Below, piece by piece: positions 1 to 64,000 of a DNA stretch of 64,000 bases. The stretch covers positions 113,353 through 177,352 of the forward strand of contig JAUCBJ010007900.1 of the NCBI GenBank assembly GCA_032718475.1, in the 5' to 3' direction. The DNA is from Nemertoderma westbladi. Lineage: Eukaryota; Animalia; Xenacoelomorpha. Both the position numbers and the translations under genes were made by a program. Numbering within the stretch: the first letter of the stretch is position 1; every line of letters begins with the position of its first letter. Under the pieces are notes generated by a model. The model was not told the origin of the DNA. It was given only the letters and a program-made list of their open reading frames with translations, and did no database searches.

Positions 1-1436
1 TACACTTAAATTACCTCTTCAACTTGAGTATATCTAGAGGCTTTTTTCCTGACATTCTAAAATGTGCTAAAGTTTTCCCCATATATAAAGGAGGTGACCC
101 CATGGATACATCTAATTATCGCCCAATCAGCGTCCTTCCCGTATTCAGTAAAATACTAGAGAAAATTATGAATTCTCAACTGCAGTCATACCTAGATAAT
201 TTTTTAATTTTTAACAAAAATCAATTTGGTTTTCGTAAAAAAATTACTACCAGCCACGCGATATTAAATATTGTTGAAAGAATACGCGAAGCACTGGACG
301 ATAATTATAATGCGTGTGTAGTGTTCCTAGACCTTAAGAAGGCTTTTGACTGTCTGGACCACGAAATTTTAATAAATAAAATGAGCGGATACGGAATTAG
401 AGGGATACCGCTAAATTTTTTCAGAGATTATCTCCAAAATAGAGTGCAGTCAGTCTCATTGGGGAATACGTTATCTGATCCCTGTCCTATTGTCTGTGGG
501 GTCCCCCAGGGCAGTATTTTGGGTCCGGTTTTGTTTTTAATTTATATAAATGACCTCCCTAATGCGACTAACTTATATACAACATTATTTGCAGATGACA
601 CTAGCCTCTTAAAATTTTCTAAAGATGCTGGTAGTATTTTTGTAAATGGTTTTAACCTTGAACTCGATAAAATTTCAAAATGGCTACAAGATAATAAGCT
701 ATCAATCAACCTAAAAAAAACAGAATATACAATTTACACAAATAGAACAAATCTAGGCCCCGTGCCACATGTAAAATTTAAAGACAACATACTAAAAGAA
801 GTGAAATCTGTCAAATACCTGGGACTAAATATCGATAATAAATTAAAATGGGACACACATATTTCCTTTCTTCTAAAAAAATTGTCTAGGGTATCTGGTA
901 TATTTTATAAATTACGATATATTTTCCCCCTAAATATCCTTCGTACCTTGTATTTCGCTCTTATCCATCCTTATTTAACCTACGCCATCTCAATTTGGGG
1001 AAGCTGTAACGCTACATTGATGAAAAAGGTCAGAGTTAAAATAAATAAAGTTCTTAGGGCGATAACTTTTAGCCATTTCCGTAGTTCTCTGACCTATTAT
1101 AAGCGACTCAATATACTTCCTGTTGAAGAAATCTACAAACTAGAAATATGTAAACTTATGTACGATGTTTTTTATGTAGATAAAAATAAATATTTATCAG
1201 AAGTTGGTATCTTTTCAACGTATTTTAAAAAAGTAAGCTCAATCCACTCACACAACACCCGTGGCTCTAATGCCGGGTGTTTCTTTATCCCATCAACGAG
1301 ACTACTCATAGCGCAGAATTCCCTCAAATATAAGGGTCCCGTTTTATGGAATAAGTTGCCCCAAAACATTAGAGAAGTCAATAATAAAATCATATTCTCA
1401 AAGTATCTGAAAAAGTACCTCCTGGGGGCCCTATAA
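1..1436 (+). mobile_element. Non-LTR retrotransposon (CR1/L2 group, Crack/Daphne-like) ORF2, RT domain and C-terminus; ORF runs in from beyond the window start
   Basis: Uninterrupted 470-aa ORF with RT motifs NYRPISVLPVFSKILEK, QFGFR, DLKKAFD, GVPQGSILGP, LFADDT, KYLGL, and a C-terminal HSHNTR...KGPVLWNKLP typical of CR1/L2-group LINEs; frame is open from base 3. Confidence 0.93.
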
Positions 1437-1452
1437 ATTAAGTACCAAGTGG

Positions 1453-1950
1453 TTCCTACCCATGCGCGGGGTCACGCTTTCCATCCATTTTTGGTTCTTT
1501 TTATTTTCGGTAAATATGGAATATTCATTACCGAATACGCTGTCCCACCCCTCTTTACTTTATCCTATTTCCGGAAATATAATTTTCCGGAAATATTAAT
1601 TGCAGAGCTACTTGGACCTACACGGGCGCGGGGTCACACTTTCCATCTCTTTATAGTTCTTTTTTATATTTTTAATTTTTTTTATTTTCCGGAAATTTAA
1701 ATTACCAAACACGCTGTGCCACACCACTATATTTTATCATATTTTCCGGAAATATAAATTGCAGAGCCACTTGGACCTACCCGGGCGCGGGGTCACGCTT
1801 TCCAACTCTTTTTAGTTCTTTTTTAATTTTTCCTGAAATATAAATTACCGAACACGCTGTCCCAACCCACTTTTTCTTATCTTATTTCCCGGGAATATAA
1901 ATTGCAAGGCAACCTGGACCTTCCCGGGCGCGGGGTCACGCAGTGCTAGT
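1453..1950 (+). repeat. Degenerate tandem repeat (~143-162 bp period, about 3.2 units) directly after the LINE stop; ends in a small hairpin plus CTAG|T (Helitron-like 3' end)
   Basis: Core (GGA)CCTACCCGGGCGCGGGGTCACGC recurs near 1455, 1614, 1773 and 1916 with homologous AT-rich spacers; the last copy ends CCCG-GGCG-CGGG...GTGCTAGT. Confidence 0.75.
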
Positions 1951-2519
1951 GTTAGGTAATAATTAAATAATATAACGCCCTCTGTATAGCGCAGCTTTCA
2001 ATAATTTAAATAATGTTAATGTTCAGTATGTTAATATCCACTAGCTAATATGCTAATGTATTATCAAACCTCAACTTATTAATTTAAATTATACAAAATT
2101 TTAGAAATGGCAGGCTACCAACTTCCCCCCCCCCCCCCTTCCCCCAACGTCCCATACCGTCCCATTACTAGTGCAAATGAATAAACATATCAGAAAACTC
2201 TAAATTATGAGTACACAATCTTTTGTCACAATTGTGACATCACCCCCCCCCCCCCTCCCTCCCCCACCTCCGGTAGTTAGCGTCTACTAGCTTTGCTATT
2301 AGCTAGCTTACCGTTTCCTCATTCTTACCTATTCCACCCTAACACTCGATCCCTATTCTCAATATTTTACTGAATAAATGAATTGGTGTTGGGTGTTATT
2401 TTGGATAATTTGCTATATTTAAAACAAGGAATTAAATAAATATTATTGATTATTATTATTATTACAGTAACTCATTCGTATTGGCTGAAACATATCCAAT
2501 AGAAATACAATATATCTTA

Positions 2520-5500
2520 CTGCAATTATGCGACACTTCGACTAATGACAAATTCCCTATACAATAGGGAATTTTAGGTCGATATACTATATCCCTTTCT
2601 CATAATCTCTGTAAATTAGTTAACATATCTACAGACTGTTTAAAAATAGCTAGGGTAGTTCCTGTTTATAAAGGTGGCAGCCCTTTGGACACAAACAACT
2701 ACATATAGGCTTTGCTTTATTGGCTGTTTTTAGTAAGGATTTTCGAACGTGTCATTTATAGGCTACTCAAATTATAGGATACATTGAACCAGGGGCGGAT
2801 CCAGAGGTCACCGAGCCGGGGGGGCATAAATCAGGGGCGAGCAAAATTCCAAAAATATGCTCCATAAGTTGACTTGTCCGGTGGAGAGGGGGGGGGGTGG
2901 TGGGGGGGGGGGGGGGAGACTGAACGCAATAAAAAAATACCCATTGTGTATCAAGTACGACTAACTTCTCGGATAGGACAAAGTTTTGACTAGCCCAATA
3001 CTGCAATATCTGGATGAAGAAGCGTCGGAATGATGAAGCCCTTTCTCTTACCAAGGGTGGCGCTGGGTGAGGTGGTCGATACTGAATATCTTCCATGATT
3101 GTGTTCAGATTAGAATTAATACCTTCATTTCCACATCTTCAACAATATCTATTTCAGATGCAGGTGAAAAGAAATCAGTTACTTTCCTCTTTTTCGCTGG
3201 ATTTGATGGATCCATAACACAGTAACAGCCGTGCCGTACCACAGCATGCAATGCAGATATGTGCAATAAAACTTTTAGACTACTATTGTAATTTTAAAAA
3301 ATGTTTGAATAAATATTTGAACGCAAACTGTAGTTTATAATTTACACACACAATTGGGAATACTACAGTACTATTCTGTAGTAATGATACAGCACCCTTG
3401 CATAATATTATATTGGCCTAAATTTATATTAGAGCTGTATAGCACCATTTGATGTTAAGTTCCTTGACCTGTTGACCAATCATCTTCGAGCTATCTTCTG
3501 ATTACTCATGGCATTAAACCTGTCTGACTGCAGTACACATTACTACCTGCATAGTTCCTTGTGACCAGGCCAGCCCAGTGCCAGGAGGCCACGGCCTCCT
3601 GTGTGTGGGTTAGTTGGCTGTCTAATTTCTTGGGAAGACTTTAGTAAATTTCGGGGAATTCCATTCCACAGCAGATAATTGGTTTTACATGCTGGGGCGG
3701 CCTAAGCTAAGAGCCATTACACATGCTATTGTATACCTTTACTTTGTTAGTGGTCTGTCGCTGTCGGAATACAAGGCACCCCAAGCTAATATACAGCAAA
3801 TAGCACAGAGCCCACTGACTCCTGTACTCCCTATGACATAATTAGTTGTGACTCGAATCAATTACTTCTCCTTACAAGAGAGCAATGTATTTCCCATTTG
3901 TGGCCAGCCAGAAGGCCACAACTGATATAATACTGCCAAGGGATATTTTCATATTACCCCCCACCCCCCCCCCCCCCCCATCCCCAAGGATCTTGGCCCT
4001 AGCTCTTAGCCAGCCAGGTTACAATGCGAAGCTTTCAGTTTAGAAAAATGCCTTTGTTTCAGAAAATTTGGAATGTGGATCTTTAATATTTTTATTATTT
4101 ATTTTTTCACTTCAAATGGAAGGGGTTTTTCAGTATGCTTTCTCATTTTCCTAGGGGGTGGCTATAGCCACATGGCCACCACCCTCGGTACGCTAGTGCT
4201 TACAGTCATAGTTCAAAAATTGCCGGGGGGGCATGTGCCCCCCCGTGCCCCCCTCTGGATCCGCCCCTGTGAACGATATAATATTCCCACCAATCAACAA
4301 TATGGATTCCGGGAAAATCGTACTACTCTAGCCTCGGGTTCCTCTGCATGTGTAGTATACATAGACATGAAGAAAGCATTCGACACGTTAGACCAACAAG
4401 TGTTTATTAAAAAATTAAGTTGTTACGGTATGAGCGGGCTTCCACTTAATCTTGTAACTAACTATCTCCACAATCGTAAACAATTCGTTACTATAGGAAA
4501 CCAAAAATCAAGTAGCATGGATATCACCTGCGGTATCCCCCAGGGTAGTCTATTAGGCCCGCTGCTATTTCAATTATATATTAATGACCTACCTAGTGCA
4601 GTATATGTATTTACCACCTTATTTGCCGACGATACGTCCTTGTTACACAGTTCTAAAAATATTCATATTCTTTTAACCACAATTAATTTAAATCTAAGTA
4701 ATTTAAGCGATTGGCTTATTGATAACAGATTGTCCTTGAATATAACAAAAACTGAATGTTGTATATTTACTAATAATAAATCTGTAGAAAATGATATAAT
4801 TCCTTACCTAAAGTCAAAATTAGAGATACACAAATTAAATTAGTTAACACTGCGAAATACCTGGGAATTTATATTGATAATAAATTAAATTGGAAGTCCC
4901 ATACAAATATCATATTAAAGAAAATCTCTAAAACCTCAGGCATATTATATAAAATTAGGCAGATTTTTCCCCTCCATATCCTACGTATCATTTACTTTGC
5001 TTTAATACACCCATATTTACAGTACGGTTTGATATTATGGGGGAAATAATCGAGCTCAGTTATAAAACCACTAAAGGTCAAAGTAAATAAATTATGAGAA
5101 CCATTACGTTCAGTAACTATCGGGCCTCGGCTGGACCTACTTATAAACACTTAAAAATTCTCCCCATCGATAAACTATACACTCTTGAAGTAGCAAAACT
5201 AATGTACGCCATGCACATTGGTGATCGAACACAAGTTCATCTTTTCCTCTCAAAGATCTACAGTATTTAAAAGTCCCACATATATTCAGACTCATCGTAC
5301 ACGTTCTGCTACCTCAGGTGGATTCTTTATTCTTCGTTACAATCTAATTGTAGGACAAAATTCAATATCATATCAAGGCCCGATAGTCTGGAATTCCATA
5401 AGCCAGGATATTCGTAAGCTGCCCAATAAAAAACTATTCATAAAAGCACTAAAAAAGCAGTTTATCAGGAGGTATGTTAAAAATTCACTAGGATATTATT

Positions 5501-5560
5501 AATGTTGATGTTATGTTAACATTAACATTAATACTGATTGGATTTTTTTTTATTAATGTT
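2520..5560 (+). mobile_element. Degenerate second CR1/L2-group LINE ORF2, split by a DNA transposon at 2790-4269
   Basis: DCLKIARVVPVYKGGSPLDTNNY at ~2633-2700; removing the insertion rejoins IGYIE/RYNIPTNQQYGFR; then DMKKAFD, GIPQGSLLGP, LFADDT, KYLG and QGPIVWNSI (to 5502), with frameshifts and stops; outer boundaries approximate. Confidence 0.85.
2790..4269 (-). mobile_element. Non-autonomous TIR DNA transposon, hAT-like, with 5-bp TSD
   Basis: Perfect 18-bp TIR CAGGGGCGGATCCAGAGG (2790-2807 / 4252-4269); TSD TGAAC at 2785-2789 and 4270-4274; minus-strand remnant MDPSNPAKKRKVTDFF... and ...SFRRFFIQ...WVFFYC resembles a decayed TTF-zinc-finger transposase N-terminus (family assignment is inference). 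Confidence 0.8.
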
Positions 5561-5712
5561 AAAATTGTTGATAGGGTCACGCTGAGTTCCAATGGGGTTC
5601 TGCTTGAGTCCCAATGGGGTTCTCGGATTTGATTGAGTCCCATAGGGGTTCTGCCTTGTTTTACATCCAGGGCGCGGGGACACGCTGAGTCCCATATGGG
5701 TTCTGCCTTGTT

Positions 5713-7654
5713 CTACAGGGTATTGCCTGATAACTTTATAGAAGTAAAAGTGTCTGAGTCTGTACTCCCAGATATTCCCATTGGCAATATCTCCTTTGAA
5801 TGGGAGAATCTTTTAGGCTCGTTAAGCCAAGGAATGCCTGTTCACCGCCATGGGTGATCTTCCACAGGAAACCCTTCCACTCTGTTTCCCAAGTTGCCTT
5901 GGTTCCCATTTATCGACCACTGAAGGATGAAAGCCGGGGTTGGGCTAGGCTGCAGCATTTAAAGCACTGTGCCCAAACAGTGCTGCCCCATCTAGGGATC
6001 GAACCCGGGCTCCCTAATCGGAAGCACAGTAATGTCACCACTAGACCAGGCGGCTGCGATATCTCCTTTGCAGACGTGAAGGCTGCTGCAAAGAGCATTA
6101 AGACCAATCGTGCCAGTGGAGTAAATGGTGTTCCCCCTGAGGTCTTTAAAATACCTGAGTGTTTAAAGCTCATCTATCCCATCATAGTAGACATGTACCG
6201 AACAACAAGAGTCCCACAAGAAATGAAAACAAATGAGTTGGTGCCAGTTCCCAAGAAGGGCAACCTAACACTCTATGGTTCTTTTCGGAGAATCTCATTG
6301 ATCTCGATTGCTGCAAAGCTATACAATAGGATTCTATTAAATCGCATCAGGGATCCCATTGAGAGACTGCTCCGTGGAAATCAGAATGGGTTCCGTAAAG
6401 GTCGTGGGACCATGGAGCCCATTTTGGCACTTAGAAGGATAATTGAAGAATTATCAAAAAAGAAAGACAGGCATCTGGCTGTTATCTTTGTTGACTTCTT
6501 CAAGGCCTTTGATTCAGTCTCTCGCTCACGTATGTTCAGCATACTTTCATTATATGGGATTCCTGATGAAATTAGTGCAGCAATCAGATCAGTATACGAT
6601 GGTTCGACAACATTTGTGTATACTGTTGACGGTGACACAGAACCATTTGAAGTGTTATGGGGCGTCCTCCAAGGAGACACACTTGCACCATTCGTGTTCA
6701 TTATTGTGGTTGACTATGTTCTACGCATGTCCTTAGATTATCATAATGATGATGGGGTAATGATAACTCCACCTACTGGCTCCAGAAGTCGAGGAAATCC
6801 TGCCAAGTACCTAACTGATCTAGACTTTGCTGATGACTTAGGAGTACTCTCAGAATCATTAGAGGGAGCCCAACGGCTCCTCAGCTCATTAGAACATGCT
6901 GCTTCTAGTGTTGGTCTTTTTATTAACTCCAGAAAGAAACAAATTTTGACAGTTAACTTTGAAAGTCCTCAGCAAGTCTCTGATCGGATGAGCATAAGCT
7001 CAAAGGATGGTATGCTTGAGCATGTGGACGACTTCTGTTACCTGGGATCATGGATCCGGAAGTCAGGTGAGGACCTTCGAATACGTAAGGGAAAGGCATG
7101 GGCAGCCTTGAATAGGCTTTCCAGGATTTGGAAGTCACCGAGAATTAATCGGAAACTTAAGGTCCGATTATTTAGAGCAGCAGTAGTTCCAGTACTCCTC
7201 TACGGGAGTCCATGCTGGGCTCTAACTGCTGAGGACACCAAATCTCTGGATGGCACATTCACAAGAATGCTACGCCGGTTCATTGTGTCAAGTACAATGC
7301 ACACATCTCCAACCAGACACTATATAACATTGGAGGTGTCTCATTGGTTCCCCCAAGCTTGACACTAGAACAAAATCGCCTCCGTTTTGCCGGACATTGC
7401 TTTCGCCGTGAGGACCAGCCAGTGCATAATCTTGTACTTTGGCAGCCTCATGGAGTGAATAAGCATGGTTGACAGCCCATGACTTTCTTGAGACGCATCT
7501 TAAAGGACACTGGCCTTGAAGATGCGGATGATCTAGCAAATGTCATGGGTGGTAGGGAGTTGTGGCGGTGCAATTTTGTTGACAAGCTGGCACAGCATTC
7601 TTAAAAATGCAGCTGCAATGCAGCATGCCGATCCTAGTAGTAGTAGTAGTAGTA
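5713..7654 (+). mobile_element. 5'-truncated RTE-clade LINE (copy 1) with (TAG)n tail; carries a SINE insertion, a frameshift and a stop
   Basis: RT motifs PKKGNL..YGSFRRISL, QNGFRKGR, DFFKAFDS, GVLQGDTLAP, LDFADD, FCYLGS, VLLYGS; ends CAGCATGCCGATCC(TAG)n; one G missing near 7277 and GGA>TGA near 7470 relative to copy 2; flanked by GAGTCCCATA.GGGTTCTGCCTTGTT (5687-5712 / 7655-7680). Confidence 0.92.
5799..6058 (-). mobile_element. tRNA-derived SINE (260 bp) inserted antisense into RTE copy 1
   Basis: Minus strand begins GCAGCCGCC TGGTCTAGTGG (Pol III A box) ... GGGTTCGATCCC (B box); central CTTTCATCCTTCAGTGGTCGATAAATG; 12-bp TSD ATATCTCCTTTG at 5787-5798 and 6059-6070; removal restores the RTE peptide PIGNISF/ADVKAAAK. 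Confidence 0.88.
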
Positions 7655-9015
7655 GAGTCCCATAGGGGTTCTGCCTTGTTTTACATCCCGGGCGCGGCGT
7701 CACGCTGAGTCCCATAGGGGTTCTGCCTTGTTTTACATCCTGGGCTAGGCGTCACACTGAGTCCCATAGGGGTTCTGCCTTGTTTTACATCCCGGGCGCG
7801 GGGACACACTGAGTCCTATAGGGGTTCTGCCTTGTTTTACATCCCGGGCTAGGGATCACACTGAGTCCCATAGGGGTTCTGCCTTGTTTTACATCCCGTG
7901 CGTGGGGTCACACTGAGTCCCATAGGGGTTCTGCCTTGTTTTACATCAAGGGCGCGGGGACACACTGAGTCCTATAGGGGTTCTGCCTTGTTTTACATCC
8001 CGTGCGTGGGGTCACACTGAGTCCCATAGGGGTTCTGCCTTGTTTTACATCCCGGGCGCGGGGACACGCTGAGTCCCATAGGGGTTCTGCCTTGTTTTAC
8101 ATCCTGGGCTAGGCGTCACACTGAGTCCCATAGGGGTTCTGCCTTGTTTTACATCCCGGGCGCGGGGACACACTGAGTCCTATAGGGGTTCTGCCTTGTT
8201 TTACATCCCGGGCGTAGGGGTCACACTGAGTCCCATAGGGGTTCTGCCTTGTTTTACATCCCGGGCGCGGGGACACACTGAGTCCTATAGGGGTTCTGCC
8301 TTGTTTTACATCCCGGGCGCGGGGACACACTGAGTCCTATAGGGGTTCTGCCTTGTTTTACATCCCGGGCTAGGGATCACACTGAGTCCCATAGGGGTTC
8401 TGCCTTGTTTTACATCCCGTGCGCGGGGTCACAGCTGAGTCCCATAGGGGTTCTGCCTTGTTTTACATCCCGGGCGCGGGGTTAAGCTGAGTCCAAAATA
8501 GGATCTGTTTTTAAAAAATACCAGATAAAAATATTCCACATAAAATTATTTAAAATAATCATTCTCTCAACTTTAACCATCATCACTTGGATCATATCTG
8601 TGACGCTCAATTAATAACTTTCTATATAATCAAAATTAGTCTATCCCTCTTTAACTTGAAAGCAGTTAATATTTATCACTAGAGTTCTAATTATTCCTCC
8701 GCATGTTATACAGAAAATACTACTTTATATAATGTAAATGCGTTTTTATTAATATTCATATTACAGTACCATGTTACATTGCGTTATTTTATATGCGCAA
8801 GTATATGCGCATGGTGACTGCGATCCACTAGCTAGGGTAGCTTTCGAGTTGTTCTACACGCTACACGCGGTCTCCAGTCCTCAGAGAACAGTATATATTA
8901 TTCAAAATTACTTTGTTCTTAATTATTTATCTTTGTAATATTAGGTCAATATATTTAAAGTGCAATAATTTAATTGTTATAGATGAGGAAAATAGAAATT
9001 ATTATAAGTTATCAG

Positions 9016-9256
9016 TTATCCTCGCCGCACATTATCTGCGGCGAGGTGAGGTGACCAGCACCCCTAACTGCCTAATTAAAAATAGTAAAAACCATTTTTA
9101 AATCAAAAATATTTATTTGTACTTCAAGAGGTTGCAGGTCAGCATCAGCAGGTGCAGCTTCAAGAAACCTAACTCTCAATGTAACTAACTGCTTTGGCCT
9201 AACACACAGCGCGAAAAAAGGCGGCAGGTGAAATATCGGTGGATCCGTTCAAATTA
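9016..9256. repeat. Perfect 10-bp hairpin, possibly the left end of a decayed Helentron/DINE-like element
   Basis: CCTCGCCGCA-cattatc-TGCGGCGAGG at ~9020-9046; weak partner GGCGGCAGG at 9221. Confidence 0.35.
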
Positions 9257-9291
9257 ATCAATACTTCCTACAGTAGCAGGAAGGGTTAGGA

Positions 9292-9387
9292 AGCGACAGT
9301 CAGACAGTAGGCCTACATCTCAGAGCGACAGTCAGACAGTAGGCCTACATCTCAGAGCGACAGTCAGACAGTAGGCCTACATCTCAG
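9292..9387 (+). repeat. 32-bp tandem repeat x3
   Basis: AGCGACAGTCAGACAGTAGGCCTACATCTCAG three times. Confidence 0.9.
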
Positions 9388-11045
9388 ACAGTTGTTAATG
9401 CAAATGTGTTCTTTGCGAGTTTAGCTTACTTATTTTGCTCAATTTAAGTTTAAGGTTCCATTTTTATTGATAAGGTTAATTGCGTCATATTCTATATTTC
9501 TTAATTAACTCAAAACCATTAATTGTAATATTGACGCCATCTAGTGTCGTTATATACATAGTCAGTTTAGCTTGAATGCCTTATTTGTGATGTATAGGTG
9601 GCGCTACTGCACATTCTTTTAGGGGTATAAAGCCTCAGGTTTAATGCATTTCCGGCACTCTTGCTATTACCTTTTGACATTAATTGTTTGGTGGAGTCAT
9701 ACTTATCCATGAAAGGGTAAAAACCCCGGTCAACTTTAATTGACTGGGATTATTACTTTATATTTATCTGTTCCTATTGTCTATAATTATACATTTGGTT
9801 ATAATTATTTGATATAATATTTGATATCGTACCGGTAAATTAAATTTATTTGTTGTTGTTATTTGGTTACTATAATATCGCTGATACCCCGGGATTAAAG
9901 ACATTTTCTAGGCACCAAACCCAGGTAGGTCTCTATAGCTAAGCATTATTGATAACCTGGACAATTGTGTCAGATTTATGTGTGTTGTCTTATCTCTAAC
10001 TCAATAAATAATTAATCTATGGTGATATTTCTGACCTGTAATGCAAGTGAAGCTCTTAATATTAATACCATCATGATTGAGAGTTGTCATAAATTGAATA
10101 CCGTAGCTATAATAATATAAACAGATACATAATAGTTGCAATACGTTTCCCCTAAAGGGAAACACAATCGCCCGACTTGAGCCCTTACGTAAATAATTAG
10201 TCAGACATTTACTTATTGTATTGTGCCGCCACTGCCACACCCTCGCTGTACTGTATATTAGTGGAATATAATAGATGATCAATTACCGTTATAGACTGAG
10301 CGAAACATTGAGCAAATCAATACAATTGTGGGGAAGAGGGAATAAAAGTGATTCACTAGAACGGCCTTCCATTGAAGGTACACTAGCGCCATTACCGTTT
10401 CAGTGTCTCAGACTGGGTTTTTTACTTTCATTCTTGTGTGCTCTACAAAACAATCGGAAAGAGTCAAAATATATAAAATAGAGGTTAAAAATGTATTTTT
10501 TGTCAAATGCGCTAACAACAGTAGTCCAGGCGGAATAGGCCTACAGTAGGACTAGTTAGTTTTTCAATATCTGTTGCTTTCATGAAATGTTTTCTATATT
10601 TCTTGTGTTTATAAATTATGTAGTCCCTTTCGTTATGACCTTTTGAAGTCCTTCTTTATCAGGTGGCGTTATTTAGTTTCTATGTATCATTTTATTATTT
10701 GTTTACTTTGTGTTACTATAACAACAAATTTCATTATTTTATAACTACTTTATAGGTCTATATTATTAGGTATTTTATATTATCACTTTATATAATACCG
10801 TAGGCCTACTTTTTATTACTATCAGGTACTTGTATAACAGTATTATGTTAATACTTTATATTATTTATAACGATTGCCGACCGAATATTTCTCACTCCAG
10901 AAGCCCTGATATGGGCTCTTCATTTATTAAATAGATTAAGTAACAATCCTGAAAATTAAACATAGAACAGATTAAATAGTGTGACTCTCTAGTGCTGTTG
11001 AGAATTATGTGTCAGTTTTCTAGTCTCTCTTCGCTCAGACGAGAC

Positions 11046-11270
11046 TAGGGGGAAACTAGACGCAAATCCCATCACGGCGAATGAATATCCCGCCTTAATG
11101 TTATATTTTCAATTTTTGGAAAGGAGCAGTATTCAGTGGGACGTTATTATAACCAAAACAATAAACTAAAGTCAATAGTACAGATTACAGTTTAATTTTT
11201 GTGAAAGGTCAGTTGTTATTTGCGTCGAATTTCCCTAGGAATTAATTTTTATTCCGTCGAAGGTCCATGA
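11046..11270 (+). repeat. Dispersed ~230-bp MITE-like repeat, copy A
   Basis: Colinear with 13750-14010 (GGGGAAACT.GACGCAAA...TATCCCGCCT.AATG...AACCAAAACAATAAACTAA...TTATTTGCGTCGAATTTCCC). Confidence 0.75.
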
Positions 11271-11279
11271 GTTGCGGGA

Positions 11280-11860
11280 CAACCTACATCTCTTCCTTGA
11301 TCAATGCAACCTGACATCTTTAAATGGATGGTGTTTTACTCAGAACTTTAGTTAGCGCAGTTTGAACGAGGGTATCGCTTGTAACAACAGTCTGTTTTTA
11401 ACCAGCGCATTTTTCGCTCTAAAGGCAATATCGCATAGTCCGCAGAATCCGGTTACGGAAACGTAATGCATTACCTTGGATTGCGATCATATATATAATC
11501 AACCTTTGAGTATGTCTTCAAACAATGTACGGTAGTTCAAGTTGGCGAGTCATAAACTCCAACTGACTCTGTTCTCTTGAATTCCCAGAGTCAACGACCT
11601 TCAAAATAAGTTCGTGGGCCTTCTGGATGTACCCAATAGCGTTTCGGGGATCTGTGTCTCTTTTTACCGTTGCCACACAACTTCTGTTAATTGCGACCAA
11701 TGGAACAGTTGGTTATTTGGTCCCAGACAGTGACGCAACGACAGACGAGCACCAGCGGAATTGTCTACGGAAACATTAGTATCGGAACATATTAGTGCCT
11801 TCAAGCACACCACAGACGGATGTATTTTTCTCAAAGAAAACAAGAGTAACAACAACTCAA
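11280..11860 (-). pseudogene. Probable P-element/THAP-type transposase remnant
   Basis: Frameshifted peptides ...LGPNNQLFHWSQLTEVV / ...SQLEFMTRQLEL resemble, from memory only, the WSQL...L.FL.EQL region upstream of invertebrate P-type transposase cores. Confidence 0.35.
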
Positions 11861-11877
11861 GGGATTTCCGTTTTTGT

Positions 11878-13692
11878 TTGTGTTAGCTATCATGAGGGTT
11901 GAGGGCTCGTGTTAACTATCATGAGGTGAGTGCTCGTGTTTGCTACCACGAGGGTTCGTATTATCTTTTACGAGGGCTCGTGTTAGCTATCATGAGGGCT
12001 CGTATTAGCTATCATGAGGTGAGGGAACGTATTTGCTCCCACGAGGGCTCGTGTTAGCTATCATGAGGGCTCGTGTTAGCTATCATGAGGGCTCGTGTTA
12101 GCTATCATGAGGGCTCGTGTTAGCTCTTAGCTATCATGAGGGCTCGTGTTGCTATCATGTGGTGAGGGCTCGTGTTTGCTACCTCGAGGGCTCGTGTTAG
12201 CTATAATGTGGGCTCGTGTTAGCTATCACGAGGGCTCGTATTAGCTATCATGAGGGCTCGTGTTAGCTATCATGAGGTGAGGGCTCGTATTTGCTCCCAC
12301 GAGGGCTCGTGTTAGCTATCATGAGGGCCCGTGTTAGCTATCATGGGGGCTCGTGTTAGCTATCATGAGGGTTCGTGTTAGCTCTTAGCTATCATGAGGG
12401 CTCGTGTTGCTATCATGTGGTGAGGGCTCGTGTTTGCTACCTCGAGGGCTCGTGTTAGCTATAATGTGGGCTCGTGTTAGCTATCACGAGGGCTCGTATT
12501 AGCTATCATGAGGGCTCGTGTTAGCTATCATGAAGTGATGGCTCGTATTTGCTCCCACGAGGGCTCGTGTTAGCTATCATGTGGGCTCGTGTTAGCTGTC
12601 ACGAGGGCTCGTATTAGATATCATGAGGGCTGGTGTTAGCTATCATGTGGGCTCGTGTTAGCTATCATGAGGTGAGGGCTCGTATTTGCTCCCACGAGGG
12701 CTCGTGTTAGCTATCATGTGGGCTCGTGTTAGCTATCATGAGGTGAGGGTTCGTATTTGCTCCCATGAGGGCTCGTGTTAGATATCATGTGGGCTCGTGT
12801 TAGCTATCACGAGGGCTCGTATTAGCTCTCATGAGGGCTCGTGTTAGCTATCATGAGAGCTCGTGTTAGCTATCATGAGGTGAGGGCTCGTATTTGCTCC
12901 CACGAGGGCTCGTGTTAGCTATCATGTTGGTTCGTGTTAGCTATCATGTGGGCTCGTGTTAGCTATCACGAGGGCTCATATTAGCTATCATGAGGGCTCG
13001 TGTTAGCTATCACGAGGGCTCGTATTAGCTATCATGATGGCCCGTTTTAGCTCTTAGCTACCACGAGGGCTCGTGTTAGCTATCATGAGGGGTCGTGTTA
13101 GCTATCATGAGGGCTCGTGTTAACTATCATGAGGCTCGTGTTAGCTATCATGAGGGCTCGTGATAGCTATCATGAAGTGAGGGCTCGTATTTGCTCCCAC
13201 GAGGACTCGTGTTAGCTATCATGTGGGCTCGTGTTAGCTATCATGTGGGCTTGTGTTATCTATCATGAGGGCTCGTATTAGCTATCATGAGGTGAGGGCT
13301 CGTGTTTGCTCCCACGAGGGATCGTGTTAGCAATCATGAGGGCTCGTGTTAGCTATCATGTGGACTTGTGTTAGCTATCATGATGGCTTGTGTTAGCTGT
13401 CATGAGGGCACGTATTAGCTATCATGGGGTGAGGGCTCGTGTTCGCTCCCACGAGGGCTCGTGTTAGCTAGCATGGGGGCTCGTATTACCTATCATGTGG
13501 GCTCGTGTTAGCTATCATGTGGACTTGTGTTAGCTATCATGTGGGCTCGTGTTAGCTATCATGAGGGATCGTGTTAGCTCTTAGCTACCACGAGGGCTCG
13601 TGTTAGCTATCATGAGGTGAGGCCTCGTGTTCGTGTTAGCTATCATGAGGTGAGGACTCGTGTTTGCTATCATGAGGGCTCGTGCCAGCTAA
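11878..13692 (+). repeat. 22-bp minisatellite (GAGGGCTCGTGTTAGCTATCAT), ~80 units with recurring variants
   Basis: Period 22 (12061 to 12083); recurring variant GAGGT+GAGGGCTCGTATTTGCTCCCAC; ~250-bp block duplication around 12040-12530. Confidence 0.95.
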
Positions 13693-13749
13693 CAGGAGAG
13701 CCAGGGAATAACGACGATACAGTATACTCTTTAGTTTTTGTAGTACAGT

Positions 13750-14010
13750 GAGACAGGGGGGGAAACTGGACGCAAAACCCGCCTTGGCGAATTAATATCC
13801 CGCCTCAATGTTAAATTCTAAATTTAGGGAGAGGAGCAAGTTACAGTGGCACGTTATTTTAACCAAAACAATAAACTAATCACAATAGAACAGGTTACAG
13901 TTTTATTTTTGAGAATAATCAGCTGTTATTTGCGTCGAATTTCCCCTGGAGAGGGATGAATTTGTATTGCGTCCAGTTCCCCCCCCCCCCCCTCTCCCCC
14001 CCTATCTGAG
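13750..14010 (+). repeat. Dispersed MITE-like repeat, copy B, with terminal inverted repeats
   Basis: GGGGGGGAAACTGGACGCAA ... TTGCGTCCAGTTCCCCCCC; homologous to 11046-11270. Confidence 0.7.
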
Positions 14011-14554
14011 TACAGTTCTACTTGTATTAGGCTACTTTGCTATTGTTTATACATGGCACTGAATGTTCATTATTATTAGTAGTAGTATTAGCGTAATGAA
14101 TTACCAGAAAACGCATATGTAATTAGATATTTAATTGATTGGAATTCGCATATGTTAATGTTAATTATATACTTGGCATAGTATGTACAGTAGGCCTATG
14201 AGTTGAGGTCATTCTTAACAACCACTTTGTTAGGTAATCTCAATTTTGGCTCAGTAAGTTCTGATTTGCTTTTGATGATAAAGTTATTTACTGCTGATGA
14301 TGCGATTTGTGATTAGCTTTGTGTTTCATTTGCTCTGTTTAGTTTATTTAATAATAAATTTTAAAAAGTACAGTAATATTCATCGTCTTGTTTTATAATA
14401 TAATACATGGAAAACAAATAAAGCTTTTTCCAGCTGACCCCGGATGTTGCATTTTCTGAGCGTGGATTACCGAATGAAGTTAAATACAACAAGGAGTGAT
14501 AGGGAAAGAAATGCATTTGTTTTCATCTAATATGTAATTTTATTTGACAAAATT

Positions 14555-14880
14555 GCCTTTTCACCACCCGCTATTGACTTTTTCACCTCCCGTTATTGAC
14601 TTTTCACCTTCCATAATTAACTTTTTCACCTCCCTCCCTCCGTTATTGACTTTTTCACCCCCGTTATTGATTTTTTACCTCCCGTTATTGCCTTTTTCAC
14701 CTTCCGTTATTACTTTTTCGCCTCCCTCCCTCCCGTTATTGACTTATTCACCCCCGTTATTGACTTTTTCACCTCCCGTTATTGCCTTTATCACACCCCG
14801 TTATTGCCTTTTCACATCCGGTTATTGCCTTTTTCACCTCCCGTTATTGCCCTTTTCATCTCCCGTTATTGCCCTTTCAT
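14555..14880 (+). repeat. Pyrimidine-rich ~21-22-bp minisatellite (TTTTCACCTCCCGTTATTGAC/GCC)
   Basis: About 15 degenerate copies of CCCGTTATTG.C.TTTTCAC. Confidence 0.85.
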
Positions 14881-15310
14881 CTATACGTGCTCGCAGTAAA
14901 CCATTGCGGGGATTGCCGCGTCGCTTCCAGGTTCTTCCGGTAGACGTTGGATGGATATGGGTGTGTCTTAAGTACCAGTTTGGTTACCAGAAACATAACG
15001 AATTACTGCCACTGAATGGTAATCCGAATAGCAGCTACAGTATACTGTAGACCTACAACAGTATTAGTCCACGAAATACTGAATCTTATATAATAAAAAT
15101 ATTATATTATAATAATAATATTATAAAAATAAGTTGCCTTTATTTCAATTACATCCCTCTTCTATATTTGTTGGGATAAAGTCCAATCTTTATTCTTGAA
15201 AAGTCAGCTTTAAATCTGCAGGAAAGGCAACTTTGTGGACTAAATTTATATTATATTTCATTGTATTCATTATGTAAATATTCCAGTGGTTTGTGTTTAT
15301 TTTTGTGACA

Positions 15311-15472
15311 ATGCAGAGCAAATACGTGTCGGTTCCCAGTCACGCATCCACTCCGAGGTCATCCTCTTTCAATTGGAGAACCCCTGTCCCTTCGGTTACA
15401 AACTCAACTACAAGTCTCAAAGCCAAATGGGAAGAAGAGGAAAAGGAAGAAAGAGCAAAGAGAGCCAAAAAG
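15311..15472 (+). CDS. Host gene coding exon 1 (MQSKYVSVPSHASTPR...EEEEKEERAKRAKK)
   Basis: Acceptor TTCCAG at 15286 (frame also open from 15287), ATG at 15311, donor AAG|GTAATA, phase 0. Confidence 0.65.
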
Positions 15473-18400
15473 GTAATAACTAGAAGTACCGCTGGTTTTA
15501 CTACTGGGAGTGATATCTGATAGGAGCTGTTGGTGAAGTATCACTATCTCTTTCGTGCAAAGAATTTATGCTCTGACTCTTTCTCCCATAGGGCGCATTA
15601 AGAGCGAAAAGATAATTTTTAGCCTGATGATCTAGCATCAAATGAAGTCTGATTATTGAGCAATTCTATATGCCTGTTCCGCATATAAAAGAAAAAATAT
15701 TGAAAAAAGTTAATTTTTCCCTATATTTTTTTCTTCTGTCAATTATACTTTTTTTTAATTGCACGATATACAAATAGGGCCTACACAATTTCAATTATAA
15801 TTAATATAGTGATTAATGACAATCCGCCATAAGTTAATAAGCTGTACGGTATTTAATCATATTAATTAAATGTATTACATATATTTTCCAGAAAGCTGAC
15901 AGAATTTTCAAAGAATTGAAAATACTTAGGGATCTTTCGGAAGAGAAATATATTGAGACTGTTCGAAAACAAACCGAACAAAAGAGATTGTCTATAAAGT
16001 TAGTAACGCAATTACCGATTGTCTGCCCTACTTCAGTAGTTGAAGTTGTGTCACAGGAAGTAGGCCTGGCCTTTCTCACTAGTTTAGGGAAGTTAGTGTA
16101 ACAGAGTAGGCCTGGCCTTTCTCACTAGTTTAGGGAAGTTAGTGTTACAGGAAGTAGTCTGGCCTTTCTCAGTAGTTAGGGAAGTTACTGGTACAGGAAG
16201 TAGACCTGGCCTTTCTCACTAGTTTTGGGAAGTTAGTGTTACAGGAAGTAGTCTGGCCTTTCTCAGTAGTTAGGGAAGTTACTGGTACAGGAAGTAGACC
16301 TGGCCTTTCTCACTAGTTTTGGGAAGTTAGTGTTACAGAGTAGGCCTGGCCTTTCTCACTAGTTTAGGGAAGTTAGTGTTACAGAGTAGACCTGGCCTTT
16401 CTCACTAGTTATATAAGTTAGTGTTACAGGAACGGTAGGCCTGGCCTTTCTCAGTAGTTAGGGAAGTTATTGTTACAGGAAATCGACCTGGCCTTTCTCA
16501 GTAGTTAGGGAAGTTAGTGTTACAGGAACGGTAGACCTGGCCTTTCTCAGTAGTTAGGGAAATTAGTGTTTCAGGAAGTAGACCTGGCCTTTCTCAGTAG
16601 TTAGGGAAGTTACTGGTACAGGAAGTAGACCTGGCCTTTCTCACTAGTTATATAAGTTAGTGTTACGGGAAGTAGACCTGGCCTTTCTCAGTAGTTAGGG
16701 AAGTTAGTGTTACAGGAAGTAGTCTGGCCTTTCTCTGTAGTTAGGGAAGTTAGTGTTACAGGAACGGTAGACCTGGCCTTTCTCAGTAGTTAGGGAAGTT
16801 AGTGTTACAGGAAGTAGACATGGCCTTTCTCAGTATTTAGGGAAGTTAGTGTTACAGGAAGTAGTCTGGCCTTTCTCAGAAGTTAGGGAAGTTATTGTTA
16901 CAGGAAGTAGACCTGGCCTTTCTCAGTAGTTAGGGAAGTTAGTGTTACAGGAAGTAGTCTGGCCTTTCTCTGTAGTTAGGGAAGTTAGTGTTACAGGAAC
17001 GGTAGACCTGGCCTTTCTCAGTAGTTAGGGAAATTAGTGTTTCAGGAAGTAGACCTGCCTTTCTCAGTGGTTAGGGAAGCTATTGTTACAGGAAGTAGAC
17101 CTGGCCTTTCTCAGTAGTTAGGGAAGTTAGTGTTACAGGAAGTAGTCTGGTCTTTCTCAGTAGTTAGGGAAGTTACTGGTACAGGAAGTAGACCTGGCCT
17201 TTCTCAGTAGTTAGGGAAGTTAGTGTTACAGGAAGTAGTCTGGCCTTTCTCAGTAGTTAGGGAAGTTAGTGTTTTTAGGAAGTAGACCTGGCCTTTCTCA
17301 GTAGTTAGGGAAGTTAGTGTTACAGGAAGTAGTCTTGGCCTTTCTCAGTAGTTAGGGAAGTTAGTGTTACAGGAAGTAGTCTGGCCTTTCTCAGTAGTTA
17401 GGGAAGTTAGTGTTACAGGAAGTAGACCTGGCCATTCTCAGTAGTTAGGGAAGTTACTGGTACAGGAAGTAGACCTGGCCTTTCTCAGTAGTTAGGGAAG
17501 TTAGTGTTACAGGAAGTAGTCTGGCCTTTCTCAGTAGTTAGGGAAGTTAGTGTTTTTAGGAAGTAGACCTGGCCTTTCTCAGTAGTTAGGGAAGTTAGTG
17601 TTACAGGAAGTAGTTTGGCCTTTCTCAGTAGTTAGGGAAGTTAGTGTTACAGGAAGTAGTCTGGCCTTTCTCAGTAGTTAGGGAAGTTACTGTTACAGGA
17701 AGTAGACCTGGCCTTTCTCAGTAGTTAGGGAAGTTAGTGTTACAGGAAGTAGTCTGGCCTTTCTCAGTAGTTAGGGAAGTTAGTGTTTTTAGGAAGTAGA
17801 CCTGGCCTTTCTCACTAGTTAGGGAAGTTACTGGTACAGGAAGTAGACCTGGCCTTTCTCAGTAGTTAGGGAAGTTAGTGTTACAGGAAGTAGTCTGGCC
17901 TTTCTCAGTAGTTAGGGAAGTTAGTGTTTTTAGGAAGTAGACCTGGCCTTTCTCAGTAGTTAGGGAAGTTAGTGTTACAGGAAGTAGACCTGGCCTTTCT
18001 CAGTAGTTAGGGAAGTTAGTGTTACAGGAAGTAGTCTGGCCTTTCTCAGTAGTTAGGGAAGTTAGTGTTTGTAGGAAGTAGACCTGGCCTTTCTCAGTAG
18101 TTAGGGAAGTTACTGGTACAGGAAGTAGACCTGGCCTTTCTCAGTAGTTAGGGAAGTTAGTGTTACAGGAAGTAGTCTGGCCTTTCTCAGTAGTTAGGGA
18201 AGTTAGTGTTACAGGAAGTAGTCTGGCCTTTCTCAGTAGTTAGGGAAGTTAGTGTTAGAGGAAGTAGACCTGGCCTTTCTCAGTAGTTAGGGAAGTTACT
18301 GGTACAGGAAGTAGACCTGGCCTTTCTCAGTAGTTAGGGAAGTTAGTGTTACAGGAAGTAGTCTGGCCTTTCTCAGTAGTTAGGGAAGTTAGTGTTACAG

Positions 18401-21400
18401 GAAGTAGACCTGGCCTTTCTCAGTAGTTAGGGAAGTTACTGGTACAGGAAGTAGACCTGGCCTTTCTCAGTAGTTAGGGAAGTTAGTGTTACAGGAAGTA
18501 GTTTGGCCTTTCTCAGTAGTTAGGGAAGTTAGTGTTACAGGAAGTAGTTTGGCCTTTCTCAGTAGTTAGGGAAGTTAGTGTTACAGGAAGTAGTCTGGCC
18601 TTTCTCAGTAGTTAGGGAAGTTAGTGTTACAGGAAGTAGACCTGGCCTTTCTCAGTAGTTAGGGAAGTTAGTGTTACAGGAAGTAGTCTGGCCTTTCTCA
18701 GTAGTTAGGGAAGTTACTGGTAAGGGAAGTAGACCTGGCCTTTCTCAGTAGTTAGGGAAGTTAGTGTTACAGGAAGTAGTCTGGCCTTTCTCAGTAGTTA
18801 GGGAAGTTAGTGTTACAGGAAGTAGTCTGGCCTTTTTCAGTAGTTAGGGAAGTTAGTGTTACAGGAACGGTAGGCCTGGCCTTTCTCAGTAGTTAGGGAA
18901 GTTACTGGTACAGGAAGTAGACCTGGCCTTTCTCAGTAGTTAGGGAAGTTAGTGTTACAGGAAGTAGACCTGGCCTTTCTCAGTAGTTATATAAGTTAGT
19001 GTTGCAGGAAGTAGACCTGGCCTTTCTCAGTAGTTAGGGAAGTTATTGTTACAGGAAGTAGACCTGGCCTTTCTCACTACTGCCCTGGTCGCAGTAAATA
19101 GGCCCGGCATTCTTCTGGGTTAGACACAACTCCGAAGTGTATGGCAGAGGACGTCATTGTGTTTGCGCTTTTCAAAAATGAAAACAACAAACTAAACTTA
19201 AGAACCCAAATTACAAGTTAATTTCTGTCGTCGGGTTATTGTTTTCCGATATTAATTCAGCCTTGTTAACACATGCTATTTAACATCGTTCCACCACCCG
19301 CCATTCCCCGTTATTTATAATCATAATTTAAACGTCCGAGTTATTCGAGATAATAATTTTACAGGAGATCAGAGGAAAAACATACCCGAGAGCACTTAGC
19401 AACGGCAGAAAACAAAGATGGTCATAAACAACGACTTCGGCGGCATCCCTTAAAGAACAATCGGGATTACCTCGACAACATAGAACAATCTCACATGTAC
19501 AAGGTTGGCGTTAAATAAATATTCCAAATGAAGCTTGAAAAAAAGGAGTGCAGCTGTATGCTAGTGGGGGGCAATAAACACATTGTTGAACAATTCTAAC
19601 GGTATTAACTGTTCTAGTAAATTTCTCGTGCTTCTAGGTTTTTCAAACATAAGCGACATTGTGATTACTACAGTAATACTACAGTGCTATGGGACTTATT
19701 TTAGTATCGGAGCCACAATATTCTAATATCCAGCTTAGAATCTGATCGCTCAAAACGTTGTACCACTTTATCCCCAGTAAATTAATTTTTTCTATTTTTT
19801 TTTCTAATTTTTTTCTTTTGTATTTTTTTCTCTGTTATTTTTCTGTAGCCTATTAGATCTTTAGAAAAAAAAAACAGACAAAGCAATCAAGGTAGTCGTG
19901 AAACAAATAATTATTCTCCCCATTTTATTCTTCCTCTCATGATAGTTCAAAATTCACAACTACCATGGCAACGACCCAAAGCACACCAAAGTTTGCTAAT
20001 TTCATCTCGGACTACTATTTCTATAACTTAGCTAAAATTCCCATAGGACTAGAAAGTATTCCATGAAACTATGTCATTAAAGTGATGTACTTGGTAGGAG
20101 TGAAATATTTTATTCAGAAAAACTATAATGTATTAGCAAAGCGCAAAATACGAGTAAATAAATATAAGATTTAAAGATTGTCATGTCGAGCTACCATCAG
20201 CATGACGTGCGAGCGATCGGGTTGAAGTTTGATTACACCAAAATTCACCAGTACCTGTTTATACGAGACTGGTTAATTTTACTCAGTCAGTATATTGGGT
20301 CTACAATCAACGACGTCGACGCTAGTTGCATATACAAACGCCACCACAATGAGTGAGAAAACGAAAAATTAAGATATTCAATAAAATAAATTTATTATAA
20401 TATTAAATAGATTCCTCAGTTTAGGGCCTCCTTCTTTAAACATTTCATAGGTAAATCTTAGCTATTTGTCCGTATTCCATGAAAGTGACGTCACTAAACT
20501 CCGTAAGTCTGTAAGTGTGGAATATTATATTGAGTATAACTAGTATGTATTCACAAAGTGAAAAGAACGAGTAAATATTTGGTTTACATGTCCAATTGTG
20601 ATAATAAAATAAAATCCAAGCGATGGCGACAGTGAAGAAACTTCCCGAGAAAATATATAATTTTACTTTTATAGATTCCGCTTCACATCCCCGCACTTTT
20701 TCGATGTATATTTGGCTCAGCATGTAGATATAGGAGAAGCCCATGAACAGTTCGAATGAGATTTCGTGAACGAAATAGTTTTCGCTTGAACTCACGTATG
20801 TTAGAGTGATCAAACAACTCTGTTCCATTTCATAACTGACGAAGTTAACCCAACAAAGCGGTTTGTACCACCATCGGTTTATCCTGGGGGCGCATCTCAA
20901 CTGAGTTGCGAGATACGCGATTCCCAGTAGGATACGCGGCGAGCTGTGCAAGGCGATGCAGATACGGAATATATAGCGTTCTGGAGTTCCATCGCCCACG
21001 GCAGCGCTGAGAGAAGGGAGAAAATTCGAGACGTTACAATGAGTCATAGTTGTCTCTTCGAAGTGAATGGCTAGAGAGATAGCTACGCATGCCATTAGAC
21101 TGCCTAGAGGTAGCAATGGTAAAATGTAGAGGTAGGTGGCAGGAAACTTTACCATTGGGACGATATCTCTCAGATGTTGTTGGTTCGCAGTGTATTTTCG
21201 TTTGGAATCATCAATTTGTTCATGATTATCAAACTCATCAATGATTCCTGGGTCTCCGTTATTAGAGTGTATTTTCTTATTAGATCTGTTCATTTCCACT
21301 TTTCTTTGTAAATAAAAGGGAATTGGAAAAATCTATAAAGTATAATTCAAAGGCAACATCAGTGAAATAAAATCTGATTGAATGTTTAACAGAATATATT

Positions 21401-24400
21401 TTCTGTCAAACGAATACGCAAACAAACAATAACAACAATATTATATACTTTATAGTAGTTTGATGTTTGTTTGTTTATGTTTGTTTGTTATATTTAAAAT
21501 AAATCTGCCTTAGTTGGGGAACTCAAAACAAGAGTCTTACACGTTACACCCCATAAACTACAAAAAAATATAGAATCAGGACATTAAGCCCAAATTAGTA
21601 CTCAGGCCCTAGGCCAATCAAAGGACACAATAAAAAAAAACAACAAACAAAACAAATATAATAACATGCTCCACATACAGGTATGTATCGCAACCCTAAC
21701 CCTAAACCTAACCGCCATGCGCTAAATGATACCGGTAGTAAACTGCACGAAACCTAAGCCTATATTCTATAAGAAAATATATGACAATTTTGTCGCCGTT
21801 TTGGGGAAAATTAACAGTTTGACAAGAAACAATAAACGCTCCTCAAAAGTTCCGGCTAAAAAACACTGGCTATCATTAAGAAAACACTTTATTCTCACCT
21901 CGGCAAAAATTTGCGCAGTTTAAGATATGTTTTAGAGTGCGCAATTATTAAAGTAATATATAAATTAACCATCGCCTTTTCACGAATGTTACAACGAACG
22001 GCTGTACATTATTAAGTTATATTATACTATGCTATATTACTAATGCTATACTAATACTAATACTATGCTATACTACTAATGCTATATTATACAAGTTATA
22101 TTACAGTATATATTACCAATGTAGGTGTCTCAACAACTTCATAGACCTATCTCTGAGGTTTAAACTTAGGCTAAAGTTTTCAAGATCAATAACATGCTTA
22201 CTTATTCTGTTTACACTGTTATATACCATCATCATAGAATTGATTGTGTTGGTTGAAACAAGGCAGTCATTCGCAAGAGACATGATGTCATACTGTTAAT
22301 TCAACATGTATGAATGTATAGTATGGAGTGGAGGGAGACATTCAACAGCACACTGCACACTGCCTGGATGAGAGGTGATGTGGGGACTCAGAACAGTGAA
22401 TTCGCTAAGCGAATGTACTGCCTTGCCTACATAATGTATGTAGTTATTGACTATTATTATTCTGACACTGCTGCAATAAACAATACCTATTACCTTTGTT
22501 AACATCTGTTTTAGTCGCAATTAGTCGTAAAGTTATATGGTAGACGTTTCTAAGGTGGCTCTGCACGGCCACTATGAGTCATGTCTGGACTAAATCTATC
22601 TACTGTACGGATAAGATCAAGGAAATACATTTATTTATTGATCTTACTTACAACTTCCGTAAGGGAATGAGATTCTATTAAAAGAGGGAAACGATGGGGA
22701 AGCAGCTATTAAAACAAATCAGACAGCAAACTTGGTGCAAATCTATTCTGTTAAAAGGTATGAAGCCGCTAGGGGGGACTTGAAAGTTTTTTAATCTACC
22801 GCAAAAGCCGAATTGTCTAAATTTTAAAACCTTTTCTAATTTCCGTAAAGCGAAATCTTGCCAGATAAAGTATAGACTACAGGCTGCATCGATGAGGTAG
22901 CGCTGCACCCACCGTCTGCGCAATTCCCCAGTTCCCAGTATCGAAAGTTGTCTGTCAAAAGTTTAGAAATGTTTCAAATATAATTTGCTTGGGGCGTTTG
23001 AGCAGCAGGAGTGTCACCGTCTATCGTTTTGGCTGCCTAATGGTTTGGAGTTCCGGAGTTTTGCATCAAATAGTGGGTCTTTCCTTCATGAAATTAAAAC
23101 AAACTTTATATGTTGCGTTGTCTATAAAAAGTTTTATAAATGTATATTTGGCGGGCCTTTCGCTCGTCACTTGAGCGACGGAATACACCTCGCATAATAT
23201 AAGTGAATGTGTCTCGTTCTGCGTGAAGAACGTTCCACGAACGTGTTGTCTGTAAGCGATAGAATTATTCGCCGGGAATTGTTTTTTATTTTTTTTAAAT
23301 ATATATCTATGTAACGGGATGTAGTGATAAACATACAGTACTATTATTAAAAAACAAAAAAGAAACAGTCATTAATTAAACAATGGGGTCGATAAGCCAA
23401 CTATGCTGTATTCTGTAATAGCCAAGAATACAGGCCATGTAGCTAAGATTTAGGGCATATTAGCGCAGTCTGAAGGTTTCAATAGGCTATATATGGGTTA
23501 TTCAATCTTTAGGTCCGCGTAGCGAGACCTCTTACTAGTATTCACTCCGTTGTTGTTGTTATTTTCTCGTTAGGTTTTGGTATTAACGCTAGATACCGTC
23601 CCAGTGGCTCAGTTGGCAGAGCGTGGGACATGGAATCTCTAGTTACTGAGTTCAATCACCCATTACGGTGAATGTTTTTTTGTTGTAAGATTGGTAGTAA
23701 GTCATTCAAGGAGGAGACAGTTCATGCGTTAGTAGACGCGGACCTTTGCTGCCCGATATCGCGCTTGTTATTATTGATAGTTAGACAATGTTTGTATAAT
23801 TATTAGTCGAATTATACTTCTAGTAAACTATATTTTGTAATTTGTTATGTTTGTACTGTTTGTAATTTGTTATGTTTGTACTGTTTGTAATTTTTTATGT
23901 TTGTACTGTTTGTACTGTTTGTAATTTATTATGTTTGTACTGTTTGTAATTTATATGTTTGTACTGTTTGTAATTTATTATGTTTGTACTATATTTATAC
24001 TTTTAAAGCTTGTTGTTTGCAATGTAAATTTATTACAAAATACAAATTTTAGATTTTAGGAGACCAAAAGGAGCATCAGAAAACCGGGAAAATTAAAGAT
24101 AATGACGACCTGGATACATTCTGGGAACATTACGATAAACCGAGTTGCTACAATTCATATATACGGGAACTGCCGAGTGAAGAATTGTGTAGTAAAGTTG
24201 ATAAACACAGAGGTGGGAACATTTGATAAACACAGAAGGCAAGAACAGATTGATAAACCTAGAGATAGGAACAGATTGATAAACACAGAGGTAGGAACAC
24301 CAAAACAGGTTGATAAACACAGAGGTAGAAAGAAGGAATAGGTTGATAAACACGAGGTAGGAACATAGTAACAGATTGATAAACACAGAGGGAGGAACAT

Positions 24401-27400
24401 AGTAACAGATTGATAAACACAGAGGTAGGAAAGTAGTAACATATTGATAAACACAGAGGTATAAAGTAGGAATAGGTTGATAAACACAGATATATGAACA
24501 CCAAGTAGTAACAGATTGATAAACACAGAGGTAGGAACATAGTAACAGATTGATAAACACAGAGGTAGGAAAGTAGTAACAGATTTATAAACACAGAGGT
24601 AGGAACATAGTAACAGATTGATAAACACAGAGGTAGGAACATAGTAACAGATTGATAAACACAGAGGTAGGAAAGTAGTAACAGATTTATAAACACAGAG
24701 GTAGGAACATAGTAACAGATTGATAAACACAGAGGTAGGCAAGTAGTAACAGATTGATAAACACAGAGGTAGGAACATAGTAACAGATTGATAAACACAG
24801 AGGTAGGAAAGTAGTAACAGATTTATAAACACAGAGGTAGGAACATAGTAACAGATTGATAAACACAGAGGTAGGAACATAGTAACAGATTGATAAACAC
24901 AGAGGTAGGAAAGTAGTAACAGATTTATAAACACAGAGGTGGAACATAGTAACAGATTGATAAACACAGAGGTAGGCAAGTAGTAACAGATTGATAAACA
25001 CAGAGGTAGGAACATAGTAACAGATTGATAAACACAGAGGTAGGAACATAGTAACAGATTGATAAACACAGAGGTAGGAAAGTAGTAACATATTGATAAA
25101 CACAGAGGTAGGAACATAGTAACAGATTGATAAACACAGAGGTAGGAAAGTAGTAATATATTGATAAACACAGAGGTAGGAACATAGTAACAGATTGATA
25201 AACACAGAGGTAGGAAAGTAGTAACATATTGATAAACACAGAGGTAGGAACATAGTAACAGATTGATAAACACAGAGGTAGGAAAGTAGTAACATATTGA
25301 TAAACACAGAGGTAGGAACATTGTAACAGATTGATAAACACAGAGGTAGGCAAGTAGTAACAGATTGATAAACACAGAGGTAGGAACATAGTAACAGATT
25401 GATAAACACAGAGGTAGGAAAGTAGTAACATATTGATAAACACAGAGGTAGGAACATAGTAACAGATTGATAAACACAGAGGTAGGAAAGTAGTAACAGA
25501 TTTATAAACACAGAGGTAGGAACATAGTAACAGATTGATAAACACAGAGGTTGGAACATTGTAACAGATTGATAAACACAGAGGTAGGCAAGTAGTAACA
25601 GATTGATAAACACAGAGGTAGGAACATAGTAACAGATTGATAAACACAGAGGTAGGAACATAGTAACATATTGATAAACACAGAGGTAGGAACATATTGA
25701 TAAACACAGAGGTAGGAACATAGTAACAGATTGATAAACACAGAGGTAGGAAAGTAGTAACATATTGATAAACACAGAGGTAGGAACATATTTATAAACA
25801 CAGAGGTAGAAAGTAGGCATAGGTTGATAAACACAGAGGTAGGAACATAGTAACAGATTGATAAACACAGAGGTATGAAAGTAGTAACATATTGATAAAC
25901 ACAGAGGTAGGAACATAGTAACAGATTGATAAACACAGAGGTAGGAACATAGTAACAGATTGATAAACACAGAGGTAGGAAAGTAGTAACAGATTTATAA
26001 ACACAGAGGTAGGAACATAGTAACAGATTGATAAACACAGAGGTAGGCAAGTAGTAACAGATTGATAAACACAGAGGTAGGAACATAGTAACAGATTGAT
26101 AAACACAGAGGTAGGAAAGTAGTAACAGATTTATAAACACAGAGGTAGGAACATAGTAACAGATTGATAAACACAGAGGTAGGAACATAGTAACAGATTG
26201 ATAAACACAGAGGTAGGAAAGTAGTAACAGATTTATAAACACAGAGGTAGGAACATAGTAACAGATTGATAAACACAGAGGTAGGCAAGTAGTAACAGAT
26301 TGATAAACACAGAGGTAGGAACATAGTAACAGATTGATAAACATAGAGGTAGGAACATAGTAACAGATTGATAAACACAGAGGTAGGAAAGTAGTAACAT
26401 ATTGATAAACACAGAGGTAGGAACATAGTAACAGATTGATAAACACAGAGGTAGGAAAGTAGTAATATATTGATAAACACAGAGGTAGGAACATAGTAAC
26501 AGATTGATAAACACAGAGGTAGGAAAGTAGTAACATATTGATAAACACAGAGGTAGGAACATAGTAACAGATTGATAAACACAGAGGTAGGAAAGTAGTA
26601 ACATATTGATAAACACAGAGGTAGGAACATTGTAACAGATTGATAAACACAGAGGTAGGCAAGTAGTAACAGATTGATAAACACAGAGGTAGGAACATAG
26701 TAACAGATTGATAAACACAGAGGTAGGAAAGTAGTAACATATTGATAAACACAGAGGTAGGAACATAGTAACAGATTGATAAACACAGAGGTAGGAAAGT
26801 AGTAACAGATTTATAAACACAGAGGTAGGAACATAGTAACAGATTGATAAACACAGAGGTTGGAACATTGTAACAGATTGATAAACACAGAGGTAGGCAA
26901 GTAGTAACAGATTGATAAACACAGAGGTAGGAACATAGTAACAGATTGATAAACACAGAGGTAGGAACATAGTAACAGATTGATAAACACAGAGGTAGGA
27001 AAGTAGTAACATATTGATAAACACAGAGGTAGGAACATAGTAACAGATTGATAAACACAGAGGTAGGAAAGTAGTAACATATTGATAAACACAGAGGTAG
27101 GAACATAGTAACAGATTGATAAACAAAGAGGTAGGAAAGTAGTAACATATTGATAAACACAGAGGTAGGAACATATTTATAAACACAGAGGTAGAAAGTA
27201 GGCATAGGTTGATAAACTCAGAGGTAGGAACATAGTAACAGATTGATAAACACAGAGGTAGGAAAGTAGTAACATATTGATAAACACAGAGGTAGGAACA
27301 TAGTAACAGATTGATAAACACAGAGGTAGGAAAGTAGTAACATATTGATAAGCACAGAGGTAGGAAAGTAGTAACATATTGATAAACACAGAGGTAGGAA

Positions 27401-30400
27401 CATAGTAACAGATTGATAAACACAGAGGTAGGAAAGTAGTAACATATTGATAAACACAGAGGTAGGAACATATTGATAAACACAGAGGTAGGAACATATT
27501 TATAAACACAGAGGTAGAAAGTAGGCATAGGTTGATAAACACAGAGGTAGGAACATAGTAACAGATTGATAAACACAGAGGTAGGAACATAGTAACAGAT
27601 TGATAAACACAGAGGTAGGAAAGTAGTAACATATTGATAAACACAGAGGTAGGAACATAGTAACAGATTGATAAACACAGAGGTAGGAAAGTAGTAACAT
27701 ATTGATAAACACAGAGGTAGGAACATATTTATAAACACAGAGGTAGGAACATATTTATAAACAAAGAGGTAGAAAGTAGGCATAGGTTGATAAACACAGA
27801 GGTAGGAACATAGTAACAGATTGATAAACACAGAGGTAGGAACATAGTAACAGATTGATAAACACAGAGGTAGGAAAGTAGTAACATATTGATAAACACA
27901 GAGGTAGGAACATATTTATAAACACAGAGGTAGAAAGTAGGCATAGGTTGATAAACACAGAGGTAGGAACATAGTAACAGATTGATAAACACAGAGGTAG
28001 GAACATAGTAACAGATTGATAAACACAGAGGTAGGAACATAGTAACAGATTGATAAACACAGAGGTAGGAAAGTAGTAACATATTGATAAACACAGAGGT
28101 AGGAACATAGTAACAGATTGATAAACACAGAGGTAGGAAAGTAGTAACATATTGATAAACACAGAGGTAGGAACATATTTATAAACGCAGAGGTAGGAAC
28201 ATAGTAACAGATTGATAAACACAGAGGTAGGAAAGTAGTAACATATTGATAAACACAGAGGTAGGAACATATTTATAAACACAGAGGTAGGAACATGGTA
28301 ACAGATTGATAAACACAGAGGTAGGAAAGTAGTAACATATTGATAAACACAGAGGTAGGAACATATTGATAAACACAGAGGTAGGAACATAGTAACAGAT
28401 TGATAAACACAGAGGTAGGAAAGTAGTAACATATTGATAAACACAGAGGTAGGAACATATTTATAAACACAGAGGTAGAAAGTAGGCATAGGTTGATAAA
28501 CACAGAGGTAGGAACATAGTAACAGATTGATAAACACAGAGGTATGAAAGTAGTAACATATTGATAAACACAGAGGTAGGAACATAGTAACAGATTGATA
28601 AACACAGAGGTAGGAAAGTAGTAACATATTGATAAACACAGAGGTAGGAACATAGTAACAGATTGATAAACACAGAGGTAGGAAAGTAGTAACATATTGA
28701 TAAACACAGAGGTAGGAACATAGTAACAGATTGATAAACACAGAGGTAGGAAAGTAGTAACATATTGATAAATACAGAGGTAGGAACATATTTATAAACA
28801 CAGAGGTAGGAACATATTTATAAACAAAGAGGTAGAAAGTAGGCATAGGTTGATAAACACAGAGGTAGGAACATAGTAACAGATTGATAAACACAGAGGT
28901 AGGAACATAGTAACAGATTGATAAACACAGAGGTAGGAAAGTAGTAACATATTGATAAACACAGAGGTAGGAACATATTTATAAACACAGAGGTAGAAAG
29001 TAGGCATAGGTTGATAAACACAGAGGTAGGAACATAGTAACAGATTGATAAACACAGAGGTAGGAACATAGTAACAGATTGATAAACACAGAGGTAGGAA
29101 CATAGTAACAGATTGATAAACACAGAGGTAGGAACATAGTAACAGATTGATAAACACAGAGGTAGGAAAGTAGTAACATATTGATAAACACAGAGGTAGG
29201 AACATAGTAACAGATTGATAAACACAGAGGTAGGAAAGTAGTAACATATTGATAAACACAGAGGTAGGAACATATTTATAAACGCAGAGGTAGGAACATA
29301 GTAACAGATTGATAAACACAGAGGTAGGAAAGTAGTAACATATTGATAAACACAGAGGTAGGAACATATTTATAAACACAGAGGTAGGAACATGGTAACA
29401 GATTGATAAACACAGAGGTAGGAAAGTAGTAACATATTGATAAACACAGAGGTAGGAACATATTGATAAACACAGAGGTAGGAACATAGTAACAGATTGA
29501 TAAACACAGAGGTAGGAAAGTAGTAACATATTGATAAACACAGAGGTAGGAACATATTTATAAACACAGAGGTAGAAAGTAGGCATAGGTTGATAAACAC
29601 AGAGGTAGGAACATAGTAACAGATTGATAAACACAGAGGTATGAAAGTAGTAACATATTGATAAACACAGAGGTAGGAACATAGTAACAGATTGATAAAC
29701 ACAGAGGTAGGAAAGTAGTAACATATTGATAAACACAGAGGTAGGAACATAGTAACAGATTGATAAACACAGAGGTAGGAAAGTAGTAACATATTGATAA
29801 ACACAGAGGTAGGAACATAGTAACAGATTGATAAACACAGAGGTAGGAAAGTAGTAACATATTGATAAATACAGAGGTAGGAACATATTTATAAACACAG
29901 AGGTAGGAACATATTTATAAACAAAGAGGTAGAAAGTAGGCATAGGTTGATAAACACAGAGGTAGGAACATAGTAACAGATTGATAAACACAGAGGTAGG
30001 AACATAGTAACAGATTGATAAACACAGAGGTAGGAAAGTAGTAACATATTGATAAACACAGAGGTAGGAACATATTTATAAACACAGAGGTAGAAAGTAG
30101 GCATAGGTTGATAAACACAGAGGTAGGAACATAGTAACAGATTGATAAACACAGAGGTAGGAACATAGTAACAGATTGATAAACACAGAGGTAGGAACAT
30201 AGTAACAGATTGATAAACACAGAGGTAGGAACATAGTAACAGATTGATAAACACAGAGGTAGGAAAGTAGTAACATATTGATAAACACAGAGGTAGGAAC
30301 ATAGTAACAGATTGATAAACACAGAGGTAGGAAAGTAGTAACATATTGATAAACACAGAGGTAGGAACATAGTAACAGATTGATAAACACAGAGGTAGGA

Positions 30401-33400
30401 AAGTAGTAACATATTGATAAACACAGAGGTAGGAACATATTTATAAACACAGAGGTAGAAAGTAGGCATATGTTGATAAACACAGAGGTAGGAACATAGT
30501 AACAGATTGATAAACACAGAGGTAGGAACATAGTAACAGATTGATAAACACAGAGGTAGGAAAGTAGTAACATATTGATAAACACAGAGGTAGGAACATA
30601 TTTATAAACACAGAGGTAGAAAGTAGGCATATGTTGATAAACACAGAGGTAGGAACATAGTAACAGATTGATAAACACAGATGTAGGAACATAGTAACAG
30701 ATTGATAAACACAGAGGTAGGAAAGTAGTAACATATTGATAAACACAGAGGTAGGAACATAGTAACAGATTGATAAACACAGAGGGAGGAAAGTAGTAAC
30801 ATATTGATAAACACAGAGGTAGGAACATATTTATAAACAAAGAGGTAGGAACATGGTAACAGATTGATAAACACAGAGGTAGGAAAGTAGTAACATATTG
30901 ATAAACACAGAGGTAGGAACATATTGATAAACACAGAGGTAGGAACATAGTAACAGATTGATAAACACAGAGGTAGGAAAGTAGTAACATATTGATAAAC
31001 ACAGAGGTAGGAACATATTTATAAACACAGAGGTAGAAAGTAGGCATAGGTTGATAAACACAGAGGTAGGAACATAGTAACAGATTGATAAACACAGAGG
31101 TATGAAAGTAGTAACATATTGATAAACACAGAGGTAGGAACATAGTAACAGATTGATAAACACAGAGGTAGGAAAGTAGTAACATATTGATAAACACAGA
31201 GGTAGGAACATAGTAACAGATTGATAAACACAGAGGTAGGAAAGTAGTAACATATTGATAAACACAGAGGTAGGAACATATTTATAAACACAGAGGTAGA
31301 AAGTAGGCATATGTTGATAAACACAGAGGTAGGAACATAGTAACAGATTGATAAACACAGAGGTAGGAACATAGTAACAGATTGATAAACACAGAGGTAG
31401 GAAAGTAGTAACATATTGATAAACACAGAGGTAGGAACATATTTATAAACACAGAGGTAGAAAGTAGGCATATGTTGATAAACACAGAGGTAGGAACATA
31501 GTAACAGATTGATAAACACAGAGGTAGGAACATAGTAACAGATTGATAAACACAGAGGTAGGAAAGTAGTAACATATTGATAAACACAGAGGTAGGAACA
31601 TAGTAACAGATTGATAAACACAGAGGTAGGAAAGTAGTAACATATTGATAAACACAGAGGTAGGAACATAGTAACAGATTGATAAACACAGAGGTAGGAA
31701 AGTAGTAACATATTGATAAACACAGAGGTAGGAACATATTTATAAACACAGAGGTAGAAAGTAGGCATATGTTGATAAACACTGAGGTAGGAACATAGTA
31801 ACAGATTGATAAACACAGAGGTAGGAACATAGTAACAGATTGATAAACACAGAGGTAGGAAAGTAGTAACATATTGATAAACACAGAGGTAGGAACATAT
31901 TTATAAACACAGAGGTAGAAAGTAGGCATATGTTGATAAACACAGAGGTAGGAACATAGTAACAGATTGATAAACACAGATGTAGGAACATAGTAACAGA
32001 TTGATAAACACAGAGGTAGGAAAGTAGTAACATATTGATAAACACAGAGGTAGGAACATAGTAACAGATTGATAAACACAGAGGGAGGAAAGTAGTAACA
32101 TATTGATAAACACAGAGGTAGGAACATATTTATAAACACAGAGGTAGGAACATGGTAACAGATTGATAAACACAGAGGTAGGAAAGTAGTAACATATTGA
32201 TAAACACAGAGGTAGGAACATATTGATAAACACAGAGGTAGGAACATAGTAACAGATTGATAAACACAGAGGTAGGAAAGTAGTAACATATTGATAAACA
32301 CAGAGGTAGGAACATATTTATAAACACAGAGGTAGAAAGTAGGCATAGGTTGATAAACACAGAGGTAGGAACATAGTAACAGATTGATAAACACAGAGGT
32401 ATGAAAGTAGTAACATATTGATAAACACAGAGGTAGGAACATAGTAACAGATTGATAAACACAGAGGTAGGAAAGTAGTAACATATTGATAAACACAGAG
32501 GTAGGAACATAAACAGATTGATAAACACAGAGGTAGGAAAGTAGTAACATATTGATAAACACAGAGGTAGGAACATATTTATAAACACAGAGGTAGAAAG
32601 TAGGCATATGTTGATAAACACAGAGGTAGGAACATAGTAACAGATTGATAAACACAGAGGTAGGAACATAGTAACAGATTGATAAACACAGAGGTAGGAA
32701 AGTAGTAACATATTGATAAACACAGAGGTAGGAACATATTTATAAACACAGAGGTAGAAAGTAGGCATATGTTGATAAACACAGAGGTAGGAACATAGTA
32801 ACAGATTGATAAACACAGAGGTAGGAACATAGTAACAGATTGATAAACACAGAGGTAGGAAAGTAGTAACATATTGATAAACACAGAGGTAGGAACATAG
32901 TAACAGATTGATAAACACAGAGGTAGGAAAGTAGTAACATATTGATAAACACAGAGGTAGGAACATAGTAACAGATTGATAAACACAGAGGTATGAAAGT
33001 AGTAACATATTGATAAACACAGAGGTAGGAACATAGTAACAGATTGATAAACACAGAGGTAGGAAAGTAGTAACATATTGATAAACACAGAGGTAGGAAC
33101 ATAGTAACAGATTGATAAACACAGAGGTAGGAAAGTAGTAACATATTGATAAACACAGAGGTAGGAACATATTTATAAACACAGAGGTAGAAAGTAGGCA
33201 TATGTTGATAAACACAGAGGTAGGAACATAGTAACAGATTGATAAACACAGAGGTAGGAACATAGTAACAGATTGATAAACACAGAGGTAGGAAAGTAGT
33301 AACATATTGATAAACACAGAGGTAGGAACATATTTATAAACACAGAGGTAGAAAGTAGGCATATGTTGATAAACACAGAGGTAGGAACATAGTAACAGAT

Positions 33401-36400
33401 TGATAAACACAGAGGTAGGAACATAGTAACAGATTGATAAACACAGAGGTAGGAAAGTAGTAACATATTGATAAACACAGAGGTAGGAACATAGTAACAG
33501 ATTGATAAACACAGAGGTAGGAAAGTAGTAACATATTGATAAACACAGAGGTAGGAACATAGTAACAGATTGATAAACACAGAGGTAGGAAAGTAGTAAC
33601 ATATTGATAAACACAGAGGTAGGAACATATTTATAAACACAGAGGTAGAAAGTAGGCATATGTTGATAAACACAGAGGTAGGAACATAGTAACAGATTGA
33701 TAAACACAGAGGTAGGAACATAGTAACAGATTGATAAACACAGAGGTAGGAAAGTAGTAACATATTGATAAACACAGAGGTAGGAACATATTTATAAACA
33801 CAGAGGTAGAAAGTAGGCATATGTTGATAAACACAGAGGTAGGAACATAGTAACAGATTGATAAACACAGAGGTAGGAACATAGTAACAGATTGATAAAC
33901 ACAGAGGTAGGAAAGTAGTAACATATTGATAAACACAGAGGTAGGAACATAGTAACAGATTGATAAACACAGAGGTAGGAAAGTAGTAACATATTGATAA
34001 ACACAGAGGTAGGAACATAGTAACAGATTGATAAACACAGAGGTAGGAAAGTAGTAACATATTGATAAACACAGAGGTAGGAACATATTTATAAACACAG
34101 AGGTAGAAAGTAGGCATATGTTGATAAACACAGAGGTAGGAACATAGTAACAGATTGATAAACACAGAGGTAGGAACATAGTAACAGATTGATAAACACA
34201 GAGGTAGGAAAGTAGTAACATATTGATAAACACAGAGGTAGGAACATATTTATAAACACAGAGGTAGAAAGTAGGCATATGTTGATAAACACAGAGGTAG
34301 GAACATAGTAACAGATTGATAAACACAGATGTAGGAACATAGTAACAGATTGATAAACACAGAGGTAGGAAAGTAGTAACATATTGATAAACACAGAGGT
34401 AGGAACATAGTAACAGATTGATAAACACAGAGGGAGGAAAGTAGTAACATATTGATAAACACAGAGGTAGGAACATATTTATAAACACAGAGGTAGGAAC
34501 ATGGTAACAGATTGATAAACACAGAGGTAGGAAAGTAGTAACATATTGATAAACACAGAGGTAGGAACATATTGATAAACACAGAGGTAGGAACATAGTA
34601 ACAGATTGATAAACACAGAGGTAGGAAAGTAGTAACATATTGATAAACACAGAGGTAGGAACATATTTATAAACACAGAGGTAGAAAGTAGGCATAGGTT
34701 GATAAACACAGAGGTAGGAACATAGTAACAGATTGATAAACACAGAGGTATGAAAGTAGTAACATATTGATAAACACAGAGGTAGGAACATAGTAACAGA
34801 TTGATAAACACAGAGGTAGGAAAGTAGTAACATATTGATAAACACAGAGGTAGGAACATAGTAACAGATTGATAAACACAGAGGTAGGAAAGTAGTAACA
34901 TATTGATAAACACAGAGGTAGGAACATATTTATAAACACAGAGGTAGAAAGTAGGCATATGTTGATAAACACAGAGGTAGGAACATAGTAACAGATTGAT
35001 AAACACAGAGGTAGGAACATAGTAACAGATTGATAAACACAGAGGTAGGAAAGTAGTAACATATTGATAAACACAGAGGTAGGAACATATTTATAAACAC
35101 AGAGGTAGAAAGTAGGCATATGTTGATAAACACAGAGGTAGGAACATAGTAACAGATTGATAAACACAGAGGTAGGAACATAGTAACAGATTGATAAACA
35201 CAGAGGTAGGAAAGTAGTAACATATTGATAAACACAGAAGTAGGAACATAGTAACAGATTGATAAACACAGAGGTAGGAAAGTAGTAACATATTGATAAA
35301 CACAGAGGTAGGAACATAGTAACAGATTGATAAACACAGAGGTAGGAAAGTAGTAACATATTGATAAACACAGAGGTAGGAACATATTTATAAACACAGA
35401 GGTAGAAAGTAGGCATATGTTGATAAACACAGAGGTAGGAACATAGTAACAGATTGATAAACACAGAGGTAGGAACATAGTAACAGATTGATAAACACAG
35501 AGGTAGGAAAGTAGTAACATATTGATAAACACAGAGGTAGGAACATATTTATAAACACAGAGGTAGAAAGTAGGCATATGTTGATAAACACAGAGGTAGG
35601 AACATAGTAACAGATTGATAAACACAGAGGTAGGAACATAGTAACAGATTGATAAACACAGAGGTAGGAAAGTAGTAACATATTGATAAACACAGAGGTA
35701 GGAACATATTTATAAACACAGAGGTAGAAAGTAGGCATATGTTGATAAACACAGAGGTAGGAACATAGTAACAGATTGATAAACACAGAGGTAGGAACAT
35801 ATTTATAAACGCAGAGGTAGGAACATAGTAACAGATTGATAAACACAGAGGTAGGAAAGTAGTAACATATTGATAAACACAGAGGTAGGAACATATTTAT
35901 AAACACAGAGGTAGGAACATGGTAACAGATTGATAAACACAGAGGTAGGAAAGTAGTAACATATTGATAAACACAGAGGTAGGAACATATTGATAAACAC
36001 AGAGGTAGGAACATAGTAACAGATTGATAAACACAGAGGTAGGAAAGTAGTAACATATTGATAAACACAGAGGTAGGAACATATTTATAAACACAGAGGT
36101 AGAAAGTAGGCATAGGTTGATAAACACAGAGGTAGGAACATAGTAACAGATTGATAAACACAGAGGTATGAAAGTAGTAACATATTGATAAACACAGAGG
36201 TAGGAACATAGTAACAGATTGATAAACACAGAGGTAGGAAAGTAGTAACATATTGATAAACACAGAGGTAGGAACATAGTAACAGATTGATAAACACAGA
36301 GGTAGGAACATAGTAACATATTGATAAACACAGAGGTAGGAACATATTTATAAACACAGAGGTAGAAAGTAGGCATATGTTGATAAACACAGAGGTAGGA

Positions 36401-39400
36401 ACATAGTAACAGATTGATAAACACAGAGGTAGGAACATAGTAACAGATTGATAAACACAGAGGTAGGAAAGTAGTAACATATTGATAAACACAGAGGTAG
36501 GAACATATTTATAAACACAGAGGTAGAAAGTAGGCATATGTTGATAAACACAGAGGTAGGAACATAGTAACAGATTGATAAACATAGAGGTAGGAACATA
36601 GTAACAGATTGATAAACACAGAGGTAGGAAAGTAGTAACATATTGATAAACACAGAGGTAGGAACATATTTATAAACACAGAGGTAGAAAGTAGGCATAG
36701 GTTGATAAACACAGAGGTAGAAAGTAGGAATAGGTTGATAAACACAGAGGTAGGAACATAGTAACAGATTGATAAACACAGATGTAGGAACATAGTAACA
36801 GATTGATAAACACAGAGGTAGGAACATAGTAACAGATTGATAAACACAGAGGGAGGAAAGTAGTAACATATTGATAAACACAGAGGTATAAAGTAGGAAT
36901 AGGTTGATAAACACAGAGGTAGAAAGTAGGAATAGGTTGATAAACACAGAGGTAGGAACATAGTAACAGATTGATAAACACAGAGGTAGGAAAGTAGTAA
37001 CATATTGATAAACACAGAGGTAGGAACATATTTATAAACACAGAGGTAGAAAGTAGGCATAGGTTGATAAACACAGAGGTAGAAAGTAGGAATAGGTTGA
37101 TAAACACAGAGGTAGGAACATAGTAACAGATTGATAAACACAGATGTAGGAACATAGTAACAGATTGATAAACACAGAGGTAGGAAAGTAGTAACATATT
37201 GATAAACACAGAGGTAGGAACATAGTAACAGATTGATAAACACAGAGGTAGGAAAGTAGTAACATATTGATAAACACAGAGGTAGGAACATAGTAACAGA
37301 TTGATAAACACAGAGGTAGGAAAGTAGTAACATATTGATAAACACAGAGGTAGGAACATAGTAACAGATTGATAAACACAGAGGTAGGAAAGTAGTAACA
37401 TATTGATAAACACAGAGGTAGGAACATAGTAACAGATTGATAAACACAGAGGTAGGAAAGTAGTAACATATTGATAAACACAGAGGTAGGAACATATTTA
37501 TAAACACAGAGGTAGAAAGTAGGCATAGGTTGATAAACACAGAGGTAGGAACATAGTAACAGATTGATAAACACAGAGGTAGGAACATAGTAACAGATTG
37601 ATAAACACAGAGGTAGGAAAGTAGTAACATATTGATAAACACAGAGGTAGGAACATAGTAACATATTGATAAACACAGAGGTAGGAAAGTAGTAACATAT
37701 TGATAAACACAGAGGTAGGAACATAGTAACAGATTGATAAACACAGAGGTAGGAAAGTAGTAACATATTGATAAACACAGAGGTAGGAACATATTTATAA
37801 ACACAGAGGCAGAAAGTAGGCATAGGTTGATAAACACAGAGGTAGGAACATAGTAACAGATTGATAAACACAGAGGTAGGAACATAATAACAGATTGATA
37901 AACACAGAGGTAGGAAAGTAGTAACATATTGATAAACACAGAGGTAGGAACATAGTAACAGATTGATAAACACAGAGGTAGGAAAGTAGTAACATATTGA
38001 TAAACACAGATGTAGGAACATATTTATAAACGCAGAGGTAGGAACATAGTAACAGATTGATAAACACAGAGGTAGGAAAGTAGTAACATATTGATAAACA
38101 CAGAGGTAGGAACATATTTATAAACACAGAGGTAGGAACATGGTAACAGATTGATAAACACAGAGGTAGGAAAGTAGTAACATATTGATAAACACAGAGG
38201 TAGGAACATATTGATAAACACAGAGGTAGGAACATAGTAACAGATTGATAAACACAGAGGTAGGAAAGTAGTAACATATTGATAAACACAGAGGTAGGAA
38301 CATATTTATAAACACAGAGGTAGAAAGTAGGCATAGGTTGATAAACACAGAGGTAGGAACATAGTAACAGATTGATAAACACAGAGGTATGAAAGTAGTA
38401 ACATATTGATAAACACAGAGGTAGGAACATAGTAACAGATTGATAAACACAGAGGTAGGAAAGTAGTAACATATTGATAAACACAGAGGTAGGAACATAG
38501 TAACAGATTGATAAACACAGAGGTAGGAAAGTAGTAACATATTGATAAACACAGAGGTAGGAACATAGTAACAGATTGATAAACACAGAGGTAGGAAAGT
38601 AGTAACATATTGATAAACACAGAGGTAGGAACATATTTATAAACACAGAGGTAGAAAGTAGGCATATGTTGATAAACACAGAGGTAGGAACATAGTAACA
38701 GATTGATAAACACAGAGGTAGGAACATAGTAACAGATTGATAAACACAGAGGTAGGAAAGTAGTAACATATTGATAAACACAGAGGTAGGAACATATTTA
38801 TAAACACAGAGGTAGAAAGTAGGCATATGTTGATAAACACAGAGGTAGGAACATAGTAACAGATTGATAAACACAGAGGTAGGAACATAGTAACAGATTG
38901 ATAAACACAGAGGTAGGAAAGTAGTAACATATTGATAAACACAGAGGTAGGAACATATTTATAAACACAGAGGTAGAAAGTAGGCATATGTTGATAAACA
39001 CAGAGGTAGGAACATAGTAACAGATTGATAAACACAGAGGTAGGAACATATTTATAAACGCAGAGGTAGGAACATAGTAACAGATTGATAAACACAGAGG
39101 TAGGAAAGTAGTAACATATTGATAAACACAGAGGTAGGAACATATTTATAAACACAGAGGTAGGAACATGGTAACAGATTGATAAACACAGAGGTAGGAA
39201 AGTAGTAACATATTGATAAACACAGAGGTAGGAACATATTGATAAACACAGAGGTAGAAAGTAGGCATAGGTTGATAAACACAGAGGTAGGAACATAGTA
39301 ACAGATTGATAAACACAGAGGTATGAAAGTAGTAACATATTGATAAACACAGAGGTAGGAACATAGTAACAGATTGATAAACACAGAGGTAGGAAAGTAG

Positions 39401-42400
39401 TAACATATTGATAAACACAGAGGTAGGAACATAGTAACAGATTGATAAACACAGAGGTAGGAACATAGTAACATATTGATAAACACAGAGGTAGGAACAT
39501 ATTTATAAACACAGAGGTAGAAAGTAGGCATATGTTGATAAACACAGAGGTAGGAACATAGTAACAGATTGATAAACACAGAGGTAGGAACATAGTAACA
39601 GATTGATAAACACAGAGGTAGGAAAGTAGTAACATATTGATAAACACAGAGGTAGGAACATATTTATAAACACAGAGGTAGAAAGTAGGCATATGTTGAT
39701 AAACACAGAGGTAGGAACATAGTAACAGATTGATAAACACAGAGGTAGGAACATAGTAACAGATTGATAAACACAGAGGTAGGAAAGTAGTAACATATTG
39801 ATAAACACAGAGGTAGGAACATATTTATAAACACAGAGGTAGAAAGTAGGCATAGGTTGATAAACACAGAGGTAGAAAGTAGGAATAGGTTGATAAACAC
39901 AGAGGTAGGAACATAGTAACAGATTGATAAACACAGATGTAGGAACATAGTAACAGATTGATAAACACAGAGGTAGGAACATAGTAACAGATTGATAAAC
40001 ACAGAGGGAGGAAAGTAGTAACATATTGATAAACACAGAGGTATAAAGTAGGAATAGGTTGATAAACACAGAGGTAGAAAGTAGGAATAGGTTGATAAAC
40101 ACAGAGGTAGGAACATAGTAACAGATTGATAAACACAGAGGTAGGAAAGTAGTAACATATTGATAAACACAGAGGTAGGAACATATTTATAAACACAGAG
40201 GTAGAAAGTAGGCATAGGTTGATAAACACAGAGGTAGAAAGTAGGAATAGGTTGATAAACACAGAGGTAGGAACATAGTAACAGATTGATAAACACAGAT
40301 GTAGGAACATAGTAACAGATTGATAAACACAGAGGTAGGAAAGTAGTAACATATTGATAAACACAGAGGTAGGAACATAGTAACAGATTGATAAACACAG
40401 AGGTAGGAAAGTAGTAACATATTGATAAACACAGAGGTAGGAACATAGTAACAGATTGATAAACACAGAGGTAGGAAAGTAGTAACATATTGATAAACAC
40501 AGAGGTAGGAACATAGTAACAGATTGATAAACACAGAGGTAGGAAAGTAGTAACATATTGATAAACACAGAGGTAGGAACATAGTAACAGATTGATAAAC
40601 ACAGAGGTAGGAAAGTAGTAACATATTGATAAACACAGAGGTAGGAACATATTTATAAACACAGAGGTAGAAAGTAGGCATAGGTTGATAAACACAGAGG
40701 TAGGAACATAGTAACAGATTGATAAACACAGAGGTAGGAACATAGTAACAGATTGATAAACACAGAGGTAGGAAAGTAGTAACATATTGATAAACACAGA
40801 GGTAGGAACATAGTAACATATTGATAAACACAGAGGTAGGAAAGTAGTAACATATTGATAAACACAGAGGTAGGAACATAGTAACAGATTGATAAACACA
40901 GAGGTAGGAAAGTAGTAACATATTGATAAACACAGAGGTAGGAACATATTTATAAACACAGAGGCAGAAAGTAGGCATAGGTTGATAAACACAGAGGTAG
41001 GAACATAGTAACAGATTGATAAACACAGAGGTAGGAACATAATAACAGATTGATAAACACAGAGGTAGGAAAGTAGTAACATATTGATAAACACAGAGGT
41101 AGGAACATAGTAACAGATTGATAAACACAGAGGTAGGAAAGTAGTAACATATTGATAAACACAGATGTAGGAACATATTTATAAACGCAGAGGTAGGAAC
41201 ATAGTAACAGATTGATAAACACAGAGGTAGGAAAGTAGTAACATATTGATAAACACAGAGGTAGTAACATATTGATAAACACAGAGGTAGGAACATAGTA
41301 ACAGATTGATAAACACAGAGGTAGGAAAGTAGTAACATATTGATAAACACAGATGTAGGAACATATTTATAAACGCAGAGGTAGGAACATGGTAACAGAT
41401 TGATAAACACAGAGGTAGGAAAGTAGTAACATATTGATAAACACAGAGGTAGGAACATATTGATAAACACAGAGGTAGGAACATAGTAACAGATTGATAA
41501 ACACAGAGGTAGGAAAGTAGTAACATATTGATAAACACAGAGGTAGGAACATATTTATAAACACAGAGGTAGAAAGTAGGCATAGGTTGATAAACACAGA
41601 GGTAGGAACATAGTAACAGATTGATAAACACAGAGGTATGAAAGTAGTAACATATTGATAAACACAGAGGTAGGAACATAGTAACAGATTGATAAACACA
41701 GAGGTAGGAAAGTAGTAACATATTGATAAACACAGAGGTAGGAACATAGTAACAGATTGATAAACACAGAGGTAGGAAAGTAGTAACATATTGATAAACA
41801 CAGAGGTAGGAACATAGTAACAGATTGATAAACACAGAGGTAGGAACATAGTAACAGATTGATAAACACAGAGGTAGGAAAGTAGTAACATATTGATAAA
41901 CACAGAGGTAGGAACATATTTATAAACACAGAGGTAGAAAGTAGGCATATGTTGATAAACACAGAGGTAGGAACATAGTAACAGATTGATAAACACAGAG
42001 GTAGGAACATAGTAACAGATTGATAAACACAGAGGTAGGAAAGTAGTAACATATTGATAAACACAGAGGTAGGAACATATTTATAAACACAGAGGTAGAA
42101 AGTAGGCATAGGTTGATAAACACAGAGGTAGAAAGTAGGAATAGGTTGATAAACACAGAGGTAGGAACATAGTAACAGATTGATAAACACAGATGTAGGA
42201 ACATAGTAACAGATTGATAAACACAGAGGTAGGAACATAGTAACAGATTGATAAACACAGAGGGAGGAAAGTAGTAACATATTGATAAACACAGAGGTAT
42301 AAAGTAGGAATAGGTTGATAAACACAGAGGTAGAAAGTAGGAATAGGTTGATAAACACAGAGGTAGGAACATAGTAACAGATTGATAAACACAGAGGTAG

Positions 42401-45400
42401 GAAAGTAGTAACATATTGATAAACACAGAGGTAGGAACATATTTATAAACACAGAGGTAGAAAGTAGGCATAGGTTGATAAACACAGAGGTAGAAAGTAG
42501 GAATAGGTTGATAAACACAGAGGTAGGAACATAGTAACAGATTGATAAACACAGATGTAGGAACATAGTAACAGATTGATAAACACAGAGGTAGGAAAGT
42601 AGTAACATATTGATAAACACAGAGGTAGGAACATAGTAACAGATTGATAAACACAGAGGTAGGAAAGTAGTAACATATTGATAAACACAGAGGTAGGAAC
42701 ATAGTAACAGATTGATAAACACAGAGGTAGGAAAGTAGTAACATATTGATAAACACAGAGGTAGGAACATAGTAACAGATTGATAAACACAGAGGTAGGA
42801 AAGTAGTAACATATTGATAAACACAGAGGTAGGAACATAGTAACAGATTGATAAACACAGAGGTAGGAAAGTAGTAACATATTGATAAACACAGAGGTAG
42901 GAACATATTTATAAACACAGAGGTAGAAAGTAGGCATAGGTTGATAAACACAGAGGTAGGAACATAGTAACAGATTGATAAACACAGAGGTAGGAACATA
43001 GTAACAGATTGATAAACACAGAGGTAGGAAAGTAGTAACATATTGATAAACACAGAGGTAGGAACATAGTAACATATTGATAAACACAGAGGTAGGAAAG
43101 TAGTAACATATTGATAAACACAGAGGTAGGAACATAGTAACAGATTGATAAACACAGAGGTAGGAAAGTAGTAACATATTGATAAACACAGAGGTAGGAA
43201 CATATTTATAAACACAGAGGCAGAAAGTAGGCATAGGTTGATAAACACAGAGGTAGGAACATAGTAACAGATTGATAAACACAGAGGTAGGAACATAATA
43301 ACAGATTGATAAACACAGAGGTAGGAAAGTAGTAACATATTGATAAACACAGAGGTAGGAACATAGTAACAGATTGATAAACACAGAGGTAGGAAAGTAG
43401 TAACATATTGATAAACACAGATGTAGGAACATATTTATAAACGCAGAGGTAGGAACATAGTAACAGATTGATAAACACAGAGGTAGGAAAGTAGTAACAT
43501 ATTGATAAACACAGAGGTAGTAACATATTGATAAACACAGAGGTAGGAACATAGTAACAGATTGATAAACACAGAGGTAGGAAAGTAGTAACATATTGAT
43601 AAACACAGATGTAGGAACATATTTATAAACGCAGAGGTAGGAACATGGTAACAGATTGATAAACACAGAGGTAGGAAAGTAGTAACATATTGATAAACAC
43701 AGAGGTAGGAACATATTGATAAACACAGAGGTAGGAACATAGTAACAGATTGATAAACACAGAGGTAGGAAAGTAGTAACATATTGATAAACACAGAGGT
43801 AGGAACATATTTATAAACACAGAGGTAGAAAGTAGGCATAGGTTGATAAACACAGAGGTAGGAACATAGTAACAGATTGATAAACACAGAGGTATGAAAG
43901 TAGTAACATATTGATAAACACAGAGGTAGGAACATAGTAACAGATTGATAAACACAGAGGTAGGAAAGTAGTAACATATTGATAAACACAGAGGTAGGAA
44001 CATAGTAACAGATTGATAAACACAGAGGTAGGAAAGTAGTAACATATTGATAAACACAGAGGTAGGAACATAGTAACAGATTGATAAACACAGAGGTAGG
44101 AAAGTAGTAACATATTGATAAACACAGAGGTATGAACATAGTAACAGATTGATAAACACAGAGGTAGGAAAGTAGTAACATATTGATAAACACAGAGGTA
44201 GGAACATATTTATAAACACAGAGGTAGAAAGTAGGCATAGGTTGATAAACACAGAGGTAGGAACATAGTAACAGATTGATAAACACAGAGGTAGGAACAT
44301 AGTAACAGATTGATAAACACAGAGGTAGGAAAGTAGTAACATATTGATAAACACAGAGGTAGGAACATAGTAACATATTGATAAACACAGAGGTAGGAAA
44401 GTAGTAACATATTGATAAACACAGAGGTAGGAACATAGTAACAGATTGATAAACACAGAGGTAGGAAAGTAGTAACATATTGATAAACACAGAGGTAGGA
44501 ACATATTTATAAACACAGAGGCAGAAAGTAGGCATAGGTTGATAAACACAGAGGTAGGAACATAGTAACAGATTGATAAACACAGAGGTAGGAACATAAT
44601 AACAGATTGATAAACACAGAGGTAGGAAAGTAGTAACATATTGATAAACACAGAGGTAGGAACATAGTAACAGATTGATAAACACAGAGGTAGGAAAGTA
44701 GTAACATATTGATAAACACAGATGTAGGAACATATTTATAAACGCAGAGGTAGGAACATAGTAACAGATTGATAAACACAGAGGTAGGAAAGTAGTAACA
44801 TATTGATAAACACAGAGGTAGGAACATATTTATAAACACAGAGGTAGGAACATGGTAACAGATTGATAAACACAGAGGTAGGAAAGTAGTAACATATTGA
44901 TAAACACAGAGGTAGGAACATATTGATAAACACAGAGGTAGGAACATAGTAACAGATTGATAAACACAGAGGTAGGAAAGTAGTAACATATTGATAAACA
45001 CAGAGGTAGGAACATATTTATAAACACAGAGGTAGAAAGTAGGCATAGGTTGATAAACACAGAGGTAGGAACATAGTAACAGATTGATAAACACAGAGGT
45101 ATGAAAGTAGTAACATATTGATAAACACAGAGGTAGGAACATAGTAACAGATTGATAAACACAGAGGTAGGAAAGTAGTAACATATTGATAAACACAGAG
45201 GTAGGAACATAGTAACAGATTGATAAACACAGAGGTAGGAAAGTAGTAACATATTGATAAACACAGAGGTAGGAACATAGTAACAGATTGATAAACACAG
45301 AGGTAGGAAAGTAGTAACATATTGATAAACACAGAGGTAGGAACATATTTATAAACACAGAGGTAGAAAGTAGGCATATGTTGATAAACACAGAGGTAGG

Positions 45401-48400
45401 AACATAGTAACAGATTGATAAACACAGAGGTAGGAACATAGTAACAGATTGATAAACACAGAGGTAGGAAAGTAGTAACATATTGATAAACACAGAGGTA
45501 GGAACATATTTATAAACACAGAGGTAGAAAGTAGGCATATGTTGATAAACACAGAGGTAGGAACATAGTAACAGATTGATAAACACAGAGGTAGGAACAT
45601 AGTAACAGATTGATAAACACAGAGGTAGGAAAGTAGTAACATATTGATAAACACAGAGGTAGGAACATATTTATAAACACAGAGGTAGAAAGTAGGCATA
45701 TGTTGATAAACACAGAGGTAGGAACATAGTAACAGATTGATAAACACAGAGGTAGGAACATATTTATAAACGCAGAGGTAGGAACATAGTAACAGATTGA
45801 TAAACACAGAGGTAGGAAAGTAGTAACATATTGATAAACACAGAGGTAGGAACATATTTATAAACACAGAGGTAGGATCATGGTAACAGATTGATAAACA
45901 CAGAGGTAGGAAAGTAGTAACATATTGATAAACACAGAGGTAGGAACATATTGATAAACACAGAGGTAGAAAGTAGGCATAGGTTGATAAACACAGAGGT
46001 AGGAACATAGTAACAGATTGATAAACACAGAGGTATGAAAGTAGTAACATATTGATAAACACAGAGGTAGGAACATAGTAACAGATTGATAAACACAGAG
46101 GTAGGAAAGTAGTAACATATTGATAAACACAGAGGTAGGAACATAGTAACAGATTGATAAACACAGAGGTAGGAACATAGTAACATATTGATAAACACAG
46201 AGGTAGGAACATATTTATAAACACAGAGGTAGAAAGTAGGCATATGTTGATAAACACAGAGGTAGGAACATAGTAACAGATTGATAAACACAGAGGTAGG
46301 AACATAGTAACAGATTGATAAACACAGAGGTAGGAAAGTAGTAACATATTGATAAACACAGAGGTAGGAACATATTTATAAACACAGAGGTAGAAAGTAG
46401 GCATATGTTGATAAACACAGAGGTAGGAACATAGTAACAGATTGATAAACACAGAGGTAGGAACATAGTAACAGATTGATAAACACAGAGGTAGGAAAGT
46501 AGTAACATATTGATAAACACAGAGGTAGGAACATATTTATAAACACAGAGGTAGAAAGTAGGCATAGGTTGATAAACACAGAGGTAGAAAGTAGGAATAG
46601 GTTGATAAACACAGAGGTAGGAACATAGTAACAGATTGATAAACACAGATGTAGGAACATAGTAACAGATTGATAAACACAGAGGTAGGAACATAGTAAC
46701 AGATTGATAAACACAGAGGGAGGAAAGTAGTAACATATTGATAAACACAGAGGTATAAAGTAGGAATAGGTTGATAAACACAGAGGTAGAAAGTAGGAAT
46801 AGGTTGATAAACACAGAGGTAGGAACATAGTAACAGATTGATAAACACAGAGGTAGGAAAGTAGTAACATATTGATAAACACAGAGGTAGGAACATATTT
46901 ATAAACACAGAGGTAGAAAGTAGGCATAGGTTGATAAACACAGAGGTAGAAAGTAGGAATAGGTTGATAAACACAGAGGTAGGAACATAGTAACAGATTG
47001 ATAAACACAGATGTAGGAACATAGTAACAGATTGATAAACACAGAGGTAGGAAAGTAGTAACATATTGATAAACACAGAGGTAGGAACATAGTAACAGAT
47101 TGATAAACACAGAGGTAGGAAAGTAGTAACATATTGATAAACACAGAGGTAGGAACATAGTAACAGATTGATAAACACAGAGGTAGGAAAGTAGTAACAT
47201 ATTGATAAACACAGAGGTAGGAACATAGTAACAGATTGATAAACACAGAGGTAGGAAAGTAGTAACATATTGATAAACACAGAGGTAGGAACATAGTAAC
47301 AGATTGATAAACACAGAGGTAGGAAAGTAGTAACATATTGATAAACACAGAGGTAGGAACATATTTATAAACACAGAGGTAGAAAGTAGGCATAGGTTGA
47401 TAAACACAGAGGTAGGAACATAGTAACAGATTGATAAACACAGAGATAGGAACATAGTAACAGAATGATAAACACAGAGGTAGGAAAGTAGTAACATATT
47501 GATAAACACAGAGGTAGGAACATAGTAACATATTGATAAACACAGAGGTAGGAAAGTAGTAACATATTGATAAACACAGAGGTAGGAACATAGTAACAGA
47601 TTGATAAACACAGAGGTAGGAAAGTAGTAACATATTGATAAACACAGAGGTAGGAACATATTTATAAACACAGAGGCAGAAAGTAGGCATAGGTTGATAA
47701 ACACAGAGGTAGGAACATAGTAACAGATTGATAAACACAGAGGTAGGAACATAATAACAGATTGATAAACACAGAGGTAGGAAAGTAGTAACATATTGAT
47801 AAACACAGAGGTAGGAACATAGTAACAGATTGATAAACACAGAGGTAGGAAAGTAGTAACATATTGATAAACACAGATGTAGGAACATATTTATAAACGC
47901 AGAGGTAGGAACATAGTAACAGATTGATAAACACAGAGGTAGGAAAGTAGTAACATATTGATAAACACAGAGGTAGTAACATATTGATAAACACAGAGGT
48001 AGGAACATAGTAACAGATTGATAAACACAGAGGTAGGAAAGTAGTAACATATTGATAAACACAGATGTAGGAACATATTTATAAACGCAGAGGTAGGAAC
48101 ATGGTAACAGATTGATAAACACAGAGGTAGGAAAGTAGTAACATATTGATAAACACAGAGGTAGGAACATATTGATAAACACAGAGGTAGGAACATAGTA
48201 ACAGATTGATAAACACAGAGGTAGGAAAGTAGTAACATATTGATAAACACAGAGGTAGGAACATATTTATAAACACAGAGGTAGAAAGTAGGCATAGGTT
48301 GATAAACACAGAGGTAGGAACATAGTAACAGATTGATAAACACAGAGGTATGAAAGTAGTAACATATTGATAAACACAGAGGTAGGAACATAGTAACAGA

Positions 48401-51400
48401 TTGATAAACACAGAGGTAGGAAAGTAGTAACATATTGATAAACACAGAGGTAGGAACATAGTAACAGATTGATAAACACAGAGGTAGGAAAGTAGTAACA
48501 TATTGATAAACACAGAGGTAGGAACATAGTAACAGATTGATAAACACAGAGGTAGGAAAGTAGTAACATATTGATAAACACAGAGGTAGGAACATATTTA
48601 TAAACACAGAGGTAGAAAGTAGGCATATGTTGATAAACACAGAGGTAGGAACATAGTAACAGATTGATAAACACAGAGGTAGGAACATAGTAACAGATTG
48701 ATAAACACAGAGGTAGGAAAGTAGTAACATATTGATAAACACAGAGGTAGGAACATATTTATAAACACAGAGGTAGAAAGTAGGCATAGGTTGATAAACA
48801 CAGAGGTAGAAAGTAGGAATAGGTTGATAAACACAGAGGTAGGAACATAGTAACAGATTGATAAACACAGAGGTAGGAAAGTAGTAACATATTGATAAAC
48901 ACAGAGGTAGGAACATATTTATAAACACAGAGGTAGAAAGTAGGCATAGGTTGATAAACACAGAGGTAGAAAGTAGGAATAGGTTGATAAACACAGAGGT
49001 AGGAACATAGTAACAGATTGATAAACACAGATGTAGGAACATAGTAACAGATTGATAAACACAGAGGTAGGAAAGTAGTAACATATTGATAAACACAGAG
49101 GTAGGAACATAGTAACAGATTGATAAACACAGAGGGAGGAAAGTAGTAACATATTGATAAACACAGAGGTAGGAACATATTTATAAACACAGAGGTAGGA
49201 ACATGGTAACAGATTGATAAACACAGAGGTAGGAAAGTAGTAACATATTGATAAACACAGAGGTAGGAACATATTGATAAACACAGAGGTAGGAACATAG
49301 TAACAGATTGATAAACACAGAGGTAGGAAAGTAGTAACATATTGATAAACACAGAGGTAGGAACATATTTATAAACACAGAGGTAGAAAGTAGGCATAGG
49401 TTGATAAACACAGAGGTAGGAACATAGTAACAGATTGATAAACACAGAGGTATGAAAGTAGTAACATATTGATAAACACAGAGGTAGGAACATAGTAACA
49501 GATTGATAAACACAGAGGTAGGAAAGTAGTAACATATTGATAAACACAGAGGTAGGAACATAGTAACAGATTGATAAACACAGAGGTAGGAAAGTAGTAA
49601 CATATTGATAAACACAGAGGTAGGAACATATTTATAAACACAGAGGTAGAAAGTAGGCATAGGTTGATAAACACAGAGGTAGAAAGTAGGAATAGGTTGA
49701 TAAACACAGAGGTAGGAACATAGTAACAGATTGATAAACACAGATGTAGGAACATAGTAACAGATTGATAAACACAGAGGTAGGAAAGTAGTAACACATT
49801 GATAAACACAGAGGTAGGAACATATTTATAAACACAGAGGTAGAAAGTAGGCATATGTTAATAAACACAGAGGTAGGAACATAGTAACAGATTGATAAAC
49901 ACAGAGGTAGGAAAGTAGTAACATATTGATAAACACAGAGGTAGGAACATATTTATAAACACAGAGGTAGAAAGTAGGCATAGGTTGATAAACACAGAGG
50001 TATAAAGTAGGAATAGGTTGATAAACACAGAGGTAGGAACATAGTAACAGATTGATAAACACAGAGGTAGGAAAGTAGTAACATATTGATAAACACAGAG
50101 GTAGGAACATATTTATAAACACAGAGGTAGAAAGTAGGCATAGGTTGATAAACACAGAGGTAGAAAGTAGGAATAGGTTGATAAACACAGAGGTAGGAAC
50201 ATAGTAACAGATTGATAAACACAGATGTAGGAACATAGTAACAGATTGATAAACACAGAGGTAGGAAAGTAGTAACATATTGATAAACACAGAGGTAGGA
50301 ACATAGTAACAGATTGATAAACACAGAGGTAGGAAAGTAGTAACATATTGATAAACACAGAGGTAGGAACACAGTAACAGATTGATAAACACAGAGGTAG
50401 GAAAGTAGTAACATATTGATAAACACAGAGGTAGGAACATAGTAACAGATTGATAAACACAGAGGTAGGAAAGTAGTAACATATTGATAAACACAGAGGT
50501 AGGAACATAGTAACAGATTGATAAACACAGAGGTAGGAAAGTAGTAACATATTGATAAACACAGAGGTAGGAACATATTTATAAACACAGAGGTAGAAAG
50601 TAGGCATAGGTTGATAAACACAGAGGTAGGAACATAGTAACAGATTGATAAACACAGAGGTAGGAACATAGTAACAGATTGATAAACACAGAGGTAGGAA
50701 AGTAGTAACATATTGATAAACACAGAGGTAGGAACATAGTAACAGATTGATAAACACAGAGGTAGGAAAGTAGTACCATATTGATAAACACAGAGGTAGG
50801 AACATAGTAACAGATTGATAAACACAGAGGTAGGAAAGTAGTAACATATTGATAAACACAGAGGTAGGAACATATTTATAAACACAGAGGTAGAAAGTAG
50901 GCATAGGTTGATAAACACAGAGGTAGGAACATAGTAACAGATTGATAAACACAGAGGTAGGAACATAGTAACAGATTGATAAACACAGAGGTAGGAAAGT
51001 AGTAACATATTGATAAACACAGAGGTAGGAACATAGTAACAGATTGATAATCACAGAGGTAGGAAAGTAGTAACATATTGATAAACACAGAGGTAGGAAC
51101 ATAGTAACAGATTGATAAACACAGAGGTAGGAAAGTAGTAACATATTGATAAACACAGAGGTAGGAACATAGTAACAGATTGATAAACACAGAGGTAGGA
51201 AAGTAGTAACATATTGATAAACACAGAGGTAGGAACATATTTATAAACAAAGAGGTAGAAAGTAGGCATAGGTTGATAAACACAGAGGTAGGAACATAGT
51301 AACAGATTGATAAACACAGAGGTAGGAACATAGTAACAGATTGATAAACACGGAGGTAGGAAAGTAGTAACATATTGATAAACACAGAGGTAGGAACATA

Positions 51401-54400
51401 TTTATAAACACAGAGGTAGAAAGTAGGCATAGGTTGATAAACACAGAGGTAGGAACATAGTAACAGATTGATAAACACAGAGGTAGGAACATAGTAACAG
51501 ATTGATAAACACAGAGGTAGGAACATAGTAACAGATTGATAAACACAGAGGTAGGAAAGTAGTAACATATTGATAAACACAGAGGTAGGAACATAGTAAC
51601 AGATTGATAAACACAGAGGTAGGAAAGTAGTAACATATTGATAAACACAGAGGTAGGAACATATTTATAAACGCAGAGGTGGGAACATAGTAACAGATTG
51701 ATAAACACAGAGGTAGGAAAGTAGTAACATATTGATAAACACAGAGGTAGGAACATATTTATAAACACAGAGGTAGGAACATGGTAACAGATTGATAAAC
51801 ACAGAGGTAGGAAAGTAGTAACATATTGATAAACACAGAGGTAGGAACATATTGATAAACACAGAGGTAGGAACATAGTAACAGATTGATAAACACAGAG
51901 GTAGGAACGTAGTAACATATTGATAAACACAGAGGTAGGAACATATTTATAAACACAGAGGTAGAAAGTAGGCATAGGTTGATAAACACAGAGGTAGGAA
52001 CATAGTAACAGATTGATAAACACAGAGGTATGAAAGTAGTAACATATTGATAAACACAGAGGTAGGAACATAGTAACAGATTGATAAACACAGAGGTAGG
52101 AAAGTAGTAACATATTGATAAACACAGAGGTAGGAACATAGTAACAGATTGATAAACACAGAGGTAGGAAAGTAGTAACATATTGATAAACACAGAGGTA
52201 GGAACATAGTAACAGATTGATAAACACAGAGGTAGGAAAGTAGTAACATATTGATAAACACAGAGGTAGGAACATATTTATAAACACAGAGGTAGAAAGT
52301 AGGCTTAGGTTGATAAACACAGAGGTAGGAACATAGTAACAGATTGATAAACACAGAGGTAGGAACATAGTAACAGATTGATAAACACAGAGGTAGGAAA
52401 GTAGTAACATATTGATAAACACAGAGGTAGGAACATATTTATAAACAATAGGTTGATAAACACAGAGGTTGGAACATAGTAACAGATTGATAAACACAGA
52501 GGTAGGAAAGTAGTAACATATTGATACTACTACTACTACTACTACTAGGATCGGCATGCTGCATTGCAGCTGCATTTTTAAGAATGCTGTGCCGGCTTGT
52601 CAACAAAATTGCACCGCCACAACTCCCTATCACCCATGACATTTGCTAGATCATCCGCATCTTTAAGGCCAGTGTCCTTTAAGATGCGTCTCAAGAAAGT
52701 CATGGGCTGTCCACCATGCTTATTCACTCCATGAGGCTGCCAAAGTACAAGATTATGCACTGGCTGATCCTCACGGCGAAAGCAATGTCCTGCAAAGCGG
52801 AGGCGATTTTGTTCTAGTGTCAAGCTTGGGGGAACCAATGAGACACCTCCAATGTTATATAGTGTCTGGTTGGAGATGTGTGCATTGTACTTTACACAAT
52901 GAACCCGGCGTAGCATTCTTGTGAATGTGCCATCCAGAGATTTGGTGTCCTCAGCAGTTAGAGCCCAGCATGGACTCCCGTAGAGGAGTACTGGAACTAC
53001 TGCTGCTCTAAATAATCGGACCTTAAGTTTCCGATTAATTCTCGGTGACTTCCAAATCCTGGAAAGCCTATTCAAGGCTGCCCATGCCTTTCCCTTATGT
53101 ATTCGAAGGTCCTCACCTGACTTCCGGATCCATGATCCCAGGTAACAGAAGTCGTCCACATGCTCAAGCATACCATCCTTTGAGCTTATGCTCATCCGAT
53201 CAGAGACTTGCTGAGGACTTTCAAAGTTAACTGTCAGAATTTTGGTCTTTCTGGAGTTAATAAAAAGACCAACACTAGAAGCAGCATGTTCTAATGAGCT
53301 GAGGAGCCGTTGGGCTCCCTCTAATGATTCTGAGAGTACTCCTAAGTCATCAGCAAAGTCTAGATCAGTTAGGTACTTGGCAGGATTTCCTCGACTTCTG
53401 GAGCCAGTAGGTGGAGTTATCATCACCCCATCATCATTATAATGATCTAAGGACATGCGTAGAACATAGTCAACCACAATAATGAACAAGAATGGTGCAA
53501 GTGTGTCTCCTTGGAGGACGCCCCATAACACTTCAAATGGTTCTGTGTCACCGTCAACAGTAGACACAAGACATATTGACTATATACCAACATATCAACA
53601 TATTGATAAACACAGAGGTAGGAACATATTTATAAACACAGAGGTAGAAAGTAGGCATAGGTTGATAAACACAGAGGTAGAAAGTAGGAATAGGTTGATA
53701 AACACAGAGGTAGGAACATAGTAACAGATTGATAAACACAGAGGTAGGAAAGTAGTAACATATTGATAAACACAGAGGTAGGAACATATTTATAAACACA
53801 GAGGTAGAAAGTAGGCCTAGGTTGATAAACACAGAGGTAGAAAGTAGGAATAGGTTGATAAACACAGAGGTAAAAGTAGGAATAGGTTGATAACCACAGA
53901 GGTAGGAACATATTGATAAACACCGAGGTAGGAAGAGATTGATAAACATAGAGGTAGGAACATATTGATAAACACCGAGGTAGGAAGAGATTGATAAACA
54001 TAGAGGTAGGAACATATTGATAAACGCATATATAGGAACATGCAGTAGTAACAGGTTGATAAACACCGAGGTAGGAACATATTGATAAACACAGAAATAG
54101 GAACATACAGTAGTAACAGGTTGATAAACACAGAGGTAGGAACATATTGATAAACACCGAGGTAGGAAGAGATTGATAAACATAGAGGTAGGAACATATT
54201 GATAAACACCGAGGTAGGAAGAGATTGATAAACACAGAGATAGGAACATATTGATAAACATAGAGGTAGGAACATATTGATAAACACGGAGATAGGAACA
54301 TATTGATAAACACAGAGGTAGGAAGAGATTGATAAACATAGAGGTAGGAACATATTGATAAACACAGAGATAGGAACATATTGATAAACATAGAGGTAGG

Positions 54401-57400
54401 AACATATTGATAAACACTGAGATAGGAACATATTGATAAACACAGAGGTAGGAAGAGATTGATAAACATAGAGGTAGGAACATATTGATAAACACAGAGG
54501 TAGGAACATAGTAACAGATTGATAAACACAGAGGTAGGAAAGTAGTAACATATTGATAAACACAGAGGTAGGAACATATTATTGATAAACACCGAGGTAG
54601 GAAGAGATTGATAAACATAGAGGTAGGAACATATTGATAAACACATATATAGGAACATATTGATAAACACAGAGGTAGGAAGAGATTGATAAACATAGAG
54701 GTAGGAACATATTGATAAACACAGAGGTAGGAACATAGTAACAGATTGATAAACACAGAGGTAGGAAAGTAGTAACAGGTTGATAAACGCCGAGGTAGGA
54801 ACATATTATTGATAAACACCGAGGTAGGAAGAGATTGATAAACATAGAGGTAGGAACATATTGATAAACACATATATAGGAACATGCAGTAGTAACAGGT
54901 TGATAAACACCGAGGTAGGAACATATTGATAAACACAGAAATAGGAACATACAGTTGTAACAGGTTGATAAACACAGAGGTAGGAACATATTGATAAACA
55001 CAGATATAGGAACATAATGATAAACACGGAGATAGGAACATACAGTTGTAACAGGTTGATAAACACAGAGGTAGGAACAGGTTGATAAACACAGAGGTAG
55101 AAAGTAGGAACATATTGATAAACACAGAGGTAGAAAGTTGGATCAGATTGATGAACGCAGAGGTAGGAACATTTGATAAACTACTACTACTACGATCGGC
55201 ATGCTGCATTGCAGCTGCATTGTATATATTACATATATATTAAGAATGCTGTGCCGGCTTTTCGACAAAATCGCGCCGCCACAATTCCCTATCACCCATG
55301 ACATTTGCTAGTTCATCCGCATCTTCAAGGCCAGTGTCCTTTAAGATGCGTCTCATGTCATAGGCTGTCCACCATGCTTATTCGCTCCATGATGCCGCCA
55401 AAGCACAAGATTATGCACTGGCGGGTCCTCACGGCTAAAGCAATGTCCTGCAAACCGGAGGAGGTTCCGTTCAAGTGTCAAGCTAGGGAAGACTAATGGA
55501 ACACCTCCAATGTTGTATAGAGTCTGATTGGAGTTGAGGAGATGTGTGCATTGTACTTGACTCAATGAACCAGGCGCAGCATTATTGTGAATGTGCCATC
55601 AGGAGATTTGGTATCCTATGCAGTAAGAGCCCAGCATGGACTCTCATATAAGAGTACTGGTTCTGCTACTGCCATAAATTATCGAACCTAAAGGTTCCGT
55701 TTTATTCTATGGGAGTTCCAAATCCTGGACAGACTATTTAACGCTACCCATGCCTTCACCTTACGTATCCGAAGGTCTTCACCTGACTTTCTGATCCATG
55801 AGCCCAAGTAGCAGAAGTAGTTTGATAAACACAAAAGGTAGTAAGTAGGAACAGGTTGATAAACACAGTATTAGGAACAGATTGATGAACACAAAGGTAG
55901 GAAACATATTATAAACACGATTCTGATCAATAATATAATATACTTCGCAGAGTACCACACCACCACCGTATTATTTATCTTAGATTTAGTTCTATTTCAT
56001 CTTGAAATATGTCTAGGTTACGGAAGTAGTTCGGAATTTGATCGAAGCGAAGGTATAGGAACAATAGAGGAGAGAGATGAAGGACCAGCGACAATATCTA
56101 AGGATGAAAAGATTACATCCAAGTAAGAAGCGGATATGTGTTAATTTACAATAAATATAATGGAATGGAACATTTAAATGAAACCAAAATGAGCTAGATT
56201 AATCAGAAATTATATTAAGATCATAATATTATTATTACATATAATATCACTTTATAAGGCTCTGATATCTCCAGTCATTTTTCAAAAATAATTATTATTC
56301 TTAAATTGTTACTTTTTCGGGCGAATATTCCCAAAAATCGGGATAAATAGGAGTATTTTTATTCTTTTTTTCATTGGATTTAAGTAACCCATAGGATTCA
56401 TTGATTTTACTTATTCTCAGCGAAAGAAGTAATTACTATAATAAATGTATAATAAACCTTGAAGTTAAACTTAGAGAATATTAACAGAATAAGTAAATGG
56501 AGTTTATCAGCTGGTAGTTACTACAGTATACGATATACAATAAATATTTGCAAATTAGGCTGTAAATGTATATAGAACAGGGCGTTTAAAGTAGGATTCC
56601 AAATATCCCTGTCCTCTCTGCCAAATGACCCCACGTGTTGGGAGGATTGGCATGTTTGACCTCTGTCGACTAAATCGATCCTAACGTTTTAACAACTGTT
56701 TAAAATCAATACAAACTATGACTGAAAGATAGCCCAATAAATTCTGGACAAAATGAGAACTCATATTAAACAAATGAGTAAACAGATTGGAAGATATGAG
56801 CGTATTAGACAAAAACATGCCGAAAGTCCCTACCCTCCCCTACAGTAATTTTAATCGCAGTAACTACAGTATGGAAGCAATATAGTAAAATTCTGCAGTT
56901 CAAATTATCTTGTAACACTTTCTTTGTATCTTTTATTAATAATGAATTAGCACTAAAAAGTACCAATTATTTAAGAGTAAAATTTCATATTACATAGGAA
57001 AAAACGTGGAACATTTTTTTTCAATATTTCCCCGCCTCGACACTTTATTAACCTTACTTATTAACCTTGGCGTTATTAACAGTGGAGAAAAGGTCTAAAT
57101 TTTTCACCAAGTAATAAGTAATTAATTTTTCTTCTGCGTTTGTTTTGGGCCATGTTGTTCTTCTGATTCTGAAAAAGAGAGTAAAACCTCCCAAAATGAG
57201 TTACAACGGAAACGGTACTTTAGTGCTGTACTACTGTATATCAAACCAGCACATAACTATTACTTTCATTTTTTGGTAAACTGTACAAAATTTTTTTATT
57301 GAAATTTACCATGCTTATACGGCGTATACGGAATCTCTGTAATTTTCTTCTCCTCTTTATTGTAATTTTAACTACAGTATAACTATTAATCACTAATACT

Positions 57401-60400
57401 GTACATTACTAGACCATTGCTATTAAAGACCGTCAGGCCCTAAGTTGTCCAGTTCGCTCGACCTAGTACAGTAGTAGTAGTACAGGCCCTAAGAAGGACA
57501 GTTTAACAGAATTATAGCGGCACATATACTTGACCTCTCAACGAGTAAGCCCCAACGGTCTTCTAATTAAATGTAATTTGATGATATCACGAGAACCGAT
57601 CATATAATTTTTTTTAATGTAATTGTACAGTTTGGTGAACTGCACCCAACGATTTATCACAATTCATATTTCGGATGACAGGTAGCGGTGAAATCCGACC
57701 GGGTGTTCCATAATGATTGCCAACCCCCCCCCCCCCCCCCCCCCTGGCCAGCCAAAACTGCCAGACATGTACTTTAGTGTAATATATCCTTCGAAAGATA
57801 ATTTAATTCTGAGCTTACACGCAAAAATTGAGGGTCCAATACAAAAGTATAAAAATTTCATAGGCTATTCTTTAAACCTATCTTATTTTTCGTTATTTTT
57901 TATTTAATCACAATTAAAACAAATATAATTTATCCAGCGTTAGTCATCAGCTTTACAGCCATGATTCCCCTTTGCAGCACGGGGAGCTCCTCGATAGTGG
58001 CAAAGGATGTTGGCCCTTAAAAGGGCCGTTTTGGTTTGAGTTCAGTTTGATTATGCCACAGAATCACGACCCTCTCTAAAAGTAACATCTCTGATCCTGT
58101 CAACCATACGTTTTTCTTCACAATCATCGAAGATTGCACTGGAACTTGTCATTTTAATTACTTCTGTTAGGCCTAATTCAGTAAAATTACCAAAGACACA
58201 TTAATACCGGTAACTGAATACTGTAATATATTGCAATACAGCAAAAGTCAAGCAGTAATAACTGTTTAAACAGGGTTGCAAATCTGATGACTAACCCTGG
58301 ATAAATTATATTTTTTTAAAATTGTGATTAAATCACAAATATTGGAAAGAAAGATTGGTTTAAAGAATTGCCTATAAAATTTTCATACTTTTGTATTGGA
58401 CCCTAAATTTTTGCATGTAAGCTCAGAATTAAATTCTCTTTCAAATGATATATTACACTAAAGTACATGTCTGGCAGTTTTGGCTGGCCATGGGGGGGGG
58501 CAATCATTATAGAACACACGGTAGTTAGTTAAATATTGTTTCTGCTAAATTATTGTTTTTTTCTATGTGTTACTTGTTTCCCAGGTAACTTAGTTTTATA
58601 GTCAATAAAACAAATACATATATGTATATATGCTTACAACAGTACTACTGTATATACACATATAGATATACTGTATGTAATAATTTTTAGTATTCAACGG
58701 AGATGGAGTAGAGTGGCCTGGTTGACGCCGCGTAGACGATCGCTGCGTTCATTCACGTTCAATAAGAAACGAGTGACTTACGATGCGGCCAAGTTCCCGC
58801 AGAAACCCTACCCAGAGTTAACAGTGTACCGGGAGGAAATATCCGACCCAGTGCCAGAACCGAAACAGGTAAAAATATCCGACCCAGTGCAGTGCCAGAA
58901 CTGAAACAGGTAAAAATATCCGACCCAGTGCCAGAACCTCAACAGGTAAACATATCCGACCCAGTACCAGAACCGAAACAGGTAAAAATATCCGACCCAG
59001 TACCAGAACCGAAACAAGCAAAAATATCCAACCCAGTACCAGAACCGAAACAGGTCAAAATATCCGACCCAGTACTAGAACCGAAACAGGTGAAAATATC
59101 CGACCCAGTACCAGAACCGAAACAGGTGAAAATATCCGACCCAGTACCAGAACCGAAACAGGTAAAAATATCCGACCCAGTACCAGAACCGAAACAGGTA
59201 AAAATATCCGACCCAGTACCAGAACCGAAACAGGTAAAAATATCCGACCCAGTATCAGAACCGAAACAGGTAAAAATATCCGAGCCAGTACCAGAACCGA
59301 AACAGGTAAAAATATCCGACCCAGTACCAGAACCGAAACAGGTAAAAATATCCGACCCAGTACCAGAACTGAAACAGGTAAAAATATCCGACCCAGTACC
59401 AGAACCGAAATAGATAAAAATATCCGACCCAGTACCAGAACCAAAACAGGTAAAAATATCCGACAAATTTCCGACCCAGTACCAGAACCGAAACAGGTAA
59501 AAATATCCGACCCAGTACCAGAACGGAAACAGGTAAAAATATCCGACCCAGTACCAGAACCGAAACAGGTAAAAATATCCGACCCAGTACCAGAACCGAA
59601 ACAGGTAAAAATATCCGACCCAGTACCAGAACCGAAACAGGTAAAAATATCCAACCCAGTACCAGAACTGAAACAGGTAAAAATATCCGACCCAGTACCA
59701 GAACTGAAACAGGTAAAAATATCCGACCCAGGACCAGAACCGAAACAGGTAAAAATATCCGACCCAGTACCAGAACCGAAACAGGTAAAAATATCCGACC
59801 CAGTACCAGAACCGAAACAGGTAAAAATATCCGACCCAGTACCAGAACTGAAACAGGTAAAAATATCCGACCCAGTACCAGAACTGAAACAGGTAAAAAT
59901 ATCCGACCCAGTACCAGAACTGAAACAGGTAAAAATATCCGACCCAGTACCAGAACTGAAACAGGTAAAAATATCCGACCCAGTACCAGAACCGAAACAG
60001 GTAAAAATATCCGACCCAGTACCAGAACCGAAACAGGTAAAAATATCCGACCCAGTACCAGAACTGAAACAGGTAAAAATATCCGACCCAGTACCAGAAC
60101 CGAAATAGATAAAAATATCCGACCCAGTACCAGAACCGAAATAGGTAAAAATATCCGACCCAGTACCAGAACCGAAACAGGTAAAAATATCCGACCCAGT
60201 ACCAGAACTGAAACAGGTAAAAATATCCGACCCAGTACCAGAACTGAAACAGGTAAAAATATCCGACCCAGTACCAGAACGGAAACAGGTAAAAATATCC
60301 GACCCAGTACCAGAACCGAAACAGGTAAAAATATCCGACCCAGTACCAGAACCGAAACAGGTAAAAATATCCGACCCAGTACCAGAACCGAAACAGGTAA

Positions 60401-63400
60401 AAATATCCGACCCAGTACCAGAACTGAAACAGGTAAAAATATCCGACCCAGTACCAGAACTGAAACAGGTAAAAATATCCGACCCAGTACCAGAACTGAA
60501 ACAGGTAAAAATATCCGACCCAGTACCAGAACTGAAACAGGTAAAAATATCCGACCCAGTACCAGAAGCGAAACAGGTAAAAATATCCGACCCAGTACCA
60601 TAACCGAAACAGGTAAAAATATCCGACCCAGGACCAGAACCGAAACAGGTAAAAATATCCGACCCAGTACCAGAACCGAAACAGGTAAAAATATCCGACC
60701 CAGTACCAGAACCGAAACAGGTAAAAATATCCGACCCAGTACCAGAACTGAAACAGGTAAAAATATCCGACCCAGTACCAGAACTGAAACAGGTAAAAAT
60801 ATCCGACCCAGTACCAGAACTGAAACAGGTAAAAATATCCGACCCAGTACCAGAACTGAAACAGGTAAAAATATCCGACCCAGTACCAGAACCGAAACAG
60901 GTAAAAATATCCGACCCAGTACCAGAACCGAAACAGGTAAAAATATCCGACCCAGTACCAGAACTGAAACAGGTAAAAATATCCGACCCAGTACCAGAAC
61001 CGAAATAGATAAAAATATCCGACCCAGTACCAGAACCGAAATAGGTAAAAATATCCGACCCAGTACCAGAACCGAAACAGGTAAAAATATCCGACCCAGT
61101 ACCAGAACTGAAACAGGTAAAAATATCCGACCCAGTACCAGAACTGAAACAGGTAAAAATATCCGACCCAGTACCAGAACTGAAACAGGTAAAAATATCC
61201 GACCCAGTACCAGAACTGAAACGGGTGAAAATATCCGACCCAGTACCAGAACCGAAACAGGTAAAAATATCCGACCCAGTACCAGAACCGAAACAGGTAA
61301 AAATATCCGACCCAGTACCAGAACTGAAGCAGGTAAAAATATCTGACCCAGTACCAGAACTGAAACAGGTAAAAATATCCGACCCAGTACCAGAACTGAA
61401 ACAGGTAAAAATATCCGACCCAGTACCAGAACTGAAACAGGTAAAAATATCCGACCCAGGCCCAGAACCGAAACAGGTAAAAATATCCGACCCAGTACCA
61501 GAACCTAAACAGGTAAAAATATCCGACCCAGTACCAGAAGCGAAACAGGTAAAAATATCCGACCCAGTACCAGAACCGAAACAGGTAAAAATATCCGACC
61601 CAGTACCAGAACTGAAACAGGTAAAAATATCCGACCCAGTACCAGAACCGAAACAGGTAAAAATATCCGACCCAGTACCAGAACCGAAACAGGTAAAAAT
61701 ATCCGACCCAGTACCAGAACCGAAACAGGTAAAAATATCCGACCCAGTACCAGAACCGAAACAGGTAAAAATATCCGACCCAGTACCAGAACCGAAACAG
61801 GTAAAAATATCCGACCCAGTACCAGAACCGAAACAGGTAAAAATATCCGACCCAGTACCAGAACCGAAACAGGTAAAAATATCCGACCCAGTACCAGAAC
61901 CGAAACAGGTAAAAATATCCGACCCAGTACCAGAACTGAAACAGGTAAAAATATCCGACCCAGTACCAGAACCGAAACAGGTAAAAATATCCGACCCAGT
62001 ACCAGAACCGAAACAGGTAAAAATATCCGACCCAGTACCAGAACCGAAACAGGTAAAAATATCCGACCCAGTACCAGAACCGAAACAGGTAAAAATATCC
62101 GACCCAGTACCAGAACCGAAACAGGTAAAAATATCCGACCCAGTACCAGAACCGAAACAGGTAAAAATATCCGACCCAGTACCAGAACCGAAACAGGTAA
62201 AAATATCCGACCCAGTACCAGAACCGAAACAGGTAAAAATATCCGACCCAGTACCAGAACCGAAACAGGTAAAAATATCCGACCCAGTACCAGAACCGAA
62301 ACAGGTAAAAATATCCGACCCAGTACCCGAACCGAAACAGGTATAAATATCCGACCCATTACCAGAACCCAAACAGGTGAAAATATCCGACCCATTTCCA
62401 GAACCTAAACGGGTGAAAATATCCGACCCATTTCCAGAACCCAAACAGGTGAAAATATCCGACCCATTTCCAGAACCTAAACGGGTGAAAATATCCGACC
62501 CATTTCCAGAACCTAAACGGGTGAAAATATCCGACCCATTTCCAGAATCTAAACGGGTGAAAATATCCGACCCATTACCAGAACGAAAACTAACATAATA
62601 TGTTTTAATAGTTTTTTTCATAATATTCCAGAGATGGCGAATTTTGAATGTTTTGGGGCACTTAAGTCCATATATGGTCTATATATTAATAATAAGTTCG
62701 AAACTGTAATAGGATCCACGTTTTCCATAAGTTTTAAGCTGGTATCCTGGATTCTGGAGTGGATGTTTAGTAGAGGAGCCGCGATCTCGATTGGGACTGC
62801 AGTTTAATAATGTTTTGTCTAGGTGAGGAGGCAACGAAATCGCGAAAGGCGAGAAGAACGAAGAACGCGTAGATTGGAACATTTACGAACAATGTACGAT
62901 CATTCGCACCTCAACGAGGTCAACGCCAATAGATTAATAGACAAACGAACGCGGGAATTTGAATTCGTCAGAGGAGGTGAAATATTAATTATTTACTTAC
63001 TTAATTACAGTTACATACAGACCTTACATGGGAGGCCTGTAAATAAATCAATACTTAATGAATTCTCACTACGCGTCATTTTAAACAGGAGAATATAAAT
63101 TATATTGTTCACCTTACAGGTAAAAATACATTTTCTCCATCTCCAACGAAGAGTAAAATACCTAGACAACGCGTGGAGGGAGAACCTATAACAGAACCTT
63201 TAGCTTTAGAGGCCGGAGGGGGAATAATCTTACCAGCTGTAGATGTGAGACACACCCCTCTGAGTTACAGAGAAGGGTGGGTTAGAATTCCCGCAAGCGA
63301 GGTCGTTATCGCTAAGTCACCTCTACCACCGCGACGCGCTAATCATGGGCGTAAAATCGTAGGACAAACTGCGCACGTTGACACACGTGGGACCACTACA

Positions 63401-63769
63401 GACGGTAGACATACACCGACAGATGGTAGACACACTCCCCTAGCGCCCGTCGACGGTAGAAATACACCTCTAAGTTATCGGGAAGGTCGTCTAACTCCGG
63501 AGATAACCCTGGAGAGTAGTCGAACTGTAACCGAAACAGATAGAATCCCAAACGGAGATATTTATAGGAACGGTGCACCCCTGAATAACAAGCCGAACTC
63601 CCCCAACGTAAAGGAGTGGCCGATAGCTTTGGAGCAAATTCTTTCAGATTGTGATGTTAAGGAGCCCCGAGTAAAGAATATGTTTTGGACTAATTATTTA
63701 CGAATTGGTATAAAGGATAAAAATAATCAAGTTTTACCTGACGGGAAATCCACCAGTATTTTGGTCTAA
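15311..63769 (+). CDS. Predicted 8-exon gene, 551 aa, K/R/E- and P/T-rich protein of unrecognised family; join(15311..15472,15892..15998,19365..19503,24053..24212,56017..56122,58691..58868,62823..62976,63120..63769)
   Basis: Hand-assembled: all 7 introns are GT-AG, intron phases 0,2,0,1,2,0,1 all match, 1656 nt with no internal stop; start codon and last exon end are uncertain. Confidence 0.72.
15892..15998 (+). CDS. Host gene coding exon 2 (KADRIFKELKILRDLSEEKYIETVRKQTEQKRLSI)
   Basis: TTTTCCAG| acceptor, AA|GTTAGT donor, phase 0 to 2. Confidence 0.7.
16034..19080 (+). repeat. 46/47-bp satellite (GGAAGTAGACCTGGCCTTTCTCAGTAGTTAGGGAAGTTAGTGTTACA), ~65 units, filling intron 2
   Basis: Period 47 (17941 to 17988) alternating with a 46-bp GTAGTCTGG variant; edge units are diverged. 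Confidence 0.95.
19365..19503 (+). CDS. Host gene coding exon 3 (RSEEKHTREHLATAENKDGHKQRLRRHPLKNNRDYLDNIEQSHMYK)
   Basis: TTTTACAG| acceptor, AAG|GTTGGC donor, phase 2 to 0, open frame. Confidence 0.7.
20445..21299 (-). CDS. PGAP2: Post-GPI attachment to proteins factor 2 (Frag1/DRAM/Sfk1 family), single coding exon, nested antisense in host intron 3
   Basis: 284-aa ORF with HFEETTMTHCNVSNFLPSLSAAVG..PERYIFRICIALHSSPR, LTYVSSSENYFVHE, HNWTCKPNIYSFFSLCEY...NIIFH, matching PGAP2 motifs; minus-strand AATAAA about 50 nt after the stop (20391-20396). Confidence 0.92.
   Translation of the reverse strand: MEMNRSNKKIHSNNGDPGIIDEFDNHEQIDDSKRKYTANQQHLRDIVPMVKFPATYLYILPLLPLGSLMACVAISLAIHFEETTMTHCNVSNFLPSLSAAVGDGTPERYIFRICIALHSSPRILLGIAYLATQLRCAPRINRWWYKPLCWVNFVSYEMEQSCLITLTYVSSSENYFVHEISFELFMGFSYIYMLSQIYIEKVRGCEAESIKVKLYIFSGSFFTVAIAWILFYYHNWTCKPNIYSFFSLCEYILVILNIIFHTYRLTEFSDVTFMEYGQIAKIYL
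23509..23768 (+). mobile_element. Helentron/DINE-1-like non-autonomous element containing a tRNA-like segment
   Basis: Sub-terminal inverted repeat AGGTCCGCGT (23511-23520) / ACGCGGACCT (23736-23745), adjacent 5' hairpin AGGTC...GACCT, short (GTT)n tract, T-rich flanks. Confidence 0.55.
23595..23670 (+). pseudogene. Degenerate tRNA-like sequence (pseudo-tRNA or SINE head)
   Basis: A box TGGCTCAGTTGG, B box GAGTTCAATC, partial acceptor stem ACCGT/ACGGT; T-stem and anticodon arm pair poorly. Confidence 0.55.
23834..23990 (+). repeat. ~25-bp minisatellite (TTTGTAATTTGTTATGTTTGTACTG) x~6 just upstream of the exon 4 acceptor
   Basis: Directly visible tandem copies. Confidence 0.85.
24053..24212 (+). 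CDS. Host gene coding exon 4 (ILGDQKEHQKTGKIKDNDDLDTFWEHYDKPSCYNSYIRELPSEELCSKVDKHR)
   Basis: TTTTAG| acceptor, GAG|GTGGGA donor, phase 0 to 1; the last ~16 nt are the first satellite monomer core. Confidence 0.7.
52525..53569 (-). mobile_element. 5'-truncated RTE LINE (copy 2), open reading frame, inserted in the large satellite
   Basis: 329-aa ORF 52578-53567 nearly identical to copy 1 (GVLQGDTLAP, LDFADD, FCYLGS, RLRFAGH); (TAG)n tail; TSD AACATATTGATA at 52515-52526 and 53597-53608. Confidence 0.95.
55181..55820 (-). mobile_element. Older, more diverged 5'-truncated RTE LINE (copy 3)
   Basis: Same 3' end (GCAGCTGCAATGCAGCATGCCGATC + (TAG)n), many substitutions and indels; TSD TTTGATAAAC at 55172-55181 and 55821-55830. 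Confidence 0.88.
56017..56122 (+). CDS. Host gene coding exon 5 (YGSSSEFDRSEGIGTIEERDEGPATISKDEKITS)
   Basis: TGTCTAG| acceptor, AA|GTAAGA donor, phase 1 to 2. Confidence 0.7.
57699..58521. mobile_element. Tc1/mariner-like non-autonomous element with ~220-bp imperfect TIRs
   Basis: CCGGGTGTTCCATAATGATTGCC...TGGCCAGCCAAAACTGCCAGACATGTACTTTAGTGTAATATATC (left) is the reverse complement of 58300-58521; TA follows the right end, left flank is GA. Confidence 0.8.
58691..58868 (+). CDS. Host gene coding exon 6 (IQRRWSRVAWLTPRRRSLRSFTFNKKRVTYDAAKFPQKPYPELTVYREEISDPVPEPKQ)
   Basis: TTTTTAG| acceptor, CAG|GTAAAA donor, phase 2 to 0; the last ~32 nt are the first 36-bp monomer. Confidence 0.7.
58837..62590 (+). 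repeat. 36-bp satellite (GTAAAAATATCCGACCCAGTACCAGAACCGAAACAG), ~104 units, filling intron 6
   Basis: 5 units per 180 bp (59641 to 59821); shared variants at a 900-bp offset (GGACCA at 59731/60631; TAG at 60106/61006). Confidence 0.97.
62823..62976 (+). CDS. Host gene coding exon 7 (VRRQRNRERREERRTRRLEHLRTMYDHSHLNEVNANRLIDKRTREFEFVRG)
   Basis: TTTTGTCTAG| acceptor, GAG|GTGAAA donor, phase 0 to 1. Confidence 0.72.
63120..63769 (+). CDS. Host gene coding exon 8 (KNTFSPSPTKSKIPRQRVEGEPITEPLALEAGGG...STSILV*), may be terminal or may splice earlier
   Basis: CCTTACAG| acceptor, phase 1, continuous with the 198-aa ORF 63173-63769; internal D[GV]R[HN]TP repeats. Confidence 0.7.
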
Positions 63770-64000
63770 TTGCATAATTATTATATACTCGGTGTTATAC
63801 TGTATATACAGTAGTTGCAAAACGTATTGTTGAAATCATCATATAAACAAAATCATGAGCATAAATTTATATACAAACCCCTTTAACTCTAAAAACGCTG
63901 GGGGGGTTTTTGCTGGCTAGGGCCTATACCTACTAAATAAAATTCGGTTGTGCCATCTTTCAGAAACATTTACGATGTCAGTATAATATCAAAATGTTTC

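Follow-up and report, generated by a model that had tools for sequence, protein, structure and literature searches.

The 64,000-nucleotide stretch of the Nemertoderma westbladi genome analyzed here (contig JAUCBJ010007900.1, positions 113,353 to 177,352; 'the window', numbered from its first letter) contains a predicted eight-exon gene on the forward strand, three introns of which are filled largely with tandem arrays. The model, built from the letters of the window alone, comprises 551 codons and seven GT-AG introns with consistent phases and no internal stops. Predicted coding exon 1 (15311-15472) starts with an ATG at 15311 and ends at the donor AAG|GTAATA; predicted exon 2 (15892-15998) is followed by a weak donor, AAA|GTTAGT, at 15999; and predicted exon 3 (19365-19503) could alternatively be a last exon, given an in-frame stop just past its donor and an AATAAA at 19573. 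Predicted exons 4 (24053-24212) and 6 (58691-58868) end at GAG|GTGGGA and CAG|GTAAAA, respectively. Exon 5 (56017-56122) is predicted from the gene model and the composition test, and exon 7 (62823-62976) from these and the exon scan described below; the predicted last exon 8 (63120-63769) contributes 216 codons and is followed by an AATAAA at 63936. With the arrays collapsed the gene would measure 9,859 bp, and introns 2, 4 and 6 would shrink to an ordinary 331, 127 and 231 nt; every one of them has an acceptor that lies outside its array. Satellite sequence makes up 80% of the predicted 48.5-kb transcription unit.

In a leave-one-out test of composition, five of the eight exons scored above every stop-free background window; the scores of exons 1 and 6 were reached by 0 of 947 and 0 of 738 such windows. 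Exons 2 and 4 are the lowest within the model, their scores being reached by 27 of 3,023 and 10 of 1,002 windows. The top 30 of 58 loci in a naive exon scan include the donors of exons 1 and 6, exons 3 and 7, and the acceptor of exon 8, while exons 2, 4 and 5 are absent from these 30. The homologue searches, which are weak for short single exons, yielded none for exon 8 among the 1,193 candidates of a word search, none for exon 4 among three candidates and none for exon 6 among four. For exon 8, phmmer against 1.84 billion representatives gave no credible homologue (its two matches, both to repetitive open reading frames, were judged spurious), none of 451 stretches in a metagenome scan contained one, and the best Atlas score was 0.86, with no homologue accepted. 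A Pfam search with the eight exon peptides returned nothing above the cut-off, and the tRNA and Rfam searches gave no match.

Predicted intron 3 contains an intact, intronless open reading frame of 282 residues on the reverse strand (20445-21293), which belongs to the Frag1/DRAM/Sfk1 family (Pfam E-value 5.9e-37) and scores 0.97 to PGAP2-like clusters in the Atlas. An exact look-up in the protein collection found neither this reading frame nor that of exon 8. A strong candidate first exon in phase 0 lies at 21666-21680 and, together with the antisense PGAP2-like gene, it allows the model to be split into two genes, in which case the array of intron 2 would belong to a different gene from the other two. 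This two-gene reading of a model drawn from one window weighs against the explanation favored below, in which the array-bearing exon ends are predicted to be used exon ends of one gene. Intron 3 also carries a purely intronic 25-bp array (23834-24023) with no junction inside it; some 30 nt separate its end from the acceptor of exon 4. The window as a whole is rich in unrelated arrays, at least five others lacking an established junction.

The largest array is in intron 4 (24198-55918, forward strand), where 925 cores in units of 26, 33 or 34 bp extend over about 32 kb. The first unit starts within predicted exon 4, taking up the final 15 nt of that exon, and the first core begins at 24198. The exon 4 donor in this unit scores 4.6, compared with -2.7 for the one alternative scored before the in-frame stop, and the copied donors score about the same as the first (4.7). 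The initial annotation had described the monomers as the end of exon 4 together with its donor, and this is borne out: GT is intact in 893 of the 925 cores and AG|GT in 870, and the motif GATAAACACAGAGGT occurs 718 times. All three of the later donors that were checked bring a stop into the extended exon, and the 34-bp unit, read in the frame of the exon, is interrupted by stops. The array falls into a decayed 5' edge, a homogeneous 28-kb block (24520-52526; 857 cores) and an older part, rich in 26-bp units, past the first insertion; cores in the block carry 0.25 mismatches on average, those at the edges 1.73 and 3.33. Exact internal duplications reach 2,312 bp, though one of 2.3 kb may be an artefact of assembly. 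Two reverse-transcriptase elements of one family, both on the reverse strand and both younger than the array, interrupt it. The first (52527-53596) is flanked by a 12-bp target duplication and is 98% identical to a copy at 6614-7654; the second (55178-55820; 83% identity) is older. The intron 4 motif had no match in metagenome contigs.

The array of intron 6 (58837-62596, forward strand; 58837-62588 by another delimitation) consists of 105 units of 36 bp, one of them an 11-bp partial. Its unit joins 32 exonic and four intronic nucleotides, the final 32 nt of predicted exon 6 being part of the first unit, and 43 of the 105 units match exactly the 35-letter pattern in which the exon end and its donor had initially been recognized. 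GT is kept in 98 of 103 full-length units, copied and first donors both score 3.5, and both later donors that were checked bring a stop into the extended exon. Read in the frame of the exon, the unit is open across its 12 codons; the last copies are distinct, with differences mostly at third positions. In bulk, however, the array is non-coding: indels of 5 and 11 bp occur, the 5-bp insertion in unit 2 creates a stop at about 58901, and among 34 codon variants three are stops and 11 are synonymous, where 23% synonymous changes would be expected.

The array of intron 2 is related to its exon end less clearly. It comprises about 65 copies of a 46/47-bp unit on the forward strand (16042-19076), with 47 copies of AAGTTAGT between 15990 and 19080, and the recognizable array begins 43 nt past the donor. 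The intervening stretch (15996-16041) appears to be a decayed, in-register 'zeroth' unit carrying two or three exon bases and the predicted donor: its score as an array unit is reached by only two of 21,407 non-array 46-mers and by none of 5,000 shuffles. When the donor half alone is shuffled, 463 of 5,000 sequences reach that score, so that the match was rightly described at the outset as the weaker one. Variation in this array is slightly lower in the donor core than elsewhere in the unit (one variant over six positions versus ten over 16; one-sided p 0.15, in a test of low power), and an alternative donor at 16092, inside the array, is in frame and stop-free; both observations count against the explanation favored below.

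The three arrays are mutually unrelated, as had been proposed; pairwise scores are reached by 33, 297 and 168 of 300 shuffles, and each core motif is confined to its own array within the 64-kb window. The proposal that each starts at a predicted exon end holds firmly for introns 4 and 6, where the exon end houses the first unit and, within it, the sole good donor, and where no remnant of another good donor is found near either array; for intron 2 it depends on the decayed edge copy. The exonic share of the first unit is 15 nt in intron 4, 32 nt in intron 6 and two to three in intron 2, so the donor's position within the unit varies from array to array. Three of the seven predicted donors bear an array, and all three arrays are on the donor side. 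Independent arrays, each from its own exon end and donor, are more frequent than uniform placement gives: with arrays collapsed, the probability that at least three of four span a donor is 3-5e-5, and that at least two do so is 2-3e-3, both figures being post hoc and from one picked window. Tolerance of donor-spanning duplications would not by itself explain this excess.

Copied donor positions show no more conservation than the remaining positions of the unit, either in intron 4 (eight variants over six positions versus 12 over 13; one-sided p 0.85) or intron 6 (seven over six versus 20 over 19; p 0.69), in a test of low power since variants in homogenized arrays are not independent events. 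The sense strands are rich in purines (0.70, 0.61 and 0.54, against comparison values of 0.48-0.51), and GC skew is positive in two arrays (+0.33 to +0.39) and negative in that of intron 6 (-0.23). A single AATAAA occurs in the roughly 36 kb of the three arrays, whereas the array-free part of intron 3 has 11 in 4.3 kb, and the variant TATAAA occurs 128 times in the homogeneous block.

Contrary to the initial suggestion that such arrays form an undescribed class, the class has already been described, and our finding opens no new category. In lancelets, 'mirage' minisatellites, in which an exon/intron boundary is tandemly duplicated, are reported from Adh3, the globins BflGb6 and BflGb9, troponin C and PGBD5, with units of 10-160 bp, a homogenized core, divergent boundary copies, normal splicing and length polymorphism (PMC3087553, PMC3902484). 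PGBD5 has two of its junctions occupied by arrays that are unrelated to each other (PMC3902484, PMC3087553). The N. westbladi arrays share with these the boundary repeat, the range of unit sizes, the homogenized core with divergent edges and the presence of several unrelated arrays. They differ in copy number (65, 105 and about 925, versus the 2-7 given for lancelets) and in being all on the donor side, whereas lancelet mirages duplicate acceptors as well (PMC3087553).

Comparable minisatellites are reported from five human genes: F7 IVS7 (37 bp, 5-9 copies, four exonic nucleotides in the first unit), 6-16 intron 2 (25 pseudo-sites), CBS IVS13 (31 bp, 15-21 copies), LMNB2 (100 bp, 10-15 copies) and PDGF intron 4 (81 bp, 16-18 copies) (PMC1557585), the CBS unit comprising 24 exonic and seven intronic nucleotides (PMC2630376). 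Here too the first unit spans the junction, which places further copies of the donor in the intron; in the exonic share of the unit, F7 resembles our intron 2, and CBS our intron 6. As described in those reports, however, the human genes carry one array each, with at most about 26 copies, and donor use was measured there whereas ours is predicted. Only the first donor is used in F7, LMNB2 and PDGF, while 6-16 and CBS also splice from the nearest copies (PMC1557585), which sits less easily with the first-donor use proposed below. A model of intron gain by tandem duplication of an AG|GT proto-splice site (PMC3265369, PMC4974935; described in PMC3087553) likewise involves exon-derived units containing AG|GT. 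Intron gain of this kind, with the acceptor supplied by the last repeat copy, was rejected for our locus: each predicted acceptor is 110-290 nt past its array, in unique sequence, which means that existing introns were lengthened and no new intron was made.

We consider it probable that the arrays are mirage-type boundary repeats, that is, local duplications across donors that were tolerated and then expanded neutrally. A short tandem duplication, presumably of local origin, would have copied the predicted exon end with its donor; by analogy with F7, LMNB2 and the lancelet genes, the first donor may have remained in use and the duplication been tolerated; neutral repeat turnover would then have enlarged the array, transcripts from later donors being lost through premature stops. 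The weakest step is why such repeats should be born at junctions. Our guess has two parts: the GC-richer exons and their immediate surroundings may be where duplications start more often, and of the duplications derived from exons, those that cross a donor may be the ones to leave the protein unchanged. The copies probably drift without function, and only their size stands out.

Alternatively, donors may be true mutational hot spots at which repeats are born and grow through a process coupled to transcription or splicing, such as polymerase pausing, R-loop formation or break repair at the 5' splice site. We regard this as unlikely but deserving of some weight, given the share of donors that bear arrays, the chance figure, the purine-rich sense strands, the positive skew of two arrays and the description of the mechanism of mirages as unclear in PMC3087553. 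The skew of the intron 6 array has the wrong sign, however, the donor takes a different position in each unit, lancelet acceptors are duplicated as well (PMC3087553), the chance figure is post hoc, and at least five arrays in the window have no established junction. It is correspondingly doubtful that donor hot spots have raised satellites of tens of kilobases in this lineage, in a gene that would splice correctly past some 900 donors as strong as its own. There is a still smaller chance that the gene model is partly wrong, or that the units are pre-existing satellites or transposon-borne repeats whose edge was exonized or misread as an exon end. The support for the gene comes from inside the window, exons 2 and 4 score lowest in composition, unrelated arrays abound and two genes are permitted; against this stand the long stop-free model with its consistent introns, the compositional strength of five exons, the lack of any other good donor's remnant near the arrays of introns 4 and 6, and a 36-bp unit that is in frame at a natural exon end.

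Selection for the arrays as U1 snRNP-binding platforms, serving as protection from premature polyadenylation, as decoys or to delay splicing, had also been proposed and is not supported; we consider it very improbable. The high retention of GT and the undiminished scores of copied donors agree with such a role, but retention follows from low overall divergence, and in introns 4 and 6 donor positions vary as much as other positions do. The near absence of AATAAA leaves little to protect, TATAAA notwithstanding, and the collapsed introns are short. Least probable of all is that the 36-bp array encodes a 12-residue repeat, or that the AG|GT units act as sites of recursive splicing. The open 36-bp frame and its third-position variation would suit coding, but the frame is broken by the indels and stop variants noted above, and the 34-bp unit of intron 4 stops in the exon frame. 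A recursive-splicing (ratchet) site has a pyrimidine-rich acceptor directly before AG|GT. Most units do contain AG|GT, but the 15 nt before the unit's AG include three T in intron 4, compared with four to eight at predicted acceptors, and none in intron 6 (the counting window there being offset by 2 nt); the sequence ahead of AG is purine-rich in the units of both introns.

Should the gene prove to be expressed, the intron 4 array would be a strong natural test of how the first donor is selected. A genome-wide count in which donors far exceeded matched sequence as sites of repeat birth would bear on the origin of mirages and would link splicing to satellite birth and intron growth; we found no published genome-wide test of such enrichment in a literature whose subscription part was thinly covered. 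The giant introns found on the Drosophila Y chromosome are made of simple-sequence satellites that bear no relation to the exon ends of their host genes. Fertility genes on that chromosome are likewise mostly satellite, with introns of megabase size (PMC6508621, PMC11207136). Among boundary repeats the scale of about 30 kb is unusual, the intron 4 array having some 35 times the copy number of the largest published example compared (26 donors).

Tandem Repeats Finder places three large arrays in the predicted eight-exon plus-strand gene, in intron 2 (16042-19076; 46/47-bp units), intron 4 (24198-55918; 26/33/34 bp) and intron 6 (58837-62588; 36 bp), and several further arrays elsewhere in the window. 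The initial annotation held that these arrays are mutually unrelated and that each reiterates the exon end and donor (5' splice site) of its own intron. The first claim is borne out, as the pairwise unit scores are equalled by 33, 297 and 168 of 300 shuffles. The second holds for intron 4, where the first of 925 cores begins 15 nt within predicted exon 4 and GT is intact in 893, and for intron 6, where each of 105 units comprises 32 exonic and 4 intronic nt and 98 of the 103 full units keep GT. For intron 2 it stands in part: the recognisable array begins 43 nt past the predicted donor and is preceded by a decayed in-register unit, 15996-16041 (score reached by 2 of 21,407 non-array 46-mers and 0 of 5,000 shuffles), but the donor half contributes little, with 463 of 5,000 half-shuffles reaching the full score. 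The AAGTTAGT of that donor half is absent from 21.7 kb of plus-strand sequence outside the arrays. Collapsing the arrays shortens the gene from 48,459 to 9,859 bp, and three of its four arrays with units of at least 25 bp cross a predicted donor. If arrays were placed uniformly in the collapsed gene, the probability of at least three of four lying at a donor is 3-5e-5, and of at least two 2-3e-3, both being post hoc values for one selected window.

The eight exons (15311-15472, 15892-15998, 19365-19503, 24053-24212, 56017-56122, 58691-58868, 62823-62976 and 63120-63769; all +) are predicted from the window sequence, and with GT-AG introns they give 551 codons and no internal stops. A leave-one-out test of composition puts exons 1, 3, 6, 7 and 8 above all stop-free background windows; exon 5 is matched by 1 of 3,216 background windows, and exons 4 and 2 by 10 of 1,002 and 27 of 3,023 stop-free ones. 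This test is not independent of the model, because a protein-like look partly guided exon choice. Of 58 loci ranked by a naive scan that used splice-site weights, the top 30 include exons 3 and 7, the donors of exons 1 and 6 and the acceptor of exon 8, and lack exons 2, 4 and 5. Predicted exon 8 also contains three short DGRHTP-like coding repeats (63395-63470, +).

With the arrays collapsed, introns 2, 4 and 6 measure 331, 127 and 231 nt and each predicted acceptor lies outside the array, which indicates lengthening of introns that were already present. In the intron 4 array, units of 25-27 bp occupy the 5' edge and mostly 26-bp units the part past the first insertion; between them lies a homogeneous block of 857 units, mainly of 34 bp, where the mean core mismatch is 0.25, versus 1.73 and 3.33 at the edges. 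We infer that the founder unit measured 26 bp and that the block expanded recently. Internal duplications that are exact over up to 2,312 bp suggest growth in large steps or, in part, assembly error. Two reverse-transcriptase elements are inserted in this array (52527-53596, 55178-55820), one with a 12-bp target duplication and 98% identity to a copy at 6614-7654. All three window copies of this family, which has a TAG-repeat tail (the third at 5800-7654), are placed within or adjoining tandem arrays, and two of them share almost the same position in the intron 4 unit; a target preference or tolerance for such arrays is possible. Units 2 and 3 of the array (24223-24275) lack GT, one having a GC-type donor, AAG|GCAAGA, which leaves 78 nt between the first donor and the closest copy with GT; decay of the array edge, or selection against competing donors nearby, may account for this.

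The proposal that such arrays form an undescribed class does not survive comparison with the literature. In PMC1557585, the human F7, 6-16, CBS, LMNB2 and PDGF minisatellites have a first unit that spans the exon/intron boundary and reiterates the donor, and in F7 the most upstream donor is used even against stronger copies. Lancelet globins and Adh3 carry boundary-spanning repeats of the same kind, termed 'mirages', for which PMC3087553 reports that splicing is normal, that the boundary copies diverge and that the mechanism of origin is unclear; one lancelet gene has two different junction repeats (PMC3902484). By the features read from their sequence the present arrays, at predicted junctions, fit the mirage class, although they are unusually large for it. 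They are probably best explained by a local duplication across the donor that would have started each array, would have been tolerated since the first donor would continue to be used in splicing, and would have been followed by neutral expansion. A mutational bias coupled to donors is a less likely alternative; the purine-rich sense strands of the arrays, and the G skew seen in two of the three, would fit growth assisted by R-loops and do not demonstrate a role for R-loops. Selection for U1 binding, also raised by the initial annotation, and recursive splicing are both rated low, because donor cores are not additionally conserved (p 0.85 in intron 4 and 0.69 in intron 6, and only slightly in intron 2, p 0.15, homogenisation limiting the power of each), a single AATAAA occurs in about 36 kb of the three arrays, and purine-rich sequence precedes the AG of the units.

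Copied donors equal the first donors in splice-site score. For introns 4 and 6, use of any of the later donors checked would place a stop in the extended exon; the later intron 2 donor at 16092 would add 31 in-frame codons. Bulk coding by the 36-bp array is rejected, as the exon frame runs into a stop after a 5-bp insertion in unit 2; the array also holds an 11-bp indel, and of 34 codon variants 3 are stops and 11 synonymous (23% expected). The insertion is a 5-bp duplication at 58890-58903, just ahead of the second donor, and on the sequence as read each later intron 6 donor would otherwise add 12 residues in frame.

An intact, intronless PGAP2-like ORF of 282 aa lies antisense within predicted intron 3 (20445-21293, -). 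It shows that this is an animal-type gene region; it may be a nested gene, may be a retrocopy, or may mean that two genes are joined in the host model. It also opens a second reading in which exons 1-3 belong to one gene and exons 4-8 to another with its own first exon. An in-frame stop after exon 3, AATAAA at 19573 and a candidate first exon (from the ATG at 21666 to a strong donor of phase 0 at 21681; eight such candidates exist) are in line with this reading. In both readings the arrays of introns 4 and 6 lie in one gene, and the intron 2 array may belong to a different one.

Further repeats occur in the window. On the minus strand, a 22-bp array (14552-14879, -) that immediately follows a GC- and CpG-rich stretch (14880-14985) has the sequence GGAG|GTGAAAA, with AT in place of GT in its first two units; it may represent a fourth donor array, located at the first exon of a candidate divergent gene, and no such gene was identified there within the window. 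In a 22/27-bp array (11880-13698, +), unit 2 carries a consensus-like donor, GAG|GTGAGT, near 11925, GAGGTGAG is kept in only 9 of about 58 units, and no upstream exon was identified within the window. A dispersed 210-bp repeat pair (81%; 11048-11258, 13758-13973) flanks this region, and an inverted 233-bp pair (89%; 57735-57966, 58268-58500) lies in intron 5. The 143-bp and 52-bp arrays (1455-1950, 5570-5720, 7655-8494) share the CCCGGGCGCGGGGTCAC motif and look transposon-borne; the first terminates in CTAGT, which we take to resemble a Helitron-like end.

Follow-up and report, generated by a model that had tools for sequence, protein, structure and literature searches.

The window, that is the whole stretch of 64,000 nucleotides analysed, contains a minisatellite array of about 30 kb with a 34-bp unit that copies the end of a predicted exon (exon 4) and its splice donor some 900 times. 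The reading judged probable is that only the first of these donors is used and that the others are silent, likely as neutral filler. The array is likely an exceptionally large exon-boundary minisatellite of the F7-IVS7 or 'mirage' type and not a regulatory device, and the locus stands as a size record within a known class.

The array, the predicted gene and two further arrays

The array extends from 24197 to about 55929 on the forward strand and comprises about 923 units of 34, 26 or 33 bp, counted by their fuzzy cores. GT is present in 893 of the 923 and AG|GT in 870 of these 893; a second cut of the array yielded 928 unit starts, so the core-based counts are slightly low. TRF identified a period of 34 with 865 copies over 24270-52526, plus pieces on the 3' side, and 88 distinct unit types were found among 927 cut segments. 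The most frequent donor variants are GAG|GTAGGA (n=723) and GAG|GTAGAA (n=104). The earlier note had described an array of some 900 or more tandem donors whose downstream monomers carry these two motifs, and both descriptions were borne out. The span it gave holds for the tandem repeat, which is not continuous, as two LINE fragments lie inside. Both are 5'-truncated and on the reverse strand: one at 52527-53569 (Pfam RVT_1, E 5e-10), 98.3% identical (1024/1042) to a copy at 6614-7655, and an older copy of the same LINE near the 3' end of the array, at 55180-55821, with 87.3% identity (538/616). The last unit with GT (55896) lies 120 nt short of the acceptor of intron 4, from which the array is separated by 87 nt of non-repeat sequence.

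The gene model, an ab initio prediction on the forward strand, comprises eight exons and is open over 551 amino acids. These are exon 1 (15311-15472), the first coding exon, with the ATG at 15311; exon 2 (15892-15998), with the donor AA|GTTAGT; exon 3 (19365-19503); exon 4 (24053-24212), predicted only ab initio, with the donor GAG|GTGGGA after 24212; exon 5 (56017-56122), with an in-frame alternative acceptor at 55989; exon 6 (58691-58868); exon 7 (62823-62976); and the terminal exon 8 (63120-63769), with 215 codons open, whose other two frames have 21 and 18 stops. The 31.8-kb intron of the earlier note corresponds to intron 4 of the model (24213-56016, 31,804 nt, forward strand), its status as an intron being an ab initio prediction. 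A blind exon-chaining script recovered the donor at 24212 at 4/4 penalty settings. The exon chain scores 1191, against shuffle maxima of 624 (n=40) and 1125 (n=40, last block kept real), in a test that is partly circular, its filters having been taken from the weakest sites of the model and its blocks picked by hand.

Two other donors of the same predicted gene are spanned by arrays, both on the forward strand. The second array (15997-19076, in predicted intron 2) has a 47-bp unit in about 65 copies, and its degenerate first unit begins at the exon 2 donor; the frame is kept by 2 of its 64 junctions. The third (58837-62594) has a 36-bp unit in about 104 copies with the donor CAG|GTAAAA, and the last 32 nt of predicted exon 6 belong to its unit 1. 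Because unit 2 of this array has a 5-nt insertion, a stop follows and 1 of the 99 GT junctions keeps the frame. The 34-, 47- and 36-bp arrays, at the donors of predicted exons 4, 2 and 6, are mutually unrelated.

Searches for relatives of the host protein used single predicted exons as queries. No Pfam family was found for the eight exon peptides, and homologs were confirmed in 0/1193 candidates among longer proteins for exon 8 and in 0/3 candidates for exon 4. Two matches obtained by HMMER among 1.84 billion representatives were rejected as translated tandem repeats that sum their scores over the repeats, and the best match in the ESM Atlas (0.86) as unrelated bacterial clusters. When codon positions were modelled by training on the PGAP2 frame nearby, the frames of the gene model did not stand out. 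The PGAP2 query gave 28 pattern matches in metagenome contigs, 0 of them confirmed, and the pattern search with the array unit for relatives gave 0 matches.

The lack of homolog and domain matches for the predicted exons is one of the points in favour of a wrong gene model, in which exons 1-4 would terminate within or close to the array, exon 4 would be spliced from a donor further upstream or the upstream exons would not form a gene; the donor-like motif would then be incidental to an ordinary satellite. Nearly every unit also has a polyadenylation-like hexamer (GATAAA 796, TATAAA 132), and the phase fit between exons 4 and 5 is by itself a 1-in-3 event. The canonical AATAAA, in contrast, occurs just 2 times across the array region, a point against a wrong model. 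Four in-frame GTs lie upstream within exon 4 (24143, 24176, 24188 and 24191), but their U1 duplexes are much weaker (-1.8 to -3.3 kcal/mol) than that of the donor at 24212 (-8.9 kcal/mol), which is the best in-frame donor of the exon; this speaks against the upstream donor outside the monomer that the earlier note had named as a possible refutation. Against a wrong model stand also the exon chain, which exceeded 40/40 shuffles in both nulls with 24212 always chosen; the frame of exons 5-8, in which the first Met comes at residue 118 of 361, exons 5-7 lacking an in-frame start codon up to that point; and the array at exon 6, with the same donor-spanning layout. A wrong model is considered unlikely, though it keeps some weight.

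Reading frame and strength of the donors

Unit 1 of the array is formed by the last 15 nt or so of predicted exon 4 (24197-24212) and the start of the intron, and its junction, GAG|GTGGGA, is the first of the series. About 870 units have these exonic 15 nt or so in common. Among the 2136 GTs tested over 24213-56016 the frame is kept by 1, the first, which upholds on the gene model what had been claimed for this donor. The immediate stop on reading past it was likewise found, as G-G-N-I-stop. Later donors would be unproductive because all of them would include this stop, a TGA at 24224-24226 on the forward strand. The proposed premature stop thus stands on the model, and by the exon-junction rule such transcripts would be expected to be NMD targets.

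With its -8.9 kcal/mol the donor at 24212 is the strongest of the seven model donors by U1 duplex and is only 0.4 kcal/mol weaker than the common unit type. By the same measure 732 of the 892 later GT donors are stronger, 1 is equal and 159 are weaker, the last including all 104 GTAGAA donors. By exact matches to a 9-nt donor consensus, the first donor has 5 and the later ones (n=892) have more in 751 cases, the same in 140 and fewer in 1. The label 'least consensus-like' given earlier to the first donor is overstated and depends on the measure. No special design is needed for an odd first donor, since the edges of arrays are usually excluded from homogenisation (PMC3087553). Sites with a U1 duplex of -6 kcal/mol or below number 850 in the array region, at 26.8/kb in the array against 2.4/kb in unique DNA (9,084 nt, forward strand).

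The idea that RNA structure hides the later donors was dismissed on a sample of seven, which are more exposed than the donor at 24212 (0.72-0.85 unpaired, compared with 0.58). As a separate observation, the number of later donors that pair better with U1 and the greater exposure of the sampled ones count against silence. One later donor lies 120 nt from the acceptor, a distance similar to the length of model intron 7 (143 nt), and would be favoured if the organism uses intron definition.

The earlier note had offered two options, a tuning of the productive to unproductive ratio by the array or an exon definition that ignores the competitors. Under the first, a sizeable share of transcripts would use later donors, either those in the closest GT units or the final one before the acceptor, and be lost to NMD, so that the length or make-up of the array sets the output. 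All 2135 later GTs do break the frame, the array at exon 6 likewise has one productive donor, most unit donors pair more strongly with U1 and the sampled ones are more exposed, and in human 6-16 and CBS splicing also takes place at the two closest pseudo-sites (PMC1557585). On the other side, only the most upstream site of F7 IVS7 minigenes was used, even against later sites changed from G to A at +3, and competition came only from perfect consensus sites (PMC1557585). The two units adjoining unit 1 lack GT, which places the next donor 78 nt from that at 24212. Known leakage hits the nearest sites, so total length should matter little. A stop after the donor is moreover the default, as read-through after exons 3 and 5, where there is no array, stops within 4 and 1 codons. 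Such tuning found no support here and is left with a rather small chance. The second option agrees better with the cases described in the F7 (PMC1557585) and ALTssDB (PMC9225289) reports and with the acceptor-less units.

Acceptors, removal and origin

The units have no acceptor character: their pyrimidine fraction has a mean of 0.38 and a maximum of 0.45, against 0.50-0.64 at the seven model acceptors. In intron 4, YAG sites with a pyrimidine fraction of at least 0.59 number 15, all of them inside or bordering the LINE inserts or within the final 35 nt. Later units define no exon because they have donors and lack an acceptor; only the first donor closes one. If mammalian work applies, the first donor would be paired with the acceptor of exon 4 across the 160-nt exon, in line with the preference, under long flanking introns, for the donor nearest across the exon (PMC9225289). 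U1 would probably hold this donor on the polymerase while the intron is synthesised, as the upstream donor is described to remain tethered to Pol II via U1 (PMC8316553). Transcripts from slips to later donors would contain the stop at 24224 and be removed by degradation, and the array would thereby be tolerable without being a regulator. The precedents for this mechanism are mammalian or lancelet and have 2-26 copies, compared with about 890 later donors here.

A stepwise removal of the intron would use the AG|GT of the units as ratchet points, or would leave, after a splice from a late unit, an AG reused by the first donor. Recursive ratchet points are AGs placed directly before a GT within a long intron, and GAG is a rare acceptor context. 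The array is alike in having AG then GT inside a long intron (870 of the 893 GT units), and the identical final mRNA that would result means that mature RNA cannot exclude this route. It differs in its lack of a pyrimidine tract, in the GAG instead of YAG context of the AG (869/893) and in its repetition, hundreds of times at a spacing of 34 nt. In 863 units, besides, a CAG lies 2 nt before this AG and would be chosen first, shifting the frame. Stepwise removal is regarded as very improbable. A small chance is given to a wider reading, in which splice donors of this genome repeatedly seed kb-scale minisatellites (three at 3/7 donors of one gene) and the giant array is not silent, acting through length-dependent diversion to NMD or stepwise removal as a heritable dial of output.

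The interior of the array is homogeneous and its edges are more diverged. Exact 400-mers repeat at offsets of 458-6712 nt, with higher-order blocks of 0.5-6.7 kb. The share of common unit types is 95-98% at 30-50 kb and falls to 80% in the first bin and 39% in the last, and units without GT are 4/11 at the 5' edge, 14/855 in the core and 12/56 in the 3' part. Concerted evolution with diverged boundary units is thus present in the array. For the silent array preferred here, the origin may have been a small intron of roughly 100 nt in which the exon-intron junction was duplicated; unequal exchange would then have expanded the middle and made it uniform in kb-scale blocks, with the edges left to decay, and the two LINE copies would have been inserted near the 3' end.

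Under another origin, intron 4 would have arisen when an exonic AG|GT segment was duplicated in tandem (a Rogers-type gain), the array being an amplified former exon. Read from a donor onwards, the array shows a likeness to roughly 50 nt at the start of exon 5, with an anchored score reached by 6/1000 shuffles and by 2/1412 unique GT-start sites, in a test that is post hoc. The unanchored similarity is not significant (836/2000 shuffles reach its score), and the intron ends in the non-repeat 87 nt with an ordinary T-rich acceptor and not in a unit end. This origin is held to be quite improbable.

Comparison with known exon-boundary minisatellites

Should the first donor still be the one in use, first-donor selection would reach from the 5-26 competitors studied in human genes to some 890 spread over 32 kb; the majority of these are slightly stronger, and one is just 120 nt away from the acceptor. 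The locus would then be an extreme case, provided by nature, for testing exon definition and U1-polymerase tethering against intron definition. The presence of arrays at three of the donors in a single gene bears on the reasons for which mirage-type repeats arise at splice boundaries. No donor-spanning array of such a size was found in the literature searched, which consisted largely of non-subscription papers. Among the features of the class, the array shows head-to-tail units within the range of about 10-160 bp, a unit 1 on the (predicted) boundary, a reiterated donor and diverged boundary units.

The closest known system is the 37-bp VNTR of human F7 intron 7, in which unit 1 also spans the exon-intron boundary and the donor is reiterated downstream (PMC1557585). 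Both have a similar unit length and a weak +3 G donor in first place, and in F7 the +3 A competitors were tested and lost. The VNTR has 5-9 units against about 923; its copies match the real donor exactly, whereas the first unit of the array is a diverged edge unit; and the exonic nucleotides in unit 1 are 4 in F7 and about 15 here. Site usage was measured in F7 and is predicted from sequence in the array.

The same layout is described in that report for the human intron minisatellites of 6-16 (intron 2), CBS (intron 13), LMNB2 and PDGF, which comprise 10-26 units compared with about 923; the site used is the first, or the first and the two nearest pseudo-sites (PMC1557585). Leakage to near sites occurs in 6-16 and CBS, whereas the two nearest units here are the ones without GT.

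The lancelet mirages (Adh3, the globins BflGb6/9, TnC and PGBD5) are, like the array, tandem exon-intron boundaries of an invertebrate; they recur within a genome, their boundary units escape homogenisation and a link to intron gain has been proposed for them (PMC3087553, PMC3902484). Splicing is described as undisturbed by them (PMC3087553). They are backed by RT-PCR and polymorphism data, whereas the present arrays are known from one sequence. The globin mirages comprise 2-6 units, compared with 65, 104 and about 923 in the three arrays of the single predicted gene.

The 34-bp array and its donors

The window is eukaryotic DNA rich in repeats. Predicted intron 4 (24213-56016) of an ab initio eight-exon gene is filled by a 34-bp minisatellite (24197-55929, + strand). 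Tandem Repeats Finder identified 865 copies of period 34 at 24270-52526 and more pieces up to 55918, and by fuzzy search 923 unit cores were identified from 24197 to ~55929. GT is present at the junction in 893 of the 923 cores and AG|GT in 870 of those, the commonest forms being GAG|GTAGGA (723) and GAG|GTAGAA (104), which bears out the ~900 tandem 5' splice sites of the earlier note. Units are spaced by 34, 26 or 33 nt, and the array carries 26.8 donor-like sites per kb, 11 times the density of unique DNA (2.4 per kb). Homogenisation of the middle runs in higher-order blocks, exact 400-mers recurring 458 to 6712 nt apart, and the edges are diverged. Units without GT number 4 of 11 and 12 of 56 at the two edges vs 14 of 855 in the core. 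Units 2 and 3 lack it, the nearest competitor of the first donor (GAG|GTGGGA, after 24212) being 78 nt downstream; as GT loss is common at both edges, edge decay accounts for these two units no less well than selection would.

Read-through past 24212 meets TGA after four codons, and the frame is kept by one of 2136 GTs from that junction onward, in agreement with the claim that only the first donor keeps frame and that others bring an early stop. Read-through past exons 3 and 5, both array-free, stops equally fast, so this loss of frame is expected rather than special. Exon 4 also contains four upstream GTs keeping frame, which pair weakly with the U1 5' end (-1.8 to -3.3 kcal/mol vs -8.9 for the first donor). 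The first donor had also been called the least consensus-like. This largely holds by exact matches, which are more numerous in 751 of 892 later donors, as numerous in 140 and fewer in one, but not by duplex energy, where 732 are stronger (by ~0.4 kcal/mol), one is equal and 159 are weaker; among all seven donors of the gene, the first array donor ranks strongest.

A polyadenylation-like hexamer lies a few nt 5' of the donor in nearly every unit (GATAAA in 796, TATAAA in 132). Under the telescripting idea, U1 binding might mask premature cleavage at such hexamers.

The array is broken by two 5'-truncated, minus-strand LINE fragments, neither mentioned in the earlier note: the one at 52527-53569 has 98.3% identity with a copy that ends at 7655, the one at 55180-55821 has 87.3%. 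This LINE bears RT and has a (TAG)n tail, and its three copies in the window are all inside minisatellites, the third (region 5584-8494) amid 52-bp repeat units, with 4 unit motifs before and 16 after; insertion preference or tolerance is possible. Degenerate reverse transcriptase sequences of a second LINE-like family were seen by eye at 1-1440 and 4270-5470 (+).

The host gene model

The model comprises eight plus-strand exons (15311-15472, 15892-15998, 19365-19503, 24053-24212, 56017-56122, 58691-58868, 62823-62976 and 63120-63769), joined through GT-AG introns into a 551-aa open frame, with a single open frame in each of exons 2-8. Blind chaining over unique blocks reproduced every donor of the model, and exons 1-4, 7 and 8, exactly in 4 of 4 penalty settings. 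For exons 5 and 6 it took in-frame acceptors that make the exon longer, and it added 1-4 candidate exons. The chain score was 1191, vs maxima of 624 (40 local shuffles) and 1125 (40 shuffles in which the last block was kept); unpenalised chaining gave 694 aa, vs 140-422 for 40 shuffles and 385 for the minus strand. The filters were derived from the model's own splice sites, and this result is therefore support, not proof. Compared with vertebrate donors the seven are degenerate, two having T at +3 and three lacking G at +5, which suggests either that the organism's donor consensus is relaxed or that the model contains errors. A search of the exon peptides for domains and homologs found none. 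That the model is wrong is judged unlikely.

Upstream of exon 5 its frame stays open across the 87-nt end of the intron and on into the final array units (55875-56126, +; 83 codons, no Met), and an alternative in-frame acceptor is at 55989. Within predicted intron 3 lies an antisense, intronless PGAP2/Frag1-family gene (20445-21332, -; Pfam E 6e-37), its best match a jellyfish protein of only 41% identity. A pair of inverted repeats within predicted intron 5 (57700-57860 / 58400-58520) and a diverged direct pair on either side of a 22-bp array region (11040-11260 / 13750-13960), both seen by eye, are possibly old DNA-transposon ends.

Arrays at other predicted donors

Two further large arrays, of unrelated units, begin at donors of this predicted gene. 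One, at 58837-62594 with ~104 copies of a 36-bp unit, includes the final 32 nt of exon 6 plus CAG|GTAA, 35 of 36 identical; frame is kept at 1 of 99 GT junctions because a 5-nt insertion in unit 2 gives a stop. In the 47-bp array (~65 copies, ending at 19076) the first unit is degenerate and starts 2 nt before the exon 2 donor; 0 of 2000 shuffles reach its score. Frame is kept at 2 of 64 junctions. As the exon 2 donor is weak, this is a softer case. The joint chance of such placement was 0.004 under a crude, post hoc null, which takes the non-repeat remainder as ancestral intron and omits small intronic repeats off boundaries (e.g. 23834-23990).

In a 22-bp array at 11880-13700 (+), the first donor-like site is a near-perfect GAG|GTGAGT near 11925 (-11.9 kcal/mol), and 8 GAG|GTGAGG come after it. 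With an acceptor candidate just 5' of 15287, this array might be the fourth to span a donor, lying behind a 5' UTR exon. Another 22-bp array (14552-14879, -) has 10 minus-strand donor-like sites, at 30.6 per kb and of GAG|GTGAAA type; no exon hosting it was identified.

Birth of the intron by tandem duplication is very unlikely. The array resembles the start of exon 5 when anchored (6 of 1000 shuffles; weak and post hoc), but unanchored the score is reached by 836 of 2000 shuffles, and the intron ends in 87 nt of non-repeat.

Probable choice of the first donor

Array units supply donors but no acceptor. The unit AG stands in GAG context, preceded by a pyrimidine fraction of at most 0.45 vs 0.50-0.64 at model acceptors, and the 15 acceptor-like YAG sites of the intron are all in or at LINE inserts or in its last 35 nt. 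Recursive removal of the intron, which failed this acceptor test, is most improbable. Masking of later donors by RNA structure was ruled out on 7 sampled donors.

Most likely, the first donor would be defined across the 160-nt exon 4 and then held during transcription despite later donors. PMC9225289 describes the donor nearest across the exon as favoured in human genes with long flanking introns, and the upstream donor remains paired with U1 tethered to Pol II according to PMC8316553. Slips to later donors would presumably be cleared by NMD, so that the array would cost little. A leaky dial, in which later donors are used and transcripts sent to NMD, is an unsupported and unlikely possibility, marginally less probable than an erroneous gene model. 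Against the first-donor mechanism, the last unit donor is 120 nt from the acceptor and intron definition would favour it.

In F7 minigenes, as PMC1557585 reports, downstream copies with a +3 G-to-A improvement were unused and only perfect-consensus copies competed; this is exactly the improvement that the commonest later donors here have over the first. The same paper describes leakage to two near sites in 6-16 and CBS. Such precedents have 2-26 copies, which counts against extending them to this array. Recurrent boundary arrays of lancelets, the 'mirages', are of a mechanism called unclear in PMC3087553 and PMC3902484. No donor-spanning array of such size was found in a literature search whose reach excluded most subscription papers. 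The layout belongs to the known class of exon-boundary minisatellites; new here are its scale (~890 donors, 31.8 kb) and the three arrays in one predicted gene.

Follow-up and report, generated by a model that had tools for sequence, protein, structure and literature searches.

At the start of one intron of a gene of Nemertoderma westbladi, a 36-bp sequence ending in a splice donor is repeated in the reading frame of the preceding exon, and the second repeat carries a 5-bp duplication that brings in a stop codon. The question is whether this arrangement is a device for varying or protecting the protein. We examined it in a stretch of 64,000 nucleotides, referred to as the window. An earlier note on this DNA had proposed either a variable-length protein system that was shut off or a duplication selected as a 'poison'; this interpretation of the array as a protein-length switch or a poison turned out to be mostly unsupported. 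The array is likely a splice-donor minisatellite, a type of repeat already described in genes of humans and lancelets, and not a switched-off protein-length system. We consider it most likely that the minisatellite expanded neutrally and that its later donors are largely silent, the spliced contig using the first donor.

The array and its landmarks are:

58691..58868, plus strand: sixth exon of the model, coding, 178 nt, entered in phase 2 and left in phase 0; unit 1 is formed by its last 30 nt
58839..62599, plus strand: 36-bp minisatellite, each unit being 30 nt of exon end and 6 nt of the donor part of the intron
58866..58874, plus strand: first and used donor, CAG/GTAAAA, cut after 58868
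58885..58894, plus strand: doubled CAGTG in unit 2 (+5 nt)
58902..58904, plus strand: TGA stop, read in the frame of the exon, that precedes the second donor
59411..59413, plus strand: TAG in unit 16, the stop that would block next with a 36-nt unit 2
59456..59502, plus strand: unit 18, 47 nt (+11), the second frameshift
62347..62599, plus strand: diverged 3' edge family, units 98–104, with GTGAAA donors

We counted 104 units of 36 bp, head to tail, at the start of the intron that follows exon 58691–58868, and TRF agreed (period 36, 103.8 copies, 96% matches). The unit consensus, ISDPVPEPKQVK in the frame of this exon, consists of 10 exon codons and 2 intron codons and ends in CAG/GTAAAA; the in-frame donor array of 12 open codons was thus confirmed. 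GT was present at the donor register in 99 of the 103 units examined, AG/GT in 94 and the exact CAG/GTAAAA in 85. The array was found in both samples, S1 and S2; its summed contig depth varied among the runs, the contigs being built from short words, so that this depth is not a copy number.

Unit 2 (58875–58915) is 41 nt long, with CAGTG occurring twice, and keeps a perfect donor despite the duplication. The TGA ahead of all other donors was seen in the window as described, and a product from any of the 102 later units would meet it first. Further stops lie in seven units (units 16, 35, 36, 60, and 61 have TAG in place of the Q codon, and units 49 and 97 have TAA), and the insertion noticed near 59461 is the 11 extra nucleotides of unit 18. 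Every downstream donor would give a premature stop, and donor 1 is the only one of the 99 GT donors with an open product. Without the duplication, 14 of the 99 donors would be productive (those of units 1–4 and 6–15), with unit 15 as the last rung of the ladder. The idea that choosing the nth donor adds n repeats therefore applies to donors 2–15 on a duplication-free allele, but not to the whole array.

The duplication rests on the assembly window and occurs in no contig of runs X1–X4. There were no X1 contigs across 58889–58899, and X1 depth was 0 in the bins 58891–58920, which could point to an assembly error that leaves the rest of the analysis standing; X1, however, shows neither form of unit 2. 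The site is a predicted single-copy bubble of 66 nt (58859–58924) flanked by 47- and 28-copy words, and contig clean-up removes short bubbles between high-copy words. X1 matches the window letter for letter near unit 2, and two of its pieces (81 and 135 nt) fit window units 2 (end)–4 and 5–8, respectively, in length, in flanking letters, and in three of four mismatch counts, the discordant count being given as 0 and computing to 3. The X2 and X3 contigs that leave out the 5 nt (63 and 66 nt, at depths of 97 and 76) might seem to come from an allele without the duplication; we rejected this, as they have no anchor in the exon and agree with inner units. An assembly error is highly improbable.

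The array belongs to a gene for which we built an eight-exon model of 551 codons without an internal stop, the first exon being predicted. The other exons are:

15311..15472, plus strand: first coding exon, predicted
15892..16091, plus strand: exon 2, predicted, with candidate donors at 15998 and 16091, both AA/GTTAGT and both in frame
19365..19503, plus strand: exon 3, joined to exon 4 over a GT..AG intron of 4549 nt
24053..24212, plus strand: exon 4, first donor GAG/GTGGGA, covered by an X4 contig (24051–24214) and an X5 contig (24133–24214)
56017..56122, plus strand: exon before exon 58691–58868, its end given by a loose end and its length by contig coordinates
62823..62976, plus strand: next exon after the array, its start given by the X4 contig joint and its end predicted from frame and GT
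63120..63769, plus strand: last coding exon, predicted, 215 aa, without known family

All the splicing evidence consists of contigs of one run, X4. This run is labelled 'DNA?' but we infer from its joints and cover that it is RNA-like: it contains a GT..AG joint that is missing from the DNA-like runs X1 and X3, and it does not cover unique intron. A processed pseudogene was rejected as the source of the contig on the same two observations. An X4 contig covers 58691–58870, its loose ends being the end of exon 56017–56122 and the start of exon 62823. This contig, 2559 nt long (depth 273), leaves the exon at 58868/GT straight to exon 62823, and no other X4 contig lies on 58540–58920. Since this spliced contig joins the exon to 62823, the exon is real, and the possibility that it is not transcribed, which had been named as a refutation, was excluded. 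X4 represents another haplotype, with 3 substitutions in exon 58691–58868, and may differ from the window at unit 2 and in the array.

The junctions from internal CAG/GT sites to 62823 that the earlier note had suggested looking for did not appear; no X4 contig used a donor later than the first, although contigs drop rare isoforms. The array has the marks of a splice-donor minisatellite: tandem units of 10–100 nt, the first of which lies over a real exon–intron boundary, with the donor reiterated in the intron. As to the main donor, the first is used by the only X4 contig on this stretch, and minor forms could escape contigs. Recursive or staggered splicing inside the array would need the internal AG/GT sites to act as acceptors; AG/GT stands in 94 of the 103 units, but there is 1 T in the 18 nt upstream vs 7–11 at the seven true acceptors.

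The period of 36 nt, the open frame, the 85 perfect donors, and the 14 donors that would be productive without the duplication might suggest a functional protein of variable length, with a series of isoforms from alleles that lack the duplication, the present allele being switched off. To see how often such a frame arises, 1148 donor-spanning duplications with 6–9 intron bases were simulated at the seven donors of the gene. In 392 the period was divisible by 3, and 331 were open (29% of all and 84% of those 392). The open peptide frame is no surprise, because 10 of the 12 codons are the exon's own. Against a length function, there are 3 stop variants among the 30 distinct substitutions of the array (about 1 expected), spread over the seven units with stops, together with 2 frameshifts; the TAG of unit 16 and the 11 extra nucleotides of unit 18 would interrupt the ladder even on an intact allele, and X4, a different haplotype, uses donor 1 only. 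The commonest variant is a change from P to L in 29 units. Variants showed no preference for or avoidance of the donor positions, which make up 9 of the 36 sites and hold 9 of the 30 variants (p 0.33). On the minus strand, and also in the third plus frame, the array has long ORFs of up to 1207 aa; we considered and rejected these, because the unit has too few T to give stops there and no synonymous excess was seen.

The remaining arrays of the gene also argue against a length function:

24197..55920, plus strand: second donor array, at exon 4, 920 units of 34/26/33 nt broken up by LINE pieces
16042..19076, plus strand: 47-bp array, with 48 AA/GTTAG sites in 15980–19090

The exon-4 array, of about 28 kb, has GT at the exon-4 register in 885 of its 920 units. 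Only 14% of its periods (34, 26, and 33) are divisible by 3, and only the first donor is productive. A stop lies 12 nt past this donor, and two dead donors follow directly behind it. Both the X4 and the X5 contigs end exon 4 at the first donor. Most donors of this array (GTAGGA) are nearer to the usual consensus than the GTGGGA that is used. The 47-bp array would be a third donor array if the exon-2 donor is the one at 16091.

The closest comparison is the 37-bp VNTR of human F7 intron 7, where only the first of 5–9 identical donors is used and the in-frame pseudo-sites are idle (Borensztajn et al. 2006, PMC1557585). As in the present array, the first unit lies over the exon–intron boundary, identical donors follow, and the most upstream one is used. 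The F7 array has 5–9 units of 4 exon and 33 intron nt, whereas here there are 104 units of 30 exon and 6 intron nt; unlike in F7, the period here is divisible by 3 and there is a stop in unit 2. Since F7 leaves its in-frame pseudo-sites unused, first-donor use needs no poison.

In the minisatellites of human IFI6 (6-16) intron 2 and CBS intron 13, as described in PMC1557585 and PMC4526556, the donor is reiterated 15–25 times. IFI6 uses the two nearest repeat donors, and three mRNAs arise from its repeat donors. From these descriptions, IFI6 is the nearest known thing to an in-frame isoform ladder. Its three mRNAs are compatible with length variation of the protein; still, the known cases, as described, use at most the two nearest pseudo-donors. 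With the out-of-frame arrays and the nonsense and frameshift variants, this makes a functional variable-length protein extremely improbable, and the claim of a system that was shut off was not borne out. In IFI6 and CBS, splicing reaches two downstream donors, while no use of them was seen in the contigs here. The use of the nearest pseudo-donors in these two genes counts against the neutral reading.

A change in the second repeat of CBS reportedly prevents multiple splicing, to judge from the title of the paper. This change is a substitution, in contrast with the frameshifting duplication here, which leaves the donor intact. Together with the use of nearest pseudo-donors, it lends some colour to the view that, within an array that is itself a by-product, selection kept the 5-bp duplication for turning an in-frame leak from donors 2 onwards into degradable products. 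One change blocks all 102 later units, and in the exon-4 array, too, the first donor is followed closely by a stop and two dead donors. The chance of a break in unit 2 is about 5% if the five breaks are uniform, which also counts against the neutral reading; weighted by edge variation, it is 22%, rare events amounting to 1.29 per unit in units 2–8 vs 0.11 in units 21–96. Moreover, the donor of unit 2 is perfect, a stop 34 nt past the donor is ordinary for this gene (2–120 nt over seven introns), and the duplication comes from one haplotype and appears in no run. With unit 2 in the variant-rich edge and F7 using its first donor without a poison, selection for the duplication is unlikely.

Similar structures are the lancelet 'mirage' minisatellites, described in Adh3, troponin C, the globins BflGb6/9, and PGBD5; in the accessible parts of the reports, no harm to splicing is mentioned (PMC3087553, PMC3902484). 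Both there and here, tandem copies of exon–intron boundaries occur several per gene, with a homogenised middle and diverged edges. The present arrays are far larger than those described: one exon carries 104 units, and another exon of the same gene about 920 (28 kb). We searched the literature for a genome-wide study of donor arrays or a study of an in-frame ladder; among the papers examined, none was of this kind.

The same lancelet reports propose intron gain from such repeats (PMC3087553, PMC3902484), which raises the question of whether a short coding repeat was the seed here: the exon would once have ended in diverged copies, represented by the 3' edge family, an upstream donor would have taken over, and the intronised copies would have expanded. 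Units 98–103 depart from unit 1 at third positions, and their donors are still GTGAAA, the type used at 62976; in the four units compared, 27–32 of 36 nt are alike, and loose ends of the 3' edge type were found in runs X1, X2, and X3. Synonymous changes in the exon frame made up 12 of 30 vs 23–27% expected, the best of six frames. This mild excess counts against the neutral reading; it is, however, borderline (one-sided p 0.03–0.08), partly driven by the edge family, and weaker in units 8–97 (7 of 19, p 0.13), and may owe something to mutation bias, 7 of the 30 variants falling at the CpG-containing positions 22–24. No relative of the protein was found for comparison. A protein search with the last exon gave 0 of 1193 candidates (378–2000 aa only), its comparison with 1.84 billion sequences gave 2 hits, both unrelated repeat ORFs, and in Atlas the first hit was at 0.86 and no relative was found. 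Pfam gave nothing above cut-off on seven exon pieces of the gene (exon 5 left out). Atlas matches to the sixth exon were rejected as relatives, being short bacterial hypothetical proteins with low recognition. A coding-repeat origin is very unlikely.

In the neutral expansion that we prefer, a tandem duplication across the exon–intron boundary would have been the seed, and slippage or unequal exchange would have made the array grow and homogenised its middle. The spliceosome would favour the most upstream donor, as in human F7. The 5-bp duplication may belong with the numerous private changes of the edge, where homogenisation is poor. Transcripts spliced at later donors, if there are any, would meet a premature stop and probably undergo nonsense-mediated decay; this would be a by-product of the change and not its purpose.

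As a natural experiment on how the first donor comes to be chosen among many identical ones, the gene is extreme: one exon is followed by 99 spare donors in frame, another by 885 that are out of frame, and the contigs use the first at both. We regard it as decidedly unlikely that unit 2 is a segregating safety catch, with intact alleles leaking to the nearest donors and so lengthening the protein by as many as 14 copies of a 12-residue peptide, the duplication being selected because it sends the 102 later donors to decay. If this were true, a gene with about 1000 spare donors in two or three introns would show selection taming donor arrays, and if alleles were to vary both in unit 2 and in the isoforms they give, the array would be a clean example of selection on a single repeat unit.

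Eight plus-strand exons, together comprising 551 codons with no internal stop, make up the gene that carries the 36-bp splice-donor array.

Exons of the gene
15311–15472, +, exon 1, predicted
15892–15998, +, exon 2, predicted; second in-frame donor candidate at 16091
19365–19503, +, exon 3, from an X4 contig
24053–24212, +, exon 4, from an X4 contig; ends after 24212
56017–56122, +, exon 5, from an X4 contig; its end is a loose end of the exon 6 stretch
58691–58868, +, exon 6; X4 contig covers 58691–58870
62823–62976, +, exon 7; start from an X4 loose end, exon end predicted
63120–63769, +, exon 8, predicted

Six sequencing runs were listed, none recorded as RNA, and X4 was taken as RNA from its behaviour. 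An X4 contig of 2559 nt (depth 273) passed from exon 3 to exon 4 over a 4549-nt GT..AG jump, and it also covered 58691–58870, where its loose ends equalled the last bases of exon 5 and the first bases of exon 7. Unique intron sequence was uncovered in X4, and the exon 3–exon 4 joint was absent from the DNA-like runs X1 and X3. X4 thus behaves as RNA, and its joints, together with the lack of cover of unique intron, establish exons 3–7 and their connections. No relatives of the encoded protein were found in the protein and profile searches made. The acceptor of the last exon (63113–63125, +; ACAG|GTAAAAATA) shares 13 letters with the donor region of the array unit, probably by chance, and this exon begins with donor-like sequence.

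The array (58839–62599, +) contains 104 units (TRF: period 36, 103.8 copies), each consisting of the last ten codons of exon 6 plus GTAAAA. The consensus in the upstream-exon frame, ISDPVPEPKQVK, is carried by 42 units, and in the 103 units examined for donor register GT was present in 99, AG|GT in 94 and CAG|GTAAAA in 85. As the earlier note accurately described, unit 2 (41 nt) contains CAGTG twice at 58885–58894, giving TGA at 58902–58904; unit 18 is also longer (47 nt), and TAG occurs in units 16, 35, 36, 60 and 61 and TAA in units 49 and 97.

Exon 6, on whose transcription the interpretation of that note depended, was present in the RNA-like X4 contig, joined to 62823. The proposed junctions from later donors to 62823 did not appear in the X4 contigs, which represent main forms only and drop rare variants: exactly one record lay on 58540–58920, it was cut at the first donor, and no contig carried inner array units. 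X4 derives from a haplotype other than the assembled one (three G>A in the exon, common to X2).

The in-frame array had been read as a variable-length protein system that was shut off, or as a case where the unit-2 change was selected as a poison, so that mis-spliced products are degraded. We simulated 1148 duplications across the gene's seven donors, with 6–9 intron bases and periods of 20–60. The period was divisible by three in 392, of which 331 were open (29% of all; 20% over all 9184 simulated offsets); an in-frame donor array therefore requires no special cause. The 30 distinct substitutions in units 2–103 comprised 15 missense, 12 synonymous and 3 nonsense changes, the commonest variant being P to L (29 units). 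Synonymous changes were in mild excess (12/30 vs 23–27% expected; one-sided p 0.03–0.08; exon frame best of six), more weakly so in units 8–97 (7/19, p 0.13). This mild excess weighs against a history that was neutral throughout; it may be the trace of a former coding copy at the array's 3' edge. Nonsense changes were not depleted (3 observed vs about 1 expected), and there were two frameshifts. The isoform ladder suggested for alleles lacking the duplication would hold only in part: with the duplication removed in silico, 14 of 99 donors would be productive, the last at unit 15, so that the ladder would not span the array. A short ladder has precedent, since two downstream repeat donors are used in IFI6 (PMC4526556).

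The duplication blocks all 102 later units. The chance that one of five independent, uniformly placed breaks falls in unit 2 is 0.05, rising to 0.22 because rare events concentrate in units 2–8 (1.29 per unit vs 0.11 in units 21–96). The first stop lies 34 nt behind the donor (range over the gene's seven introns, 2–120 nt), and variants neither spared nor targeted donor positions (9/30, p 0.33). Selection on the duplication is possible, but not needed.

X1 matched the window nearly letter for letter; its contigs stopped at 58883 and resumed as pieces fitting the end of unit 2 to unit 4 and units 5–8, the pattern predicted from the window's single-copy words. The predicted 66-nt piece with the duplication was absent from the X1 contigs, as was the duplication-free form. 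This piece forms a small bubble between 47-copy and 28-copy words, and contig clean-up is expected to remove such bubbles. The X2 and X3 contigs without the 5 nt were unanchored inner units. Outside the assembly, the contigs neither confirm nor refute the duplication.

Two further arrays show that donor arrays arise in this gene whatever the frame. The more extreme one, behind exon 4 (24197–55920, +), consists of 28 kb built from that exon's own end and fills most of a 31.8-kb intron. Its 920 units have periods of mainly 34 (617 units), 26 (165) and 33 (115); GT is kept in 885, 716 of them reading GAG|GTAGGA. Its first donor alone is productive, with TGA 12 nt behind it; the X4 contig stops at this donor, and a 292-nt contig of another run, X5, ends at the same point. 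The 47-bp array behind exon 2 (16042–19076, +) contains 48 AA|GTTAG sites. The candidate donors 15998 and 16091, the latter inside its first unit, are both in frame, 93 nt apart, and are a possible real alternative-donor pair of exon 2 (15892–16100).

The window is eukaryotic, repeat-rich DNA. Antisense within intron 3 lies a single-exon PGAP2/Frag1 gene (20445–21332, −; PF10277, E 5e-37), whose best named relatives are animal (36–46% identity), making an animal the likely source of the DNA; its X4 contigs vary in depth (12–197) and X3 is also split there, and there may be a second copy or divergent alleles. A 22/43-bp array (14552–14879, −), with GGGAG|GTGAAAA on the minus strand, adjoins unique sequence (14880–15050) and may supply the donors of a transcript that runs divergently on the minus strand. 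By eye, one LINE-like reverse transcriptase element, tailed by (TAG)n, has copies at 52528–53590 (−), 55180–55815 (−) and 6060–7655 (+), two inside the 34-bp satellite and one beside a 52-bp array, and related 200-nt flanks surround a transposase-like remnant and a 22-bp array at 11040–13960. Intron 5 contains MITE-like inverted repeats of ~270 nt (57698–58522; three pieces, 80–89% complementary) around a 300-nt core.

In the literature searched, with most subscription journals outside its scope, we found no report of an in-frame donor array whose second unit is frameshifted. PMC1557585 describes the same arrangement in human F7, IFI6, CBS, LMNB2 and PDGFA, and PMC3087553 and PMC3902484 describe one of the same kind in the lancelet 'mirages', minisatellites copying exon–intron boundaries. 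According to PMC1557585, mutagenesis of F7 showed that the most upstream donor is used and that in-frame pseudo-sites are unused too; the N. westbladi gene is alike in its main form. A protein-length system or a poison was not supported by the tests made. Most likely, a duplication spanning the exon–intron boundary seeded the array, which would then have expanded while its middle units were homogenised. The spliceosome picks the most upstream donor, as shown for the main form here and in human F7, and leakage to later donors would give stop-bearing products that are probably degraded. The 36-bp array is thus real and well-formed, and of an already described kind.
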